The notes beneath the pieces were generated by a model. The model saw only the letters and a list, made by a program, of their open reading frames with translations. It did not search any database and was not told where the DNA came from. From assembly GCA_964431365.1 (NCBI GenBank), contig CAYSJJ010000001.1, forward strand, positions 33,214-97,213: DNA of 64,000 bases, written 5' to 3'. Origin of the DNA: an uncultured Geobacter sp. GTDB lineage: Bacteria; Desulfobacterota; Desulfuromonadia; Geobacterales; DSM-12255. Position numbers and translations under genes: made by a program. How positions within the stretch are numbered: position 1 is the first letter of the stretch; every line of letters begins with the position of its first letter. Shown here piece after piece: positions 1 through 64,000 of the stretch.

Positions 1-2
1 AC

Positions 3-1535
3 CACAAGCGGATCGGCCTCCTCTACTTCTGGTCGGTGTTCGGCTTCTTCCTGGTCGGCGTCATGCTGGGGCTCCTGCTCAAGCTGGAGCTGATGACGCC
101 GGGACGGACCATCATGGGGCCCCAGAGCTACAACGCCCTCTTCACCGTGCACGGGGTGGTTATGATCTTCCTCTTCATCATCCCCGGCTTTCCCGGCGCC
201 TTCGGCAACCTGATCATGCCGATCCAGATCGGCGCCCGGGACGTGGCCTTCCCGCGCCTCAACCTCCTCTCCTGGTGGCTCTACATCGCCGGCGCCGCGA
301 TCATCCTCACCTCGCTCTTCACCGGCGGCGGCCCGCCCGATACCGGCTGGACCTTCTATGTCCCCTTCAGCGAGCGGACCGGCACCAACGTCTCCCTGGC
401 GGTCTTCGGCGTCTTCGTCATCGGTTTCTCCTCCATCCTGACCGGCGTGAACTTCGTCACCACCATCCATCGCCTCAGGGCCGAGGGGATGACCTGGGGG
501 AGGCTGCCGCTCTTTGTCTGGTCCCTCTACGCCACGGCCTGGGTACAGATCCTGGCGACCCCCATCCTCGGCATCACCCTGATGCTGATCATTGCCGAGC
601 GACTCCTCGGCACCGGCCTGTTCGACCCGGGGCGCGGCGGTGACCCGCTCATGTACCAGCACCTCTTCTGGATCTACTCCCACCCGGCGGTCTACATCAT
701 GATCCTCCCGGCCATGGGGGTAATCTCGGAGATCATCCCGGTCTTTTCCCGCAAGCCGATCTTCGGCTACAAGATGATCGCCTTTTCCAGCCTGGCCATC
801 GCCGCGGCCGGGTCGTTGGTCTGGGGACACCACATGTTCACCAGCGGCATGAGCGACACCGCGATCCTGGTCTTCTCCTTCCTCACCTTCATCGTCGCCA
901 TCCCGTCGGCCATCAAGGTCTTCAACTGGGTCTCCACCCTCTACCGGGGCTCCATCTCCCTGGAGGCCCCGATGCTCTTCGCCCTCTCCTTCCTCCTCCT
1001 CTTCTCCATCGGCGGGCTGACCGGGCTGATCCTCGGCGCGGCCGCCACCGACATCCACGTCCACGACACCCAGTTCGTGGTCGGCCACTTCCACTACGTC
1101 ATCTTCGGCGGCGCCGGGTTCGCCTTTTTCGGCGCCATGCACTACTGGCTCCCCAAGTTCTATGGCCGCCGCTATGCGGAAAGGCCGGCCGTCGTCGCCT
1201 GGGGGATGATGTTCACCGGCTTCAACATCCTCTACTTCACCATGATGGTGCTCGGGATGAAGGGGATGCCGAGGCGCTACTACGACTACCTTCCGGAGTT
1301 CGCCACCCTCAACCTGGTCTCCACCTTCGGGAGCTGGATACTGGCCTGCGGCCTGCTGCTCCTCCTGGTGAACCTGTTCCGCGGGCTGCGGAGCGGTGAG
1401 CCGTTCGGGGAGAACCCCTGGGGGGCGGCTACCCTGGAGTGGAGCGTGGCGACCCCCCCCCCGACGGAAAACTTTGCCGAGGAACCGGTGGTGACCCACG
1501 GCCCCTATGACTTCAGGGGGGCGGGTATCCCATGA
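3..1535 (+). CDS. coxA: Cytochrome c oxidase subunit I, A2-type (5' end lies outside the window)
   Basis: Frame is open from the window start (HKRIGLLY...). Motifs HGVVMIF, WIYSHPAVY (YS = A2 type), WGHHMF, VGHFHYV and GMPRRY are present. Confidence 0.97.
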   Translation, partial: HKRIGLLYFWSVFGFFLVGVMLGLLLKLELMTPGRTIMGPQSYNALFTVHGVVMIFLFIIPGFPGAFGNLIMPIQIGARDVAFPRLNLLSWWLYIAGAAIILTSLFTGGGPPDTGWTFYVPFSERTGTNVSLAVFGVFVIGFSSILTGVNFVTTIHRLRAEGMTWGRLPLFVWSLYATAWVQILATPILGITLMLIIAERLLGTGLFDPGRGGDPLMYQHLFWIYSHPAVYIMILPAMGVISEIIPVFSRKPIFGYKMIAFSSLAIAAAGSLVWGHHMFTSGMSDTAILVFSFLTFIVAIPSAIKVFNWVSTLYRGSISLEAPMLFALSFLLLFSIGGLTGLILGAAATDIHVHDTQFVVGHFHYVIFGGAGFAFFGAMHYWLPKFYGRRYAERPAVVAWGMMFTGFNILYFTMMVLGMKGMPRRYYDYLPEFATLNLVSTFGSWILACGLLLLLVNLFRGLRSGEPFGENPWGAATLEWSVATPPPTENFAEEPVVTHGPYDFRGAGIP

Positions 1536-2134
1536 GCCACCCGTCCCGCAGGGATTACGCCGGCGCCAAGCTGGGGATGTGGCTCTTCCTCTTCACCGAG
1601 CTGCTCCTCTTCGGCGGCCTGTTCCTCCTCTATGCCGCCTACCTGGCCCGCTATCCCCACGAGTTCGCCGCGGCCGGGCGGGAGATGCATGTCGGCTTCG
1701 GCACGCTCAACACGGGGGTCCTCATCACCAGCAGCCTGCTGGTGGCCATGGCGGTCACCGCCATCCAGCGGGACGACCGCCGGACGGCCTTCCGGCTGCT
1801 CATGGGGACGATCTCCTGCGCCGGGTGGTTCCTGTTCAACAAGTACCTGGAGTGGAGCGCCGAGATCGGCCGCGGCATCTACCCCAATTCGGCGAAGCTC
1901 GTGGCCGGACCGGCCGGGGAGTCGGTCTTCTACGGCCTCTACTACCTGACCGTCGGCCTCCACGGCCTGCACGTGCTGGTGGGGGGGACCCTGCTGGCGG
2001 TGGTGGCGCGGCGGGTGAGGGGGGGGAGCATCCACGGCGGCGATTTCGTCTGGCTTGAGAATGCCGCCCTCTACTGGCACCTGGTGGACCTGGTCTGGAT
2101 CTTCATCTTCCCGCTCTACTACCTGATCCTGTAG
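1532..2134 (+). CDS. coxC: Cytochrome c oxidase subunit III
   Basis: GMWLFLFTE, GLHGLHV and YWHLVDLVW motifs; ATGA overlap with coxA. Confidence 0.95.
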   Translation: MSHPSRRDYAGAKLGMWLFLFTELLLFGGLFLLYAAYLARYPHEFAAAGREMHVGFGTLNTGVLITSSLLVAMAVTAIQRDDRRTAFRLLMGTISCAGWFLFNKYLEWSAEIGRGIYPNSAKLVAGPAGESVFYGLYYLTVGLHGLHVLVGGTLLAVVARRVRGGSIHGGDFVWLENAALYWHLVDLVWIFIFPLYYLIL

Positions 2135-2143
2135 GAGGCAGGC

Positions 2144-2428
2144 ATGGCAACCGGAAACCACCACATCATCGGGTACGGCAGGCTGACGGCGGTCTGGCTG
2201 GCCCTTCTCGTCCTCACCGGACTGACCGTCGCGGTCTCGCGCCTGGAGATCGGCATCGGCCACGTCTGGGGCTCGCTGGCCATCGCCTCGGTCAAGGCGG
2301 GGCTGGTGATCGCCTTCTTCATGCACATGCGCTACGAGGGAAGGCTGCTGCGCTGGCTCCTGTTCGTCGCCCTGCTGACCCTGGCCATCTTCATCGGCCT
2401 CACCTTTTTCGACGTGCTCTATCGCTGA
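2144..2428 (+). CDS. coxD: Cytochrome c oxidase subunit IV
   Basis: Small 3-TM protein with KAGLVIAFFMHM; AGGAGG RBS; operon position. Confidence 0.9.
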   Translation: MATGNHHIIGYGRLTAVWLALLVLTGLTVAVSRLEIGIGHVWGSLAIASVKAGLVIAFFMHMRYEGRLLRWLLFVALLTLAIFIGLTFFDVLYR

Positions 2429-2437
2429 GGAAGCTCC

Positions 2438-3649
2438 GTGGACCCAAACCTGATTACCACAACCCAAGCGGTCGACCCGGTGTTCATCTTCATCCTCGGG
2501 GTCTCCATCGTGCTCCTCATCGGCATCACGGCGACCACGGTGGGGTTTGTCATCCGCTACCACCGGAGCCGCGCCCCGGTGGCGACCTCCCGGGCGGACG
2601 GGAACCTCTGGCTGGAGATCGTCTGGACCGTGCTCCCCACGGCGCTGGTGCTGGCCATGTTCTATTACGGCTGGTCCGGGTATCTGACGCTGCGTCAGGT
2701 CCCCAGGAATGCCGTGCAGGTGACCGCCACGGCCCGTACCTGGAGCTGGAGCTTCACCTATGCCAATGGCAAGACCAGCCCCAAGCTCTATGTGCCGGCG
2801 GGGAAACCGGTGCTGGTCAATCTCGTTTCCCAGGACGTGCTGCACGGCTTCTATCTCCCGGCGTTCCGGGTCAAGCGGGATGTGGTCCCGGGAATGAAGA
2901 ACCACGCCTGGTTCGTGGCCGACAAGCCCGGCTCCTATGACCTCTTCTGTTCCGTCTACTGCGGCACCGGCCACTCCGGGATGATCACCACCGTGGAGGC
3001 GCTTCCTCCGGCGCAGTTTGCCGCCTGGCTGCAGCAGGGGGGGGGCGGAGGGAAGGAACATGGCGGCAAGGAGCTGCTGGAGAAGCATGGCTGTCTCGGC
3101 TGTCACTCCCTGGACGGCACGCCGAAGGTCGGTCCGACCCTGAAGGGTATCTGGGGACGGAGCGTTACGGTCGTCACCGGCGGCACGGAGCGGACCATCA
3201 CCGTGGACGAGGCGTATCTGCGCCGTTCACTCCTGGAGCCGAACGCCGACGTGGTCAAGGGGTTCCCGCCGGTGATGCCGGCCTTCAGCGGCAAGCTGAC
3301 CGACGCCGAGATCGCGGTGATCATCGATTTCCTGCGCAGCGGCGGCGAAACCCACCCGAAGCCGGACGGAGCGAAACTGGCCAAGGAGAAGGGGTGCCTG
3401 GCCTGCCACTCCCTGGACGGGACGCGCGGCGTCGGCCCCACCTTCAAGGGGCTCTACAACAGCCGAGTCACGGTGCTGCAGGGCGGCACCCGGCTCATCG
3501 TCACCGCCGACGACGCCTATCTGCGGGAGTCGATCACCAAGCCGATGGCGAAGGTGGTCGAGGGGTACCAGCCGATCATGCCGCTCTTTCCCGATCTGAA
3601 GGATGACGAGGTCGAGGCGCTGGTGGAGTTCATCGAGGGGATACGGTGA
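2438..3649 (+). CDS. coxB: Cytochrome c oxidase subunit II with two C-terminal cytochrome c domains
   Basis: LEIVWT, DVLHGF and CuA motif CSVYCGTGHSGM; two heme motifs CLGCH and CLACH, each followed by a distal Met (PVMP, PIMP). Confidence 0.95.
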   Translation: MDPNLITTTQAVDPVFIFILGVSIVLLIGITATTVGFVIRYHRSRAPVATSRADGNLWLEIVWTVLPTALVLAMFYYGWSGYLTLRQVPRNAVQVTATARTWSWSFTYANGKTSPKLYVPAGKPVLVNLVSQDVLHGFYLPAFRVKRDVVPGMKNHAWFVADKPGSYDLFCSVYCGTGHSGMITTVEALPPAQFAAWLQQGGGGGKEHGGKELLEKHGCLGCHSLDGTPKVGPTLKGIWGRSVTVVTGGTERTITVDEAYLRRSLLEPNADVVKGFPPVMPAFSGKLTDAEIAVIIDFLRSGGETHPKPDGAKLAKEKGCLACHSLDGTRGVGPTFKGLYNSRVTVLQGGTRLIVTADDAYLRESITKPMAKVVEGYQPIMPLFPDLKDDEVEALVEFIEGIR

Positions 3650-4467
3650 GCCCCCCCCTTCTGCGGCTGTTCCGTCTGCGGCTGTCGCTCCTGAACGGCG
3701 TGGCAGCCGTGGGAGGGTACAGCCTCTTTCCCGCAGCGTCCTCACCGACAGGGTGGTGGCCGCTCTTCACCGGCGTGACGCTCCTGGCCGCCGGGGCTTC
3801 TGCCCTCAACCAGGTGCTTGAGCACGACCTTGACCGGCTGATGGTCCGCACCAGCGGGCGCCCCATTCCCCGTGGCGACCTGTCGCCGTCAGCAGGGGTT
3901 GCAATCGGCGTCGCCGCTCTCCTGGCCGGACTCCTGCTGCTCGCTGCCTTTGGCGGCCTGCGTCCCTCCCTGCTTGGAGCGGGGGCGGTGGCCTGGTACC
4001 TGGGGCTTTACACGCCTCTCAAGCGCCATACCCCCTTTGCCCTGGCCGTCGGCGCTGTCTGCGGTGCCGTGCCGCCGGTCATCGGCTGGTGCTCTGCCGG
4101 CGGGGCGCCCGGCGACTACCCCATCATGCTCCTTGCCGGTCTCCTCTACCTCTGGCAGATCCCCCATTTCTGGCTCTTCCAGCGTCGGCACGAGGAGGAT
4201 TACCGGCGCGCCGGCCTCCCCCTGTTCGTTCCAGGGGTGGCCGGAGGAGCTCCCGCTCCCCTCTGCCGGCTCTGGCTCCTGGCCCTGGCCGCGGCAGCCG
4301 CGATGCTGCCGGCCTTCGGCGTCATCGGGGGGGATTCCGCCCGTTGGTACCTGGTTATTCCTCTCGGGCTCGGCATTCTCGCCGCCACGCTTTCGGAGAG
4401 ACTCCTCGGCTCCTGTATCAACCTCTTCCCGCTGCTGGTGACCATGGCGCTCGTCATGCAGCGGTGA
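3646..4467 (+). CDS. ctaB: Protoheme IX farnesyltransferase (heme o synthase)
   Basis: NQVLEHDLDRLMVRTSGRPIP, YTPLKR and WQIPHF motifs. Confidence 0.92.
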   Translation: MSPPLLRLFRLRLSLLNGVAAVGGYSLFPAASSPTGWWPLFTGVTLLAAGASALNQVLEHDLDRLMVRTSGRPIPRGDLSPSAGVAIGVAALLAGLLLLAAFGGLRPSLLGAGAVAWYLGLYTPLKRHTPFALAVGAVCGAVPPVIGWCSAGGAPGDYPIMLLAGLLYLWQIPHFWLFQRRHEEDYRRAGLPLFVPGVAGGAPAPLCRLWLLALAAAAAMLPAFGVIGGDSARWYLVIPLGLGILAATLSERLLGSCINLFPLLVTMALVMQR

Positions 4468-4579
4468 TCACGGTTTTCCCCAGATAACGTCCCCCTCCTA
4501 CCTTTTCCTTTGCCTTGGGCACGCCTTAGGGCTACAATTGGTCGCTACAAATATCCATCCACACCAAAGGACCCCACCC

Positions 4580-5725
4580 ATGGCCCAACAAGCCCTAGCC
4601 ACCTACTTCGCTTCGCCGGAGCGGACCGACGACCGTGATCTCGTTCGCCTCCATGGGTTGCTGGCCGCCGACAGCGGGCTCTGCTCGGTAATCGACGCCA
4701 TGCCCGAACTGGTGATGGTGGTGGGAGAAACCAGGCAGATTCTGCTCGGCAACCGGGCCATGAGCGAGTTCGCGGCCTCCCAGGGGTGTGAAGCGTTGCT
4801 CGGACTGCGGCCAGGCGAGCTCTTCTCGTGCCAGCATGCCATGTCCGCCCCTTCGGGGTGTGGGACCGGCGAGCCCTGCAGCACGTGCGGGGCGTTAGAG
4901 GCGATCCTGGAGGCGCTCGAGGGTGACCGCGCCAGTTACGAGTGCCGCGTGCTGCGACAGCTTCCCCAAGGGATGGAGGCGCTCGATCTGAAGGTGTGGG
5001 GTACCCCGTTCTGCTGGAACGGTGAATCGCTGGCCCTGGTGGTGGCCGTTGACATCAGTGACGAAAAACGGCGGAAGGTGCTGGAACGGATATTCTTCCA
5101 CGACGTCCTCAATACGGCCGGCGCCATCAACAGCCTGACCGAACTGCTGGTCGACGGGATACTGACCTTCGACCAGGCCAAAGAGACCCTCGTCGACTCG
5201 GTCAGGACCCTGGTCAGTGAAATCAGGGATCAGCGGGAGCTCCTCGCGGCCGAGAGCAACGAGTTGACGGTACGGACGTCGCCGGTGCATTCGCGCCTGT
5301 TTCTCGAAGCGATGGCCGGCACGTACCGGCACACCCATCTCGGCCGGGAGCGGGAGATCCTTATCCACCCGACCTCGGCGGAGACCATCTTCTTCAGCGA
5401 CGAACGGCTCTTCGGCCGGGTTATCGGCAACCTCGTCAAGAATGCCCTGGAGGCGGTGGGAGAGGGAGGGGTGGTAACCCTCGGCTGCACCGTCGAGGAG
5501 AACAAGGTCTCCTTCTGGTGCCATAATCCCGGCCACATTCCGCACGAAGTCCAGTTGCAGATATTTCAGCGCTCGTTTTCCACCAAGGAACTGGGCAGAG
5601 GCATCGGTACCTATAGTGTCAAACTGCTGACCGAGCGTTACCTGAAAGGGCGGGCCTCCTTCGTCTCCGACGCCGCCGCGGGAACCACCTTCTCCGTCAC
5701 ACTCCCCCTCGATATCCGTCACTGA
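4580..5725 (+). CDS. Cytoplasmic PAS-like sensor histidine kinase with a Cys cluster
   Basis: H-box FFHDVLN, N-box NLVKNALEA, FSTK and GRGIGTY. N-terminal C-x9-C-x5-C-x2-C motif. Start chosen at ATG 4580. Confidence 0.88.
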   Translation: MAQQALATYFASPERTDDRDLVRLHGLLAADSGLCSVIDAMPELVMVVGETRQILLGNRAMSEFAASQGCEALLGLRPGELFSCQHAMSAPSGCGTGEPCSTCGALEAILEALEGDRASYECRVLRQLPQGMEALDLKVWGTPFCWNGESLALVVAVDISDEKRRKVLERIFFHDVLNTAGAINSLTELLVDGILTFDQAKETLVDSVRTLVSEIRDQRELLAAESNELTVRTSPVHSRLFLEAMAGTYRHTHLGREREILIHPTSAETIFFSDERLFGRVIGNLVKNALEAVGEGGVVTLGCTVEENKVSFWCHNPGHIPHEVQLQIFQRSFSTKELGRGIGTYSVKLLTERYLKGRASFVSDAAAGTTFSVTLPLDIRH

Positions 5726-5780
5726 TCCTGTCGCGCGCCGCAGTCGGTTTACGGCGCCGCACCTGTTTTCCCATTCCCGT

Positions 5781-5809
5781 TTGACAAACCGGCCCCGGTG
5801 CTCTATGTA
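5781..5809 (+). promoter_or_regulatory. Sigma70-like promoter
   Basis: TTGACA-17 bp-TATGTA upstream of the CDS at 5854. Confidence 0.5.
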
Positions 5810-5853
5810 CACTTACACCGGTTCGCCCGGTTCATTCTCCCTGGAAGGGACCC

Positions 5854-6960
5854 ATGGCGCGAAGAATCTTCATAGCAGCCACCGGCCAGAACTGCGGGAA
5901 GACCACCACCAGCCTCTCGCTGCTTCACCTGGCGCGAAGGACGTACGGTCGTGTCGGCTTCATCAAGCCCCTCGGTCCCAAACCGGCCATGCTGCGCGGA
6001 ATCCCCGTCGACAAGGATGCCGCGCTGGTCGCCCAGGTATTCGGCCTCCAGCGGGACCTGCGCTTCATGTCGCCGGTGGTGGTCTACCCCGACACCACCC
6101 GCAAGGTCATCGACGGCGAGGTCTCGGCCTCAGAGCTGCAGGAGCGGATACTGCACGCCTATGCCGAACTGGAGAAGCGGTGCGACTTCATCGTCATCGA
6201 GGGGTCGGGGCACCCCGGGGTCGGGTCGGTGCTGAAGCTGTCCAATGCCCGCATTGCCCGGCTGCTGGATGCGCCGGTGCTTATGGTCACCGGTGGCGGG
6301 GTGGGGAACGTGGTGGATACGGTCAGCATGAACCTGGCGCTCTTTGAAAAGGAGGGGGCCGAGGTGCGGGCTCTCCTGGCCAACAAGCTGATCGCGGAGA
6401 AGCGGGTGAGTATCCTCGATTATCTGCGACGAGCCCTGGTCAACGAACCGCTGACCGTCCTCGGCGGCTTCGATTACCAGCCGGTCCTGGCCAACCCGAC
6501 CCTGCGCCGCGTTTCAAAGCTCCTCGACCTCCCGTTGAACGGGAATCGGCGCGACATGGGGAGGATCATCCACAATGTCCAGATCGGTGCCGCCTCTACC
6601 CAGCGGGTGACCGAGCTGCTCAGGCCGTCTACCCTCCTGATCGTCACCAGCAGCCGCGACGAACTGCTGGTCACCCTGGCCAACCTCTACCAGATGCCGG
6701 AGTACCGGTCGCAGATCGTCGGCCTGGTGATCCCCGGCATCATTCCGGTCAGCACCATCACGCAACGGATCCTCGACCGGAGCAACATCCCGTACCTCCG
6801 CACCCATAGCCACACTACAGCCGAGCTGCACAGGGTTCTCACCGAGGACGTCTCCAAGATCACCGTCGAGGATACCGAGAAACTTGACCTGGTCCGGTCG
6901 CTGGCGGAAAGGAGTCTCGACTTCGACGCCCTGGATGAGCTCTTTGCCCCCCGGTCCTGA
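5854..6960 (+). CDS. BioD/CobB-like P-loop NTPase plus DRTGG-like domain protein (Pta N-terminal-like), paralog 1
   Basis: IFIAATGQNCGKTT, GFIKP, VIEGSGH and LIVTSSRDE; no PTA catalytic domain. Confidence 0.85.
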   Translation: MARRIFIAATGQNCGKTTTSLSLLHLARRTYGRVGFIKPLGPKPAMLRGIPVDKDAALVAQVFGLQRDLRFMSPVVVYPDTTRKVIDGEVSASELQERILHAYAELEKRCDFIVIEGSGHPGVGSVLKLSNARIARLLDAPVLMVTGGGVGNVVDTVSMNLALFEKEGAEVRALLANKLIAEKRVSILDYLRRALVNEPLTVLGGFDYQPVLANPTLRRVSKLLDLPLNGNRRDMGRIIHNVQIGAASTQRVTELLRPSTLLIVTSSRDELLVTLANLYQMPEYRSQIVGLVIPGIIPVSTITQRILDRSNIPYLRTHSHTTAELHRVLTEDVSKITVEDTEKLDLVRSLAERSLDFDALDELFAPRS

Positions 6961-6986
6961 CCATCCCGACGTCACGAGTGGAAACC

Positions 6987-8240
6987 ATGCCTGATTCGAG
7001 CCGGCTCCGCCGCCAGCGCTGGGTGATTTTCGGCGTACTGGCGCTGATCTACATTCTGGTCTATTTTTACCGGGTCTCGCTGGCGGTGGTAGCGGGCGAT
7101 ATCGCCCGGGAGCTCCGGCTTACCCCCCAGCAGCTCGGCGCCCTGTCGGGCATCCTCTTCTACGTCTATGGTGTTGCCCAGATCCCGCTGGGGCCGATGA
7201 TCGACCGGCTGGGAGGCCGGCTGGTCATCAGCGGTAGCGGGGTGCTTACCGCGGCCGGCGGCATACTCTTCTCCCGGGCGGCAAGCTTGGAAACGGCCAT
7301 GGCTGCCCGGGTGCTGATCGGTATCGGCACCGCCTCGGTGCTGATGGCCACCTTCACGATATTCAGCCATTGGTATTCCCGGAAGGAGTTCGGCCGGGTC
7401 TCGGGCTTCATGGTGGCGGTCGGCAACCTGGGGAACCTGCTGGGTACGGCACCGCTGGCGCTGGCCGTGGCGGCCTTTGGCTGGCGCACGTCGTTCCTGG
7501 CCATCGGGATCGTCCAGGTGCTGGTCACCCTCCTGGTTTTCGGCCTGGTACGCGACCGTCCACCCCGACACTCCACGGATGCGGCGCCGGACGCCGCCCC
7601 CCACGTCGGCATGCTGGCCGCCTGGAAGAACATCTTCGGCACGCCGGATTTCTGGCTGCTCGGCTTGATTGCATTTTTCTGGTACGGCAATTACCTGGCG
7701 CTCCAGGGACTCTGGGGCGGCCCCTACCTGATGGAGGTACTGCAGTTCTCCCGCGAGGCCACCGGCCGGATGCTGATGTGCACCTCCCTCGGGTTCATCG
7801 CCGGCAGCACCATGATCGACACCGTTGCCCGCCGGCTGTTCCGCTCCTACAAGAAGACCCTGGTGGCGGGACAACTGATGCTGATGCTGTTCATGAGCTG
7901 CTTTCTGGGGGGTGCCGAGGCCCTGTCACAGCCGATCCTCGCTCTGCTCTTCTTCGTCATCGGCCTGGCGGTATCCAGCGGCGTGATGATCTACCCGATC
8001 GTCCGGAGCATGTTCCCGGTGCGGATCGTCGGGACGGCGCTCACCTCCCTCAACTTCTTCGTCCTGATGGGGGCGGCGGTCACCCAGCAGGTCATGGGTC
8101 TGATCGTCGGCCACTTCCCGCGAGGGGCCAGCGGCGTCATTCCCCGGGCGTTCCATGCCGCCTTCCTCTTCCCGGTCATCGGGCTTGCCGTGGCAATCGT
8201 CTGCTATCTGTTCGCCCGGGATTATTCCGAGCAGAACTGA
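6987..8240 (+). CDS. MFS transporter
   Basis: About 12 hydrophobic segments; MFS motif A GPMIDRLGGR. Confidence 0.92.
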   Translation: MPDSSRLRRQRWVIFGVLALIYILVYFYRVSLAVVAGDIARELRLTPQQLGALSGILFYVYGVAQIPLGPMIDRLGGRLVISGSGVLTAAGGILFSRAASLETAMAARVLIGIGTASVLMATFTIFSHWYSRKEFGRVSGFMVAVGNLGNLLGTAPLALAVAAFGWRTSFLAIGIVQVLVTLLVFGLVRDRPPRHSTDAAPDAAPHVGMLAAWKNIFGTPDFWLLGLIAFFWYGNYLALQGLWGGPYLMEVLQFSREATGRMLMCTSLGFIAGSTMIDTVARRLFRSYKKTLVAGQLMLMLFMSCFLGGAEALSQPILALLFFVIGLAVSSGVMIYPIVRSMFPVRIVGTALTSLNFFVLMGAAVTQQVMGLIVGHFPRGASGVIPRAFHAAFLFPVIGLAVAIVCYLFARDYSEQN

Positions 8241-8263
8241 GCAGTCGGTCGTGTGGCTGAATG

Positions 8264-8293
8264 CAGAAAAGGCGGCAAAGGCCGCCTTTTCTG
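8264..8293. terminator. Bidirectional rho-independent terminator
   Basis: CAGAAAAGGCGGC-AAAG-GCCGCCTTTTCTG between convergent genes. Confidence 0.85.
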
Positions 8294-8314
8294 TCTGAAC
8301 GTGTGAAGGGGGGA

Positions 8315-8827
8315 CTAGAGGATTTCCACCAGCTGCAGTTCGAAGGTGAGATCTTCGCCGGCCAACGGGTGGTTGGCGTCGAAGGTGATGCTGTCGTCGG
8401 TCACCGCGGTGACGGTGACGCCGAAATCGTCGTGCTCCTCGTTGGAGAGGACGAGTTCATCCCCCACCTCGGGATTGAGGTCTGCCGGTACGTCGCTGCG
8501 GGGAACGGTGAAGACCTTCTCCTCGTCGCGCTCGCCAAAGGCGTCTACAGCCGGAACGACAACTTTCCGCGTCTCCCCGGGAGCCATGCCGATGAGTGCC
8601 TCTTCGATCTGGGTGAAGAACTCGCCCGAACCGATGGTCAGTTCCATGGGGCCGGTTTCGCAGCCGCAGCCGCAATCGTCGTCGCAATCATCGTGATCGC
8701 AGTCGCTGGATTCGCATTCTTCTGAACTGCATTCGTCTCCTTCAAGGGTTGAATCGAACACCGTGCCGTCCGCCAGCATGCCGGTGTAATCGAATTTTAC
8801 CTTATCGCCCTGTTTTGCCTGTGCCAT
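8315..8827 (-). CDS. FKBP-type peptidyl-prolyl isomerase (SlyD/SlpA-like) with a Cys/Asp-rich insert
   Basis: YTGMLADGTVFDST, EEALIGM and DANHPLAGEDLTF motifs. Confidence 0.93.
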   Translation of the reverse strand: MAQAKQGDKVKFDYTGMLADGTVFDSTLEGDECSSEECESSDCDHDDCDDDCGCGCETGPMELTIGSGEFFTQIEEALIGMAPGETRKVVVPAVDAFGERDEEKVFTVPRSDVPADLNPEVGDELVLSNEEHDDFGVTVTAVTDDSITFDANHPLAGEDLTFELQLVEIL

Positions 8828-8989
8828 TTCGTGATCCTTTTTCTGGTGATAGTCTGCAGCCTTGGCTGTCATGACGTTAGAGTACGGGGAAGTGGGATAA
8901 AGGTCCACAAAATTTTTTTGCCGCCGCGGCCGTTTCAGAATTGGCTCGGACAACCGAAGAACTTAGGAAATATGCATGAGAGGTGCTGC

Positions 8990-9697
8990 ATGGCTACCGA
9001 AGCCTATCGTGAGTTGATCGTCGCCTCGAAGGTCGATGATGAGGCATCCATTATCGACCTGTTCAGGGAAATTGCCGAAAACGACCGGGACGCGACGGTC
9101 ACGATGCTGAACATCTACAAAGAGCTCCCCATTACCAACACAGCGACAATCTTCGACATCAAGGGGAAGAACCTGGAATTCAAGACTACCCCCCTGCAGC
9201 TGGCAGCGGCTCATCACAGCGGCGAAACGCTGATCCAGGCCCCCTTCCTCAATACCAGCATCATCGGCAAGGTGATCTACGTGGATCACGCCCACGGCCT
9301 GGTGGGGCTGGGGAATCTCTCCTATGCAGAGGTATTCTACGACAAGCGGAATGCGGTGCGGGTAAGGCTGCGGATCCCCTTGAACGTGACCCTCGACGCC
9401 GACGGGGCCAAGGTGTCGGGGATGATGCGCGATGTCTCCCTCGGCGGCTGCGGGGTTACTACCCTGGCCGGGCCGACGCTGGAGCGGGCGAGCAACGTGA
9501 AGCTCCATATCAAGCTGTTCGAAAACGATACCGTGGTGGAAGCGGATATCCCGTCCCGGATCGTCCGGCTCGGGGAAGGCCCCCCTTACGACTGCGGCAT
9601 CACGTTTCTGCACACCGCGGAGACCGAGCGGATCCTCTCCATGTTCATCTACCGGCGTCAGCTGGAGATCATCCGTGAGCTGAAGGAGAAGGCCTGA
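8990..9697 (+). CDS. PilZ domain (c-di-GMP receptor) protein
   Basis: RxxxR (RNAVR) followed by DxSxxG (DVSLGG). Confidence 0.85.
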   Translation: MATEAYRELIVASKVDDEASIIDLFREIAENDRDATVTMLNIYKELPITNTATIFDIKGKNLEFKTTPLQLAAAHHSGETLIQAPFLNTSIIGKVIYVDHAHGLVGLGNLSYAEVFYDKRNAVRVRLRIPLNVTLDADGAKVSGMMRDVSLGGCGVTTLAGPTLERASNVKLHIKLFENDTVVEADIPSRIVRLGEGPPYDCGITFLHTAETERILSMFIYRRQLEIIRELKEKA

Positions 9698-9737
9698 CAA
9701 CGGGCGGAGCGGCCAGTGACTGATACCGCTTCGGCTG

Positions 9738-10880
9738 TCAGGCGGCACGGGCCGCTGGCAGGGGGATGGCGGCTGCAGGGACACCGGCATCCAGCAGGCT
9801 TTCGATGGCGGCGAAATCGATGACCTGCTCCGCCTGACCGGTGATCAGGGAGATCTTTTCCGTGTCTTCCGCCACGATCTTGGAGACATGGCCGTTCAGG
9901 GCCGAGAAGACCTCCGCGGTGGTCTGCTCGATCCGGATATGGGGGATGCCGCTGTCGTCGATGATCTTCTGGGTGATGGCCGAAACCGGTGCGTGGCCGG
10001 GAACGACGATGCCGGCAATCTTCTCGCGGTAGGCGGGTATGTTGTACAGCGACGACAGGGTCACCAGGAGTTCGTCGCGGGAGCTGGTGGTGATGAGCAG
10101 GGTCGACTCCCGGAGATTGTCGATGACCTTCTGGGAGGAGGCCGCTCCCAGCTGGATGTTGTGGATGATCCGCTGCTTCTGGCCCTGGTCGCCGTGCAGC
10201 GGATGGGCCAACAGCCGGGCAACACTCTGCAGGGTCGGATCGGCCAGTACCGGCGAGTAATCGAATGCCCCGCTGACCCGAATGCCGCTTTCGGCAAAGA
10301 ACTTTTCCAGGTAGGCGAGGGACGACTCCCGCTTCTCCGGCAGGAGCTTGTTGACCAGAAGCATCCGCACCTGAACGCCCGCCTCCTTGTACAGGGCGAT
10401 GTTGAGCCGGGCCGAGTCGATGACGTTGCCGATGCCGCCGCCAGCCACCATGACCACCGGCGCGTTCACCAGCTTGGCCATGTCGGCGTTGTTGAGACCG
10501 ATGACCGACCCAACGCCCCCATGGCCGGCCCCCTCCACGAGGAGCAGGTCGCAGCGGGACTCCAGTTCCCGGCAGGCCGCGACGATCCGCTCGGCTGCCC
10601 ACTCCCGGCAGAGCTCACCGTCCAGATACCGTTTCGTCGAGCCTTTACCCAGTACCAGCGGCGACATGAGTGCGATCTGCTCTTCCAGCCCGAAGACGGT
10701 GGCCATGAGGGCGGCGTCCTTGTCCACCACCACACCGCCGAACTCCTGGCACTTGGGGCCGAGCGGCTTGATGTAGCCGACCCTGCCATAGCGCTGCCGG
10801 GCCAGATGCATGAGCGAGAGGCTGATGGTGGTCTTGCCGCAATGTTGGCCCGTTGCCGCGATGAACAGCTTTTTGCACAT
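9738..10880 (-). CDS. BioD/CobB-like P-loop NTPase plus DRTGG-like domain protein, paralog 2
   Basis: LFIAATGQHCGKTT; colinear with 5854..6960 (IIHNIQLGAASSQ, TSSRDELLVTLS). Confidence 0.85.
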   Translation of the reverse strand: MCKKLFIAATGQHCGKTTISLSLMHLARQRYGRVGYIKPLGPKCQEFGGVVVDKDAALMATVFGLEEQIALMSPLVLGKGSTKRYLDGELCREWAAERIVAACRELESRCDLLLVEGAGHGGVGSVIGLNNADMAKLVNAPVVMVAGGGIGNVIDSARLNIALYKEAGVQVRMLLVNKLLPEKRESSLAYLEKFFAESGIRVSGAFDYSPVLADPTLQSVARLLAHPLHGDQGQKQRIIHNIQLGAASSQKVIDNLRESTLLITTSSRDELLVTLSSLYNIPAYREKIAGIVVPGHAPVSAITQKIIDDSGIPHIRIEQTTAEVFSALNGHVSKIVAEDTEKISLITGQAEQVIDFAAIESLLDAGVPAAAIPLPAARAA

Positions 10881-11074
10881 AGGGTGAACACTCCTGCCGA
10901 AAGTGTCGATTTTAAATCCAGTATAGCCAATGGGAGACGGCGGTTTCAAACACGTATACCATTAGAATCGTATACGTTTCAGCCGTGAGCGTGGCAGGGT
11001 CGCCGAAACACTTTCGGGAGGGAAGGATTCACGCTATACTCACGCCTGATCCTTGAGAGGATGTTAACTATTCT

Positions 11075-11194
11075 GGTTGCTCAAAAATGGCCAGATCGTC
11101 GCACCCGCAGCAAGCTTCGAGGGAGGCGTAGCGGCGCTACGCCGCACTGAGGAGCTTGCGAGGACGGCGGCGAGATGGCTGTTTTTCAGCAACC
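11075..11194 (-). repeat. Family A MITE-like palindromic repeat, copy 1 (120 bp)
   Basis: Ends GGTTGCTCAAAAA...TTTTTCAGCAACC; central GGCGTAGC/GCTACGCC hairpin; closely matches five other copies. Confidence 0.95.
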
Positions 11195-11211
11195 GGCCAC
11201 AGGAGTCTGAC

Positions 11212-11868
11212 ATGGAGCTGCTGAACGACGTTGAGGTCCGGGTGCTTGGCTGCCTCATCGAGAAGGAGCTGACCACCCCGGAGTATTACCCCCTGACCCT
11301 CAATGCCCTGACCAATGCCTGCAACCAGAAATCGAACCGCGATCCGGTGCTGGTCCTGGCGGAAGCGGACGTGGTGCGCGCCCTTGACCGGCTGAAATTC
11401 AAGGGGCTGGCGCGGCTCTCTGCCGAAGCTGGGCGGGTGCCGAAATACTGCCATTCGTTGACTGAAAAGTATCGCTTCGCACCGTCCGAACTGTCGGTGC
11501 TGGCCGAACTGCTGCTGCGCGGCCCCCAGACCGTCGGCGAACTGCGCGGCCGCGCGGAGCGGATGGCCTCATTCGCCGATCTTGCCGCCGTGGAGCAGGT
11601 GCTGGATGAGCTGATGGGGCTCGATCCTCCTCTGGTCGGGCGTATGGCCCGCCAGCCTGGCCGGAAGGAGTGCCGCTATGCCCACCTTCTGGCCGGAGAG
11701 CCGCAACTTTCGGCCGAAGATGTATCTGCCCAGCCGGAGGCGGCACGGCTCCGCGTCATGGCCGAAGACGAGCGGATCAGCAGGCTCGAAGGGGAAGTCA
11801 CCACGCTCCGGAACGAGGTTGCCGAGCTTCGGCGGTTGATGGACGAGTTCAAATCCCAGTTCGAATGA
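11212..11868 (+). CDS. YceH/DUF480 family protein
   Basis: RVLGCLIEKELTTPEYYPLTLNALTNACNQKSNRDP and LLLRGPQT; AGGAG RBS before ATG 11212. Confidence 0.92.
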   Translation: MELLNDVEVRVLGCLIEKELTTPEYYPLTLNALTNACNQKSNRDPVLVLAEADVVRALDRLKFKGLARLSAEAGRVPKYCHSLTEKYRFAPSELSVLAELLLRGPQTVGELRGRAERMASFADLAAVEQVLDELMGLDPPLVGRMARQPGRKECRYAHLLAGEPQLSAEDVSAQPEAARLRVMAEDERISRLEGEVTTLRNEVAELRRLMDEFKSQFE

Positions 11869-11890
11869 CAATGCTCTAACCTGCTGATCG

Positions 11891-11940
11891 TTTTCATTAA
11901 TAAAACGGCGATTGCATGGTCGTCGTTTTATTAATGAAAA
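11891..11940. repeat. 50-bp AT-rich palindrome
   Basis: TTTTCATTAATAAAACGGCGA-8 nt-TCGTCGTTTTATTAATGAAAA; 21-bp stem with one G-T pair. Confidence 0.9.
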
Positions 11941-12173
11941 GACCGGTTCTCCCGCAATTCCTCCTCGCTTTTTCAATCCTAACAGTTCAAAATTAAATCA
12001 CTATTTTTAACGACTGGAAAAAATTACGACAAGAAAACCAAATTTCCCCTTGACTAAGTTAGGGTCGATAGATTAATTTATTTAAAAACAAGACAAAAAT
12101 GGTCCTGTTTAACCGATGCGCGGCTTCTCAGGGATACGCTCCCTCTATTTTACTGTTGCGAAAGGAGTAGCAA

Positions 12174-12782
12174 ATGGTAAGGAACGTAGTTGGCCTCATG
12201 GTAGTGGTAGCCCTCTGTGTGATGTCGCTGTCGTCGGTTGTGCAGGCTGAAGAGCTGAAGAAGTACGGTGTACGGGTGAGGGCGATCTATGTGATGCCTG
12301 ATGAGGCGTTCGACGACGCTGAGATGGCTTCCCTGGTCAGACTGGACGATGCGGTCATCCCCGAACTCGATCTCGAGTACTTCTTCACCAAGAACATCTC
12401 CACGGAAGTAATCCTCGGCGCCTCCCACCATGACGTACGGCTGAACAATCAGGTTGCCGGTTCCACATGGCTGCTGCCGCCGACGTTGACCCTGAAGTAC
12501 CATCCGCTCCCCAATGAAACCATCAGCCCCTATCTGGGTGCCGGCGTGAACTTTACCCTTCCGTTCAGCTCCATGCTGAGCGGGGTGAACGACTTCAAGA
12601 TTGACAACTCGTTCAACTGGGCTGCCCAGGCCGGCGTCGACATCAAGTTCAAGGACAACATCTTCTTCAACATCGACTACAAATATGTCGCCATAGACAC
12701 CAAGGCCCGCATTGCCGGGGTCAAGTACGACCTGGACATCAACCCGCATCTGTTCGGCGTCGGGATCGGCTATCGTTTCTAG
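12174..12782 (+). CDS. ompW: OmpW family outer membrane beta-barrel
   Basis: Signal peptide; LLPPTLTLKYH and PYLGAGVN motifs; C-terminal GIGYRF. Confidence 0.9.
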   Translation: MVRNVVGLMVVVALCVMSLSSVVQAEELKKYGVRVRAIYVMPDEAFDDAEMASLVRLDDAVIPELDLEYFFTKNISTEVILGASHHDVRLNNQVAGSTWLLPPTLTLKYHPLPNETISPYLGAGVNFTLPFSSMLSGVNDFKIDNSFNWAAQAGVDIKFKDNIFFNIDYKYVAIDTKARIAGVKYDLDINPHLFGVGIGYRF

Positions 12783-12892
12783 GAAGTCCTGTGTTTGAAC
12801 GAAGGTAGTGAGAGGTGATCCATTCCGTTCGCAGCTTGATCGGATGGAATTTGTTGACAACAGCAATCTGCTGTGATAAACAAGTCCGGTTT

Positions 12893-12967
12893 TGGGGTGT
12901 CGCCAAGCGGTAAGGCAACGGACTCTGACTCCGTTATTCCGAGGTTCGAATCCTCGCACCCCAGCCA
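12893..12967 (+). tRNA. tRNA-Gln (CTG)
   Basis: Cloverleaf with TGGGGTG/CACCCCA acceptor, loop CTCTGAC, GGTTCGAATCC and encoded CCA; TTGACA at 12854. Confidence 0.97.
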
Positions 12968-12975
12968 GACTATTC

Positions 12976-13005
12976 AAGGGCTAGCATGAAATGCTAGCCC
13001 TTTTT
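12976..13005 (+). terminator. Terminator-like hairpin between the two tRNAs
   Basis: AAGGGCTAGCAT-GAA-ATGCTAGCCCTT followed by TTT. Confidence 0.7.
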
Positions 13006-13024
13006 ACCCACCCCAGCCGTTTCC

Positions 13025-13100
13025 GGACGCGTAGCTCAGTTGGTAGAGCAGGCGACTCTTAATCGTCAGGTCGTAGGTTCGAAGCCTACCGCGTCCACCA
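13025..13100 (+). tRNA. tRNA-Lys (CTT)
   Basis: GGACGCG/CGCGTCC acceptor, loop CTCTTAA, GTAGG-TTCGAAG-CCTAC T-arm, ACCA end. Confidence 0.95.
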
Positions 13101-13236
13101 TAGTTTGATCCGATTCTTTCAGATTACCCATCCTTTGAGCGCACCATGCCCCAGGCGGCCGGTGCGCTCTTGTTTTTTGCCCCTCTTCCGTTACAGTTGA
13201 CGCACAGGAAAAATTCATGACATCCAGGAGGAACCC

Positions 13237-13752
13237 ATGCAGGAAAGAAAAGGAGTCATCACGTTCAAGGGGAACCCGTTCACCCTGCTCGGACCGGAAC
13301 TTAAGGTGGGGGATGCCGCGCCCGACTTTACTGTCGTCGACAACGGCCTGGCGCCGGTGTCGCTGGCCACGTACAGCGGCAAGATCAAGGTGATCAGTGC
13401 CGTCCCCTCGCTGGATACGCCGGTCTGCGACATGGAGACCCGCCGCTTCAACCAGGAGTCCGCATCCCTGCCGGAAAACGTAGCCGTGTTGACCATAAGC
13501 CTCGATCTTCCCTTTGCCCAGAAGCGCTGGTGCGGCGCCGCCGGCATCGACCGGGTGACGACCCTCTCCGACTACCAGGAGCGCTCCTTTGCCCAGGCCT
13601 ACGGCGTCCTGATCAAGGAGCTCAAGCTTCTCTCCCGGTCGATCTTCGTCATCGACGCCAACAACACGATCCGCTACATCCAGCATGTGCCGGAGGTGAC
13701 CAGCGAGCCCGATTACGCGGCTGTCCTGGCTGCGGTGCGGGCGCTACTCTAG
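13237..13752 (+). CDS. tpx: Thiol peroxidase (atypical 2-Cys peroxiredoxin)
   Basis: VPSLDTPVC, SLDLPFAQKRWCGA and EPDY motifs. Confidence 0.96.
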   Translation: MQERKGVITFKGNPFTLLGPELKVGDAAPDFTVVDNGLAPVSLATYSGKIKVISAVPSLDTPVCDMETRRFNQESASLPENVAVLTISLDLPFAQKRWCGAAGIDRVTTLSDYQERSFAQAYGVLIKELKLLSRSIFVIDANNTIRYIQHVPEVTSEPDYAAVLAAVRALL

Positions 13753-13764
13753 AAAAAAACAGTT

Positions 13765-13875
13765 GTCCACGAGACGCACGAACTAAATCAAACCATCATG
13801 GTATGATCTGCTCGATGCATTGCCGATCTGCTGCAGTTCTGCATCAGTTCGTGTTTTTTCGCGTCGTTTGTGGAC
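13765..13875. repeat. Imperfect inverted repeat of the CACGAA/TTCGTG type
   Basis: GTCCACGAGACGCACGAAC ... GTTCGTGTTTTTTCGCGTCGTTTGTGGAC. Confidence 0.55.
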
Positions 13876-13943
13876 CGAATAAGCAGTGTTTAGGAAGAGA
13901 CGGGAACGGGGAGGGCCACGAAAGGCTCCTCCCCGTTTTGCGT

Positions 13944-14897
13944 TCAGCCGGCAGGTCGCAGTTCGGGAAAGGCGCGCAGGACCTCGCGGACCGCCATGAT
14001 GGAGAGGCTGTTGCCGATCAGGTGCCATCGTCTGCGGAGCGGTACCGAGGCCGGGAAACGGAAGTCGGCAGGAAAGTGGAGGAGCCGGGCGATCTCTTCG
14101 GGGGTGAAATGTCGGACAACACCCCCCTGGCGCAGGTAGGAGCCGGCGTTGGAGATCGATTTGCCGTAGCCGGAGGTGAAGCAGGTGGTGTAGACGGCCG
14201 GGTCGGCCGGTTCCAGGATGCGCAGGCCTTTGCCGAAGCGCTCCAGTATGTCGTCGGCCAGCCTCAGCTCCCCCGGAGTCGCCGCCGCTGCCGACGGGTC
14301 GAGGTACTCCGCGAGCGCCGACTTCTGCTGCGGTGACGGTTCTTGCGCCAGGAGCGGGCCGCGGGAGGCCGTAAGATAGTAACGGGGACGGCGGGACGGA
14401 ACCCCCAGTTCGGTGGGGCAGAGCTGGCGCTCCACCACTCCATACCCCCGTGCGGCGAGGATTTCGGTGAGCCGGCAGTGGGCCTGGGAGCCGACGAAGC
14501 CGGCCACGTTCTCCAGCGCCAGGTGGCGCGGCAGCCGTTCGTTCGGCATCCGGGCCAGGAGCTCCATGATCCGGACCAGGCTCCGGGCGCGGTGGTCCGC
14601 CAGGTCGCGGCGGACGCCCCGCTCGCAGTAGGGCTGACAGGGGGGGGAGAGCCACCAGAGGTCGGCGCCGGCGCTGGTCAGTTCCCAGGCGCTGATCCGC
14701 TCCAGGTCCGCCTGCTGTGCCGGGTGCCCCGGAAAGTTGTGACGGTAGACCGAAAGCGCCTCTGCGCTCTGGTCGAAAGCCCCCACCACCCGGACGTTCA
14801 AGACTGCCACGGCGGCGGCAAAGCCGCCGATCCCGCAAAAAAGCTCCAGCGCCCGGATCGGCGCGGCTCCCTGATCTGTTCCGGTCATCCCGTTCAT
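13944..14897 (-). CDS. Dnmt2/TRDMT1-like C5-cytosine (tRNA C38) methyltransferase
   Basis: ELFCGIGG, SPPCQPY, LENV, RPRYY, the Dnmt2-specific CFTSGYG, and LIGNSL. Confidence 0.88.
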   Translation of the reverse strand: MNGMTGTDQGAAPIRALELFCGIGGFAAAVAVLNVRVVGAFDQSAEALSVYRHNFPGHPAQQADLERISAWELTSAGADLWWLSPPCQPYCERGVRRDLADHRARSLVRIMELLARMPNERLPRHLALENVAGFVGSQAHCRLTEILAARGYGVVERQLCPTELGVPSRRPRYYLTASRGPLLAQEPSPQQKSALAEYLDPSAAAATPGELRLADDILERFGKGLRILEPADPAVYTTCFTSGYGKSISNAGSYLRQGGVVRHFTPEEIARLLHFPADFRFPASVPLRRRWHLIGNSLSIMAVREVLRAFPELRPAG

Positions 14898-14991
14898 GGC
14901 GGCGCATTGTAGAAGGCGCGGCCGATCCCTGTCAAGGGGAGCCGACGAATTCGCGTGGTATACTTTCACTATGACGTACCGGAGGTGATCT

Positions 14992-15774
14992 ATGCGAAAC
15001 ATGATCATTGCGCTCTGCGCCCTGCTGACGTTGGGTGGGGTGGCCGAGGCGAAGATAGTGACAAGGGTCGTCGAGTACCGTCAGGGGGACGCGATCCTTG
15101 AAGGGTACCTGGCCTATGACGATGCCCTGAGCGGGAAGCGGCCGGGGGTGCTGGTGGTGCACGAATGGACCGGCCTCGGGCCGTATGTGCAGAAGCGGGT
15201 GCAGCAGCTGGCCGGGCTAGGCTATGTGGCGTTCGGCGCCGACATCTACGGCAAGGGGATCAGGCCGGGCAATCCGAAGGATGCGGCTGCAATCGCCGGC
15301 AAATACAAGGCGGACCGACAGCTCATGCGGGCTCGGGCTCAGGCGGGGCTCGACGAGCTCCGGAGGCAGCCCGGCGTCGATACCGGCCGGCTCGCTGCCA
15401 TCGGCTACTGCTTCGGCGGCACCACGGTGCTGGAGATTGCCCGGAGCGGCGCCGACCTGCGAGGGGTGGTGAGCTTCCACGGCGGTCTCAACACGCCGAC
15501 CCCGGCAGATGCCGTCAGGATCAAGGCCCGGGTGCTGGCCCTGCACGGCGCCGACGACCCATTCGTGCCGCCGCCGCAGGTGGCGGCCTTCCAGGACGAG
15601 ATGCGGGGCGGCGGCGTGGATTGGCAGATGATCTACTACGGCGGTGCGGTCCACAGCTTCACCAACCCTGACTCGGGGAACGACCCGAAGAAGGGGGCCG
15701 CCTACAACGAGCGGGCCGACCGGCGGTCGTGGGAGGCGATGAAGCTCTTCTTCGACGAGATCTTCGGCAAATAA
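14992..15774 (+). CDS. Dienelactone hydrolase family protein, exported
   Basis: Signal peptide; HEWTGL, GYCFGG, HGADD and HSFT motifs. Confidence 0.93.
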   Translation: MRNMIIALCALLTLGGVAEAKIVTRVVEYRQGDAILEGYLAYDDALSGKRPGVLVVHEWTGLGPYVQKRVQQLAGLGYVAFGADIYGKGIRPGNPKDAAAIAGKYKADRQLMRARAQAGLDELRRQPGVDTGRLAAIGYCFGGTTVLEIARSGADLRGVVSFHGGLNTPTPADAVRIKARVLALHGADDPFVPPPQVAAFQDEMRGGGVDWQMIYYGGAVHSFTNPDSGNDPKKGAAYNERADRRSWEAMKLFFDEIFGK

Positions 15775-15805
15775 GCGGCCAGGGGCGAGGTCTGCGGGGG
15801 GTAAC

Positions 15806-16231
15806 ATGAACAGGGAACGACGGAGTACGCCCGCATTCCCGCTCCAGGTCCTGTACGACGGCGCCTGCATCGTCTGTGCGACCGAGATCGCGCACTACCT
15901 GGAAAAGGACCGGGCCGGCCAGCTGAGGGGGGTGGACATCAGCGCCGAAGGATTCGATGCGGCCGACTACGGGCTCACCAGGGCCGAGGTGATGGCCCAG
16001 TTGCACGCCATCGACAGCCAGGGTCGGCTCTACCGCGGGGTGGAGGCGTTCCGGGCCATCTGGCAGGCCTTTCCCTCCTCGACGCTGTACGGACTCCTCG
16101 CTACCCTCGTCACCCTCCCGTTCCTCTCTCCCCTGGCGCGCCTCGCCTACCGCTGCTTCGCCCGCATCAGGCGCTTTCTCCCCAAGAAGCGGACCGCCTG
16201 TGGCGGCATCTGCCAGCTTCGCCGTCCTTGA
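15806..16231 (+). CDS. DCC1-like thiol-disulfide oxidoreductase (DUF393)
   Basis: YDGACIVC (DxxCxxC) and AYRCFARIR. Confidence 0.87.
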   Translation: MNRERRSTPAFPLQVLYDGACIVCATEIAHYLEKDRAGQLRGVDISAEGFDAADYGLTRAEVMAQLHAIDSQGRLYRGVEAFRAIWQAFPSSTLYGLLATLVTLPFLSPLARLAYRCFARIRRFLPKKRTACGGICQLRRP

Positions 16232-16335
16232 CGAACCGTGTCGAATCGTATAACAGTGACGATTCGTGCCCCATCCGTCCGTTTTTGTGCCGATCCGGGA
16301 ACCCCATCACCAGAGCAGCAAGGAGAGAGCAGACC

Positions 16336-17634
16336 ATGACGGCACCGTTATCGCCCCTGCCGGGCCGCCTGCCCCGCCTGCTGCTCGTCTACCCGGCAAC
16401 GGAGAAGCTCGGCTGGGTCCGCCGTTTCCAGCTCCCGTCCCTGGCCCTGCAGCAGGTGGCCGCCGCCACCCCCCCTCACTGGGAGGTGGTGCTGGCCGAC
16501 GAGGTGCACGAGGAGGTGCCGTTCGACGGCACGTTCGATCTGGTCGGGATCACCGCCATGACGCACCAGGCAAACCGGGCGTACGTCATTGCCGACCGTT
16601 TCCGGGAGCGGGGGGTGCCGGTGGTGCTCGGCGGCATGCATCCCACCGTCCTCCCCGACGAGGCCCTCGGCCATGCCGACGCCGTGGTGGTGGGGGAGGC
16701 GGAACCGGTATGGGCGACCCTGTTGGAGGAGCTGCTGGAAGGCCGTCTGGCCCCGCTCTACCGGGCGCCGATCCCGGACGGCGACACCCTCACCATCCCC
16801 TGGTCCCGGCGCGACCTCTTCAGCGGCAGGAAATACCTCACCACCCAGACCCTCCAGGCGAGCCGCGGCTGCCCCTACGATTGTCCCTTCTGCGTCACCA
16901 CCAACTATTTCGGCAACCAGTTCCGCTACCGTGCGCCCGAGGAGATCCTGGCCGAACTCCGCACCTTCGACCGGAAGCTGACCGTCTTCCTCGACGACAA
17001 CCTGCTGGGAAATCCGGCCCGGGCCGTGCCGATCCTGGAGGGGATGGCCGACCTGGGGCTCAAGTGGGGGGGACAGACCGGCCTTCGCTTCGCCGAAGAC
17101 CCGGAGCTGGTCCGCCTCGTGGCCCGTTCCGGCTGCATCGGCCTCTTCGTGGGGATCGAGTCGGTGAGCGGCGCCCATGCCGGCCTGGCCAAGTCCCAGT
17201 CCGGCTCCTCCCACAAGGAGCTGATCCGACGGGTCCAGGAGGCAGGGATCATCGTGGAGGCGTCCTTTGTCTTCGGCTTCGACGACCACGACGAGGGGGT
17301 CTTCGAGGAGACGCTCCGCTACGTGGAGGAGTGCAGCCCGAGCATCCCCACCTTCCACATCCTCACCCCCTATCCCGGGACGTCTCTCTTCGCGCAGTAC
17401 GAGCGGGAGGGAAGGCTCCTGCACACCGACTGGGACCGCTACAACCACAACGAGGTGGTGTTCAGGCCGAAGCAGATGTCGCCGGAACGGCTCTACCGCG
17501 GGTGGGTGGAGGCGCGGCGGCAGGCCTACTCCTGGTCGTCGGTCCTGGGGCGGGTCGCCCGCAACCCCAACCCCCGCTTCACCAATTTCGCCTACAACCT
17601 GCTCCGCAAGGGGCCCAACGACAGTTTGAAGTAG
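16336..17634 (+). CDS. B12-binding domain radical SAM protein
   Basis: VVLGGMHPT, VVVGEAE, SRGCPYDCPFC, FLDDN and LTPYPGT motifs. Confidence 0.92.
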   Translation: MTAPLSPLPGRLPRLLLVYPATEKLGWVRRFQLPSLALQQVAAATPPHWEVVLADEVHEEVPFDGTFDLVGITAMTHQANRAYVIADRFRERGVPVVLGGMHPTVLPDEALGHADAVVVGEAEPVWATLLEELLEGRLAPLYRAPIPDGDTLTIPWSRRDLFSGRKYLTTQTLQASRGCPYDCPFCVTTNYFGNQFRYRAPEEILAELRTFDRKLTVFLDDNLLGNPARAVPILEGMADLGLKWGGQTGLRFAEDPELVRLVARSGCIGLFVGIESVSGAHAGLAKSQSGSSHKELIRRVQEAGIIVEASFVFGFDDHDEGVFEETLRYVEECSPSIPTFHILTPYPGTSLFAQYEREGRLLHTDWDRYNHNEVVFRPKQMSPERLYRGWVEARRQAYSWSSVLGRVARNPNPRFTNFAYNLLRKGPNDSLK

Positions 17635-17654
17635 GTGGCTGCCCCTGAAAAAAC

Positions 17655-17881
17655 GTGAGGGGGGAGCGCCCCGCTCCGCTCCGACTGCCGAGAATCGTGC
17701 CGGCGAGGACTGAGTGCCTCGTGGAGCGACTGTGCCCGAGTACCAGCCGCTGTAGGCGAAATGGAGCAGCCGGCCCTTCCTGTCTGAGCCCGTCAGGGCG
17801 AGTTGATGGGCCTGCGCGCAATGAGCCGTACAGCGGCGGTGCGAGCGGCACTCGGAGCGGAGCGGGGTGCTCGGTCCTCAC
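17655..17881 (-). repeat. Family B structured repeat, copy 1 (extended, ~36-bp terminal inverted repeats)
   Basis: Reverse-complement core CCGCTGTACGGCTCATT...AACTCGCCCTGACGGGCTCAGACA...CTCCATTTCGCCTACAGCGG; arms 17655-17690 and 17846-17881 are complementary. Confidence 0.9.
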
Positions 17882-17896
17882 CCCTCCTGAGCGCGG

Positions 17897-18226
17897 CTAC
17901 GCCCGGATCATCACCAGCAGCATCTTGAACCGGACCTTGGCCCGCAGGGAGTGGGGGTGGTTGGCCGGCATGATGACGAACTGCCCGGTCTCGACGGTCT
18001 GGGGAGTGCCGTCGATGGTGACCTCGCCGGTGCCGTCGACGACCTGGACAAAGGCGTCGTACGGGGCCGTGTGCTCGGAGAGCCCCTGCCCTTCGGCAAA
18101 GGCGAACAGGGTGATGGTGCCGATCTTCTTGTCGATGAGGGTCCGGCTCACCACCGACCCGGGCTGGTAGGCGACCAGGTCGGCCATGGTGATGGCCGTG
18201 CCGATCAGATCTTGGGTGTCGCTCAT
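17897..18226 (-). CDS. Cupin domain protein
   Basis: LFAFAEGQGLSEHTAPYDA and MPANHPHSL; AGGAG RBS. Confidence 0.92.
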   Translation of the reverse strand: MSDTQDLIGTAITMADLVAYQPGSVVSRTLIDKKIGTITLFAFAEGQGLSEHTAPYDAFVQVVDGTGEVTIDGTPQTVETGQFVIMPANHPHSLRAKVRFKMLLVMIRA

Positions 18227-18292
18227 GGGTGCTGCTCCTTTCAGTGATAACTCGTCCTTACAGCTAAAGCATACAGCACTTTCCTGCCAACG

Positions 18293-18310
18293 CCTTGATA
18301 CAGGTCAAGG
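18293..18310. promoter_or_regulatory. Fnr/HcpR-like box upstream of the cupin gene
   Basis: CC-TTGAT-ACAG-GTCAA-GG; centre lies about 41 bp from the start implied by a minus-strand TATGCT -10 at 18268-18273. Confidence 0.55.
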
Positions 18311-18382
18311 GAGCGCACCTCTTCCCATTTTCCCTCCCCTGTAGTAGTATCCACCCCCTCAAAACAACCGACAGGAGTCGTA

Positions 18383-20683
18383 ATGGCACTCACCAGCGAG
18401 CAGCACCGTGCAGTCATAGGATATATCGTCGAGGAGACCGGCCTGAAACCGTTCCAGGTGGAAGCGACCGTGGAACTGCTCCAGGAGGGGGGGACGGTCC
18501 CCTTCATCGCCCGCTACCGGAAGGAGCGGACCGGCGAACTGGACGAGGTGGAGATCCGGACCGTCGAAGAGCGCTTCACCTACTTCACCGAGCTTACCGA
18601 GCGGAAGGTCGCCATCCTCAACTCCATCGAGGAGCAGGGGAAGCTGACCCCTGAGCTCCGGGCGCGGATCGAGTCGACCCGCCAGAAGACCGAGCTGGAG
18701 GACCTCTACCTCCCGTACAAGCCGAAGCGCCGCACCAAGGCGATCATCGCCCGGGAGCGGGGGCTGGAGCCGCTGGCCGACCTGATGGCCGCCCAGGAGC
18801 TGACCGAAGGCACCCCGGAAGAGGCGGCAGCCCCCTTTGTCGATCCCGCCAAAGAGGTGCCGGACTCGGCAGCGGCCCTGGCCGGTGCCGGTCACATCCT
18901 GGCCGAGCGGCTGGCCGACGACGCCGATGCCCGGGCCTTTGTCCGGCGCATCACCGCCGACGAGGGGATCATCCGCTCCCGGGTGGCCACGGAGAAGAAG
19001 GGTGAGGTCACCAAGTTCGAGATGTACTACGACTACGAGGAGCCGCTGAAGAGCGTCCCCTCCCACCGGATGCTGGCCATGCGCCGTGGGGAGAAGGAGG
19101 AGGTCCTCTTCCTCGCCGTGGTCGCGCCGGTGGAGTCGATCCTGGCCGGGCTGAAGAGCCGGCTGGTCCGGGGGGAGAGCATCTTCCGAACGCTTCTGGA
19201 AGCGGTTGCCGAGGACGCCTACAAGCGGCTCATCGCCCCCTCCATCGAGGTGGAACTCCGGCTGGAGGCCAAGAACCGGGCCGACGAGGCGGCCATCAAG
19301 GTCTTTGCCCAGAACCTGCGGAACCTCCTCCTGGCGCCGCCGGCCGGGAGCAAGCGGGTCCTCGGCGTCGACCCGGGACTCCGGACCGGCTCCAAGCTGG
19401 CCGCCGTGGACGCTACCGGCCGCTTCCTGGAGCACGTCACCATCTATCCCCATACCGGCGAGGGGCGGGTCCCCCAGGCAAAGAAGGAACTCCTCCGCCT
19501 CATCGACGGCCACGCCCCGGAGATGATCGCCATCGGCAACGGCACTGCCAGCCGGGAGATGGAGCTGTTCGTAAAAGAGACCCTGGCCGAGGCCGGTCGG
19601 CACCTCCCGGTGGTGGTGGTGAGCGAGGCCGGCGCCAGCGTCTACTCGGCCTCGGAGATCGCCCGCGAGGAGTTCCCGGAGCTGGACCTGACCGTGCGTG
19701 GGGCGATCTCCATCGCCCGGCGGCTCCAGGACCCCCTGGCCGAACTGGTGAAGATCGACCCGAAGAGCATCGGGGTCGGCCAGTACCAGCACGACGTGAA
19801 CCAGTCCATGCTGAAGAAGGCGCTGGACGACGTGGTGGAGTCGTGCGTAAACTTCGTCGGGGTCGACCTGAACACCGCCTCCTGGGCGCTCCTCGCCTAT
19901 GTGGCCGGCGTCGGACCGGCCCTGGCCAAGGCGATCGTGAAGTTCCGTGACGACAAGGGGGCCTTCCCCTCCCGTCAGGCGCTCCTCTCGGTCCCCCGCT
20001 TCGGGGCCAAGGCGTTCGAACAGGCGGCCGGCTTCCTCCGGATCCGGGGGGGCGAACACCCCTTGGACAACACCGCCGTTCACCCGGAGCGCTACCAGGT
20101 GGTGGAGGCGATGGCCGCCGACCTCGGCAGCTCCCTGGCCCAGCTGGTGGCCGATCCGGCACTGGCAGGGAGGATCGATCTCAAGCGCTACGTCAGCGAG
20201 CAGGTCGGTCTCCCCACCCTGAAGGACATCCTGGAGGAGCTGAAGAAGCCGGGGCGCGACCCCCGGAGCCAGTTCCAGGCCGCCTCCTTCCGGGACGACA
20301 TCCGGGAGATCGCCGATCTCAAGGAGGGGATGATCCTCCAGGGGGTGGTAACCAACGTCACCGCCTTCGGCGCCTTCGTGGACATCGGGGTCCACCAGGA
20401 CGGGCTGGTGCACGTGAGCCACCTGGCCAACCGGTTCATCAAGGATCCGAACGACGCGGTGAAGGTGGGGGAGCTGGTACAGGTGAAGGTCCTGGCTGCC
20501 GACACGCAGCGGAAAAGGATCTCCCTCTCCATCAAAGAGGCGCTGCCGGGCGGGGGAGAGCAGCGTCCCCGCGGGGAGCGGCCGGCGCCGGCGGAACGGA
20601 AGCCAGCGGAGCCGAAGGCGCAGGGCGGCCTGGACCTGGGGGCCTTCGAACGGGCCGGTTTCCGGGTGCGGAAAAAGCCGTGA
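18383..20683 (+). CDS. tex: Tex family transcription accessory protein (S1 domain)
   Basis: TVPFIARYRKE, EDLYLPYKPKRRT, GVDPGLRTG, IGVGQYQHD and S1 motif FGAFVDIGVHQDGLVH. Confidence 0.97.
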   Translation: MALTSEQHRAVIGYIVEETGLKPFQVEATVELLQEGGTVPFIARYRKERTGELDEVEIRTVEERFTYFTELTERKVAILNSIEEQGKLTPELRARIESTRQKTELEDLYLPYKPKRRTKAIIARERGLEPLADLMAAQELTEGTPEEAAAPFVDPAKEVPDSAAALAGAGHILAERLADDADARAFVRRITADEGIIRSRVATEKKGEVTKFEMYYDYEEPLKSVPSHRMLAMRRGEKEEVLFLAVVAPVESILAGLKSRLVRGESIFRTLLEAVAEDAYKRLIAPSIEVELRLEAKNRADEAAIKVFAQNLRNLLLAPPAGSKRVLGVDPGLRTGSKLAAVDATGRFLEHVTIYPHTGEGRVPQAKKELLRLIDGHAPEMIAIGNGTASREMELFVKETLAEAGRHLPVVVVSEAGASVYSASEIAREEFPELDLTVRGAISIARRLQDPLAELVKIDPKSIGVGQYQHDVNQSMLKKALDDVVESCVNFVGVDLNTASWALLAYVAGVGPALAKAIVKFRDDKGAFPSRQALLSVPRFGAKAFEQAAGFLRIRGGEHPLDNTAVHPERYQVVEAMAADLGSSLAQLVADPALAGRIDLKRYVSEQVGLPTLKDILEELKKPGRDPRSQFQAASFRDDIREIADLKEGMILQGVVTNVTAFGAFVDIGVHQDGLVHVSHLANRFIKDPNDAVKVGELVQVKVLAADTQRKRISLSIKEALPGGGEQRPRGERPAPAERKPAEPKAQGGLDLGAFERAGFRVRKKP

Positions 20684-20699
20684 ACGCGTAAGGGTGGAG

Positions 20700-20882
20700 C
20701 CGTGACGGACGCCGCCCCATTTCGCTCGACGTGCTCTCGCACCGCCGCTGTACGGCTCATTTCGCTACCGGCCTGAAACTCGCCCTGACGGGCTCAGACA
20801 ATCAGGCCGGCGGCCGCTCCATTTCGCCTACAGCGGCTGGCGCTCGGGCACATCAGCTCAGTTGGCGCGGCGTCCGTCACGG
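20700..20882 (+). repeat. Family B structured repeat, copy 2
   Basis: Perfect 16-bp ends CCGTGACGGACGCCGC/GCGGCGTCCGTCACGG around the conserved core. Confidence 0.93.
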
Positions 20883-20905
20883 GTCAGGATAAGGTTAATG
20901 GGGGA

Positions 20906-21373
20906 ATGGATATGATCACGGTACTGAAGGACTTCGCCATCATCGTCGGCGGCCTGGTGACGATCTTCGCCTTTGTCAACGGCCTCCTGGAGTATCGCCG
21001 CCAGGGGGTGCAGAAGCGGGTTGAGCACTTCACCCTGCTCCGCCGGCGCCTGAAGGAGAACCCGGTCTTCAAGGAGATCTGCGCCATGATGTTCGCAGGC
21101 GACCCGGCCCTGGCGACCTTCGACGCCCAGGGGAAGCGAGACTTCATCGGCCTCCTGGAGGAGGTGGCCCTCTGGGTCAACTCCGGGCTGATCCGGCCGG
21201 AGCTGGCCCATTACATGTTCGGCTTCTACACGGTGAAGTGCCTGGAGAGCAAGGATTTCTGGGCCAATGTCACCCTGGACGACGTCTACTGGAACCTGTT
21301 CCACGATTTTGCCCGGGAGATGAAGGCGAAGGAGCAGGGGTTCGTCTATCGACGGGAGGCGCTGCGGTTCTAG
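20906..21373 (+). CDS. Hypothetical protein with an N-terminal TM helix (DUF4760-like)
   Basis: Host-like codon usage; hydrophobic N-terminus; LLEEVALWVNSGLI motif. Confidence 0.7.
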   Translation: MDMITVLKDFAIIVGGLVTIFAFVNGLLEYRRQGVQKRVEHFTLLRRRLKENPVFKEICAMMFAGDPALATFDAQGKRDFIGLLEEVALWVNSGLIRPELAHYMFGFYTVKCLESKDFWANVTLDDVYWNLFHDFAREMKAKEQGFVYRREALRF

Positions 21374-21441
21374 ACAAGCGGGGAGTCGAACGTGAAGTGT
21401 TCGGATGGAGTGCGGGGGATCTTCGCCGGGCCGCCAACGCC

Positions 21442-21735
21442 CTAGCTGCGGCGGAGACGTTCGTTCCGGTCGTTGACCGCCTTGATGATCATTTCCGCTT
21501 GCTCCGTCGTCAATCCTACCCCGGGTTTATTCCCCATCCAGTGGGTTATTTCGTCGCTCGGCGTGGCCAGCGGTTCCGGCAGGGGGGGACCGTTCACCTG
21601 TTTCCCGTTCACATAGAGCATCGCCTTGTATTCACCCTGATGGCGGACCAGGACAAATTTGGCCAGAGCTCCGTTGGAGAGGCGCTTCAGCAGCAGTTCC
21701 TTTTCAACTATCGGTTCATAATCGCGTAGGAGCAT
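21442..21735 (-). CDS. Hypothetical protein
   Basis: 97-aa ORF with globular-looking composition; GAGG upstream of the ATG. Confidence 0.65.
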   Translation of the reverse strand: MLLRDYEPIVEKELLLKRLSNGALAKFVLVRHQGEYKAMLYVNGKQVNGPPLPEPLATPSDEITHWMGNKPGVGLTTEQAEMIIKAVNDRNERLRRS

Positions 21736-22085
21736 GCAGATCCTCGGCCGTTTTCGAAAGTGACCTGTTCAGAAGGTATCAAAAAATCAGTACGTTTCAA
21801 GCGTAATGCAATTTTATAGCATTTCCGGGAAAGAAATAACAGAACAGAGTATGAAAAGGGCTGCCCGGGGAGGGTCCCCTTTCCCTGCATAAAGGGTGTC
21901 GGTCGATCCGATCGATTGCGGACGACCGGAAACAAAAATTTGTCCCCATGATATCAGTCCTTTGAATTTACACAACCTGTTGGCCGGCCACTGTCATTTT
22001 TGACAACGTGGATGAGCTCTATGCGGCCGTGGGGCGCGGCGTTGCCGGCTGAGCCCGGTCTTTCGGAAGGGGGTTGAGGCGCTGG

Positions 22086-22598
22086 ATGCACGAATTGACG
22101 TATTTGGCCGGCTACCCGGATAACGTAACCCGCCAGGTTGGCCACCTGATCGCAGAGAACCGGTTGGGGGCTCTCCTGTTGAAGAGATACCCCGCGCCCC
22201 ACGGCATCAGGACCGACCGGGCCCTGTACGATTTTGCCGTCAAGATCAAGAACGAATTCCTCCGCACTGCCGAGCCGCTCAGCAAGGTGGCCTACGACGG
22301 CAAGATCAACGTGATCCGGCACGCCCTGGGGCTGCATACCTTTGTCTCCAGGGTCCAGGGGGCGAAACTCAAGGCGAAGCATGAAATCAGGATTGCGGCG
22401 GTTTTCAAACAGGCGCCGCTGGAATTCCTGACCATGATCGTCGTCCACGAGCTGGCACACCTGAAGGAGCGGGAGCACAACAAGGCCTTTTACCAACTCT
22501 GCGAGCATATGGAGCCGGCCTACCATCAGCTGGAGTTCGACCTGCGGCTCTATCTGACCCATCTGGAGCTGGTCGGGGGGCTGTACGAGGGGAAATGA
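22086..22598 (+). CDS. YgjP-like (DUF45/M48) metallo-hydrolase
   Basis: VVHELAHLKEREHNKAFYQLC and QLEFDLRLYL motifs. Confidence 0.9.
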   Translation: MHELTYLAGYPDNVTRQVGHLIAENRLGALLLKRYPAPHGIRTDRALYDFAVKIKNEFLRTAEPLSKVAYDGKINVIRHALGLHTFVSRVQGAKLKAKHEIRIAAVFKQAPLEFLTMIVVHELAHLKEREHNKAFYQLCEHMEPAYHQLEFDLRLYLTHLELVGGLYEGK

Positions 22599-22611
22599 TG
22601 CGGGGCAGTCG

Positions 22612-22662
22612 ATCAAGGGCCAGTCTCAACCCCGTTGCGGAAGGTTGAGGCTGGCCCTTGAT
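22612..22662. terminator. Long hairpin between convergent genes
   Basis: ATCAAGGGCCAGTCTCAACC...GGTTGAGGCTGGCCCTTGAT; 20-bp stem with one G-T pair. Confidence 0.7.
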
Positions 22663-22666
22663 GTTG

Positions 22667-23578
22667 TTACGGGACGACGACGAACGTTCCGTTGCCGGCA
22701 GTGTCCGCCTCCACCGTGTGGCCGCCGCTGGTGAAGGTCAGGCGGGCCTTGGTGCCGTTGCTGCCGGTGAAGAGCAGCTGGCCGGAGGTCGGTGTGGCAT
22801 CCATGGTCGCCACCGTCAAGGGGGTCACCGTGCTGATGACCACATAGCCGTGGACCGGATCGTAATAGGTGCCGGTTACGGTGAGTGAGTTCCCCACCAG
22901 CGTCAGGGTGAAGTTCTTGATCCAGTAGGTGCGGCCGGAAGCAGAGTCGGTCAGCACGACCGTCATGGTCACGGTCTTGGTCGTGCCGGCGGTGCTGTAG
23001 GCCATGCTGCCGTCCATGGCAAAGGTTCTGCCGCCGCCGCTGCTGCCGGTCATGTTGCTCATGGTGATGCTCAGGCTGGAGAACGTGCCTGCTGCCTGAT
23101 TGTAGACACCGGAAAAGCCGATGGTACCGGAGATGGTGGCCGACGTGCTGGTCTCCCTGTATTGGCTGAAGGAGACCGTGCCGCTGAAGGAGCCTGCGGT
23201 CTGATCGTAATTAATGGAATAGGTGAACGAACCGCTGTAACCGTTGATGGTGGCCTGGGCGCTGGCGTCGACCGCTTTTGCGGACGACTTGGAGCCGCCG
23301 ACGATGGTCGTCGCGCTGTTTTCCAGTATGGTTGCCACCTCCTGCAGGAGGGCCTGCTGTCCGCTGCCGATGGTGGCCTCCTTGGCCAGGCCGGAAACGG
23401 CTGATGACACCTGGCTGCCGGAATAGGCGTCCTCCGACAGTGCCTTGGCATTGGACGTGGTTACGGTCGCCTGGGTCGTCACGCCGGTGTATGCCGCGGG
23501 GGTGCTGCCGGAGCCGCCGCCACCGCAGCCGGCCAGCAGCGTCAGTCCTGCAAGAATCGGAAACAATCTCTTGTACAT
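22667..23578 (-). CDS. Ser/Thr/Gly-rich beta-strand lipoprotein of unknown function
   Basis: Lipobox LLAGC followed by a GGGGSGS linker; GGAGG RBS. Confidence 0.85.
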   Translation of the reverse strand: MYKRLFPILAGLTLLAGCGGGGSGSTPAAYTGVTTQATVTTSNAKALSEDAYSGSQVSSAVSGLAKEATIGSGQQALLQEVATILENSATTIVGGSKSSAKAVDASAQATINGYSGSFTYSINYDQTAGSFSGTVSFSQYRETSTSATISGTIGFSGVYNQAAGTFSSLSITMSNMTGSSGGGRTFAMDGSMAYSTAGTTKTVTMTVVLTDSASGRTYWIKNFTLTLVGNSLTVTGTYYDPVHGYVVISTVTPLTVATMDATPTSGQLLFTGSNGTKARLTFTSGGHTVEADTAGNGTFVVVP

Positions 23579-23639
23579 AGTCCCTCCCTGAATATCTCCC
23601 TACGGGTAGTGTGGTGGCAGTCGGCCTGCCGGTGTCCCC

Positions 23640-24029
23640 TCATTCCTTCCTTTGAAGGGTGTAGAAAATGGATGGTGCCAGGGCCAGCCAGGCGAGAAAC
23701 AGCAGCCATACGCGCCCTGCAGCCACATTGTAGTCCTGGAAGAGCTGCTGCCATGGGCGATGCATGAGAAGTCTGCCCATGGCGAACTCAAAAGCAATGG
23801 TGAGCGATACCCAAACCAGGCCGATGGCGCGTGCATGGCGCCGTGACGATGGCGGCCAGCGCCGGATAATAAACCATATGAACGACCCTATGAGGAGTGA
23901 ACCAACCAGTGTGGATAGCTGATGAGCGCGGAGTTCCGGCATGTGCCTGCCGAAGGTCAACTGCCGGAGGGCGCCATTGGCTATTGCGAGGGCCAACATC
24001 GGGAACCATGCCACTATGTAACGAGTCAT
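23640..24029 (-). CDS. Hypothetical 4-TM membrane protein
   Basis: MTRYIVAWFPMLALAIANGALR...AFEF...DYNVAAGRVW; four hydrophobic segments. Confidence 0.75.
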   Translation of the reverse strand: MTRYIVAWFPMLALAIANGALRQLTFGRHMPELRAHQLSTLVGSLLIGSFIWFIIRRWPPSSRRHARAIGLVWVSLTIAFEFAMGRLLMHRPWQQLFQDYNVAAGRVWLLFLAWLALAPSIFYTLQRKE

Positions 24030-24151
24030 GCTCTGCGTCCCTGGTAGAGCAGCTCCTTCAGCAGGCCGAGCGCTCTGAGGGTGGCGTCCCTGCAACCCGG
24101 TCCCTGCCGGGGAAGCGCCGTAAAGAGTTCGTAGAAGTATTCCATATTCAT
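24026..24151 (-). pseudogene. Truncated class I SAM methyltransferase remnant (41 aa)
   Basis: Translated by hand: MNMEYFYELFTALPRQGPGCRDATLRALGLLKELLYQGRRA*. GGAG RBS present. PRQGPG resembles the N-terminus of a methyltransferase family; the SAM-binding motif is missing. Confidence 0.55.
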
Positions 24152-24230
24152 CTTGGTCTCCCCGCCCTCTGGAACAGTATCCTGACCCGTTTCGTGGGTC
24201 CCGGCCTTTATGCGATAACGGTTTCGGCAC

Positions 24231-24647
24231 TCATTTAGTGGGTGTGTCGGGCTTCCCGCTGACCGAAATCATTGTCCATTTCTCTTGTTGCATGAGATAG
24301 ACCTCGCTCCACCTCCCGGTGACGTTGAGAGGTTGCCCGTCCTTCGGTACCACCATCGCAGAATACGAATAATGGACGACTCCAACGCGCCCCTCATAAA
24401 CCTGCACACTCAGGGGATGGAGTTCATATTCGCGCAGGTCCGGAGCATCGCCTGCTACCGAGAGGACGGCGGCTTCCCGATTATGGGGAAGCGGGCAATT
24501 CATATCCCAGCCCACATAATCCGGATGAAGAGTCGAGCGTATCAGACTTTCGTCACGCCCCTTGGAGAGAGCCCAAAGATTCCTGACATGTTCCCATAGT
24601 TCTTGCTGTTCAGCCGAAAAGTCGATGATTGGAAGTTGCACCGTCAT
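24231..24647 (-). CDS. NTF2-like/DUF4440 family protein
   Basis: LHPDYVGW, VQVYEGRVGVVHY and GRWSEVY...W pattern of the SnoaL/NTF2 fold. Confidence 0.75.
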   Translation of the reverse strand: MTVQLPIIDFSAEQQELWEHVRNLWALSKGRDESLIRSTLHPDYVGWDMNCPLPHNREAAVLSVAGDAPDLREYELHPLSVQVYEGRVGVVHYSYSAMVVPKDGQPLNVTGRWSEVYLMQQEKWTMISVSGKPDTPTK

Positions 24648-24662
24648 GTCTCTATTTCCTTT

Positions 24663-24732
24663 GCCGAACGGTTGCCGCTGAGCTTTCTCTTGGGACATCA
24701 TTCTCTCATCAATGTTCACCGGCCTGTTATGT
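24663..24732 (-). other. Degenerate attC-like site
   Basis: Minus strand, directly after the DUF3800 stop: ACATAAC-aggcc-GGTGAAC...GCTCAGC-ggcaacc-GTTCGGC, 70 bp. Internal pairing is poor. Confidence 0.4.
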
Positions 24733-25750
24733 CTAAATCAGCATCGGTTTGCAACTTTCATCAACAACGCGAATAACATTCCAATAGGGCGGTTTCTTTT
24801 CTGTAGAATATGTGTTGCGATCTTCGCAAAGAGTTATCAACTGAATCGCGTGCGATCCCTTATGGGATTGCACCATCAACTTTCCAATCAGGCGCCACCC
24901 ACTGAAACCCAAAGCACCATTCATGGCTCTTCTTATCCCTGTAGTTAGAATGTCAACCATTTGAATTCCAGGATTGTCGTGGGATTGTTCAAATTTAAGA
25001 TGCTTCTTGTAAATGTCATTTATGCTTATAAATTCAAAAGGCTGAACATGGCCTAAAGCATCTTTTAAATGATCTGGAGGTTCTGCCTTAACATCACAGT
25101 ATTTCAAAAAAAAAGCTGTAATCAGCTTCGATTATCTGAATAAACGGTTCTCTAAATGATTTTGATTGTAATGATGCGAGGACAATTTGTGTCCACCATT
25201 TTTCAAATGGGGTGATCTCCTTGTCCTTCGCATCAATATACCAAAAAAATTCACCGATTTCTTCAGGCAGTCGTTGCGAATAATACAAGGTGGATTTTTG
25301 GATTGCCGAATATAGCAACTCAAATGTGCAACTAGACTGGACATAAAGCTGCGAAGGCAGCTTCATTAACTGATCTTGCAAGTTATATAATGACCTAAAA
25401 ATATTTTTGTGATGCTTTTCTGTTAGATTTTTAGTTAAGGCCTTTGCCCGCATCTTTTTGTGTAGTTCCAGTTCTTTAGCTGTCTGCATGTTCATGTCTA
25501 TGGCTGTTACTTGAAAAAATACGTCATAGCGGGACAGTAGGTGGATCAATGCAGCGACATCGGGCTCATTTAGCTTGCTGCCTTTGATCTCTTCCTTATT
25601 TACTCCCCAGGATTCCTTTAGTTTCAGGAAGTCATCAAATACCCTGCTTGTTACTCGCTCGGGCACCATCAGTGCACCAACGCATGAGACGGCACTTTTC
25701 TTCTTTCCTGGGATTACAAATATTCCTGCCTCATCAACAAAGATGTTCAT
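24733..25750 (-). pseudogene. DUF3800 (RNase H-like) protein split by a +1 frameshift in a T9 tract
   Basis: N-terminal IFVDEAG lies in ORF 25094..25750 and C-terminal IQMVD (QxxD) in ORF 24733..25107. A9 run at 25106-25114; removing one base gives a single 338-aa ORF. Visibly AT-rich. Confidence 0.8.
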
Positions 25751-26172
25751 GATTTATCCGAGATACAACAATAAGGGGCAGGTCTCAACAATCAACAGGC
25801 CTCGGAGGTTGCAGCAATGCAGTTCGGGTTTGTATTCCCTTCATCCCTGTTAAATAAGCTTTCTCACCGGATTAAGCCGGGATGAACAGGATAAATGCAC
25901 GCGCATGCCTGCATCTAAGCAGCATCAGGCATTGCCGGACCGCCACCCATCGCCTCTTGTAAAACATTCGCGTCAACTGAACAAGCACTATTTAGAGGCT
26001 GCCAATTATTTTATTTGAAACACGCTATCTTTTTTGCTAGCATCTGGTGGCGATTGCCCGGTGGCTTGTCTGCTGCTTGTTGTTCCAGCGTGGCGGAGGG
26101 GACAAATCGGCTTGAGGTGCTGGTATTCTTTGCGTTCGACGGTAATCGACTACGGTTTTTGAGGATCGTGAT

Positions 26173-26553
26173 ATGAAACGGATAAGCAAGGAAATCAGCA
26201 GGCTGATGGGGCAGAACTTGAGGAAGATGCGCAAGGTGCGGGGGTGGTCGCAGGAGGAGCTGGCGGACTCCACCGGCACCGACAGGCGCTACGTCTCGGC
26301 CATGGAGAACGGCCGCGGCATCGGCAAGAACATGCTCGATCGGCTCTGCCTGGTGTTCGGGGTCGAAGAGGAGGCGTTCACGCTCCAGACCATGCCGCAG
26401 AAGACGAAGCCGGTCGATACCCTCCCCCGGGTCGTCCGGATGATCCTGGAAGAGCTGGAGAATATGCCGGAATACGACCAGCTGCGCCTGCTGGCGGCGA
26501 TCGTCGAGAAGCGGTACAAGAAGCTGGAAGGGGAGATCGGCGGGAAGGGATAG
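26173..26553 (+). CDS. XRE-family HTH transcriptional regulator
   Basis: NLRKMRKVRGWSQEELA...YVSAMENG. Confidence 0.9.
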   Translation: MKRISKEISRLMGQNLRKMRKVRGWSQEELADSTGTDRRYVSAMENGRGIGKNMLDRLCLVFGVEEEAFTLQTMPQKTKPVDTLPRVVRMILEELENMPEYDQLRLLAAIVEKRYKKLEGEIGGKG

Positions 26554-26595
26554 GTCTCCGCCCGAGAGGAGATCGCTAACTGTTTCTACGAGGGG

Positions 26596-27834
26596 TCAGA
26601 ACGGATAGCCGAGCCCGACGAACACCGCCGGCCCGTCCTTGCCCCATCCCACGTCCACCCGCCCGAGGATGTTGGGTCGCACCACCGCCCGCACCCCGAC
26701 GCCGGGGTTGAACTCGAAGCTGCTCCCCTTGGCGTTGTCCAGAGACGACATGACCGACCCCAGGTCGATGAAGGGGGCCACCTCCCAGTCGGCATTCACC
26801 CCGAAGACCTCCCACCGGAAGATCCTGATCCGCTCCTCAAGGTTCAAGAGCAGGTAGCTGCTGTCGATGAACCGGTTCCGGCCGTACCCCCGCAGGCTGT
26901 TTTCCCCCCCGAGGATACTCCGTTCCAGGAACGGTACCGCCCCCCCCAGGGTCTGGTTGTAGGCGAGGCGGAAGGCGGTGATGTGACGCCGCCCCTTGTC
27001 CGCCGGCACGAATCCCTTGAACTCCACGTCGTAGTGGCGGTAATCGGCGCTGCTGCCGAAGATCCGGCTGCTGCTCTCCACCCCGAGGCGCATGTAGCCG
27101 CCATAGGTCGGGAGGGTGGGGGAGTCGAGGGAGCTGTAAATGAGGGAGAGCTTCTGGGCGTGGGCCGAAAACCCGTCGATGCCTGGAATGTGGGTGGTGA
27201 AGACGTCGCGGACGAACGGCACCGACGTGATGGCGCCGTGTCCGATGTTGACCTTCTTGAAGCGTTCGCCGAAGACCAGTTGGAAGTATTTGCCGATCTG
27301 ATACCCGGCGGAGAGGGCGAAGCCGTTCTCCTCGTCGGCGTAGTTGGTTTCGCGGTTCCTGCTGGTCCGTGACTGGAAGCCGAAGAAGCGGGCCGAGCCG
27401 TCGGTGAAAGAGAAGACGAAGGCGTTCAGGTCGAGTTTCCGGTCCAGGAAGGTGTTGTCCTTGATCCGTACCTCGTAGTCTTCGTTGACCTTCGTGGAGC
27501 GGGAGAGGTTGAACTCCATGTTCCGGTCCGGCGAGGGATAGAGGGCGCCGTACAGGGAGAAGGTGGTGCCGAAGTTCGGGTTCTGGTTCACCTGCGGGGC
27601 GAGGAGGGTGGCGATCTCGTCCTGCTTGTTGTGGACGAGGAAGGCCGCCAGTCCGCCGGCGGTGACCCCTTCATTCGGGCTGGAGGCGATCACGGGGAGC
27701 GGTATGGTGATGACCTTGGCCTCTTCGCCACTCTCACCGGTGGTGAGCGGGTAGGGGAGGTGCTCCCGTTTCACCATGGTGGTGCAGGCGCTGAGGGTCA
27801 GCAAAAGCAGTGCGAGGGAGAGAAGACGGTACAT
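26596..27834 (-). CDS. BamA/TamA (Omp85) family outer-membrane protein without POTRA domains, possible lipoprotein
   Basis: LSAC lipobox; LGGENSLRGYGRNRF (lid loop); C-terminal GLGYPF. Confidence 0.85.
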   Translation of the reverse strand: MYRLLSLALLLLTLSACTTMVKREHLPYPLTTGESGEEAKVITIPLPVIASSPNEGVTAGGLAAFLVHNKQDEIATLLAPQVNQNPNFGTTFSLYGALYPSPDRNMEFNLSRSTKVNEDYEVRIKDNTFLDRKLDLNAFVFSFTDGSARFFGFQSRTSRNRETNYADEENGFALSAGYQIGKYFQLVFGERFKKVNIGHGAITSVPFVRDVFTTHIPGIDGFSAHAQKLSLIYSSLDSPTLPTYGGYMRLGVESSSRIFGSSADYRHYDVEFKGFVPADKGRRHITAFRLAYNQTLGGAVPFLERSILGGENSLRGYGRNRFIDSSYLLLNLEERIRIFRWEVFGVNADWEVAPFIDLGSVMSSLDNAKGSSFEFNPGVGVRAVVRPNILGRVDVGWGKDGPAVFVGLGYPF

Positions 27835-27905
27835 GATAAGCACAACGTTCTACGTTCAACGGCCCGAGTTGTCAACCCAGAACACGAACGTAAAACGAAA
27901 AGGTG

Positions 27906-28093
27906 AATCCGTGGCGAATGCCGCGCCACTGCGCTCCATGCGCTCGCACCGCCGCTGTACGGCTCATTCCGCTAGCGGCCTGTAACTCGTCCTGACGGGC
28001 TCAGACAGACAGGCCGCTCTAACGCTCCATTTCGCCTACAGCGGCTGGTGCTCGGGCAAAGTCGCTTCGTCGGCACGACATTCGTCACGGATT
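27906..28093 (+). repeat. Family B structured repeat, copy 3
   Basis: Ends AATCCGTGGCGAATGCCGCGCC/GGCACGACATTCGTCACGGATT plus the conserved core. Confidence 0.93.
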
Positions 28094-28094
28094 G

Positions 28095-28117
28095 ACTGAA
28101 CGCAGCACGCTGAACGC
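28095..28117. repeat. Heptamer array 3' of glgP
   Basis: ACTGAAC GCAGCAC GCTGAAC; an inverted counterpart lies at 30699-30733. Confidence 0.7.
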
Positions 28118-28119
28118 TT

Positions 28120-30681
28120 CTACCCCCACACCAGCATGCCGGCCTCGTAGATCGGCCCGAGGACGTTGTGGCTCGGCAGTACCCTTACCAGAAACCCCTG
28201 CCGGCCGCAGAGGCGGCACTCGATGGTGCCGCTGAAGCGGTGCACGCCGGGGCTGACCTCCTCCACCGTGGCCAGGGGGGCGGTCTCGCCGCCGATGAGG
28301 GAGCCGCGGGAGTCGAGGATTCCGGTATAGACGTCTACGGCCAGGTCCTGCACCGGGATGTCGCCGGTGGCGACTATGGCGCTGACCGGGATCAGCGAGC
28401 CGACCGCCACGTCGTCCAGCTTGCTGGCCAGCACCTCCTGGATGCGTACCTGGTGCCACTGGCGGTGGAGCCGCTCCTTCCAGGCGGCCAGGTCGCGGGC
28501 CAGGGCCATCTCGCTCTGGCTCAGTATCTGCCACTGCCGGAACGAAGGGGAATAGAAGAGGCTCGAGTACTCCTGCACCATCCGGTCGGTGCTGAAGACC
28601 GGGCAGAGTGACTGCAGCGAGGCCTTCATGGCGGCGATCCATCCCCGTGGCATACCGTCGGCGCCCCGGTCGTAGAAGAGCGGGATCACCTCCTTCTCCA
28701 GGAGGTCGTAGATGGCGCGGCTCTCCACCTCGTTCTGGTACTCGATGTCGTCGTACACCTCGCCGTTGCCGATGGCCCAGCCGTTGTTCCCCTTGTACCC
28801 CTCGCACCACCAGCCGTCCAGGACGCTCAGGTTCAGGCCGCCGTTGAAGGCGACCTTCATGCCGCTGGTGCCGCTGGCCTCCATGGGGCGCCGCGGCGTG
28901 TTGAGCCAGACGTCCACCCCCTGCACCAGGTGGCGGGCAACGGAGATGTCATAGTCCTCCAGGAAGACGATTCGGTGGCGGAACTCCCCCTGGTGCGAGA
29001 ACTGGACGATCTCCCGGATCAGCTCCTTCCCCTGGTGGTCTGCCGGGTGCGCCTTGCCGGCAAAGATGATCTGCACCGGCCGCTCCGTATTGTTGAGGAT
29101 GCGGGAGAGCCGCTCCACGTCCCGCAGCAGCAGGGTCCCCCGCTTGTAGGTGGCGAAGCGGCGGGCAAAGCCGATGGTGAGGGTGTCGGGGTCAAGGACC
29201 TCGTCGGCGGTGGCGATCTCCTTGGCGCTCGCCCCCAGTTTGAAGAGCTGCTCCTTGAGGCGCTTGCGGGCGTAATCCACCAGGTGCTCGCGACCGTGGC
29301 GGTGGATGCGCCAGAGCTCGGTGTCGGGGATGCGGGAGATGCGGCGCCAGAGCGCCGAGTCGGTGGCGTCGTCCATCCAGCGGGTCCCCAGGTAGCGGAT
29401 CAGGAGCCCGGCCATCTCGTGGGAGATCCAGCTCTTGGCGTGAACGCCGTTGGTGATGGAGGTGAGGGGGATCTGTTCCCCCGGCAGTTCGGGCCAGAGG
29501 TCGCGCCACATCTTGCGGGAGATCTCGCCGTGGAGCTGGCTGACGCCGTTGGCGTGGCCGGCCAGCTTGAGGGCCAGGACCGCCATGCAGAACGGTTCGT
29601 GGTGGGCGCGCGGGTTGTGCCGGCCGAGGCCGAGGAATTCGTCGCGGGAGAGCCCCATGGCCCGGTAGTAGCGGCCGAGGTACTTGTCCACCAGGTCGGT
29701 GGGGAAGTGGTCGATCCCCGCCTCCACCGGGGTGTGGGTGGTGAAGATGTTGCCGGCCCGCACCACCTCGCGCGCCTCGCCGAAGGAGAGGCGGCGCTCC
29801 TCCATCAGGAGGCGGATCCGTTCCAGGGCCAGGAAGGCGGCGTGTCCCTCGTTCATATGGCAGACGTTCGGCTTGATCCCCAGGAGGCGGAGCGCCCGGA
29901 TGCCGCCGATCCCGAGGACGATCTCCTGGCGGATCCGCATGTCCTGGTCCCCGCCGTAGAGCCGGGTGGTGATTTCACGATCCTCGGGGGCGTTCTCGTC
30001 CAGGTTGGTGTCCAGCATGTAGAGGGGAACCCTCCCCACCTGCACCCGCCAGATCTGCCCCAGCACGCGGCGGCCGGTCATCTCCACCTCGAAGCGGAGC
30101 GGGTTTCCCTCCTCGTCCCGCTCCAGGTTGAGCGGCAGGTTGTAGAAGTCGTTCTCGGGATAGATCTCCTGCTGCCACCCCTCGATGTTCAGGTACTGGC
30201 GGAAGTACCCTTCCCGGTAGAGGAGGCCGATCCCCACCAGGGGGAGCCCCAGGTCGCTGGCCGATTTCATGTGGTCGCCGGAGAGGACCCCCAGGCCGCC
30301 GGAGTAGACAGGGATCGACTCGTGGATGCCGAATTCCATGGAGAAGTAGGCGATCCGCATCTCGTGGTCGCCGCCGCTCTTCTCGTACCAGGTACGACTG
30401 GTGAAATATTCCTGGATCTTCTCGTCCACCATGGCCAGGTGGGACATGAACCCCTCGTCGGTGATGAGGAGGTCGAGGGTCGCCTGCTGGAGCTGGCCGA
30501 GCATGGCCACCGGGTTGTGGCGGGTCTCCTTCCAGAGTTCGGCGTCGATCCGCTGGAAGAGCTTGATCGCCTCCGGTTCCCACGACCAGGAGAGGTTATA
30601 GGCGATCCGCTGCAAGGCTTCCAGTTCCTTGGGGAGCGAGGGAACCACGGTGAATCGGTGCACTATCTTGCTGAAGTCCAT
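28120..30681 (-). CDS. glgP: Alpha-glucan (glycogen) phosphorylase
   Basis: [32 protein letters not shown] and EASGTSGMK (PLP lysine). Confidence 0.97.
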
Positions 30682-30698
30682 GGGGCCTCCTGTCGGGT

Positions 30699-30733
30699 GC
30701 GTGCGGCGTGCTGCGTGCGTTCAGTGTTCAGCG
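30699..30733. repeat. Heptamer array 5' of glgP
   Basis: GTGCGGC GTGCTGC GTGC GTTCAGT GTTCAGC; units are reverse complements of those at 28095-28117. Confidence 0.7.
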
Positions 30734-30756
30734 ACTAACGGGATCTGAAATAGTTG

Positions 30757-30876
30757 GGTTGCTCAAAAATGGTCAGATCGTCGCACCCGCAGCAAGCTTC
30801 GAGGGAGGCGTAGCGGCGCTACGCCGCACCGAGGGGCTTGCGAGGACGGCGGCGAGATGGCTGTTTTTCAGCAACC
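30757..30876 (-). repeat. Family A repeat, copy 2
   Basis: Nearly identical to 11075-11194; lies 4 bp after the stop codon of the response regulator. Confidence 0.95.
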
Positions 30877-30880
30877 TTTT

Positions 30881-32245
<1,365 letters not shown>

Positions 32246-32265
32246 CGTCTCTCCTTCAATCTGTC

Positions 32266-32327
32266 AACCCCTCCAAACTTCCCCCTTGATAAGGACACTC
32301 TGGGGTCTAAGGGGGACCGAGGGGGTT
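32266..32327. repeat. C/G-run REP-like palindrome
   Basis: AACCCCTC...TCCCCCTT...AAGGGGGA...GAGGGGGTT; overlaps the kinase stop codon. Confidence 0.55.
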
Positions 32328-33753
32328 AGGTTTGGGTTTGTTCTCCCGGCAGGGCCACCGTGAAGGTGGTGCCGACCCCGACGCTGCTGTCGACGGTGAT
32401 CTCGCCGCCGTGCTCCCTGATGATCCGCTCGGTGATGGCGAGCCCCAGGCCGATGCCGGCCTCCTTGCTGGTGAAGTAGGGCTGGAAGATCTTCTCCCGG
32501 TCCTCCGGGGGGATGCCGACCCCCTGGTCCCCGAAGGTGAGCCGGAACAGCCGTTCGTCGGGGGAGTAGGCGGCGCCGATGGTGATCGTCCCACCATCGG
32601 GCATGGCCTGGGCCGCGTTGGTGATGAAGTTCGTGATGCAGTTGCGCATCAGCTCCGGGTCGACCCAGAGCGGCGGCAGGTCGGCCGGGATGTTGGAGAC
32701 GAGCCAGATCCTCTGCTCGGCGAGCTTTGCCTCCAGGAGGACGAGCGCCTTGGTCACGATCTCCTGGTACGGCACGACCATCCGGCGGAGCTTGAGGGGG
32801 CGGCCGTAGTTCATGAAGTTCAGCACCATGTAGTTGGCCTTGCGGACCTCCTCCTTGATGTTGTCGGCAATGGCCGACAGCTCCTGGCTCCGCTCCGGGC
32901 AGTCGCTCCGGAACTCCTCCTTCAGGTGGTCGATGGCCAGACTGATATAGTTGAGGGGGTTCCTGATCTCGTGGGCGATGCCCGATGCCAGCTGTCCCAC
33001 CTTGGAGAGGTGCTCGGCCTCGTTCAGCCGCTGCTCCAGGTTCTGCCGCTCCCGGAGCTGTTCCACCATCTCGTTGCAGCTGCTGGCCAGTTCGCCGATC
33101 TCGTCGGTCCCCTCCACCGGGAAGGAAACGGTCAGGTCGCCCCCCGCCACCTTCTTGACACCGTCCACCAGCCGGTGGATCGGTTCCGTGTAGCGTCTGG
33201 CCAGGAACACGCTGACGGTGATCCCCAGCAGGAAGACCACGATGGTGCCGAGGAGCCGCCGCAGGAAGTTGGCGTGCTGGATGTCGCGGATATTGTCCAG
33301 GAGCAGGTTGATCTGGATGTAGCCGAGCTGCTCGTCGCCGACGATGACCGGCACCGTCAGGTTGTACGGCTTGAGGGAGATGCCGGCGGCCGACGGCCGG
33401 TGGCCGGGCGTGGCCTTGAGCCCCTTCTCCATCTTGTGCACGTCGCGGCGCTTGCCGACCTTGGCCGGGTCGGAGGAGTCGATGATCTCCCCCTCGTTGT
33501 TGATGATGTTGATCTCGTTGATCCCCTTGGCCCGGGCCTGCTTCATGTATTCGGTCAGGCGGGAGGTCTGGGTGTCGTCCTCGGAGGTGAGGTCCTCCAC
33601 GCTCATCTGGATCGCCTTGGAGACCTCGGTGGAGCTGTCCTGGATCTCCTGGACCAGGTCGTTCTGGCTGAACTGGTTCAGGGTGAAGAGGATGAAGACG
33701 GCGATGATCAGCAGCGTGAGCATGATGATCACCAGCTTGGCGGTCAGTTTCAT
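32326..33753 (-). CDS. HAMP-domain sensor histidine kinase
   Basis: Two TMs, HAMP (DEIGELA), AHEIRNPL, NAAQAM, DQGVGI and GLGLAI. Confidence 0.95.
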   Translation of the reverse strand: MKLTAKLVIIMLTLLIIAVFILFTLNQFSQNDLVQEIQDSSTEVSKAIQMSVEDLTSEDDTQTSRLTEYMKQARAKGINEINIINNEGEIIDSSDPAKVGKRRDVHKMEKGLKATPGHRPSAAGISLKPYNLTVPVIVGDEQLGYIQINLLLDNIRDIQHANFLRRLLGTIVVFLLGITVSVFLARRYTEPIHRLVDGVKKVAGGDLTVSFPVEGTDEIGELASSCNEMVEQLRERQNLEQRLNEAEHLSKVGQLASGIAHEIRNPLNYISLAIDHLKEEFRSDCPERSQELSAIADNIKEEVRKANYMVLNFMNYGRPLKLRRMVVPYQEIVTKALVLLEAKLAEQRIWLVSNIPADLPPLWVDPELMRNCITNFITNAAQAMPDGGTITIGAAYSPDERLFRLTFGDQGVGIPPEDREKIFQPYFTSKEAGIGLGLAITERIIREHGGEITVDSSVGVGTTFTVALPGEQTQT

Positions 33754-33767
33754 TAGTATCCTATGGC

Positions 33768-33886
33768 GGTTGCTGAAAAACGGCCATCTCGCCGCCGTCC
33801 TCGCTCGCTTCCTTGTGCGGCGTAGCGATGCTACGCCTCCGCGGAGCTCGCTGCGGGTGCGACGATCTGACCATTTTTGAGCAACC
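33768..33886 (+). repeat. Family A repeat, copy 3
   Basis: GGTTGCTGAAAAACGGCCA...TGACCATTTTTGAGCAACC, in the divergent kinase/hypA region. Confidence 0.95.
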
Positions 33887-34033
33887 TCGGTGTTTCAGCA
33901 TCCTTAAAGCGGCGTCTGGCGGCGAAAGTATACACCACCCCCGGCGGGCAGACAAGCGGCATGGGGGGAGCAACGTATACAGTTCATTTCCGCCGTGGTT
34001 TCTGGTACGATGCCGCATCGGAAAGGGGCCAGC

Positions 34034-34366
34034 ATGCACGAGATGTCCATTACCCAGAGCATCGTGGAGATCTGCGAGGAGCACGCCGGAGGTCGGCGCG
34101 TCCGTTCGGTTACCCTGGAGATCGGCGAGCTCTCCGGCGTGGTGCCTGATGCGGTGGAGTTCTGCTTCGCCGCCTGCACCCGGGACACGCTTCTGGACGG
34201 AGCTCTGCTGACCATCGACCAGATACCGGGGCGGGCGCTCTGCACGGGGTGTCAGACCGAGGTCCCGGTGCACGCCTACTACGATCCCTGTCCGGCCTGC
34301 GGCAGCTACGGCCTTGCCATCCGCAGCGGCGAAGAGCTGCGGGTCAAAGAACTGGAGGTAGACTAG
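34034..34366 (+). CDS. hypA: Hydrogenase nickel metallochaperone HypA
   Basis: MHEMSI, two CxxC motifs (CTGC, CPAC) and GEEL. Confidence 0.96.
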
Positions 34367-34368
34367 CC

Positions 34369-35163
34369 ATGTGCACCACCTGCGGCTGCGGGCCGCATGA
34401 CCATCACCACGATCATGATCACGACCATTCCCGCGGGCACCATCACCACGGTCACGCCCACCATCACCACCACGATGAACCCTCTTCCGCAGGCCGCGAA
34501 AAGATCGCCGTCGAGACCGACATCCTGGCCAAGAACAACCGGCTGGCAGCCGCCAACCGGCATCTGTTCCGGGAAAAGGGGCTCTTCGTACTGAACCTGG
34601 TCAGTTCGCCCGGCTCCGGCAAGACCACCATCCTGGAGCGGACCCTGTCCGACCTGGCGGGGAGAAGCCGCTGCGCGGTCATCGAGGGTGACCAGCAGAC
34701 CGACAACGACGCCCGGCGGATCGCCGCCACAGGCGTAGCGGTGAAGCAGATCAATACCGGCGCCGGCTGCCACCTGGACGCCCACATGGTTGCCCACGCG
34801 GTGGACGAATTCCCGCTGGACGAACTGGAGCTCCTCTTCATCGAGAACGTGGGGAACCTGGTCTGCCCGGCCTCCTTCGACCTGGGCGAACACCACAAGG
34901 TGGTGGTCCTCTCGGTCACCGAGGGGGAGGACAAACCGCTCAAGTACCCCCAGATGTTCCACGCGGCCGACGTGATGCTGCTCAACAAGGTCGACCTCCT
35001 TCCCCACCTGGATTTCGACGTGGAGCGATGCTGCGAATTCGCCCGGCAGGTCAGCCCCGGCATCCGGATCTTCCGGCTCTCCAGCCGGACCGGCGAGGGT
35101 ATGGACGCCTGGTACGCCTGGCTGCAGGAAAGGCAGGCAGCGACAACGGCAAAGAACGGCTGA
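34369..35163 (+). CDS. hypB: Hydrogenase nickel incorporation GTPase HypB
   Basis: MCTTCGC, His-rich linker (17 His), [22 protein letters not shown] and NKVD. Confidence 0.97.
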
Positions 35164-35178
35164 TAGTAACGTCGAAAG

Positions 35179-35256
35179 CCCCCACCCCTGCCCTCCCCCT
35201 CCTGGGGAGGGAGACAAACCTCCTCCCCCAAGCGGGGGGAGGTCGGGAGGGGGGTG
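35179..35256. repeat. Paired C/G-run REP-like hairpins
   Basis: CCCTCCCC-N5-GGGGAGGG and CCTCCCCC...GGGGGAGG within outer complementary arms. Confidence 0.7.
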
Positions 35257-35297
35257 ATGTTAGGAATGATAACGGTACCTCCTTACCCGGTTCACAG

Positions 35298-37613
35298 ATG
35301 ATCAAACGGCTGCGCATAGAGATCGAAGGGATCGTCCAGGGGGTCGGGTTCCGTCCCTTCGTGTACCGCCAGGCCTGCAGCAGGCGGCTGGCCGGATCCG
35401 TGCGGAACACTCCCCTGGGGGTGGTGATCGAGGTGGAGGGGGAAGAGGCGCTGCTTCGGGAGTTCGTTGCCGCCCTGGAACGGGAGGCCCCCCCCCTGGC
35501 GAGCATCACCGCCTTCCGCCCACTGGAGATCGCCACCTGCGGCGGACGGGAGTTCGTCATCGCGGAGAGTGGCACCGGGATAGCGGCCGCCCAGGTCGCC
35601 CCGGACGCGGACGTCTGCCCCGACTGCCTGCGGGAGCTCTTCGACCCGGCGGACCGGCGGTACCGCTATCCGTTCATCAACTGCACCAACTGCGGCCCCC
35701 GATACTCCATCATCACGGCCGTTCCCTACGACCGCCCCTCCACCACCATGGCCCCGTTCCCCATGTGCACGGCCTGCCGGCGCGAGTACGAGGACCCGTC
35801 CGACCGCCGGTTCCATGCCCAGCCCAACGCCTGCCCGGTCTGCGGACCGCATCTGCGGCTGCTGGACGGCTCGGGGAGGCGGGTGGCCGGCGATCCCGTC
35901 ACCACGGCCATCGGACTGCTCCGGGAGGGACGAATCCTGGCAATCAAGGGGACCGGCGGGTTCCACCTGGCCGTGGATGCCGGCAATCCGGAGGCCGTGG
36001 CCGAACTCCGCCGCCGCAAGCAGCGTGACGAGAAGCCGTTCGCGCTCATGGCCTTCGACCTTGAGCGGATCAGGGGCTTTGCCGAACCGACGGCCATGGA
36101 GGAGCGGCTCCTGGCCGGCCCGGAACGGCCGATCGTGCTGATTAGAAAGCTGGCTCAGGACCCAAGAGGGCCTAAAGGTTCGGGGCTCGGGGCTGGGAAT
36201 AGCCCCATAGCCCCGCTGGTGGCGCCGGCCAACGGCTACTACGGGGTGATGCTCCCCTCGACGCCGCTCCACTACCTGCTGCTCCGGGAGACCTTTCCGG
36301 CCTTGGTCATGACCAGCGCCAACGTCTCCGACGAGCCGATCGTCCACCGAGACCAGGAGGCCCTGGCCACCCTGGCAGGGATCGCCGACGCGTTCCTGAC
36401 CCATGACCGGGCCATCCATACCCGGGAGGACGATGCGGTGATCAGGGTCTTCCGGGGGGGGCCGCTCTTTCTCCGCCGCTCCCGCGGCTACGTCCCCCGC
36501 GGTGTGCAGCTGCCGGCCACGCAGCGCTCCGTGCTGGCAGTGGGGGGGGAGCTGAAGAGCGCCGCCTGCCTGACCCGGGGGGACCGGGCCTTTCTGACCC
36601 AGCACGTGGGGGACCTGAAGAACGCGGCGACCTTCGCCTCCCTGGAGGAGGTGATCGGCCACCTGCAGCGGCTCCTGGAGATCGAGCCGGTCGTGGTGGC
36701 CCACGATCTCCACCCCGACTACCATTCGACCCTCCACGCCGCCGCCATCGCCGGCCTTCCCAAGGTGGTGGTCCAGCACCACCACGCCCATCTGGCGTCC
36801 TGCATGGCCGAGAACCGCCTGGAAGGGGATACCCTGGGGGTGATCTTCGACGGCATGGGGTATGGCCTGGATGGCACGGCCTGGGGGGGGGAGTTCCTCC
36901 TGGGGGGATACCGGACGTTCAGGAGGGTCGGTTTCATGAGGCCGGTGCCGATGCCGGGGGGGGATGCGGCGGCCCGTGAGCCGTTCCGGATGGCCATCTC
37001 CTGGCTCCGGGAGGCACGGGGCGACTCCCTGTTCCAGCTCCCGCTCGACTGCTTCCGGCATCTGGGGAGCCAGGAGCGGAAGCTTTTCCTCCGGATGCTG
37101 GAGCGCGGGGTGAATTCCCCGCTCACCAGCAGCTGCGGCCGCCTCTTCGACGGGGTGGCGGCGCTCCTCGGTCTGCGGAGCCATGCGAGCTACGAGGGGC
37201 AGGCGGCCATCGAACTGGAAGGGATTGCCGAGCACGGGACGGTGCGGGCGGCGTACCCCTTTGCGATCACCCGGGACGGGGAGGGGCGGCAGCTGGACCT
37301 GCGCCCCCTGATCTCCGTCATCGTGGAGGAGGTGCTGGGGGGGGTGCCGCCAGCGGACATCGCCGCCACCTTCCACCACTCCCTGGCGTTGGCGGTGGCC
37401 GCCGTCTGCCGGGCGATCCGCAGCGAACAGGGTTGCGGCCGGGTTGCCCTCTCCGGCGGGGTGTTCCAGAACCGCCTCCTCACCGAGGGGGTGGCGGCGT
37501 TTCTGGAGCAGGACGGCTTCACGGTGTTCACCCAGCGGCTGGTCCCCCCCAATGACGGGGGGCTGGCCCTTGGACAGGCGGTCATAGCGGGAAGGAGTTA
37601 TTTATGTGCGTAG
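35298..37613 (+). CDS. hypF: Carbamoyltransferase HypF
   Basis: GIVQGVGFRP, Zn fingers (CPDC, CTNCGPRY, CTAC, CPVCGP), QHHHAH and PPNDGG. Confidence 0.97.
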   Translation: MIKRLRIEIEGIVQGVGFRPFVYRQACSRRLAGSVRNTPLGVVIEVEGEEALLREFVAALEREAPPLASITAFRPLEIATCGGREFVIAESGTGIAAAQVAPDADVCPDCLRELFDPADRRYRYPFINCTNCGPRYSIITAVPYDRPSTTMAPFPMCTACRREYEDPSDRRFHAQPNACPVCGPHLRLLDGSGRRVAGDPVTTAIGLLREGRILAIKGTGGFHLAVDAGNPEAVAELRRRKQRDEKPFALMAFDLERIRGFAEPTAMEERLLAGPERPIVLIRKLAQDPRGPKGSGLGAGNSPIAPLVAPANGYYGVMLPSTPLHYLLLRETFPALVMTSANVSDEPIVHRDQEALATLAGIADAFLTHDRAIHTREDDAVIRVFRGGPLFLRRSRGYVPRGVQLPATQRSVLAVGGELKSAACLTRGDRAFLTQHVGDLKNAATFASLEEVIGHLQRLLEIEPVVVAHDLHPDYHSTLHAAAIAGLPKVVVQHHHAHLASCMAENRLEGDTLGVIFDGMGYGLDGTAWGGEFLLGGYRTFRRVGFMRPVPMPGGDAAAREPFRMAISWLREARGDSLFQLPLDCFRHLGSQERKLFLRMLERGVNSPLTSSCGRLFDGVAALLGLRSHASYEGQAAIELEGIAEHGTVRAAYPFAITRDGEGRQLDLRPLISVIVEEVLGGVPPADIAATFHHSLALAVAAVCRAIRSEQGCGRVALSGGVFQNRLLTEGVAAFLEQDGFTVFTQRLVPPNDGGLALGQAVIAGRSYLCA

Positions 37614-37834
37614 GGGTGCCGATGCAGGTGGTGAGCATCGACGGAAGCGATGCCGTGGCGGAGATCGACGGCGTCAGGCGGCAGGCGAGCCTCATGCTCC
37701 TGGCCGACGAGGTGCAGGTGGGGGATTTCGTCATCGTCCATGCCGGCTTCGCCATTTCCCGGCTGGATGAGGAGGAGGCGCGGGAGACGCTGGCGATGAT
37801 GCGCGAGATCTTCTCGCCGGAGGATATGCAGTGA
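37604..37834 (+). CDS. hypC: HypC chaperone
   Basis: MCVGVP and VGDFVIVHAGFA. Confidence 0.96.
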   Translation: MCVGVPMQVVSIDGSDAVAEIDGVRRQASLMLLADEVQVGDFVIVHAGFAISRLDEEEARETLAMMREIFSPEDMQ

Positions 37835-38922
37835 ATTACCAGGACGACTTCAGGAACCGGGAGCTGGTGCTGGGGCTGGCCGGGGAGCTGAAACGTCTGG
37901 TGGCGGGGAGCAGCCGGACCCTCACCTTCATGGAGGTCTGCGGCACCCATACCATGGCCATCTACCAGTTCGGCCTGCGCGGCCTCCTGCCGCCGCAGGT
38001 GCGGCTGATTTCCGGTCCCGGCTGCCCGGTCTGCGTCACGCCGGTGGGGTACGTGGACCAGGCGGTGGCCTACAGCAATCAGCCGGACACCATCGTCGCC
38101 ACCTTCGGCGACATGGTGCGGGTGCCTGGTTCGTCGTCGTCCCTCCTGGCCGAGCGGGCCAAAGGCGCCGACATCCGGATCGTCTACTCCCCCCTGGATG
38201 CCGTCGGACTGGCCGCGGCCAATCCGGGCAAGCGGGTGATCTTCCTCGGGGTCGGTTTCGAGACCACGGCGCCGACCATTGCCGGCAGCATCCTGACTGC
38301 CAGCGCCAAGGGGCTCGACAACTACTTTGTCCTGACCGCCCACAAGACCATGCCGGCACCGATGCGGGTCCTGTCGGCCGACCCGGAGCTGGCCCTGGAC
38401 GGCTACCTCTGCCCGGCCCACGTGAGCGCCATTGTCGGCGCCGACACCTACCGGTTCCTGGCCGACGAGTTCGGCCTCGCCTGCGTGGTCACCGGCTTCG
38501 AGCCGGCCGACGTGCTGCAGGGGGTGATCATGCTGGTCCGCCAGGTGCTGGCGGGGGAAAGCCGGGTGGAGATCCAGTACAGCCGGGTGGTTTCGTGGGA
38601 AGGGAACAGGAAGGCGCTTTCCGTCATGGGGGAGGTGCTCACCCCCTGCGATGCCGACTGGCGGGGGATCGGCACCATCCCCGGGAGCGGGCTGGCCATC
38701 AACGACCGGTATGCCTCGTTCGACCCGCTGCGGGTCATGCCGGTGAAGGTGGAGCCGCCCCGCGAGCCGTCAGGCTGCTGCTGCGGGGAGATCCTGAAGG
38801 GGAAGATCGCGCCGCTGGACTGCCCGCTGTTCGGCACCGTCTGCACGCCGGAGGAGCCGGTGGGTGCCTGCATGGTCTCCAGCGAGGGGACCTGCGCCGC
38901 AGCCTATAAATACGGACAGTGA
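37831..38922 (+). CDS. hypD: HypD
   Basis: MEVCGTH, GPGCPVC, GFETT, PAHVS and CMVSSEGTC. Confidence 0.97.
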   Translation: MNYQDDFRNRELVLGLAGELKRLVAGSSRTLTFMEVCGTHTMAIYQFGLRGLLPPQVRLISGPGCPVCVTPVGYVDQAVAYSNQPDTIVATFGDMVRVPGSSSSLLAERAKGADIRIVYSPLDAVGLAAANPGKRVIFLGVGFETTAPTIAGSILTASAKGLDNYFVLTAHKTMPAPMRVLSADPELALDGYLCPAHVSAIVGADTYRFLADEFGLACVVTGFEPADVLQGVIMLVRQVLAGESRVEIQYSRVVSWEGNRKALSVMGEVLTPCDADWRGIGTIPGSGLAINDRYASFDPLRVMPVKVEPPREPSGCCCGEILKGKIAPLDCPLFGTVCTPEEPVGACMVSSEGTCAAAYKYGQ

Positions 38923-38923
38923 C

Positions 38924-39063
38924 GGTTGCTGAAAAACAGCCATCTCGCCGCCGTCCTCGCAAGCCGCCTTGTGCGGCGTAGCGCTGTTTATGCCCGATGT
39001 GTGGGTACTACGCCTCCGCGGGGCTTTCTGCGGGTGCGACGATCTGGCTATTTTTGATCAACC
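38924..39063 (+). repeat. Family A repeat, copy 4, with a 21-bp insertion in the central loop
   Basis: Same ends as the other copies; extra TTTATGCCCGATGTGTGGGTA at 38987-39007. Confidence 0.92.
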
Positions 39064-39100
39064 TGAGATTTAGGGCTGGGGCACGCTGAAAGAGACCTCA

Positions 39101-39124
39101 GCGTTTCTCTGCGTACTCTGCGGT
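39101..39124. repeat. CTCTGCG-type repeat half
   Basis: GCGTTTCTCTGCGTACTCTGCGGT; reverse complement (one mismatch) at 48424-48447. Confidence 0.75.
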
Positions 39125-39140
39125 GTAAGTTTTTCGCAAT

Positions 39141-39172
39141 AAAAAAACCCCCGCCGGTTGGCGGGGGTTTTT
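39141..39172. terminator. Bidirectional rho-independent terminator
   Basis: AAAAAAACCCCCGCC-GGTT-GGCGGGGGTTTTT. Confidence 0.9.
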
Positions 39173-39221
39173 CATATTGATACAAGGTCCGTGACTGCCG
39201 GCAGAAAATAGCAGCGACTGC

Positions 39222-39506
39222 TTACTTCTTCTTGGAGGTAACCGTGTCCTTGAGGGCCTTGCCCGGACGGAACTTGGGAACCTTTGCGGCGGCAATCTTG
39301 ATCTCTTTGCCAGTCTGGGGGTTGCGGCCGGTACGGGCCTTGCGGGTAGCGACTTCGAAGCTGCCGAAGCCGACGAGTGTGACCCGGTCACCTTTCTTCA
39401 GCGCATCGCTCACAGCGGAGATGAAGCCGTTCACGGCCTTCTCTGCAGCGGCTTTGGTAAGGCTGGCGGATTTGGCGACTGAATCGATGAGTTCTGCTTT
39501 AGTCAT
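39222..39506 (-). CDS. hup: DNA-binding protein HU
   Basis: MTKAELI...VTLVGFGSF...[10 protein letters not shown]...[19 protein letters not shown]. Confidence 0.97.
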
Positions 39507-39619
39507 ACGATACCTCCCTGATTTGTGAAAGTTTTTCAAACTATAGACATAATTTTCGGCATTGCAAGGAATTATTTTAAAGAAATAATTTTTTTTAAGG
39601 CCGCGAAGCCCCGCCAAAT

Positions 39620-42088
39620 CTACTCTCCGTCATACGACGTCGGCTCAGTCCCCGATACAAAGCACTCCATGACGCTCCCCTCGCTTCCTTCCTTTGCCAG
39701 CTTGCCCGTACGGGGGTTGATGCGAGCGTAGGTGATGTCCCGGGGAGGGGTGAAGTTCATCGGGGCGAGACCGGTTACGGCCCGCTGCATGAATTCGGTC
39801 CAGATCGGGGCTGCGGCGTGACCGCCGGAGCCGCTGGCGCCCAGCGAGCGCTCCTGGTCGTAGCCGACCCAGACCCCGGCCACCAGTTGGGGGATGAAGC
39901 CGACGAACCAGGCATCCTTCATGTCGTTGGTGGTGCCGGTCTTGCCGGCCACCGGTCTCCCCAGCGCCTTGGCCCGCTGGCCGGTGCCGCTGGAGACGAC
40001 GCTCTCCATCAGGTTGGTCATGATGTAGGCCACTTCGGGCGAGGTGGCCGGCACCGGCGCAAGCGGGGAAGCCGCCGGTGCTGCAGGCGGCGCAGGGGGC
40101 TGCTGGCCCGGCAGCACCGGCTGGGTCAGGGTGATCGGCTCCTCGTCGTCCACCTTGGCGGAGCTGGTCTGGGTGAAGACCGGGAGCGTCGGCGTCGGGG
40201 TCTCTTCCAGCACCCGTCCGTCACGGTCGGTCACCTTGGTGACGAAATAGGGGGTGAGGCGATACCCCCCTGAGGCGTAGACCGCATAGGCGTTGGTCAG
40301 TTCCAGCGGGGTGAGGCTGGAGGAGCCGAGCGCCAGGGTCAGGTTGGCCTCCAGCGGCGAGGTGATCCCCAGTTTCTTGGCAAACTCGATGGCCGAGGCG
40401 ACGCCGATCTGCTCCAGGATCTTGACGCTCACCACGTTGATGGAGTTGGTCAGCGCCTCACGCATGGTGACGTTGCCGCGGTAGATATTGTCGTAGTTCT
40501 TCGGCTTCCAGGCCTTCTCCTTGCCGCTCTCGTACTCCACGGGCGAGTCGTCGATGATGGCGGCGGCGGTCATCCCTTTTTCCAGGGCCGCCCCGTAGAT
40601 GATCGGCTTGAAGGCGGAGCCGGGGTTGCGCCGCGCCTGCACGGCCCGGTTGAACTGGCTCTTCCTGAAGTCGTACCCTCCCACCAGCGCCCTGACCCCG
40701 CCGGTGCGGGGATCGATGGCCACCAGGGCGGCCTGGGCCTCGGGCTCCTGATCCAGGGCCAGGATGGCGCCGGTCTTGTTGACGTCCGGCGTGACCACCG
40801 AGACGTTGATGACGCTCCCCAGCGACAGCGCCTTCCCCTTGGCGGCCGGCTTGCCATAGGAGTTGATCAGCTCCACCTTGCCGGCCCAGGTCATGTTCTT
40901 CCGATGGAGCGTGCCGGTCCGGTCGCCGACCCGGACGGTCACGTCACCGGTGGCCGGGTTCACCGCGGTGACCACCCCCTGGAACGTCGCTCCCTGTTTC
41001 AGGGAGACCGAGTCGATCCCCTCCTCGACCTTCCGGCAGAACGGCTCCACCTCAGCGTCGTCCAGGTAGCGGAGCGGTCCGCGGAACCCCTGGCGCTTGT
41101 CCAGGGCCTTGAGGCCGTTCACCACCGCGTCGTAGGCACCCTTCTGCATCTCGGCGTTCATGGTGGTGTAGATCTTGAGGCCGTCCTTGTAGAGCCGCTC
41201 CTCGCCGTACCGCTCCAGCAGCTGGATCCGGATCTGCTCCAGGTAGTAGGCCGACTGGTCGTTGTTCACCTTCTTCATCGACTGGATCACGATGGGGGTG
41301 GTCTTGGCGTAGTCGGCCTCGGCCTGGGTGATGTACCCCTCCTTCACCATCCGCTCCAGGACATAGGCCTGACGCTCCTTGGCCCGCTCCATGTGCTTGA
41401 TGGGGGAGTAGCTGTTGGGGGCCTTGGGGAGGCCGGCCATCATGGCCATCTCGGCCAGGGTCAGCTGTTCGACGTTCTTGCCGAAGTAGGTCTCGGCCGC
41501 CAGTTGGACCCCGTAGGAACCGGCCCCCAGGTAGATCTGGTTCAGGTAGATGTAGAGGATCTCGTCCTTGCTGAGCTTCTTCTCCATCCGGGTGGCGAGG
41601 ATCGCCTCCTTGATCTTACGGGAAAATTTCTTTTCCGGTGTCAGGAGCATGGACTTGGCCACCTGCTGGGTGATGGTGGAGGCCCCCTCCTTCTTCCGCA
41701 TGGAGATCAGGTTCTTGAAAGCGGCCCGGACGATCCCCAGGTAGTCGATCCCCTTGTGCTTGTAAAAGTTGGCATCCTCGGCGGCGACAAAGGCCTGGAT
41801 CAGGCGGCGGGGGATCTTGTCCACCTCCACCACCTTTCGGCGCTCCAGATAGAACTCGCCCACCAGGCTGCCGTCCTCCCCGAACACCTGGGAGACGATG
41901 GGGGGGCGGTAGTCCGCCAGGCGGTCGACCTTCGGGAGTGTGGCGAAGATGAAGGCGGTATAGCCGAAGCCGGCCATCAGGACGATGACGATGGCGATGG
42001 CGATCGCAATGGCGACGTTCCGCATGGTGTTTCCACGCTGGCGGCGATTGTGGGGCTGCTGGGGGCGTTGACCTTGATAAACGGGCAT
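39620..42088 (-). CDS. mrcA: Penicillin-binding protein 1A (start at 42088 or 42025)
   Basis: Transglycosylase motifs EDANF and GASTITQQ; transpeptidase motifs GSAFKP, SIN and KTGT. Confidence 0.95.
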
Positions 42089-42376
42089 GGTATGCGGCGC
42101 TCCTGCTGCTGAGGTTCCGAATATGTTCGGCAGCTGAAGGTGTCACCGTCTCTACGGACCCCGTTCGACTGCCGTTTGCCGGATAAAGCGCCTCATTATG
42201 GCAGATTGCCTCATGAATTCAAGCACAATAAAGTGGGCCAGGGAGGCGCGACGGTTGCGAAATCGGTCGTAAATAGGGTACTCTGTCCGGCGGCGGAAGA
42301 TCCGAAAAAGAGAGGAAAAGGATTGCTGCCAACGACAGCAGGTGATAGAAGTGAGAACGTGCGAAGAGACGCCCCG

Positions 42377-43771
42377 ATGAGCTGCCGCGATCTGCGGGAT
42401 CTGCTGCTTCGGGCCGAGGCCCTGGGTGAACTGCAGCGCGTCGCGGCCGAGGTCGACCCCGGCCTGGAGATCGCCGCCATTACCGGCCGGACGGCCCAAC
42501 TGCCGGGGGGCGGTCCGGCGCTCTTTTTTGAGCGGGTCCGCGGCCACGACGTCCCGGTGGTAACCAATCTGTTCGGCTCGTCGCGCCGCATGGCAGCTGC
42601 CCTGGGGATCGAGCGCCTCGATGAGCTCTCCGGGTGGATGGGAACTCTACTGGCTGAACTCCCCGGCAGCACGGTCGCGGAGAAGCTGGCCGCCCTCTCC
42701 GTGAGCGAGCAGTGGCGGATGGCCACCCCGATCATGTCACGGGAGGCGGCGTGCCTTGAGGTGGCCGGACCGGCCGACCTGACCCGCCTGCCGTTTTTGA
42801 AGAACTGGCCCGGGGACGGGACCCCCGACCACGCCGGCCGTTTCATAACCCTGCCGCTGGTAATCACGCGTCATCCGGAAGACAGCACCCTGAACTGCGG
42901 CATGTACCGGGCCGCGATCCTCGGCCCCGATTCCCTGGCCGTCCACTGGGGCGCGGAGAGCGGGGCTGCAGCGCATGCACGGGCCTGCGCCGCCAGGGGG
43001 GAGCGGATGCCGGTGGCCATCGCTGTTGGCGGCGACCCTGCTGTCACCTTTGCCGCCACGCTGCCGCTTCCTCTCGAAGAGTTCACCCTGGCCGGACTGC
43101 TGCGGGGGGCGCCGGTGACCCTGGCCGACAGCGGGCACGCCGGCCTGCCGGTCCCGGCCGGTGCCGAGCTGGTGCTCCACGGCTTCTGGGAGCCGGGGGC
43201 GGTTGTTTCCGGGGGGGCATTCGGCAATCATACCGGCTACTATACCCCTGCTACACCGGCGCCCCGCATCCGGCTCACCGGGATGACCCGGCGTTGCGCC
43301 CCGATCGTCCCCGCCACCCTGGTCGGCCCTCCCCCCCAGGAGGACTGCTGGTTGGGCCGGGGGTGGGAGCGACTCATGGAGCCGCTCCTGCGGGTGGAGC
43401 TGCCGGAGGTCGTTGCCATGCACCAGCCCTTTAGCGGCATCTTCCACGGCGCCGCCGTGGTGGCGGTGACGGTGGAGGGGCCGGGCCGGTGCCAAGACAT
43501 TCTCCAGCGCCTCTGGGCCACCCCCTGGCTGGGGAGGGCGCGCGTCCTCGTGCTCGTGGACGCTGAACAGGAGCCGGCGGAGATGGACAGGGTCCTCTGG
43601 CGGCTGGTGAACAACGTCCACTGGCAGCAGGACCTGGTCGTTGACGGGGAGCGGCTCGGCATCGACGCGACCCGCTATTCCCGCCGGTCCGCCGGACGGG
43701 AGCCGCTCGTGATGTCGGAAGAGATTTCCCGGCTGGTGGAGAGCCGCTGGCGGGAGTATGGATTCGATTGA
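42377..43771 (+). CDS. UbiD family decarboxylase-like protein (MqnL-like, divergent active site)
   Basis: GPALFFE, NLFGS, NCGMYR, FGNHTGYY and GIDAT; lies in the menaquinone cluster. Confidence 0.85.
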   Translation: MSCRDLRDLLLRAEALGELQRVAAEVDPGLEIAAITGRTAQLPGGGPALFFERVRGHDVPVVTNLFGSSRRMAAALGIERLDELSGWMGTLLAELPGSTVAEKLAALSVSEQWRMATPIMSREAACLEVAGPADLTRLPFLKNWPGDGTPDHAGRFITLPLVITRHPEDSTLNCGMYRAAILGPDSLAVHWGAESGAAAHARACAARGERMPVAIAVGGDPAVTFAATLPLPLEEFTLAGLLRGAPVTLADSGHAGLPVPAGAELVLHGFWEPGAVVSGGAFGNHTGYYTPATPAPRIRLTGMTRRCAPIVPATLVGPPPQEDCWLGRGWERLMEPLLRVELPEVVAMHQPFSGIFHGAAVVAVTVEGPGRCQDILQRLWATPWLGRARVLVLVDAEQEPAEMDRVLWRLVNNVHWQQDLVVDGERLGIDATRYSRRSAGREPLVMSEEISRLVESRWREYGFD

Positions 43772-43786
43772 TGGCGTCGAAGGAGC

Positions 43787-43889
43787 CGTGAGGCACGGGA
43801 GGCCGTCTCCGCTCCGACTTCCGCGATTTTGCCTCGGAGGTGCGCCTCCTCGGACTGCTTACGCGGCGCGCTGCCAACCGGCCTTCACG
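43787..43889. repeat. Degenerate relative of family B
   Basis: CGTGA...TCACG ends; shares CTCCGCTCCGACT and a GAGG/CCTC hairpin with the arm starting at 17655. Confidence 0.5.
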
Positions 43890-43926
43890 AATTTATCTGT
43901 ATAGGGCAACAAGCATAGGTACGAAT

Positions 43927-44799
43927 ATGGCGACACTCTCCCGCATAGCGGTCTTTCTGGAGATGATAAAGTTCTCCCACACGATCTTCGCGCTCCCCTT
44001 TGCCCTGACCGGCGCGCTCTTGGCGGCGCGTGGCCTCCCCTCCTGGCAGCAGTGCTTCTGGATCGTCATGGCCATGGTCGGGGCGCGGACCGCCGCCATG
44101 GGGCTCAACCGGGTGATCGACGCTGAGATCGACGCCGCGAATCCCCGCACCAAAGGTCGGGCCATCCCGGCCGGGCTGATCGGCAAGGGGACCGTGGTCC
44201 TCTTCATCGCCATCTCCGTCCTCCTCATGCTCTACGCGGCGGCCCGGCTCAACCCCCTCTGCCTGAAGCTGGCGCCGGTGGCCCTCTTCTTCCTGCTCCT
44301 CTACTCCTACTGCAAGCGGTTCACCGCCATGGCCCACGTGGTGCTCGGTCTCTGCCTGGGGGCGGCCCCGGTGGGGGCCTGGATCGCCGTCAGGGGGACG
44401 GTGGACCTGGCCGCCGTGGTCCTGGGGCTGGCGGTCCTCTTCTGGGTGGCGGGCTTCGATATCCTCTATGCACTGCAGGACCTGGAGTTCGACCGGGAGC
44501 GGGGGCTCCACTCCATTCCGGTCCGGCTCGGGGTGAACGGCTCGCTCTGGACGGCCCGCCTCTTTTCCCTGGTCATGGTGGCTCTGCTGGCGGCGCTCTA
44601 CACCCTGTTGCCGGTGGGTGGCTTCTTCCTGGCCGGGATCGTGGCGGCCACGCTCCTTCTCTGCTACGAGCACTGGCTCCTCCGAAGCGGCGACCTCTCC
44701 CGGCTGGACATGGCGTTTTTCACCATGAACGGCTACATCAGCATCATCATCTTCGTTGCCACCCTGGCGGACGTCCTGGCGGGAAAGGGGGGGGCATGA
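43927..44799 (+). CDS. mqnP: UbiA-like polyprenyltransferase (MqnP)
   Basis: MIKFSHTIFALPFA, NRVIDAEID.NPRT.GRAIP, YSYCKRF and DILYALQD. Confidence 0.9.
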   Translation: MATLSRIAVFLEMIKFSHTIFALPFALTGALLAARGLPSWQQCFWIVMAMVGARTAAMGLNRVIDAEIDAANPRTKGRAIPAGLIGKGTVVLFIAISVLLMLYAAARLNPLCLKLAPVALFFLLLYSYCKRFTAMAHVVLGLCLGAAPVGAWIAVRGTVDLAAVVLGLAVLFWVAGFDILYALQDLEFDRERGLHSIPVRLGVNGSLWTARLFSLVMVALLAALYTLLPVGGFFLAGIVAATLLLCYEHWLLRSGDLSRLDMAFFTMNGYISIIIFVATLADVLAGKGGA

Positions 44800-45410
44800 C
44801 GACGCGGCACGTTGTCCTGGCCATCACCGGCGCATCGGGCGCCCTGTATGGCCTGCGGCTCACGGCAGAGCTGCTCCGCTCAGGCAGACGGGTGAGCCTC
44901 CTGATCAGCCGCTGCGGCTTCGCGGTGCTCCGGGAAGAGTGCGGTCTCGACTGGGAAGGGAGACCGGACGAGGTGACGGCCAGGGTGCAGGGATATTTCG
45001 GCGCCGGGGGCGAGGCCCTCGCCTACTACGCCGAGGACGATTTCTTTGCCCCGGTCGCCAGCGGTTCCAGCGCGCCGGACGCCATGGTGGTCGCCCCCTG
45101 CTCCATGGGGAGCCTGGCCCGGATAGCGGCCGGGCTTTCCGGCACGCTCATGGAGCGGGCCGCCGACTGCATGCTCAAGGAGGGGCGCCCGCTGCTGCTG
45201 GTCCCCCGGGAGACCCCCCTCTCCGCCATCCACCTGGAGAACATGCTGAAGCTCGCCCGCCTCGGGGTGAGGATCGTGCCGGCAATGCCCGGCTTCTACG
45301 GCCAGCCGGAGACGGTGGCCGACCTGGTCGATTTCGTGGTGGGGAAGGTGCTGGATCAGTTGGGTGTCTCCCATGGGTTGTATCGACGCTGGGGGAGCCC
45401 GGAAGAGTAA
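44796..45410 (+). CDS. ubiX: Flavin prenyltransferase UbiX
   Basis: AITGASG, ASGS, PCSMG, RAAD, PRETP and PGFY. Confidence 0.96.
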   Translation: MTTRHVVLAITGASGALYGLRLTAELLRSGRRVSLLISRCGFAVLREECGLDWEGRPDEVTARVQGYFGAGGEALAYYAEDDFFAPVASGSSAPDAMVVAPCSMGSLARIAAGLSGTLMERAADCMLKEGRPLLLVPRETPLSAIHLENMLKLARLGVRIVPAMPGFYGQPETVADLVDFVVGKVLDQLGVSHGLYRRWGSPEE

Positions 45411-45470
45411 GCACGGCCATTTTTCCAGAGAAAAACACGGATGTGTATCCGTGGCAAGAGCGAGCGGTTC

Positions 45471-46553
45471 ATGACAACAGTATCTGCAATCAGTGACAAG
45501 GTCCACGCCGGCGAACGGCTGACCGACGACGAGGCCCTCTTCCTGTTCGACTGCCCGGACCTGCTGGCGGTCGGGGAGCTGGCGGCCCTGGTGAACCGGC
45601 GGAAGAACGGCGACCGGGTCTTCTTCAACGTCAACCGGCACATCAATCACACCAACATCTGCGTGAACCGCTGCAAGTTCTGCGCGTTCTCTCGGACTGC
45701 CGACGAGCCGGGTGCCTACTGCTACGACCTGGACGAGATCGGGCGCCGGGCGGAAGAGGCCCTGGCCCAGGGTGCCACCGAGATCCACATCGTCGGCGGG
45801 CTCCATCCCGACCTTCCGTTCGAGTTCTACCTCGACATGCTCCGGACGGTGCGGGAGGTGTCGCCTACGCTGCACATCAAGGCCTTCACCGCCGTGGAGA
45901 TCGACTACCTGGCCAACCTCGCCAGGCTCTCGGTGCCGGAGACCCTGACGGCCCTGAAAGGGGCCGGCCTCGGCTCGCTCCCTGGCGGCGGGGCCGAGAT
46001 CCTGGCGAAAGAGGTGCGGGACCGGCTCTGCCCCGAGAAGATCAGCGGCGAGCGGTGGCTGTCGATCATGGCGGAGGTCCACCGGGCCGGCCTGAAGTCC
46101 AACGCCACCATGCTCTACGGCCACGTGGAGAGTATGGCCGACCGGGTCGATCACATGCGGCGGCTCCGGGAGCTGCAGGACGAGACCGGTGGGTTCCAGG
46201 TCTTCATCCCGCTCGCCTTCCAGAGCGAGAACAACCCGCTGGGGCACCTGAAAAACCCTGCCAGCGGCGGGGTGGACGACCTGAAGACCCTGGCCGTGGC
46301 CCGGCTCTACCTGGATAACTTCGCCAATATCAAGGCCTACTGGGTGATGCTGGGGGAGAAGATCGCCCAGGTGTCGCTGGCCTTCGGGGTCAACGACCTG
46401 GACGGCACCGTAGTGGAGGAGAAGATCGGCCACGACGCCGGTGCGGCCTCCCCCCAGGCCATGACCCGCGACGGGATCGTTGCCATGATCCGGAAGGCCG
46501 GGAGGACACCGGTCGAGCGGGATACGCTGTACAATGAGTTGCGGGTATACTAG
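45471..46553 (+). CDS. mqnE: Aminofutalosine synthase MqnE (radical SAM)
   Basis: NRHINHTNICVNRCKFCAF, EIHIVGG, KAFTAVE, IKAYW and EEKI.H.AGA. Confidence 0.9.
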   Translation: MTTVSAISDKVHAGERLTDDEALFLFDCPDLLAVGELAALVNRRKNGDRVFFNVNRHINHTNICVNRCKFCAFSRTADEPGAYCYDLDEIGRRAEEALAQGATEIHIVGGLHPDLPFEFYLDMLRTVREVSPTLHIKAFTAVEIDYLANLARLSVPETLTALKGAGLGSLPGGGAEILAKEVRDRLCPEKISGERWLSIMAEVHRAGLKSNATMLYGHVESMADRVDHMRRLRELQDETGGFQVFIPLAFQSENNPLGHLKNPASGGVDDLKTLAVARLYLDNFANIKAYWVMLGEKIAQVSLAFGVNDLDGTVVEEKIGHDAGAASPQAMTRDGIVAMIRKAGRTPVERDTLYNELRVY

Positions 46554-46555
46554 TC

Positions 46556-46675
46556 GGTTGCTGAAAAACAGCCATCTCGCCGCCGTCCTCGCAAGCTCCT
46601 CAGTGCGGCGTAGCGCTGCTACGCCACACTCGAAGCTTTCTGCGGGTGCGACGATCTGACTATTTTTGAGCAACC
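46556..46675 (+). repeat. Family A repeat, copy 5
   Basis: Begins 2 bp after the mqnE TAG; same ends and central hairpin. Confidence 0.95.
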
Positions 46676-46700
46676 TCAAAAACCCGTTTAGGACTTAACC

Positions 46701-47330
46701 ATGACTATGACCACTCTGTTTCTCTTCCTCGGCGCCTCCATGGCCCTGACCGTGGCGCCGGGGCCGGACAATATCTTTGTCGTGACCCAGGGGCTCAGCC
46801 GGGGCAGAAGGGCCGCCATCGTCACCGCCTGGGGGATGTGCAGCGGGGTCACGGTGCATACCCTGGCGGCCGCTGCCGGGATTTCGGCGCTCTTCTACTC
46901 CTCCGCCATCGCCTTTCAGGTGGTGAAGTACGCCGGCGCCGCCTATCTTCTCTACCTGGCCTGGCAGGCCCTGCGCGAGGGGGGACCGCTGGCGCTCCCC
47001 GCTGGTGGTGCGGTCGGCGGACCGTCGGTCGGGGCGCTCTTTCGGCGCGGCTTTGTCATGAACGTCCTGAACCCGAAGGTGGCGCTCTTCTTCCTCGCCT
47101 TCCTTCCCCAGTTCACGAGCCGCAACGCCGGCAGTATCCCGCTGCAGATGGTGACGCTGGGCCTCCTCTTCATGGCCCAGGCCCTGGTCATCTTCACCCT
47201 GATCGGCTTTTTCTCCGGCAGCGTCGGCGGCTGGATCGCCCGACGGCCCCGGGCTGGCCGGCTGTTCGCCTGGCTCGCCGCCGCTATCTTCGCGATGCTC
47301 GGCGTCCGTCTCGCGCTGGCTGAAAGATGA
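46701..47330 (+). CDS. LysE/RhtB family translocator
   Basis: APGPDN, KYAGAAYLLYLA and NVLNPKVALFFLAFLPQF. Confidence 0.93.
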   Translation: MTMTTLFLFLGASMALTVAPGPDNIFVVTQGLSRGRRAAIVTAWGMCSGVTVHTLAAAAGISALFYSSAIAFQVVKYAGAAYLLYLAWQALREGGPLALPAGGAVGGPSVGALFRRGFVMNVLNPKVALFFLAFLPQFTSRNAGSIPLQMVTLGLLFMAQALVIFTLIGFFSGSVGGWIARRPRAGRLFAWLAAAIFAMLGVRLALAER

Positions 47331-48406
47331 CGACCATGAGCTCTATCGAAACCATTGTCCGCACCGTTGAAGAGGGAGCAGCCATCACCCGCTCCGAGGC
47401 GCTCAGGCTCCTGACCGATGCCGACCTGCTGGTCGTGGGGAAGCTGGCGGACGGCATCCGCAGGCGGCTCCACCCGGACAACCTGGTCACCTTCGTGGTG
47501 GACCGGAATGTGAACTACACCAACGTCTGCGAGTCCAAATGCAAGTTCTGCGCATTCTACCGGGACGAGGGGGCGCAGGACGCCTATCTCCTGGCCGAGG
47601 AGGAGATCTTCGCGAAAATCCGGGAACTGGTGGAGTCGGGGGGGACCCAGCTCCTGATGCAGGGTGGGCTCCACCCTAGCCTTGGTATCGACTGGTTCGA
47701 GCGGCTCTTCCGGGAGATCAAGGCCCGTTTCCCCGCCGTGCAGAACCACTCCCTGTCGCCGGCCGAGATCACCCAGATCGCCCGGGTATCGAAGCTCTCC
47801 ATTCCCGAGGCCATCGCCCGTTTGAAGGGGGCCGGTCTGGACTCGGTGCCGGGGGGCGGGGCCGAGATCCTGGTGGACAGGGTACGGGCTGAGATATCCC
47901 CCAAGAAGATCGGCTGGGAGGGGTGGGCCGCGGTGATGCGGGAGGCTGCCCGCCAGGGGCTCCCCACCACGGCGACCATGATGTTCGGCAGTACCGAGAC
48001 GCCGGAGGAGGTGGTGGAGCACATCTTCCGGGTGCGGGAGCTGCAGGCCGAGGGGGGGAGTTTCACCGCCTTCATCCCCTGGACCTATCAGCCGGGGAAC
48101 ACGGAGCTGGGGGGGACGACCGCCACCGGCGTGGAGTACCTGAAGGTGCTGGCCCTCTCCCGGATCGTGCTGGACAATGTTCCCAACATCCAGGCCAGCT
48201 GGGTGACCCAGGGGGCGAAGCTCGCCCAGGTGGCGCTCTTCTTCGGCGCCAACGACCTGGGGGGGACCATGCTGGAGGAGAACGTGGTGGCCGCCGCCGG
48301 CTGCCGGTTCCGGATGAGCGGGGACGAGATGGTCAACCTGATCCGGAGCGCCGGGTTCCGGGCAGCGCAGCGGACCACGCAGTACGAGATCGTGAAGGAA
48401 TTTTGA
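47327..48406 (+). CDS. mqnC: Cyclic dehypoxanthinyl futalosine synthase MqnC
   Basis: VDRNVNYTNVCESKCKFCAFYR, LMQGG, TATMMFG, IQASWVTQG and EENVV.AAG. Confidence 0.93.
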   Translation: MTTMSSIETIVRTVEEGAAITRSEALRLLTDADLLVVGKLADGIRRRLHPDNLVTFVVDRNVNYTNVCESKCKFCAFYRDEGAQDAYLLAEEEIFAKIRELVESGGTQLLMQGGLHPSLGIDWFERLFREIKARFPAVQNHSLSPAEITQIARVSKLSIPEAIARLKGAGLDSVPGGGAEILVDRVRAEISPKKIGWEGWAAVMREAARQGLPTTATMMFGSTETPEEVVEHIFRVRELQAEGGSFTAFIPWTYQPGNTELGGTTATGVEYLKVLALSRIVLDNVPNIQASWVTQGAKLAQVALFFGANDLGGTMLEENVVAAAGCRFRMSGDEMVNLIRSAGFRAAQRTTQYEIVKEF

Positions 48407-48423
48407 AACCGGTGAAAGCATTT

Positions 48424-48553
48424 ACCGCAGAGTACGCAGAGTAACGCAGTATAAATCAGGCGGTTAAGGTTCATGAGCGTTTCACCATTTGGAGACAAGA
48501 GATTCTTCTCTGTCCAATTTGGTTTCTCTGCGAACCTCTGCGTTCTCTGCGGT
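48424..48553. repeat. CGCAGAG/CTCTGCG inverted-repeat element
   Basis: ACCGCAGAGTACGCAGAGTAACGCAG ... CTCTGCGAACCTCTGCGTTCTCTGCGGT. Confidence 0.8.
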
Positions 48554-48604
48554 TCAACTGCCGTTTATAGGTTTGAAGGTTATGCACCTAAGAAGGGAAC
48601 GATT

Positions 48605-49738
48605 TTGACACCGATTACCATGATTACCACCACCGCCGCCCTGGAGCAGGCGGTGTCCCGCATGGCCGGCGAAACGCTTTTGGCCTGCGACCTGGAAGCC
48701 GATTCCATGCACCACTACCGGGAAAAGGTCTGTCTGCTGCAGGTCTCCACCTCCACCGAGACGATGGTGATCGACCCGCTGGCCGGGCTCGACCTCTCCC
48801 CGCTGGCGCCGCTCCTCGCCGATCCGGCCATCCGCAAGGTGTTTCACGGGGCCGACTATGACGTCCGGATGCTCTACCGGGACTTCGGGATGACGATCAG
48901 CAACCTGTTCGACACCATGATCGCCTGCCAGTTTCTCGGCGAGCCCGAGGTGGGGCTGGCTGCCATGCTGCGGAAGCGGTTCGGCGTGGAGCTGGACAAG
49001 AAATACCAGCAGGCTGACTGGACCAGGCGGCCGCTCCCTCCGGAGATGATCGACTACGCGGCAAAGGATACCACCCTGTTACACGAACTGAGCCGGCAGC
49101 TGGAGGGAGAACTGCAGGCCAAGGGGCGGCTGGCGTGGGTGCAGGAGGAGTGCGACCTGTTGACCCAGGTGCGGATGACCGAACGGGGGGACGAGCCGCT
49201 GTTTCTCCGCTTCAAGGGGGCTGCCCGCATGACCCCGCCGACGCTGGCGGTGCTGGAGGAGCTTCTCCGTTTTCGCGAGCAGGAGGCCGAGCGGCGGGAT
49301 GTCCCCCCCTTCAAGGTGTTGGGGACCGAGACGATTCGGGATCTGGCCGAACGGAAGCCCGCCATGGCTGGCGACCTGGCAGGGATCAGCGGCCTGTCGC
49401 CACGGCTCGTTGAGCGTTACGGAAAGCAGATTCTGGCGGTCGTTGCCAAAGGGATGAAGGTGCCGGCGGCGCGGCAGCCCCGTTACCCACGGGAGCGTCG
49501 CCCGGAGCGGAGCAGGGCGCAGGAACAGCGCCTCAAGGCACTGAAGAGCTGGCGCGAGACAAGGGCAGGAGTGCTTGGCGTGGCTGGCGGTGTGCTGGTG
49601 AACAACCGGACGCTGGAGGTCCTTGCCGACCTGGGACCCGGATCCCGAGAGGATCTGGCGGCCGCACCGGGACTGAAGGGGTGGCAGGCTGAGGCGTTGG
49701 GCGAAGAGTTGCTGGAGGTCTGTCTGACGGTCAAGTAA
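48605..49738 (+). CDS. rnd: Ribonuclease D (3'-5' exonuclease plus HRDC domains)
   Basis: CDLEAD, KVFHGADYD, LFDT, ADW..RPL and YAAKD; start TTG 48605 or ATG 48620. Confidence 0.9.
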   Translation: MTPITMITTTAALEQAVSRMAGETLLACDLEADSMHHYREKVCLLQVSTSTETMVIDPLAGLDLSPLAPLLADPAIRKVFHGADYDVRMLYRDFGMTISNLFDTMIACQFLGEPEVGLAAMLRKRFGVELDKKYQQADWTRRPLPPEMIDYAAKDTTLLHELSRQLEGELQAKGRLAWVQEECDLLTQVRMTERGDEPLFLRFKGAARMTPPTLAVLEELLRFREQEAERRDVPPFKVLGTETIRDLAERKPAMAGDLAGISGLSPRLVERYGKQILAVVAKGMKVPAARQPRYPRERRPERSRAQEQRLKALKSWRETRAGVLGVAGGVLVNNRTLEVLADLGPGSREDLAAAPGLKGWQAEALGEELLEVCLTVK

Positions 49739-49745
49739 CGGATGG

Positions 49746-49784
49746 ATCCGTGAGCCCTGGAACCACGGTGCAGGACTCACGGAT
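49746..49784. repeat. Short hairpin with family B termini
   Basis: ATCCGTGAGCCCTG-11 nt-CAGGACTCACGGAT between convergent genes. Confidence 0.7.
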
Positions 49785-49789
49785 TCAGG

Positions 49790-50326
49790 CTATTTCTTTC
49801 CGGCAGGTTCGTCCTTGAAGAGATCGGCCAGTTCGGGCGAATTGAAAAAATCGTCGTCCGTCTTCTTCTCAGCCGGTTTTGCCCCTTCCTTGCCGAACAT
49901 ATCGGCAAACGAATCATCTTTCGCCGCAGCCGGCTCGGTGTCGAAGCCCCCGAATTCCTGCCCCGAGAAGGCGTCGCTAGGCTCACTCTCCCCCCAATGG
50001 GGGGTGGTATCGCTGCCGGGTTCCTCGAACGATATCTCTCCGAAGGTGGACTCTTCCGGTGGCGCAGCCGGCGCGACCGGAGCGGTATCGAACTCGAATT
50101 CGTCGCCCGTCGAAGCGATTGGCGCCGCCACTGCCGGGGCGATGATCGATTCCTGCTCCATATCCATCTCGCTCCGGTTGCCGGCCTGCTGACCGGTAAA
50201 GACTCCCGGCGGCATGACCACCGGCTGGATGCCCAGGGACATCTTGAAGGCGGCCAGATCGTTTCCGCATTTCTTGCAGCTGTCCAGGTATTCGAAACTG
50301 TTGAAACCGCACTTGGGACACTTCAT
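49790..50326 (-). CDS. Zinc-ribbon protein with an acidic disordered tail
   Basis: MKCPKCGFNSFEYLDSCKKCG; Asp/Glu/Phe-rich C-terminus; AAGGAG RBS. Confidence 0.85.
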   Translation of the reverse strand: MKCPKCGFNSFEYLDSCKKCGNDLAAFKMSLGIQPVVMPPGVFTGQQAGNRSEMDMEQESIIAPAVAAPIASTGDEFEFDTAPVAPAAPPEESTFGEISFEEPGSDTTPHWGESEPSDAFSGQEFGGFDTEPAAAKDDSFADMFGKEGAKPAEKKTDDDFFNSPELADLFKDEPAGKK

Positions 50327-50381
50327 TGGCGATGCTCCTTTCGCGCTGACCGACTCAGATTCGCTCCCCGCTCCGTTTCAT

Positions 50382-51125
50382 TCATCCGAGATCTCCCCAG
50401 ACATGCTGGAGTATGGACAGGATCGCCAGACTGGCGGTCTCGGTGCGGAGTATCCGCCTTCCCAGGGTAACCGCGCAGTAGCCGGCTTCGCGGGCCGCTG
50501 CCACCTCTTCGCCGGTGAGTCCCCCTTCCGGACCGATGATGACCGCCACGCTGTCGGGGCGGGGGGTGTCGGCAAGCAGCCGACGGAGACCGACGGCCTC
50601 CTCCTCTTCCCAGAGGAGAAGCTTAACAGAATGTTCCCCCATCCGCAACACGTCGGCCAGATTCCTTGCCAGCCCCAGGTGGGGTACGTCCGGACGGTTG
50701 CACTGCCTGGCCGCTTCGCGGGTGATCCGCTCCCAGCGCGCCACTCTCCCTTCGACCCGCTCGTCGCGCAGGCGCGGGACGGAGCGGGCCGCATAGAAGG
50801 GGACAATGGACCCGACCCCCAGTTCGGTTCCCTTCTGGAGAATCAGCTCCAGCTTCTCCCCTTTCGGCATCCCCTGATAGATGGTTATGGCCGGGCCGTC
50901 GTGCCGGTGAACCGGCAGTTCCTCCCCCACGTTCAGTTCCAGCGCCGTATCGTCGACATGGACGATGGCAGCCGCGAACTCACGTCCGCCAGCGTCGGCA
51001 AGGACGAGCTCCGTGCCGCTCTTCAGTCTCAGTACCGTTGCCAGGTAGTGGTGTTCCCTGCCGGTCAGGGTGAGGGGGGTGCCGGGAGCGAGCGACAACG
51101 CGAGGATGATGCGGCGTCTGCTCAT
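50382..51125 (-). CDS. rsmE: 16S rRNA m3U1498 methyltransferase
   Basis: QKGTELGV, EAARQC.R, IIGPEGG and LGRRILRTETA. Confidence 0.96.
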   Translation of the reverse strand: MSRRRIILALSLAPGTPLTLTGREHHYLATVLRLKSGTELVLADAGGREFAAAIVHVDDTALELNVGEELPVHRHDGPAITIYQGMPKGEKLELILQKGTELGVGSIVPFYAARSVPRLRDERVEGRVARWERITREAARQCNRPDVPHLGLARNLADVLRMGEHSVKLLLWEEEEAVGLRRLLADTPRPDSVAVIIGPEGGLTGEEVAAAREAGYCAVTLGRRILRTETASLAILSILQHVWGDLG

Positions 51126-52042
51126 GGTCCCGAACGGTAGACGACGCAGCACCAGTCGCCGTCACGGGTAACCGTTGCCGGCGCCGCGAAGAGTGGGTCG
51201 AAAGCGCCGGTCACCACGGTCTCCTTCTCGTTCAGGATGCCGGAGAGGATCAAACGCCCACCTGCGGCCACCCTGGCGGTAAGCTCGCCTGCCATGCGTG
51301 CCAGGTCCTCGGCCAGGATGTTGGCGACGACGATGTCAAAGGTAGCGGCAACGCTCTGCAGCGGCGTGGTGGACGCTTCGATCCGCGTCTCGACGCCGTT
51401 CAGCACGGCATTCTCGGTGGTAACGTCGGCGGCGATCGGGTCTATGTCGATGGCGGTGACCGCAGGGACACCCAGGAGGGCCGCGCCGATGGCCAGGATG
51501 CCGGAGCCGCACCCCACGTCGAGGGCCGAGGCTACGGTCGATGGGGAGCCGAGCATCTCTTCCAGTGCCTGGAGGCAGAGGCGGGTGGTGGCGTGGGTGC
51601 CGGTGCCGAATGCCATCCCCGGGTCGAGACGGATGACGATGTCGCCTGCTTCTGCCGTGTAAGGCTCCCAGGTGGGGGCAACTATCAGCCGTTTGCCGAT
51701 CCGGGTCGGCTTGAAGTGCTCTTTCCAGGTGTTGGCCCAGTCTTCCTCGTGAACAGGGGTGACCACCGGCATGACGATGTCGCCGTGCTGATCGGGCGGG
51801 ATCAGGCTCTCCAGGACGCGCCGGATGGCGGCCACGGTCTCCCCGGTCGCGGCGTTTTCCGGCAGATAGGCCTTGATCGTGACGATGGACGGTTCGGTCA
51901 CCGTGTCGAGGGAAAAGGTGTCGACCGCCTGGTTATCGACACAGACACCGCTGCCGGTCAGGGCGACGAGTTCGTCAGCGACCTGGTCAGCCATGGCGGC
52001 TGGCACGCGACAGGCGATTTCCAGCCAGGTAGTGGTGGGCAT
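51122..52042 (-). CDS. prmA: Ribosomal protein L11 methyltransferase
   Basis: DPGMAFGTGTHATT, LDVGCGSGIL, ANILA and LSGIL. Confidence 0.96.
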   Translation of the reverse strand: MPTTTWLEIACRVPAAMADQVADELVALTGSGVCVDNQAVDTFSLDTVTEPSIVTIKAYLPENAATGETVAAIRRVLESLIPPDQHGDIVMPVVTPVHEEDWANTWKEHFKPTRIGKRLIVAPTWEPYTAEAGDIVIRLDPGMAFGTGTHATTRLCLQALEEMLGSPSTVASALDVGCGSGILAIGAALLGVPAVTAIDIDPIAADVTTENAVLNGVETRIEASTTPLQSVAATFDIVVANILAEDLARMAGELTARVAAGGRLILSGILNEKETVVTGAFDPLFAAPATVTRDGDWCCVVYRSGP

Positions 52043-52223
52043 GGGATTCCTTTCGTTTGAAAAGCGTCGCAAATGATTCCGGCACGTGCCAGCACTGTTC
52101 CGCGGCACCGCACCTGGGCCTTCTGCCCGGCTAACCTATCAGAATGGCGTGGTAATAACAATAAATTCCTTGACAACAGTCGGTTGGCGCGGTTAACTTC
52201 ATTAAAATTTACTCTAGAGGTGT

Positions 52224-53393
52224 TTGAGCCTGGAAGCGAAACGATCGGCCATAGTTGCGGCAGTGCAGTCCCAGCGTGAAGAGCTCTGGTCGGTGGCCGA
52301 AGAGCTGTACCGCAATCCCGAAACCGGCTTGAACGAGGTCCGGGCTGCTGAACTCCTGACCACGCTGCTGGAGCGGGAGGGGTTCGCGGTGGAGCGGGGC
52401 CTTGCCGGGATGCCTACCGCCTTCAGGGCGGTTACGGGCGAGGCGGGGCCGACGTTTGCCATCCTGGCCGAGATGGATGCCCTTCCCGAACTGGGGCATG
52501 CCTGCGGGCACAACATCATCGCGGCCGCTGCCGTTGGCGCCGCCTGCGCCCTCCGTCGCGTTCTGGCCGCCACCGATGCCCGGATCGTGGTTCTCGGCAC
52601 CCCTGCAGAGGAGATGGGGGTCGGCAAGGTGGCGATGATCAATGCCGGTCTCTTCGAGGGCGTCGACTTCGTCATCATGGTCCACCCCTCTTCCCGCCGG
52701 CGGGTCTTCAAGCAGTGGCTGGGGCTTGCCAAGATCCGCTATCTGTTCCATGGGAAGCCGGCGCACGCGGCGGCCTATCCCGAAGAGGGGATCAACGCCC
52801 TCGACGGGGTCATCCAGACGTTCAACAGCGTCAATGCCCTGCGGCAGCAGCTGAGGTCAGACGTCCGGGTGCACGGCATCATCACCGACGGGGGAAAGGC
52901 CCCCAACATCATTCCCGAGCGGGCGGCCTGCTTCTTCTACGTCCGGGCCGACGACCTGGAAGAGATGCTGGCCGTTCGGGAGCGGGTGACCGACTGTGCG
53001 CGGGGGGCGGCCTTGGCGACCGGCTGCCGTCTGGAGGTACTGACCGAACCTGGGGTGCTGGCCCCGCTCAGGATCCTCAGTTCCTACTCACAGGTATACG
53101 CGGAGCAGTTGGCATTTCTCGGGCTCGAGACCTCCAACGCGCCGCCAAACATAAATAAGGGCTCGTCGGATATCGGCAATGTCTCGCGGGTGGTGCCGAC
53201 CATCCATCCCCACGTGCCGATCGGTCCAGGACTCCATATCCATACGGAGGAGTTCGCCCGGGCCACCGTGGCCGAGGGGGGGCGGCAGGCGGTCATGGAG
53301 GGGGCGATGGCCATGGCCCTGACCGTGGCCGAGATAGCTGCCCGGCCGGCGCTTCAGGATGAAATTCGGCAGGAATTTTTGACAGTAGGTTGA
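52224..53393 (+). CDS. M20 family amidohydrolase (Acy1L2-like)
   Basis: EMDALP, HACGHN, GTPAEE, HAAAYP and GSSDIGNVS; TTGACA-17-TTAACT at 52170-52198. Confidence 0.92.
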   Translation: MSLEAKRSAIVAAVQSQREELWSVAEELYRNPETGLNEVRAAELLTTLLEREGFAVERGLAGMPTAFRAVTGEAGPTFAILAEMDALPELGHACGHNIIAAAAVGAACALRRVLAATDARIVVLGTPAEEMGVGKVAMINAGLFEGVDFVIMVHPSSRRRVFKQWLGLAKIRYLFHGKPAHAAAYPEEGINALDGVIQTFNSVNALRQQLRSDVRVHGIITDGGKAPNIIPERAACFFYVRADDLEEMLAVRERVTDCARGAALATGCRLEVLTEPGVLAPLRILSSYSQVYAEQLAFLGLETSNAPPNINKGSSDIGNVSRVVPTIHPHVPIGPGLHIHTEEFARATVAEGGRQAVMEGAMAMALTVAEIAARPALQDEIRQEFLTVG

Positions 53394-53466
53394 AAATTTG
53401 TTGCTCTTTAATGATAGTATGCTATTGTGCTTAATTAAGAGCAGCTAAACCGTGGTGTGGTGACAA

Positions 53467-54282
53467 TTGGCACAGCAACTCTACCTTCTCTCCGATGCCA
53501 CAGGCGAAACCGTTGATCGGGTCGTACGGGCGGTCCTCTCCCAGTTCAAGGAGGTGGAAATCCACGTCAACCGTTTCAGCCAGATCAGGGAGGAAGCGGA
53601 GATCGTCGATATCATCGACGTGATCGTGGATAACCCGGGCATCATCATCTATACCCTGGTCAACCGCGAGCTTGCCCAGTTCCTGCAGGAAAAGGTCGAA
53701 GAGCGCGGCCTGGATGCGATCGATCTCCTGAGTCCGCTGCTGTACAAACTCTCCGACTTTTTCAACCTGCCGCCCCAGCAGGAACCAGGGCTGCTGTACG
53801 AGATGAACGCCGAGTACTACAAGCGGGTGGAGGCGGTCAATTTTACGGTCAAGCAGGACGACGGCCAGGAGCTCCGGCATCTCTACCGGGCCGACGTCGT
53901 GCTGGTGGGGGCCTCGCGGACGTCAAAGACGCCACTCTCCATGTACCTGGCCCACAAAGGGTACAAGGTGGCGAACGTTCCGCTGGTAAAGGGGATCGAT
54001 CCCCCGAAGGAGCTGTTCGAGATCGATCAGAACCGGGTGGTAGGCCTTCTGGTGGATCCCAAGCGGCTGGTCGAACTCAGGGCTGCGCGTCTGATTCAGC
54101 TGCACCAGAATCCGCGGAGCAAGTACGCCAGCTACGACGAGGTCCTGGACGAGGTAATCTGCTGCAAACAGCTCTATCGCCGCAATTCCCAGTGGCTGGT
54201 GATCGATATCACCCACAAGTCGGTGGAGGAGGCGGCAAGCGAAATCATGAAGAAAATGGCGGGACTGGGTCTCATAAACTAA
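53467..54282 (+). CDS. PEP synthase/PPDK regulatory kinase-pyrophosphorylase (DUF299)
   Basis: LSDATGET, KQDDG and GASRTSKTPLSMYLA; TTG start. Confidence 0.93.
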   Translation: MAQQLYLLSDATGETVDRVVRAVLSQFKEVEIHVNRFSQIREEAEIVDIIDVIVDNPGIIIYTLVNRELAQFLQEKVEERGLDAIDLLSPLLYKLSDFFNLPPQQEPGLLYEMNAEYYKRVEAVNFTVKQDDGQELRHLYRADVVLVGASRTSKTPLSMYLAHKGYKVANVPLVKGIDPPKELFEIDQNRVVGLLVDPKRLVELRAARLIQLHQNPRSKYASYDEVLDEVICCKQLYRRNSQWLVIDITHKSVEEAASEIMKKMAGLGLIN

Positions 54283-54341
54283 CTGTCAGGAACATTGCGC
54301 TTCGAGCGGGTGAATACAAGTGACATGAGGAGGTCGGAACA

Positions 54342-55016
54342 ATGCGCATTCTCGTGGTAGAGGATGAAAAGAAGGTTTCAAGTTTCATCAAGCGTGGCTT
54401 GGAGGAAGAGAAGTTTGAGGTCGACGTGGCCGCGGATGGTGAGGAAGGGCTGAAGCTCGCCATGGAGAAGGTTTACGATCTTCTGGTCCTCGACTGGATG
54501 CTCCCGAAGCGGGATGGACTCTCCGTGCTGAAGGAGCTGCGGGATCGCCGGGTCTCGACCCCGGTCCTGATGCTTACCGCCAAGGATACGGTGGAAGACA
54601 TCGTTGCCGGACTGGAGTCCGGTTCCGACGATTACCTGACCAAGCCGTTCGCCTTCGCCGAACTGCTGGCCCGGGTAAAGGCGCTCATCCGGCGGAGCGA
54701 GATGGACCGCGGTGCGGAACTCCGCTTCGGCGACCTGAAACTCGACCCGGTCACCCACAAGGTCTGGCGCGGTGACAAGGAGATCGACCTGACCGCCAAG
54801 GAATATGCGCTCCTCGAATACTTCATGCGCAACCCGAACCAGGTGCTGACGCGGACCATGATTGCCGATCATGTCTGGGATTACACCTTCGACAGCTTCA
54901 CCAACATCATCGACGTGTACGTCAACTACCTGCGGAAGAAGATCGACCGGGACGCCGACAAGAAGCTGATCCACACGGTGCGCGGTGTCGGGTATATCCT
55001 TAAGGAGCAGGAATAG
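54342..55016 (+). CDS. OmpR-family response regulator (CusR/CzcR-like), no adjacent kinase
   Basis: MRILVVEDE, LDWMLP, DDYLTKPF, LTAKEY and IHTVRGVGY. Confidence 0.95.
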   Translation: MRILVVEDEKKVSSFIKRGLEEEKFEVDVAADGEEGLKLAMEKVYDLLVLDWMLPKRDGLSVLKELRDRRVSTPVLMLTAKDTVEDIVAGLESGSDDYLTKPFAFAELLARVKALIRRSEMDRGAELRFGDLKLDPVTHKVWRGDKEIDLTAKEYALLEYFMRNPNQVLTRTMIADHVWDYTFDSFTNIIDVYVNYLRKKIDRDADKKLIHTVRGVGYILKEQE

Positions 55017-55041
55017 CATCCAACGTTCGTACCGATCGTTC

Positions 55042-55074
55042 AAAGCCCCGGCAGCCAGCTGCCGGGGCTTTTTT
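55042..55074 (+). terminator. Rho-independent terminator
   Basis: AAAGCCCCGGCAGC-CA-GCTGCCGGGGCTTTTTT. Confidence 0.9.
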
Positions 55075-55157
55075 CGTTGTATCTGCAGCTCCCACCGGTT
55101 GACAGAGCCACATCGGCTCATTACATTTATGGGATTCAACGTTAAGGAGGTTTCGCC

Positions 55158-56552
55158 ATGTTTCAGTCTGTTTCCCGTTTTCTGGCCCTGTCTCTCGCAA
55201 TCCTCCTGGGGTGCCTGGCCGCAGGCGAAGAGAGCTTCGCCAAGAGCGGCCCCCCCGACTTCGTAGAGCTGGCCAAAAAATTGAAGCCGACCGTGGTCAA
55301 CATCGGTACGGCCAAGACCATCAAGCCGCAGCGGCGTTTCAGGCAGCCGCAGAACCAGTTTGGTAACGATCCTTTTCAGGACTTCTTCGACCGGTTCTTC
55401 GAGGAACAGCAGCCCCATGCCTTCAAGCAGCGGAGCCTCGGCTCGGGATTCCTGATCGAGGGGGGATACATCATCACCAATAACCACGTGGTGGCGGGTG
55501 CCGACGAGATCAAGGTCAAGCTGGACGACAACCGTGAGTTCAAGGCCGAGGTAAAGGGGCTGGACGAGAAGCTGGATCTGGCCCTGCTGAAGATCGACGC
55601 CAAAGGTGACCTGCCGGCCGCCCGGCTCGGTAATAGCGACAGCATCGAGGTAGGCGAGTGGGTGATGGCTATCGGCAACCCGTTCGGTCTGGCCGAAACG
55701 GTCACCGCCGGGATCGTCAGCGCCAAGGGGCGGGTCATCGGGAGCGGCCCCTATGACGACTTCATCCAGACCGACGCCTCCATCAACCCCGGGAATTCGG
55801 GTGGCCCCCTGTTCAATGCCAAGGGGGAGGTGATCGGCATAAACACGGCAATCATCGCCGGGGGGCAGGGGATCGGCTTCGCCATCCCGGTGAACATGGC
55901 CAAGTCGATCATCCCGCAGCTCAAGGACAAGGGGAAGGTGACGCGGGGGTGGCTCGGGGTCTCCATTCAGCCGGTGACTCCGGACCTGGCCCAGTCGTTC
56001 GGGCTTTCCGCCGAGAAGGGGGCGCTGGTGGCCGAGGTCCTGCCCGACAGCCCGGCCGAGAAGGCCGGCATCAAGGCGGGGGACATCATCACCGAATTCG
56101 ACGGCAAGCAGGTTAACGAGATGAGCGAACTCCCCCGCATGGTGGCCGCCACCACGGTGGGGAAAAAGGTGACCCTCAAGCTGCTCCGGGAAGGGGCGGC
56201 GGAGGAGCTCCCGGTTACGATCGAGAAGCTGAAGGACGGCGATGACGGAGAAAAGAGCGGCGCAGCCGCGGACAAGCTGGGGATCACGGTGCAGGCGCTG
56301 ACCAAGGAGTTGGCGGCCCGCTACCGGACCAAGGAGACCACCGGCGTGGTGGTTGCCGATCTCTCGGTCGACGGTGCCGCACAGGAGGCGGGGATTGCCC
56401 GGGGTGACGTGATCAGGGAGATCAACGGCCGGAAGATCGCCACAGTCGGCGACTATGAAAAGGCGATAGCGGCCCGGAAGAAGGGAGCTGCGATCCGGTT
56501 CCTGGTGAAGCGCGGCAATTCGTCCCTCTACATCGCCTTCAAGGTCGACTAG
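55158..56552 (+). CDS. degP: DegP/DegQ (HtrA) serine protease with two PDZ domains
   Basis: Signal peptide; GSGF, TNNHVV, DLAL, QTDASINPGNSGGPL and GWLGV. Confidence 0.95.
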   Translation: MFQSVSRFLALSLAILLGCLAAGEESFAKSGPPDFVELAKKLKPTVVNIGTAKTIKPQRRFRQPQNQFGNDPFQDFFDRFFEEQQPHAFKQRSLGSGFLIEGGYIITNNHVVAGADEIKVKLDDNREFKAEVKGLDEKLDLALLKIDAKGDLPAARLGNSDSIEVGEWVMAIGNPFGLAETVTAGIVSAKGRVIGSGPYDDFIQTDASINPGNSGGPLFNAKGEVIGINTAIIAGGQGIGFAIPVNMAKSIIPQLKDKGKVTRGWLGVSIQPVTPDLAQSFGLSAEKGALVAEVLPDSPAEKAGIKAGDIITEFDGKQVNEMSELPRMVAATTVGKKVTLKLLREGAAEELPVTIEKLKDGDDGEKSGAAADKLGITVQALTKELAARYRTKETTGVVVADLSVDGAAQEAGIARGDVIREINGRKIATVGDYEKAIAARKKGAAIRFLVKRGNSSLYIAFKVD

Positions 56553-56554
56553 TC

Positions 56555-56673
56555 GGTTGCTGAAAAACAGCCATCTCGCCGCCGTCCTCGCAAGCTACCT
56601 TGTGCGGCGTAGCGCTGCTACGCCTCCGCGGAGCCTGCTGCGGGTGCGACGATCTGACTATTTTTGAGCAACC
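56555..56673 (+). repeat. Family A repeat, copy 6
   Basis: Begins 2 bp after the degP TAG (same CTAGTC flank as copy 5). Confidence 0.95.
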
Positions 56674-56713
56674 TGGTTACAATAATTCATGAAAAGAAAC
56701 CGGGAGGGAAGTC

Positions 56714-58210
56714 ATGAAATGCACAGCAGTTGTAGCCGACCCGACAGCCTATCCCTGCCCGGCCCTGGTGCTCGGCTGTTTCGAGAATATGGCAGAGACC
56801 CCGTTCCTGGCGGAGTTGGACGCTGCGCTTCACGGTGCCGTTTCGGCGCTCTATGCCCAGAAGGAGTTTACCGGCGGCCTGAACAAGACCAAGATCGTCC
56901 ATACCTGCGCCAGGATACCGGCGGAGCGGCTGCTCCTGGTCGGTCTAGGGAAGGCCGGAGAGCTGACCGCAGAGAGGCTCCGCCAGGGAGCGGGCTCGGC
57001 TGCCCAGGCCCTGCGGGGAGCGCGCCTGACAACTGCCGGGTCGCTGCTCCACCTGGCCGGACTGGCCGCGGACGAGGCTGTGTCGGCGTCCGTGGTCGGC
57101 CTGCAGCTGGGGGGCTACGCCTTCAACCGTTACAAGACCGGCAGGGACGAGGCAAAGCCGCTGGCCGGGATCACGCTCCTGATGACGGATAAGAAAGGGG
57201 CCCAGGCGGCTAAGAGCGTCATCGGGGAGGCCGAAACCCTCTGCCACGGCGTGCTGCTCGCCCGCGATCTGGTTTCTCTCCCCGGCAACGAAGCGACCCC
57301 AGCCTATATCGCTGGAAGGGCGCAGGAGCTGGCCGGTCTCGCCGGGGTCAGCTGCGCCGTGCTGGAACAGGCAGAGTTGGAGGAGCTGGGGATGGGGGGG
57401 GTCCTGGCGGTCGGCAAGGGGTCGAAACACTCTCCCCGGTTCGTAGTGCTGGAGTATCAGGGGGGGCGCCCTGGCGAGCGGCCGGTGATCCTGGTGGGGA
57501 AAGGGGTCACCTTCGACTCGGGGGGGATCTCACTCAAGCCGCGTGAGGGGATGGAGCGGATGAAGGACGACATGGCCGGCGCTGCGGCGGTCCTCGGCAC
57601 GGTACAGGCGGCCGCCGGACTGGGGCTGCCGGTCAACGTGGTGGGGCTCGCCCCGCTGGTGGAGAACATGCCGGACGGCGGCTCGTACAAGCCGGGGGAC
57701 ATCGTGACCACCATGGCCGGGAAGACGGTCGAGATCAACAACACCGATGCGGAGGGGCGGATGATCCTCTGCGACGCGCTGCATTACGCCCAACAATACA
57801 AGCCTGCCGTGCTGATCGACCTAGCTACCCTTACCGGCGCCTGTCTGGTGGCCCTCGGCGACCAGGCGACCGGGATGATGGGGACGGACGAAGCCTTGAA
57901 GCGGACCCTGGCCAGGGCCGGCGAGGCCACCGGCGAGCGGGTCTGGGAGCTGCCGTTGTGGGATGAGTACGGGGAGGCGATGAAGAGCGACGTTGCCGAC
58001 CTGAAGAACGCCGGCGGCCCCCATGCCGGCACCATCACCGCCGCCTGGTTCCTGAAGCAGTTCAGCGGCAAGGCCAAGTGGGTGCATCTGGACATCGCCG
58101 GTACCGCCTGGGAGGAGAAGGGGCGGCACTACCTCCCGAAAGGGGCGACCGGCGTCGGCGTACGGCTGTTGATCGAGTATCTGTCCGGGGTGGCGGGAAA
58201 ACGTGGTTGA
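56714..58210 (+). CDS. pepA: Leucyl aminopeptidase (M17)
   Basis: VGKGVTFDSGG, MKDDMAG, NTDAEGR, ATLTGA and HLDIAG. Confidence 0.96.
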   Translation: MKCTAVVADPTAYPCPALVLGCFENMAETPFLAELDAALHGAVSALYAQKEFTGGLNKTKIVHTCARIPAERLLLVGLGKAGELTAERLRQGAGSAAQALRGARLTTAGSLLHLAGLAADEAVSASVVGLQLGGYAFNRYKTGRDEAKPLAGITLLMTDKKGAQAAKSVIGEAETLCHGVLLARDLVSLPGNEATPAYIAGRAQELAGLAGVSCAVLEQAELEELGMGGVLAVGKGSKHSPRFVVLEYQGGRPGERPVILVGKGVTFDSGGISLKPREGMERMKDDMAGAAAVLGTVQAAAGLGLPVNVVGLAPLVENMPDGGSYKPGDIVTTMAGKTVEINNTDAEGRMILCDALHYAQQYKPAVLIDLATLTGACLVALGDQATGMMGTDEALKRTLARAGEATGERVWELPLWDEYGEAMKSDVADLKNAGGPHAGTITAAWFLKQFSGKAKWVHLDIAGTAWEEKGRHYLPKGATGVGVRLLIEYLSGVAGKRG

Positions 58211-58379
58211 AAGGTTAGCCATTGAGGCCCGTTTCCGATCACCACCAGCGATTTGGCTTCTGATAAGAGTCCACGTTGATTGCAAACCTCTCAGACGTCA
58301 TGTGAGTCTTGTTGTCAATCGGCCGCGGGAATCGCTGGAGTTGCGCCCCACCAGCCATCCATGCCTCGTGGGATATAGG

Positions 58380-58919
58380 TTACTCGATCAGCAGGAACGC
58401 GTACCGGTTCATCTCTTCCTCGAAGCCGGCCAGGACCTCGATGGGGTAGCCGAACTTGGCTGCCGTGGCGAAGACGTCGACCCCCATCCCTTCCGGGGTG
58501 GGGCGGGCCAGGTTGCGGTTGTGGCAGGCGGTACGGGTCCGGGCGCACTCCCTGCACAGCTTGCAGTTGTCCATGAAGAGCAGAAAGGCCTTCTGGTAGC
58601 CTGCGAGAAAGACCTCCCGTTCCAGTTCCAGCAACTGCATGTTGACCCCCCGTGTCCAGGCGTGGCGCTCCTCGGGATCGTCGAACCGCTTGCTGAAGCG
58701 GAAGATGACGCCGAGCCGGTATTCCCGGAAGAATTCGCGACACTCGGCCACCGGTGGAGTGTTCGGCGGGCAGGAGGCGTTACGACCGTAGTCGCTGCAG
58801 CCGAACATGCATTTCATCCGTACCCACTGGCCAACCACGATCTCGGCCGGATCGATCCAGCGGAACTCCTTCCCACCTTTCACCTGAAACAGCCTCTGCA
58901 GTAGCGCCTGATCCGCCAT
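58380..58919 (-). CDS. DUF2284-like Cys-rich metal-binding protein
   Basis: VRMKCMFGC..YG..SCPP, CKLCREC and RPTPEGMGVDVF. Confidence 0.8.
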   Translation of the reverse strand: MADQALLQRLFQVKGGKEFRWIDPAEIVVGQWVRMKCMFGCSDYGRNASCPPNTPPVAECREFFREYRLGVIFRFSKRFDDPEERHAWTRGVNMQLLELEREVFLAGYQKAFLLFMDNCKLCRECARTRTACHNRNLARPTPEGMGVDVFATAAKFGYPIEVLAGFEEEMNRYAFLLIE

Positions 58920-59145
58920 ATATGCTCCCCGTCAGTTCTCTCGCATGAACCGCAAAGACCCCCGCGATTCCTCTTGGGCAAACCTACACGTCGGTTCCGG
59001 CGCTGTCAAGGAACCGGATACCCGCTCCCTGTAGCGGTATCTCTCCGCAGCCGGTTCCCGGCGAATCGACAGAGCAAATCCTGACTATGTGACGTATTCT
59101 GTCCTGCATGCGTGTTCCTATGGAGAAAAACGCAGGAGGTGCGCC

Positions 59146-59412
59146 GTGATTTATTTGACCAACGATGTCTACGATCAGGCAGTCTATTGCGAACTGCACT
59201 CGCAGAAGCCCCGGCGAGTCGCGGGCGAGATGGAGCAACGCTTTACCGGTGTATTGGGGAACGGCGTGAGCGAAGTGCCGGTGACGGTACGGAGGTGGCG
59301 CGATTACGTGGAAGTTGTGTTCGGCGCCCCGAGCATGCTCTTTTCCTGTGTGGACGAGCGTCTCGTTCGAAGCCTGGTTGGTGATGCGGTGCGGGAACTG
59401 GCCGCCGCTTGA
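59146..59412 (+). CDS. Hypothetical protein
   Basis: AGGAGG RBS before GTG 59146; 88 aa. Confidence 0.7.
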   Translation: MIYLTNDVYDQAVYCELHSQKPRRVAGEMEQRFTGVLGNGVSEVPVTVRRWRDYVEVVFGAPSMLFSCVDERLVRSLVGDAVRELAAA

Positions 59413-59682
59413 TGCCGGGGCGCGCCGCGAATTGGCGTGGCTGGTGACAGGCTGTCCTGTTCCCCTCTGCGATTGTGTCCAGCAGGGTCGGTGTCTTGTT
59501 TAGGTATTGAACAGACGTCATCGGCCATTGGCCGGCCTCAAACGGGGAGGCGTCGTTCGGTGATGCTAACCGTCTGAAATGACTTGTGGCTATATTAGCT
59601 GTAAATAATGCCAGTGGCTGATTTTCTGGCACTGATCTAGTATTCAAGTGAAGAAAGGATTCGACTGGTCAGGAGGTGCTGG

Positions 59683-60039
59683 ATGAATCAGTATGCAACC
59701 GCTATTTTGACGCTGACTGCTGCCATGGTCTGTTTCATGGTGATGCGTATCTACGGCGACTGGCTCCGGATTGCCGCCGCAAGGGAACAGGGTACGCCGG
59801 AGGAGCTGGACGGCATGCGGGAATCCATCTGTCGCTGGCAGATGCGCCACCTGTCCGGTGTGGTGGTCTCGGTCGTCCTGGTTGCTGGCATCTGTTTCCT
59901 GCCGGTGTTATCCTCCTGCGCCAGTTTTGCCGGTGCGATTGTCGCCTACGCGGTTATTTCCTGCTGCCTGGCGGCTACTGAAACGGTATTGATGCAGCGG
60001 TTGACAACGGTAACGGTCCGGTTGGTTGCCAGAGACTGA
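59683..60039 (+). CDS. Hypothetical membrane protein
   Basis: AGGAGG RBS; three hydrophobic segments. Confidence 0.7.
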   Translation: MNQYATAILTLTAAMVCFMVMRIYGDWLRIAAAREQGTPEELDGMRESICRWQMRHLSGVVVSVVLVAGICFLPVLSSCASFAGAIVAYAVISCCLAATETVLMQRLTTVTVRLVARD

Positions 60040-60062
60040 CCGTTTTCATCCAGCGCGGTTTG

Positions 60063-60107
60063 AAAAAAAAAGGGGGGGGAGCACCATGCTCCCCCCCCTT
60101 TTTTTTT
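60063..60107. terminator. Perfect bidirectional terminator
   Basis: A9-G8-AGCA-CCA-TGCT-C8-T9 between convergent genes. Confidence 0.9.
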
Positions 60108-60134
60108 GATCTGCTGATGCTGAAGACGATCCCC

Positions 60135-60566
60135 TCAATAGTGCGGATACCCGGGGCGCCTGCGCCGGATGGCGTGCTCGATGAGAAAAAAGGCGCGGAT
60201 AAAGAGGACACCCTTGCGCCATAGGTCCACGAGGTCGATGAGGAAATGGAAGAGGAGGCCGACAAGCAGCGGGAGCAGCAGCGGATAGAGCAGGGCCAAT
60301 ATCCCGACCAGCAGGAAAAAATCGATCGTATGGAAAAGGCAGAGGCCCACATAGGGGATCGTATGCTCGATATACTGCAGGTCGGCGAAATAGCGGAACA
60401 TCCCTCGGACGTCGAAGCGGCCGGTCCGTACGACGTAGAGGAAGTAGTGGTCAACGTCGATGAGGACACCGCCGACGGCGAAGAGGAGTAGTTCAGAACC
60501 TTTCAGCCATGGCGAAAGGGCTGCCGCGGCGACACCGGTAGCTGCCAGATGACGGGTAAGGGTCAT
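60135..60566 (-). CDS. Putative membrane-bound metal-dependent hydrolase-like protein
   Basis: H near the N-terminus, IDVDH, FHT and HFLID within hydrophobic helices (YdjM-like pattern). Confidence 0.65.
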   Translation of the reverse strand: MTLTRHLAATGVAAAALSPWLKGSELLLFAVGGVLIDVDHYFLYVVRTGRFDVRGMFRYFADLQYIEHTIPYVGLCLFHTIDFFLLVGILALLYPLLLPLLVGLLFHFLIDLVDLWRKGVLFIRAFFLIEHAIRRRRPGYPHY

Positions 60567-60665
60567 GGCTCCCACACGTTAACAGTAGCGAACAGCTGCG
60601 GGAACTGCATCCCCGCAGCTGTCGAGAGCGGTCGAAGATGAGGTTGCAGCCGGGTCCAGGTACGT

Positions 60666-61670
60666 CTAGACGCGGAACGGCTCAACCGCTGCTTCGGAAA
60701 AATCGTTGACCACGGTGAGGAGTTCTTCCCTCCCATCCACCGTAGCTTTCACGGCGCAGTCGGCACCGGCCTCGGCCTTGGTGTAGCGGAGAAGGATCTT
60801 CGCGGCCAGGGAGATGCTTTCCCGTTCCTGGCGTCCCATGACCACCCCCAGCGGACTGCTGCCGTCAACCCAGCGCAGGGAGGTCTCACCCGGCTGTGTA
60901 GCCGCTTCCAGGAGGTTGTTGTCCGCTTCGCTCCGGCCGATGAGCACCTTGGTGCGCTCGCCGAGGCGGAAATGGCGGGCGATCTTCAACATCCGGAAAT
61001 CCCTCGGGTTCAGGTCGTCGCTGTGGTCGAACACGTCTCTGACCTTGGGGACGAAGGAGGTCTCGGTCAACAGGCAGCCTCCGGCCGGGCAGGGGTAGTT
61101 CTTCACGTCCAGTTCGTCAGCCAGCTGGATCTGGTCTTTGCGTGACCTCCCCTTGAAGGCGAGGAGCTTGCTCCGGTCGACCCACCCCTCGCGCTCAGGG
61201 ATGGTCGGCTCGAAAAACTGTGCCGAAAGCGGGCGGAGCAGCAGCCCTTCCAGACCGCTTTCCCGTTCGATCACCCGCAGCGTGTCGCGTCGCTGGCTCA
61301 TGGGGCGCTGTCCCAGCACCTCGCCGGTGATGACGAAATCGGCCCCACTCTCTTCCATATACTCCTTGGCCCTGCGGAGCAGGTAGATGCGGCAGTCGAT
61401 GCAGGGGTTCAGCCCCTTGCCGTAGCCGTGGCGGGGGCGCCTGACGACCTCCAGGTAGTCGACTCCCTTGTGCATGACCTTGATCGGGATGCCGAACTCT
61501 TCGGCGACGCGGATCGCTTCGGATTTGCAGCCGGCGTTCTTGCCGGTGCAGGTGCAGAACGGGGAGGTGAAATTGAGGGCTTCCACGGCGATTCCCTGGT
61601 CGAGCATGACCTTGACCGCAAGCGTGGAGTCGAGCCCGCCGGAAAGGAGGGCGAGGGCCTTGCGCTGCAT
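60666..61670 (-). CDS. ThiI/MnmA-like PP-loop tRNA sulfurtransferase (no THUMP domain)
   Basis: LLSGGLDS, NPCIDC, TGEVLGQRPMSQ, LRPLSA and PAGGC. Confidence 0.85.
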   Translation of the reverse strand: MQRKALALLSGGLDSTLAVKVMLDQGIAVEALNFTSPFCTCTGKNAGCKSEAIRVAEEFGIPIKVMHKGVDYLEVVRRPRHGYGKGLNPCIDCRIYLLRRAKEYMEESGADFVITGEVLGQRPMSQRRDTLRVIERESGLEGLLLRPLSAQFFEPTIPEREGWVDRSKLLAFKGRSRKDQIQLADELDVKNYPCPAGGCLLTETSFVPKVRDVFDHSDDLNPRDFRMLKIARHFRLGERTKVLIGRSEADNNLLEAATQPGETSLRWVDGSSPLGVVMGRQERESISLAAKILLRYTKAEAGADCAVKATVDGREELLTVVNDFSEAAVEPFRV

Positions 61671-61810
61671 GGTGTCTCCTGTGGTCCCATGGTGCAGCCT
61701 ATCCGGGGAGGGCGCGCCACACTACGGTACCGATGTGATGGGTGAAACAGAGAGTATCAATAAGGGGACCGGCACGGAAAGTCAACGGGTTTCTTGTTGC
61801 CGTGGCCGGA

Positions 61811-61998
61811 ATCCGTGACGGGTACCACGCCGCTTCGCTCCGACTGCCACTCGCACCACCGCTGTACGGCTCATTACGCTACCGGCCTGAAACTCGCCCT
61901 GACGGGCTCAGACAATCAGGCCGGTGGCCGCTCCATTTCGCCTACAGCGGCAGGTGCTCAGGCAGAGTCGCTCCGACGGCGCGGTACCCGTCACGGAT
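61811..61998 (+). repeat. Family B structured repeat, copy 4
   Basis: Ends ATCCGTGACGGGTACCACGCCG/CGGCGCGGTACCCGTCACGGAT plus the conserved core; abuts the azlD stop. Confidence 0.93.
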
Positions 61999-62324
61999 CA
62001 GACGAGCAGCTTCTCCGCCAGCCAGTAGAGCAGCATGCCGAAGACCACGGTGCCACCCAGCGAGCGAGTCTTCAGGGCAAAGACGAAGGTGGGGATCGCG
62101 GCCAGGAACTCGGGCCTGAGAAGTTCTAGCCGTCGAGGGTCGGAGGAGGCGAAGACGGCGGGGGCTACGAGGGCGCCGAGGATGGCGGCGGGGATGAGGT
62201 CGAGCCATTCGGTGAGCCAGGGGGGGAGCTGCCTCCGGGAAAGGAAGAGGAGCGGCGCCAGCCGGGGAAGATAGGTCGCCAGGGACATGCCGGCTATCAG
62301 CAGGAGGTAGTCGCGGCCGATCAT
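61998..62324 (-). CDS. azlD: AzlD-family branched-chain amino acid exporter, small subunit
   Basis: ATYLPRLAP, IPAAILGALVAP and TRSL..TV..G. Confidence 0.88.
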   Translation of the reverse strand: MIGRDYLLLIAGMSLATYLPRLAPLLFLSRRQLPPWLTEWLDLIPAAILGALVAPAVFASSDPRRLELLRPEFLAAIPTFVFALKTRSLGGTVVFGMLLYWLAEKLLV

Positions 62325-63037
62325 CGGTCGCTCCGCCTACGATTGCGGCGCCTCTTCAGGCAGAGGACGAGGGTTGCGGCGCCCAGTGCGGACAGGAAGA
62401 CATAAGCGTTCCCCGGGAGGAGGAGGTAGCAGGAGAGGGAGAGGCTACCGCCGATGATCGCGGTGACCCAGTAGATCCTTCCCCTCAGCTGGAAGACCAG
62501 CAGGCAGAGGAACATGCCGGTGAGGGCATAGTCGATGCCGAAGGCCCTCGGCGGGATCAACTGGCCGGCAAAGACACCGGCAACGGTGCTGGCAAACCAG
62601 GTCAGGTTGGCGGCGTGATTCAGGGTCAAGGCGCTCAGCCGGTGCCAGTCGCCGGCGCGGAACCGGGTCATGTTGACGGCATAGCTCTCGTCGGTGACCC
62701 CGTAGGCGAACAGGGTCAGGAACCGGCGGCTGGCCCCCTGCAGGTGGGTGGCGAGTGACGAACTCATCAGGATATGCCGCAGGTTCACCACCAGGGTGGT
62801 GGCTACGATGGACGCGGTGGCCGTCCCGGCGGAGAGCATGGCCGCGGCGATGAACTGGGAGCCGCCGGCAAAGACGAGGAGCGACATCAGCGCCACGTGC
62901 CAGGGGCCGAGCCCCGCCTTCTGGGCCAGCACGCCGAAGGCCAGGCCGATGGGGAGGTAGCCGAGGCAGATGGGCCAAGCGGCTGACAGTCCGTCTCTCA
63001 CCAACCGGCGATTGTGGGGTGCAGCGGTTGCGGGCAT
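62321..63037 (-). CDS. azlC: AzlC-family exporter permease
   Basis: GYLPIGLAFG, MSLLVFAGGSQF, VNLRH and TDESYA. Confidence 0.93.
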   Translation of the reverse strand: MPATAAPHNRRLVRDGLSAAWPICLGYLPIGLAFGVLAQKAGLGPWHVALMSLLVFAGGSQFIAAAMLSAGTATASIVATTLVVNLRHILMSSSLATHLQGASRRFLTLFAYGVTDESYAVNMTRFRAGDWHRLSALTLNHAANLTWFASTVAGVFAGQLIPPRAFGIDYALTGMFLCLLVFQLRGRIYWVTAIIGGSLSLSCYLLLPGNAYVFLSALGAATLVLCLKRRRNRRRSDR

Positions 63038-63139
63038 GGAATCCAAATATATTTGCGGTTCGCTACTGATCGGTACGCAGAACGAGGGAAAAGGTAGGGA
63101 ATCTTTCCAGCCTTGTCAAGGCTGTTGGCGCCAGGCAGG

Positions 63140-64000
63140 TCAGGGGCGCTCCTGGACGATCGAGCCGTCGGGGGCGACGAGGCGGATCCGGAGCCCTCCG
63201 GCACCGGCTGTATGGGTCGCGCAGCTGATGCACGGGTCGTAGGCCCTGATCGCTGTCTGCAGGAGCTGGGAGCTCTTGTCGGTCAGCCTGGCGTCGCGAA
63301 TCTCCCGGCAGGCAATCTCCCGGACTGCCCGGTTCATGGCCGGGTTGTTCTGGACCGTGGCGATCACCAGGTCGATCCGCTCCAGGAGACCGTTTTCGTC
63401 CACCTGGTATGCGTGGCAGAGGGTACCGCGAGGCGCCTCGCAGACCCCGATGCCGGCCGGCTGGTTGACCTCTGCCCGGTAGCGCACCCGCCGATCAGTG
63501 GCAGTCGGGTCGTCCAGCAACTCCTCCAGCTTTTCCAGGGCGGCCAGGATTTCGATGAGCCGGGCGTGGTGGGCGAACAAGATGTCATGGACCGGCCGCG
63601 CGTGGCCGGAGAGCTCTTTCAGGCGCTTCAGTTCAGCATCGGCGCGGCGCGTGCCGGCAGAGGTTGCCAGATTGAGGCGGGCCAGGGGGCCGACCCGGTA
63701 CTCTCCGGCCTCGGCACCCAGCGGCGCGTAATATGGATGCTTCAGGTAGCTCCAGGCCGCTGCCGCTTCCCGCACCAGTTCCGGGAATCTCGCCGGCTCC
63801 ACCCCCTCGGCCAGCAGGTACCCCTCCCGGTCCATGACCGACAGCTCTCCGCCGTAGTAATCAAGGGTCTTTTCGGGGGATGTCATAGCGAGGTAGAGGG
63901 TCGGAAAGTTGCCGAGGCGGCCGGCAAGAGCGAGTCCCGGGTGCATGTCCCGGAACAGCTCGATGGTTGCGCTGGCGATGGCGAGCATGGCCGGCAGCTG
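63140..64000 (-). CDS. hoxH: [NiFe] hydrogenase large subunit, HoxH/group 3-like (5' end lies outside the window)
   Basis: YRVGPLARLN, EAPRGTL.H.Y and L2 motif RAYDPCISCATH followed by a cleavable tail. Confidence 0.85.
   Translation of the reverse strand, partial: QLPAMLAIASATIELFRDMHPGLALAGRLGNFPTLYLAMTSPEKTLDYYGGELSVMDREGYLLAEGVEPARFPELVREAAAAWSYLKHPYYAPLGAEAGEYRVGPLARLNLATSAGTRRADAELKRLKELSGHARPVHDILFAHHARLIEILAALEKLEELLDDPTATDRRVRYRAEVNQPAGIGVCEAPRGTLCHAYQVDENGLLERIDLVIATVQNNPAMNRAVREIACREIRDARLTDKSSQLLQTAIRAYDPCISCATHTAGAGGLRIRLVAPDGSIVQERP

What the first reader, a model, noticed from the sequence alone, without database searches (positions are those of the whole stretch)
17655..61998. 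Family B: ~185-bp dispersed element with covarying stems and invariant loops (candidate structured RNA or ssDNA element)
Seen: four copies (17655-17881 reversed, 20700-20882, 27906-28093, 61811-61998). Near-invariant segments are CCGCTGTACGGCTCATT, AACTCGYCCTGACGGGCTCAGACA and GCTCCATTTCGCCTACAGCGG. The stems change sequence yet stay complementary. Outer stem: CCGTGACGGACGCCGC vs ATCCGTGACGGGTACC vs AATCCGTGGCGAATG, each matched by its own right arm. Inner stem: CCGGCCTGA/TCAGGCCGG vs GCGGCCTGT/ACAGGCCGC vs GGCCC/GGGCC. The result is a nested rod with conserved internal loops and a GCCC-TGAC-GGGC tip. Orientation is not tied to the neighbouring mRNA (sense after tex, antisense after glgP and azlD). 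Inference: selection on a folded single-stranded form, either a multicopy ncRNA or a REPIN-like substrate of a HUH/RAYT-type enzyme. This is the best candidate here for an undescribed system.
Basis: partly seen in the sequence, partly recalled or inferred. Interest (0 to 1): 0.75.

Follow-up and report, generated by a model that had tools for sequence, protein, structure and literature searches.

The report
Mini-transposon with shared DNA-hairpin core
The four repeats are old copies of a roughly 198-base gene-less jumping element (a MITE) whose ends and target duplications match IS1380-family transposons; its folded interior, which likely works as single-stranded DNA, also occurs between the ends of an unrelated transposon family, and what it does is still untested.

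Summary
In detail: four copies, nested rod, covarying stems, frozen loops; about 55 copies genome-wide. The true ends lie about 8 nt further out. Copies with intact ends are 196-200 bp (34 of 35), carry CC...GG terminal repeats and a 5-bp nTnAn duplication that is single at empty sites. Autonomous IS1380 elements in relatives have the same ends, so this is a MITE, not a REPIN or a shown ncRNA. Two copies were listed in 2009 as unexplained Geobacter repeats. The unusual part is the core. The same core sits between IS4-family ends (249 bp, 9-bp duplication) and a third end type. It flips in place and stays intact after the ends decay. No IS1380 gene was found in this assembly. The scan has noted MITE cores with such traits on other DNA; I found no paper describing this core. 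Verdict: new variant of a known kind.

The parts
17646..17891 (+). Copy 1: full core copy (about 17696-17891; folding strand +) plus an extra inverted outer arm (about 17646-17705); between convergent genes; ends eroded
   Evidence: (I25); the orthologous site is occupied in the opposite orientation in G001 and G003 and by an internally deleted copy in G002
20693..20889 (-). Copy 2, after the stop of the S1-domain (tex-like) gene; folding strand -; ends eroded
   Evidence: site empty in G001-G004
27902..28097 (-). Copy 3, after the alpha-glucan phosphorylase gene; folding strand -; ends eroded
   Evidence: site empty in G001-G003 and G005
61806..62003 (-). Copy 4, overlapping the stop of the gene after azlC; folding strand -; ends eroded
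   Evidence: no copy after the orthologous stop in G003
61896..61907 (-). Tip hairpin of copy 4: 4-bp stem with a GTCA (GNNA) loop on the folding strand, next to tandem G.A pairs
49741..49789 (.). 49-bp core-less hairpin with the same subfamily-1 ends (deleted derivative or sister mini-element)

Best explanation
This is a gene-less MITE of about 198 bp, likely moved in trans by IS1380-family DDE transposases, whose interior likely folds as a single-stranded or cruciform DNA rod on one fixed strand. Shown: CC...GG terminal repeats; a 5-bp (once 6-bp) duplication of an nTnAn target, single at empty sites; the same ends on autonomous IS1380 elements. The target motif covers TAA/TGA stops, which would explain the position just after stop codons (inferred). 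Shown: after insertion, copies invert in place, lose internal segments between short direct repeats, differ in core subtype at one shared site and lose their ends, while the loops stay fixed. Inferred: the rod forms when DNA is single-stranded or supercoiled. That would bring the two ends of a very short element together for the transposase, and would drive the flips and arm-to-arm copying by template switching. Exchange between copies would keep the core uniform. The same core between IS4-type ends suggests a portable helper module rather than a remnant of one IS. My odds: MITE of IS1380 type 0.9; selected fold mainly at DNA level 0.55; synapsis-helper role 0.3.
For: Duplication: 22 of 143 copies perfect and 34 of 143 at 4/5 or better at the (8,8) offset, against 0-6 perfect at 24 other offsets. 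By end state: 17 of 35 copies with intact ends perfect, 0 of 87 with eroded ends. Shuffled-half null gives 0-1 hits of the (5 bp, CC) class against 15 observed. Three filled/empty pairs show one target copy at the empty site, two of them cleanly. 19 of 22 perfect targets are nTnAn. Partners: L279 (G001, same genus; NF033539 298 bits, cut-off 180) has one end identical over 13 nt to subfamily 1; L278 (G045; 150 bits, below cut-off, only IS1380 scores well) matches subfamily 2 over 16 of 17 nt; both have 5-bp duplications. Copy number varies among congeners: 54, 12 and 10 model hits. Fixed folding strand: isolated G.T on the reverse strand outnumbers the alternative 64:21 in this genome and 107:40 elsewhere, the same in both gene contexts (36:10, 22:7). 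Tips are GNA or GNNA in 48 of 51 copies here and 86 of 110 elsewhere; only 3 of 27 and 4 of 29 tetraloops are RNA-type GNRA. GCGN(N)AGC occurs 49 times on the folding strand and 3 times on the other in 55 copies. PMC13037366 (passages) reports these mini-hairpins as far more stable in DNA than RNA. Shared sites: 11 inverted, 8 same orientation. IS4-type carriers: 10 copies with CA..TG ends, 249-252 bp and 9-bp duplications; autonomous IS4 element L498 has those ends and a 9-bp duplication.
Against: No IS1380 gene was found in this assembly (93% complete, 157 contigs) or in copy-rich G002. None of the four window copies keeps a duplication, and only 1 of 40 scorable copies here has a perfect one, so MITE status of these copies rests on homology to intact ones. 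The autonomous elements share only the ends: no core in 22 IS1380 loci. Transposition was not tested. Tandem G.A and G.T pairs also suit RNA. Related copies are not independent, and one column supplies 32 of 80 G.T cells in the fitted count. A role in synapsis does not explain why the core stays intact after the ends have decayed; that needs gene conversion or host-level selection, neither measured. Two of the 11 inverted and 2 of the 8 same-orientation sites rest on one flank with the other unmapped, two more inverted ones have the second flank elsewhere, and one of those (L205) pairs different subfamilies.
Confidence: 0.75

Rival explanations
1. A MITE whose core is a small RNA cargo, transcribed from the folding strand by its own promoter, or acting in read-through transcripts as reported for other MITE hairpins.
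For: Fixed folding strand, G.U-type wobbles, purine-rich loops and strong covariation. Core intact after end decay: four loop motifs exact in 27-28 of 32 copies, while terminal bases 1-3 match in about a third. Nearly all copies lie 3' of a gene. PMC3184786 (passages) says many such repeats are transcribed and may act as RNA.
Against: Tips avoid GNRA and follow the DNA rule. Both orientations occur in co-directional gaps, 26 against 16, p = 0.16, and flip freely at one site, so an mRNA-level role cannot need one strand. No Rfam family.
Confidence: 0.2
2. No current function: stems covary through template switching between arms, and loops stay uniform through gene conversion among copies of an old MITE.
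For: In-place inversions, precise internal deletions and a core-subtype difference at one orthologous site show such recombination happens. Ends have decayed in this genome.
Against: Template switching should erase the mismatched loops, yet loop columns are 88-99% conserved against 58-69% for the two main helices, across several phyla and three end types. It does not predict the strand bias or the tip rule.
Confidence: 0.15
3. The core is a REP/REPIN-like substrate of a HUH (RAYT/Y1) enzyme, later captured by or inserted into MITE ends.
For: DNA-type tips and strand polarity; the same core inside unrelated ends; MITEs with the IS4-type ends carry other hairpin cargo in other genomes (L545-L549).
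Against: No copy near 31 Y1 loci; no recurrent neighbour gene family among 157 loci. I saw no recurring free core with its own boundaries, though many distant copies have ends I could not type.
Confidence: 0.1

Closest known systems
IS1380-family insertion sequences (ISEcp1, ISPme1; here L279, L278)
   Same: CC...GG terminal repeats, 5-bp AT-rich duplication with an nTnAn tendency in the G008 copies; ends match the two subfamilies
   Different: No transposase gene; 198 bp; a conserved folded interior absent from the autonomous elements examined
Gmet_R0064 / Gmet_R0066 (Aklujkar et al. 2009, PMC2700814, Fig. S8h; passages and the first part of that supplement read)
   Same: Same family, written on the folding strand; noted there as also present in G. 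sulfurreducens
   Different: Listed as miscellaneous multicopy sequences of about 150-160 nt, with no ends, duplication, structure or mechanism in what I read
Structured bacterial MITEs and repeats: Correia/NEMIS, ERIC, RUP, Nezha, Chunjie, bcr1 (review PMC3184786, passages read)
   Same: Intergenic, 100-250 bp, terminal repeats and duplications, stable fold; bcr1 has compensatory changes and 5-bp duplications; Nezha's partner IS lies in another species
   Different: No shared core across IS families, DNA-type tips or in-place flips in the passages read. Chunjie (G. uraniireducens) is A+T rich with 21-bp ends and 9-bp duplications; its primary paper was not available, so a link to the IS4-type carriers is unchecked
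IS4-family elements (NF033592; L498, L511)
   Same: Their ends and 9-bp duplication (seen at L498) match the 249-bp carriers of the same core
   Different: Not the ends of the window's copies
DNA mini-hairpins d(GCGNAGC) / d(GCGNNAGC) (review PMC13037366, passages read)
   Same: GNA and GNNA loops closed by C-G on the folding strand
   Different: Described there at phage and plasmid origins and the N4 promoter, not inside MITEs
REP/REPIN with RAYT (partly recalled; PMC4690160 passages read)
   Same: Extragenic, near stop codons, single-strand hairpins
   Different: No linked Y1 gene found; terminal repeats and duplications point to DDE transposition

Membership tests
MITE | Short, no transposase gene, multicopy | tested here: met
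   about 198 bp, 55 copies, none inside a called gene
MITE | Terminal inverted repeats | tested here: met
   Family consensus from 143 copies; eroded in the window's copies
MITE | Target-site duplication, single at empty sites | tested here: met
   (on relatives' copies; 1 of 40 perfect in this genome)
MITE | Presence/absence polymorphism among relatives | tested here: met
   22 of 72 sister-genome copies map to sites scored empty here (one holds a deleted copy, two hold another repeat); 19 occupied; 31 not scorable
IS1380-derived MITE | Ends shared with an autonomous IS1380 element; 4-6 bp duplication | tested here: met
   L279 and L278
IS1380-derived MITE | Mobilised in trans by that transposase | not testable with these tools
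   No IS1380 gene found in this assembly
IS1380-derived MITE | Interior is a deletion remnant of the parent IS | tested here: not met
   No core in 22 IS1380 loci; the core also lies between IS4 ends
REPIN/RAYT | Copies flank a Y1 (RAYT) gene | tested here: not met
   0 of 31 Y1 loci, a sample of about 270 matches listed
Structured ncRNA | Covarying secondary structure | tested here: met
Structured ncRNA | Discrete transcript from one strand | tested here: inconclusive
   Only contigs of other organisms were available
Structured ncRNA | Match to an Rfam family | tested here: not met

The most novel reading that the evidence does not exclude
The core is a portable single-stranded-DNA module (G.A-zipped rod with a GNA mini-hairpin tip) that MITEs of unrelated transposase families have recruited, either because it pre-pairs the two ends of an element too short to loop or because a host or mobile-element protein reads it. 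A related tip in rods with yet other ends (L606, L639, L672) would make it a general design rule for bacterial mini-transposons.
Probability: 0.3. Interest if true: 0.75.

Novelty: new variant of a known kind. Interest (0 to 1): 0.45.

Why it matters
It gives a mechanism to a Geobacter repeat listed since 2009 and explains its position after stop codons by a target motif. It also offers a clean test of why many bacterial MITEs keep a folded interior: one core, at least two transposase families, a known folding strand, natural flips and deletions, and cloneable partner transposases in relatives. If the fold acts in DNA, many covarying intergenic 'ncRNA candidates' may be MITE cores.

Tried and rejected
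Rfam at gathering score on the window gave two tRNAs only; at E up to 10 on copy 4, only generic hairpin hits far below cut-off. Y1/RAYT link: none (the few tblastn hits came from a loose HxH filter and were not followed up). Shared neighbour gene: clusters were the element's own pseudo-frames or housekeeping paralogs. Strict core pattern in viral contigs: 0; plasmids by blastn: 0. Expression: 13 runs listed, 4 laid, all contigs, mostly of other organisms; the same-sample run laid nothing, so no verdict. Kink-turn reading of the tip loop considered by eye and dropped: bulge and flanking pairs do not fit the recalled consensus. Autonomous IS4 partner inside the three genomes with type-B copies: no intact one seen; it was found in G171 and G418 instead. 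Partner for the third end type (8-bp duplication; L097, similar ends at L463) not identified. tblastn hits of 'L297' came from a different long frame of that locus than the transposase matches and are not counted. In one search the automatic left end of copy 4 was mis-anchored; 61806 comes. Literature: 8 full-text searches, including six core motifs as text (0 papers), found no description of this core. The Chunjie paper was not held. The Geobacter supplement text search failed because letters are spaced; part 2 of Fig. S8 and the G. bemidjiensis and P. carbinolicus supplements were not read and may list further copies.

Full report
Observation. A profile built from them finds 65 hits in the 4.0-Mb assembly, 55 with the tip motif and 49 full length, in several subfamilies. 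An exact core pattern occurs in 20 of 61 related genomes, this one included, with 0 hits for the reversed control, and in 5 of 401 genomes drawn across the phylum. A collection scan stopped at 106 stretches, among them records titled Nitrospirota, Nitrospinota, Smithellaceae and Desulfobacca. The spread is wide and patchy.

Structure. Copy 4 folds at z about -10 on either strand. RNAalifold on 62 MAFFT-aligned copies gives 24 core pairs, 14 with two-sided changes. On 107 model-aligned copies 19 of 24 pairs do, and both controls fall far below (the alignment is fitted). Loop columns are 88-99% conserved and the two main helices 58-69%. On that strand the loops are purine-rich with tandem G.A arrangements. 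The tip is GNA or GNNA in 48 of 51 scorable copies here (4 unscored) and 86 of 110 elsewhere, while GNRA makes up only 3 of 27 and 4 of 29 tetraloops. The mini-hairpin word GCGN(N)AGC occurs 49 times on that strand and 3 times on the other. The review PMC13037366 (passages) gives such loops as much more stable in DNA than RNA. This leans to a DNA-level fold but does not prove it.

Context. With a home-made gene caller, none of 55 copies lies inside a gene; of 47 with both neighbours, 42 are in co-directional gaps, 5 in convergent and 0 in divergent gaps, against 14% divergent gaps by count (p about 7e-4). In 44 of 51 copies an end lies within 26 nt of an upstream stop; 4 had none scored. No gene family recurs beside the element, and no copy lies near 31 Y1 loci.

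What it is. Anchoring 143 of 165 copies shows consensus ends 8 nt outside the outer-stem anchor, beginning CC and ending GG, with a 5-bp direct repeat just outside: 22 perfect against 0-6 at other offsets. The repeat is perfect in 17 of 35 copies with intact ends and 0 of 87 with eroded ends. At three G002 sites the sister genomes carry one copy of the target, cleanly at two sites (one with a 6-bp repeat) and with divergence at the third; a fourth site queried was not read out. Nineteen of 22 perfect targets are nTnAn, and at two of the three sites the target contains the upstream gene's TAA. This offers a simple reason for the link to stop codons; loss of harmful insertions elsewhere would add to it (inference). 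The resemblance to ISEcp1 ends was first recalled, then tested. IS1380 transposases occur in 8 of 61 relatives, and two carry ends that match the two subfamilies, each with a 5-bp repeat: L279 in the same genus and L278 in the same order. None was found in this assembly. The window's own copies have lost their ends and duplications, so they are old.

Fate of copies. Of 72 copies from three congeners, 19 map to sites also occupied here, 11 inverted and 8 not; 22 map to sites scored empty; 31 could not be placed with both flanks or at all. At the C89/L221 site the outer arms and flanks are kept and the core is reversed; at the C26 site orthologous copies differ in core subtype; several copies have deletions between the short direct repeats of the loops. 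Window copy 1, with its extra inverted arm, sits at a site where two relatives hold the opposite orientation. In this genome terminal bases 1-3 match the consensus in about a third of 32 copies, while four loop motifs are exact in 27-28 of 32. Gene conversion or host-level selection must account for that; I could not separate them.

The unusual point. The same core, exact for the 45-nt pattern and found by the model at E about 1e-14 to 1e-11, lies between different ends in other bacteria: 10 copies of 249-252 bp with CA..TG ends and 9-bp repeats, and one of 245 bp with an 8-bp repeat (L097). An autonomous element with the first of these ends and a 9-bp repeat encodes an IS4-family transposase above the curated cut-off (L498). 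Other MITEs with those IS4 ends carry different hairpin cargo or a variant of this core (L545-L551). A looser tip pattern in viral contigs gave 120 stretches, mostly chance; 5 had a closing stem, and some of these are long rods with other ends and a GC-GNA-GC tip. So the core behaves as a module separable from the ends.

Mechanism. Most likely an IS1380 transposase, supplied in trans when such an IS passes through the lineage, copies the element into nTnAn sites (inferred from ends and duplications). The interior likely extrudes or folds when single-stranded, one strand forming a G.A-zipped rod with a mini-hairpin tip. That would bring the ends of a 198-bp element together and promote template switching, which gives flips and compensated stems (inferred; untested). 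An RNA cargo, a neutral history and a HUH substrate remain as rivals, in that order.

Prior knowledge. The family was listed as Gmet_R0064 and Gmet_R0066 in PMC2700814 (Fig. S8h, compared by eye) with no structure or mechanism. MITEs with stable folds are well known (PMC3184786, passages), and trans-mobilisation of MITEs is standard (PMC9330008, passages). Eight literature searches found no account of this core, of its sharing between IS families or of its DNA-type tips; subscription papers and some supplements were not seen. Earlier notes of this scan report IS1380-type MITEs with conserved or flippable cores, and cores shared by unrelated MITEs, in other genomes; none matched this sequence, and I did not test them. 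Verdict: a real feature, a new variant of a known kind; interest 0.45.

Noticed in passing
window 11059-11196, 30741-30878, 33767-33898, 38923-39066, 46555-46677, 56554-56675: A second dispersed repeat family of about 120-140 bp. Its central palindrome resembles the one given in the legend of Fig. S1 of PMC2700814 (24 'predicted short RNA elements'); compared by legend only.
   Followed up: no
window about 38918-39132 versus L229 and L248: This gap holds the second repeat family here, while G002 and G001 hold the family-B element at the same place: two different repeats at one site.
   Followed up: partly
window 48553-48571 and 49741-49789: A subfamily-2-type end joined to short CGCAGAG-type repeats, and a 49-bp core-less hairpin with subfamily-1 ends; about a dozen such end-like sites lie away from core copies in the genome.
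   Followed up: partly
L545-L549 (G065, G395, G418): MITEs with the same IS4-type ends but REP-like G/C-run hairpins inside instead of this core.
   Followed up: no
L550:50-300, L551:55-470: IS4-ended elements with a variant tip of the same core; L550 is hit by the model at E 1e-11, L551 is not.
   Followed up: partly
L606, L639, L672, L569 (viral contigs, around position 300): Long imperfect rods with other terminal repeats and a related tip with a GNA loop, suggesting the tip module extends beyond this family.
   Followed up: partly
G000:C26:4167-4375, G000:C9:13030-13242, G000:C69:56-130, L254, L268: Copies with 20-60-nt insertions next to the tip; origin unknown.
   Followed up: no
L274:1305-2960: An IS1380-family element with ISEcp1-like ends (name recalled) in a genome of the same order, G049.
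   Followed up: no
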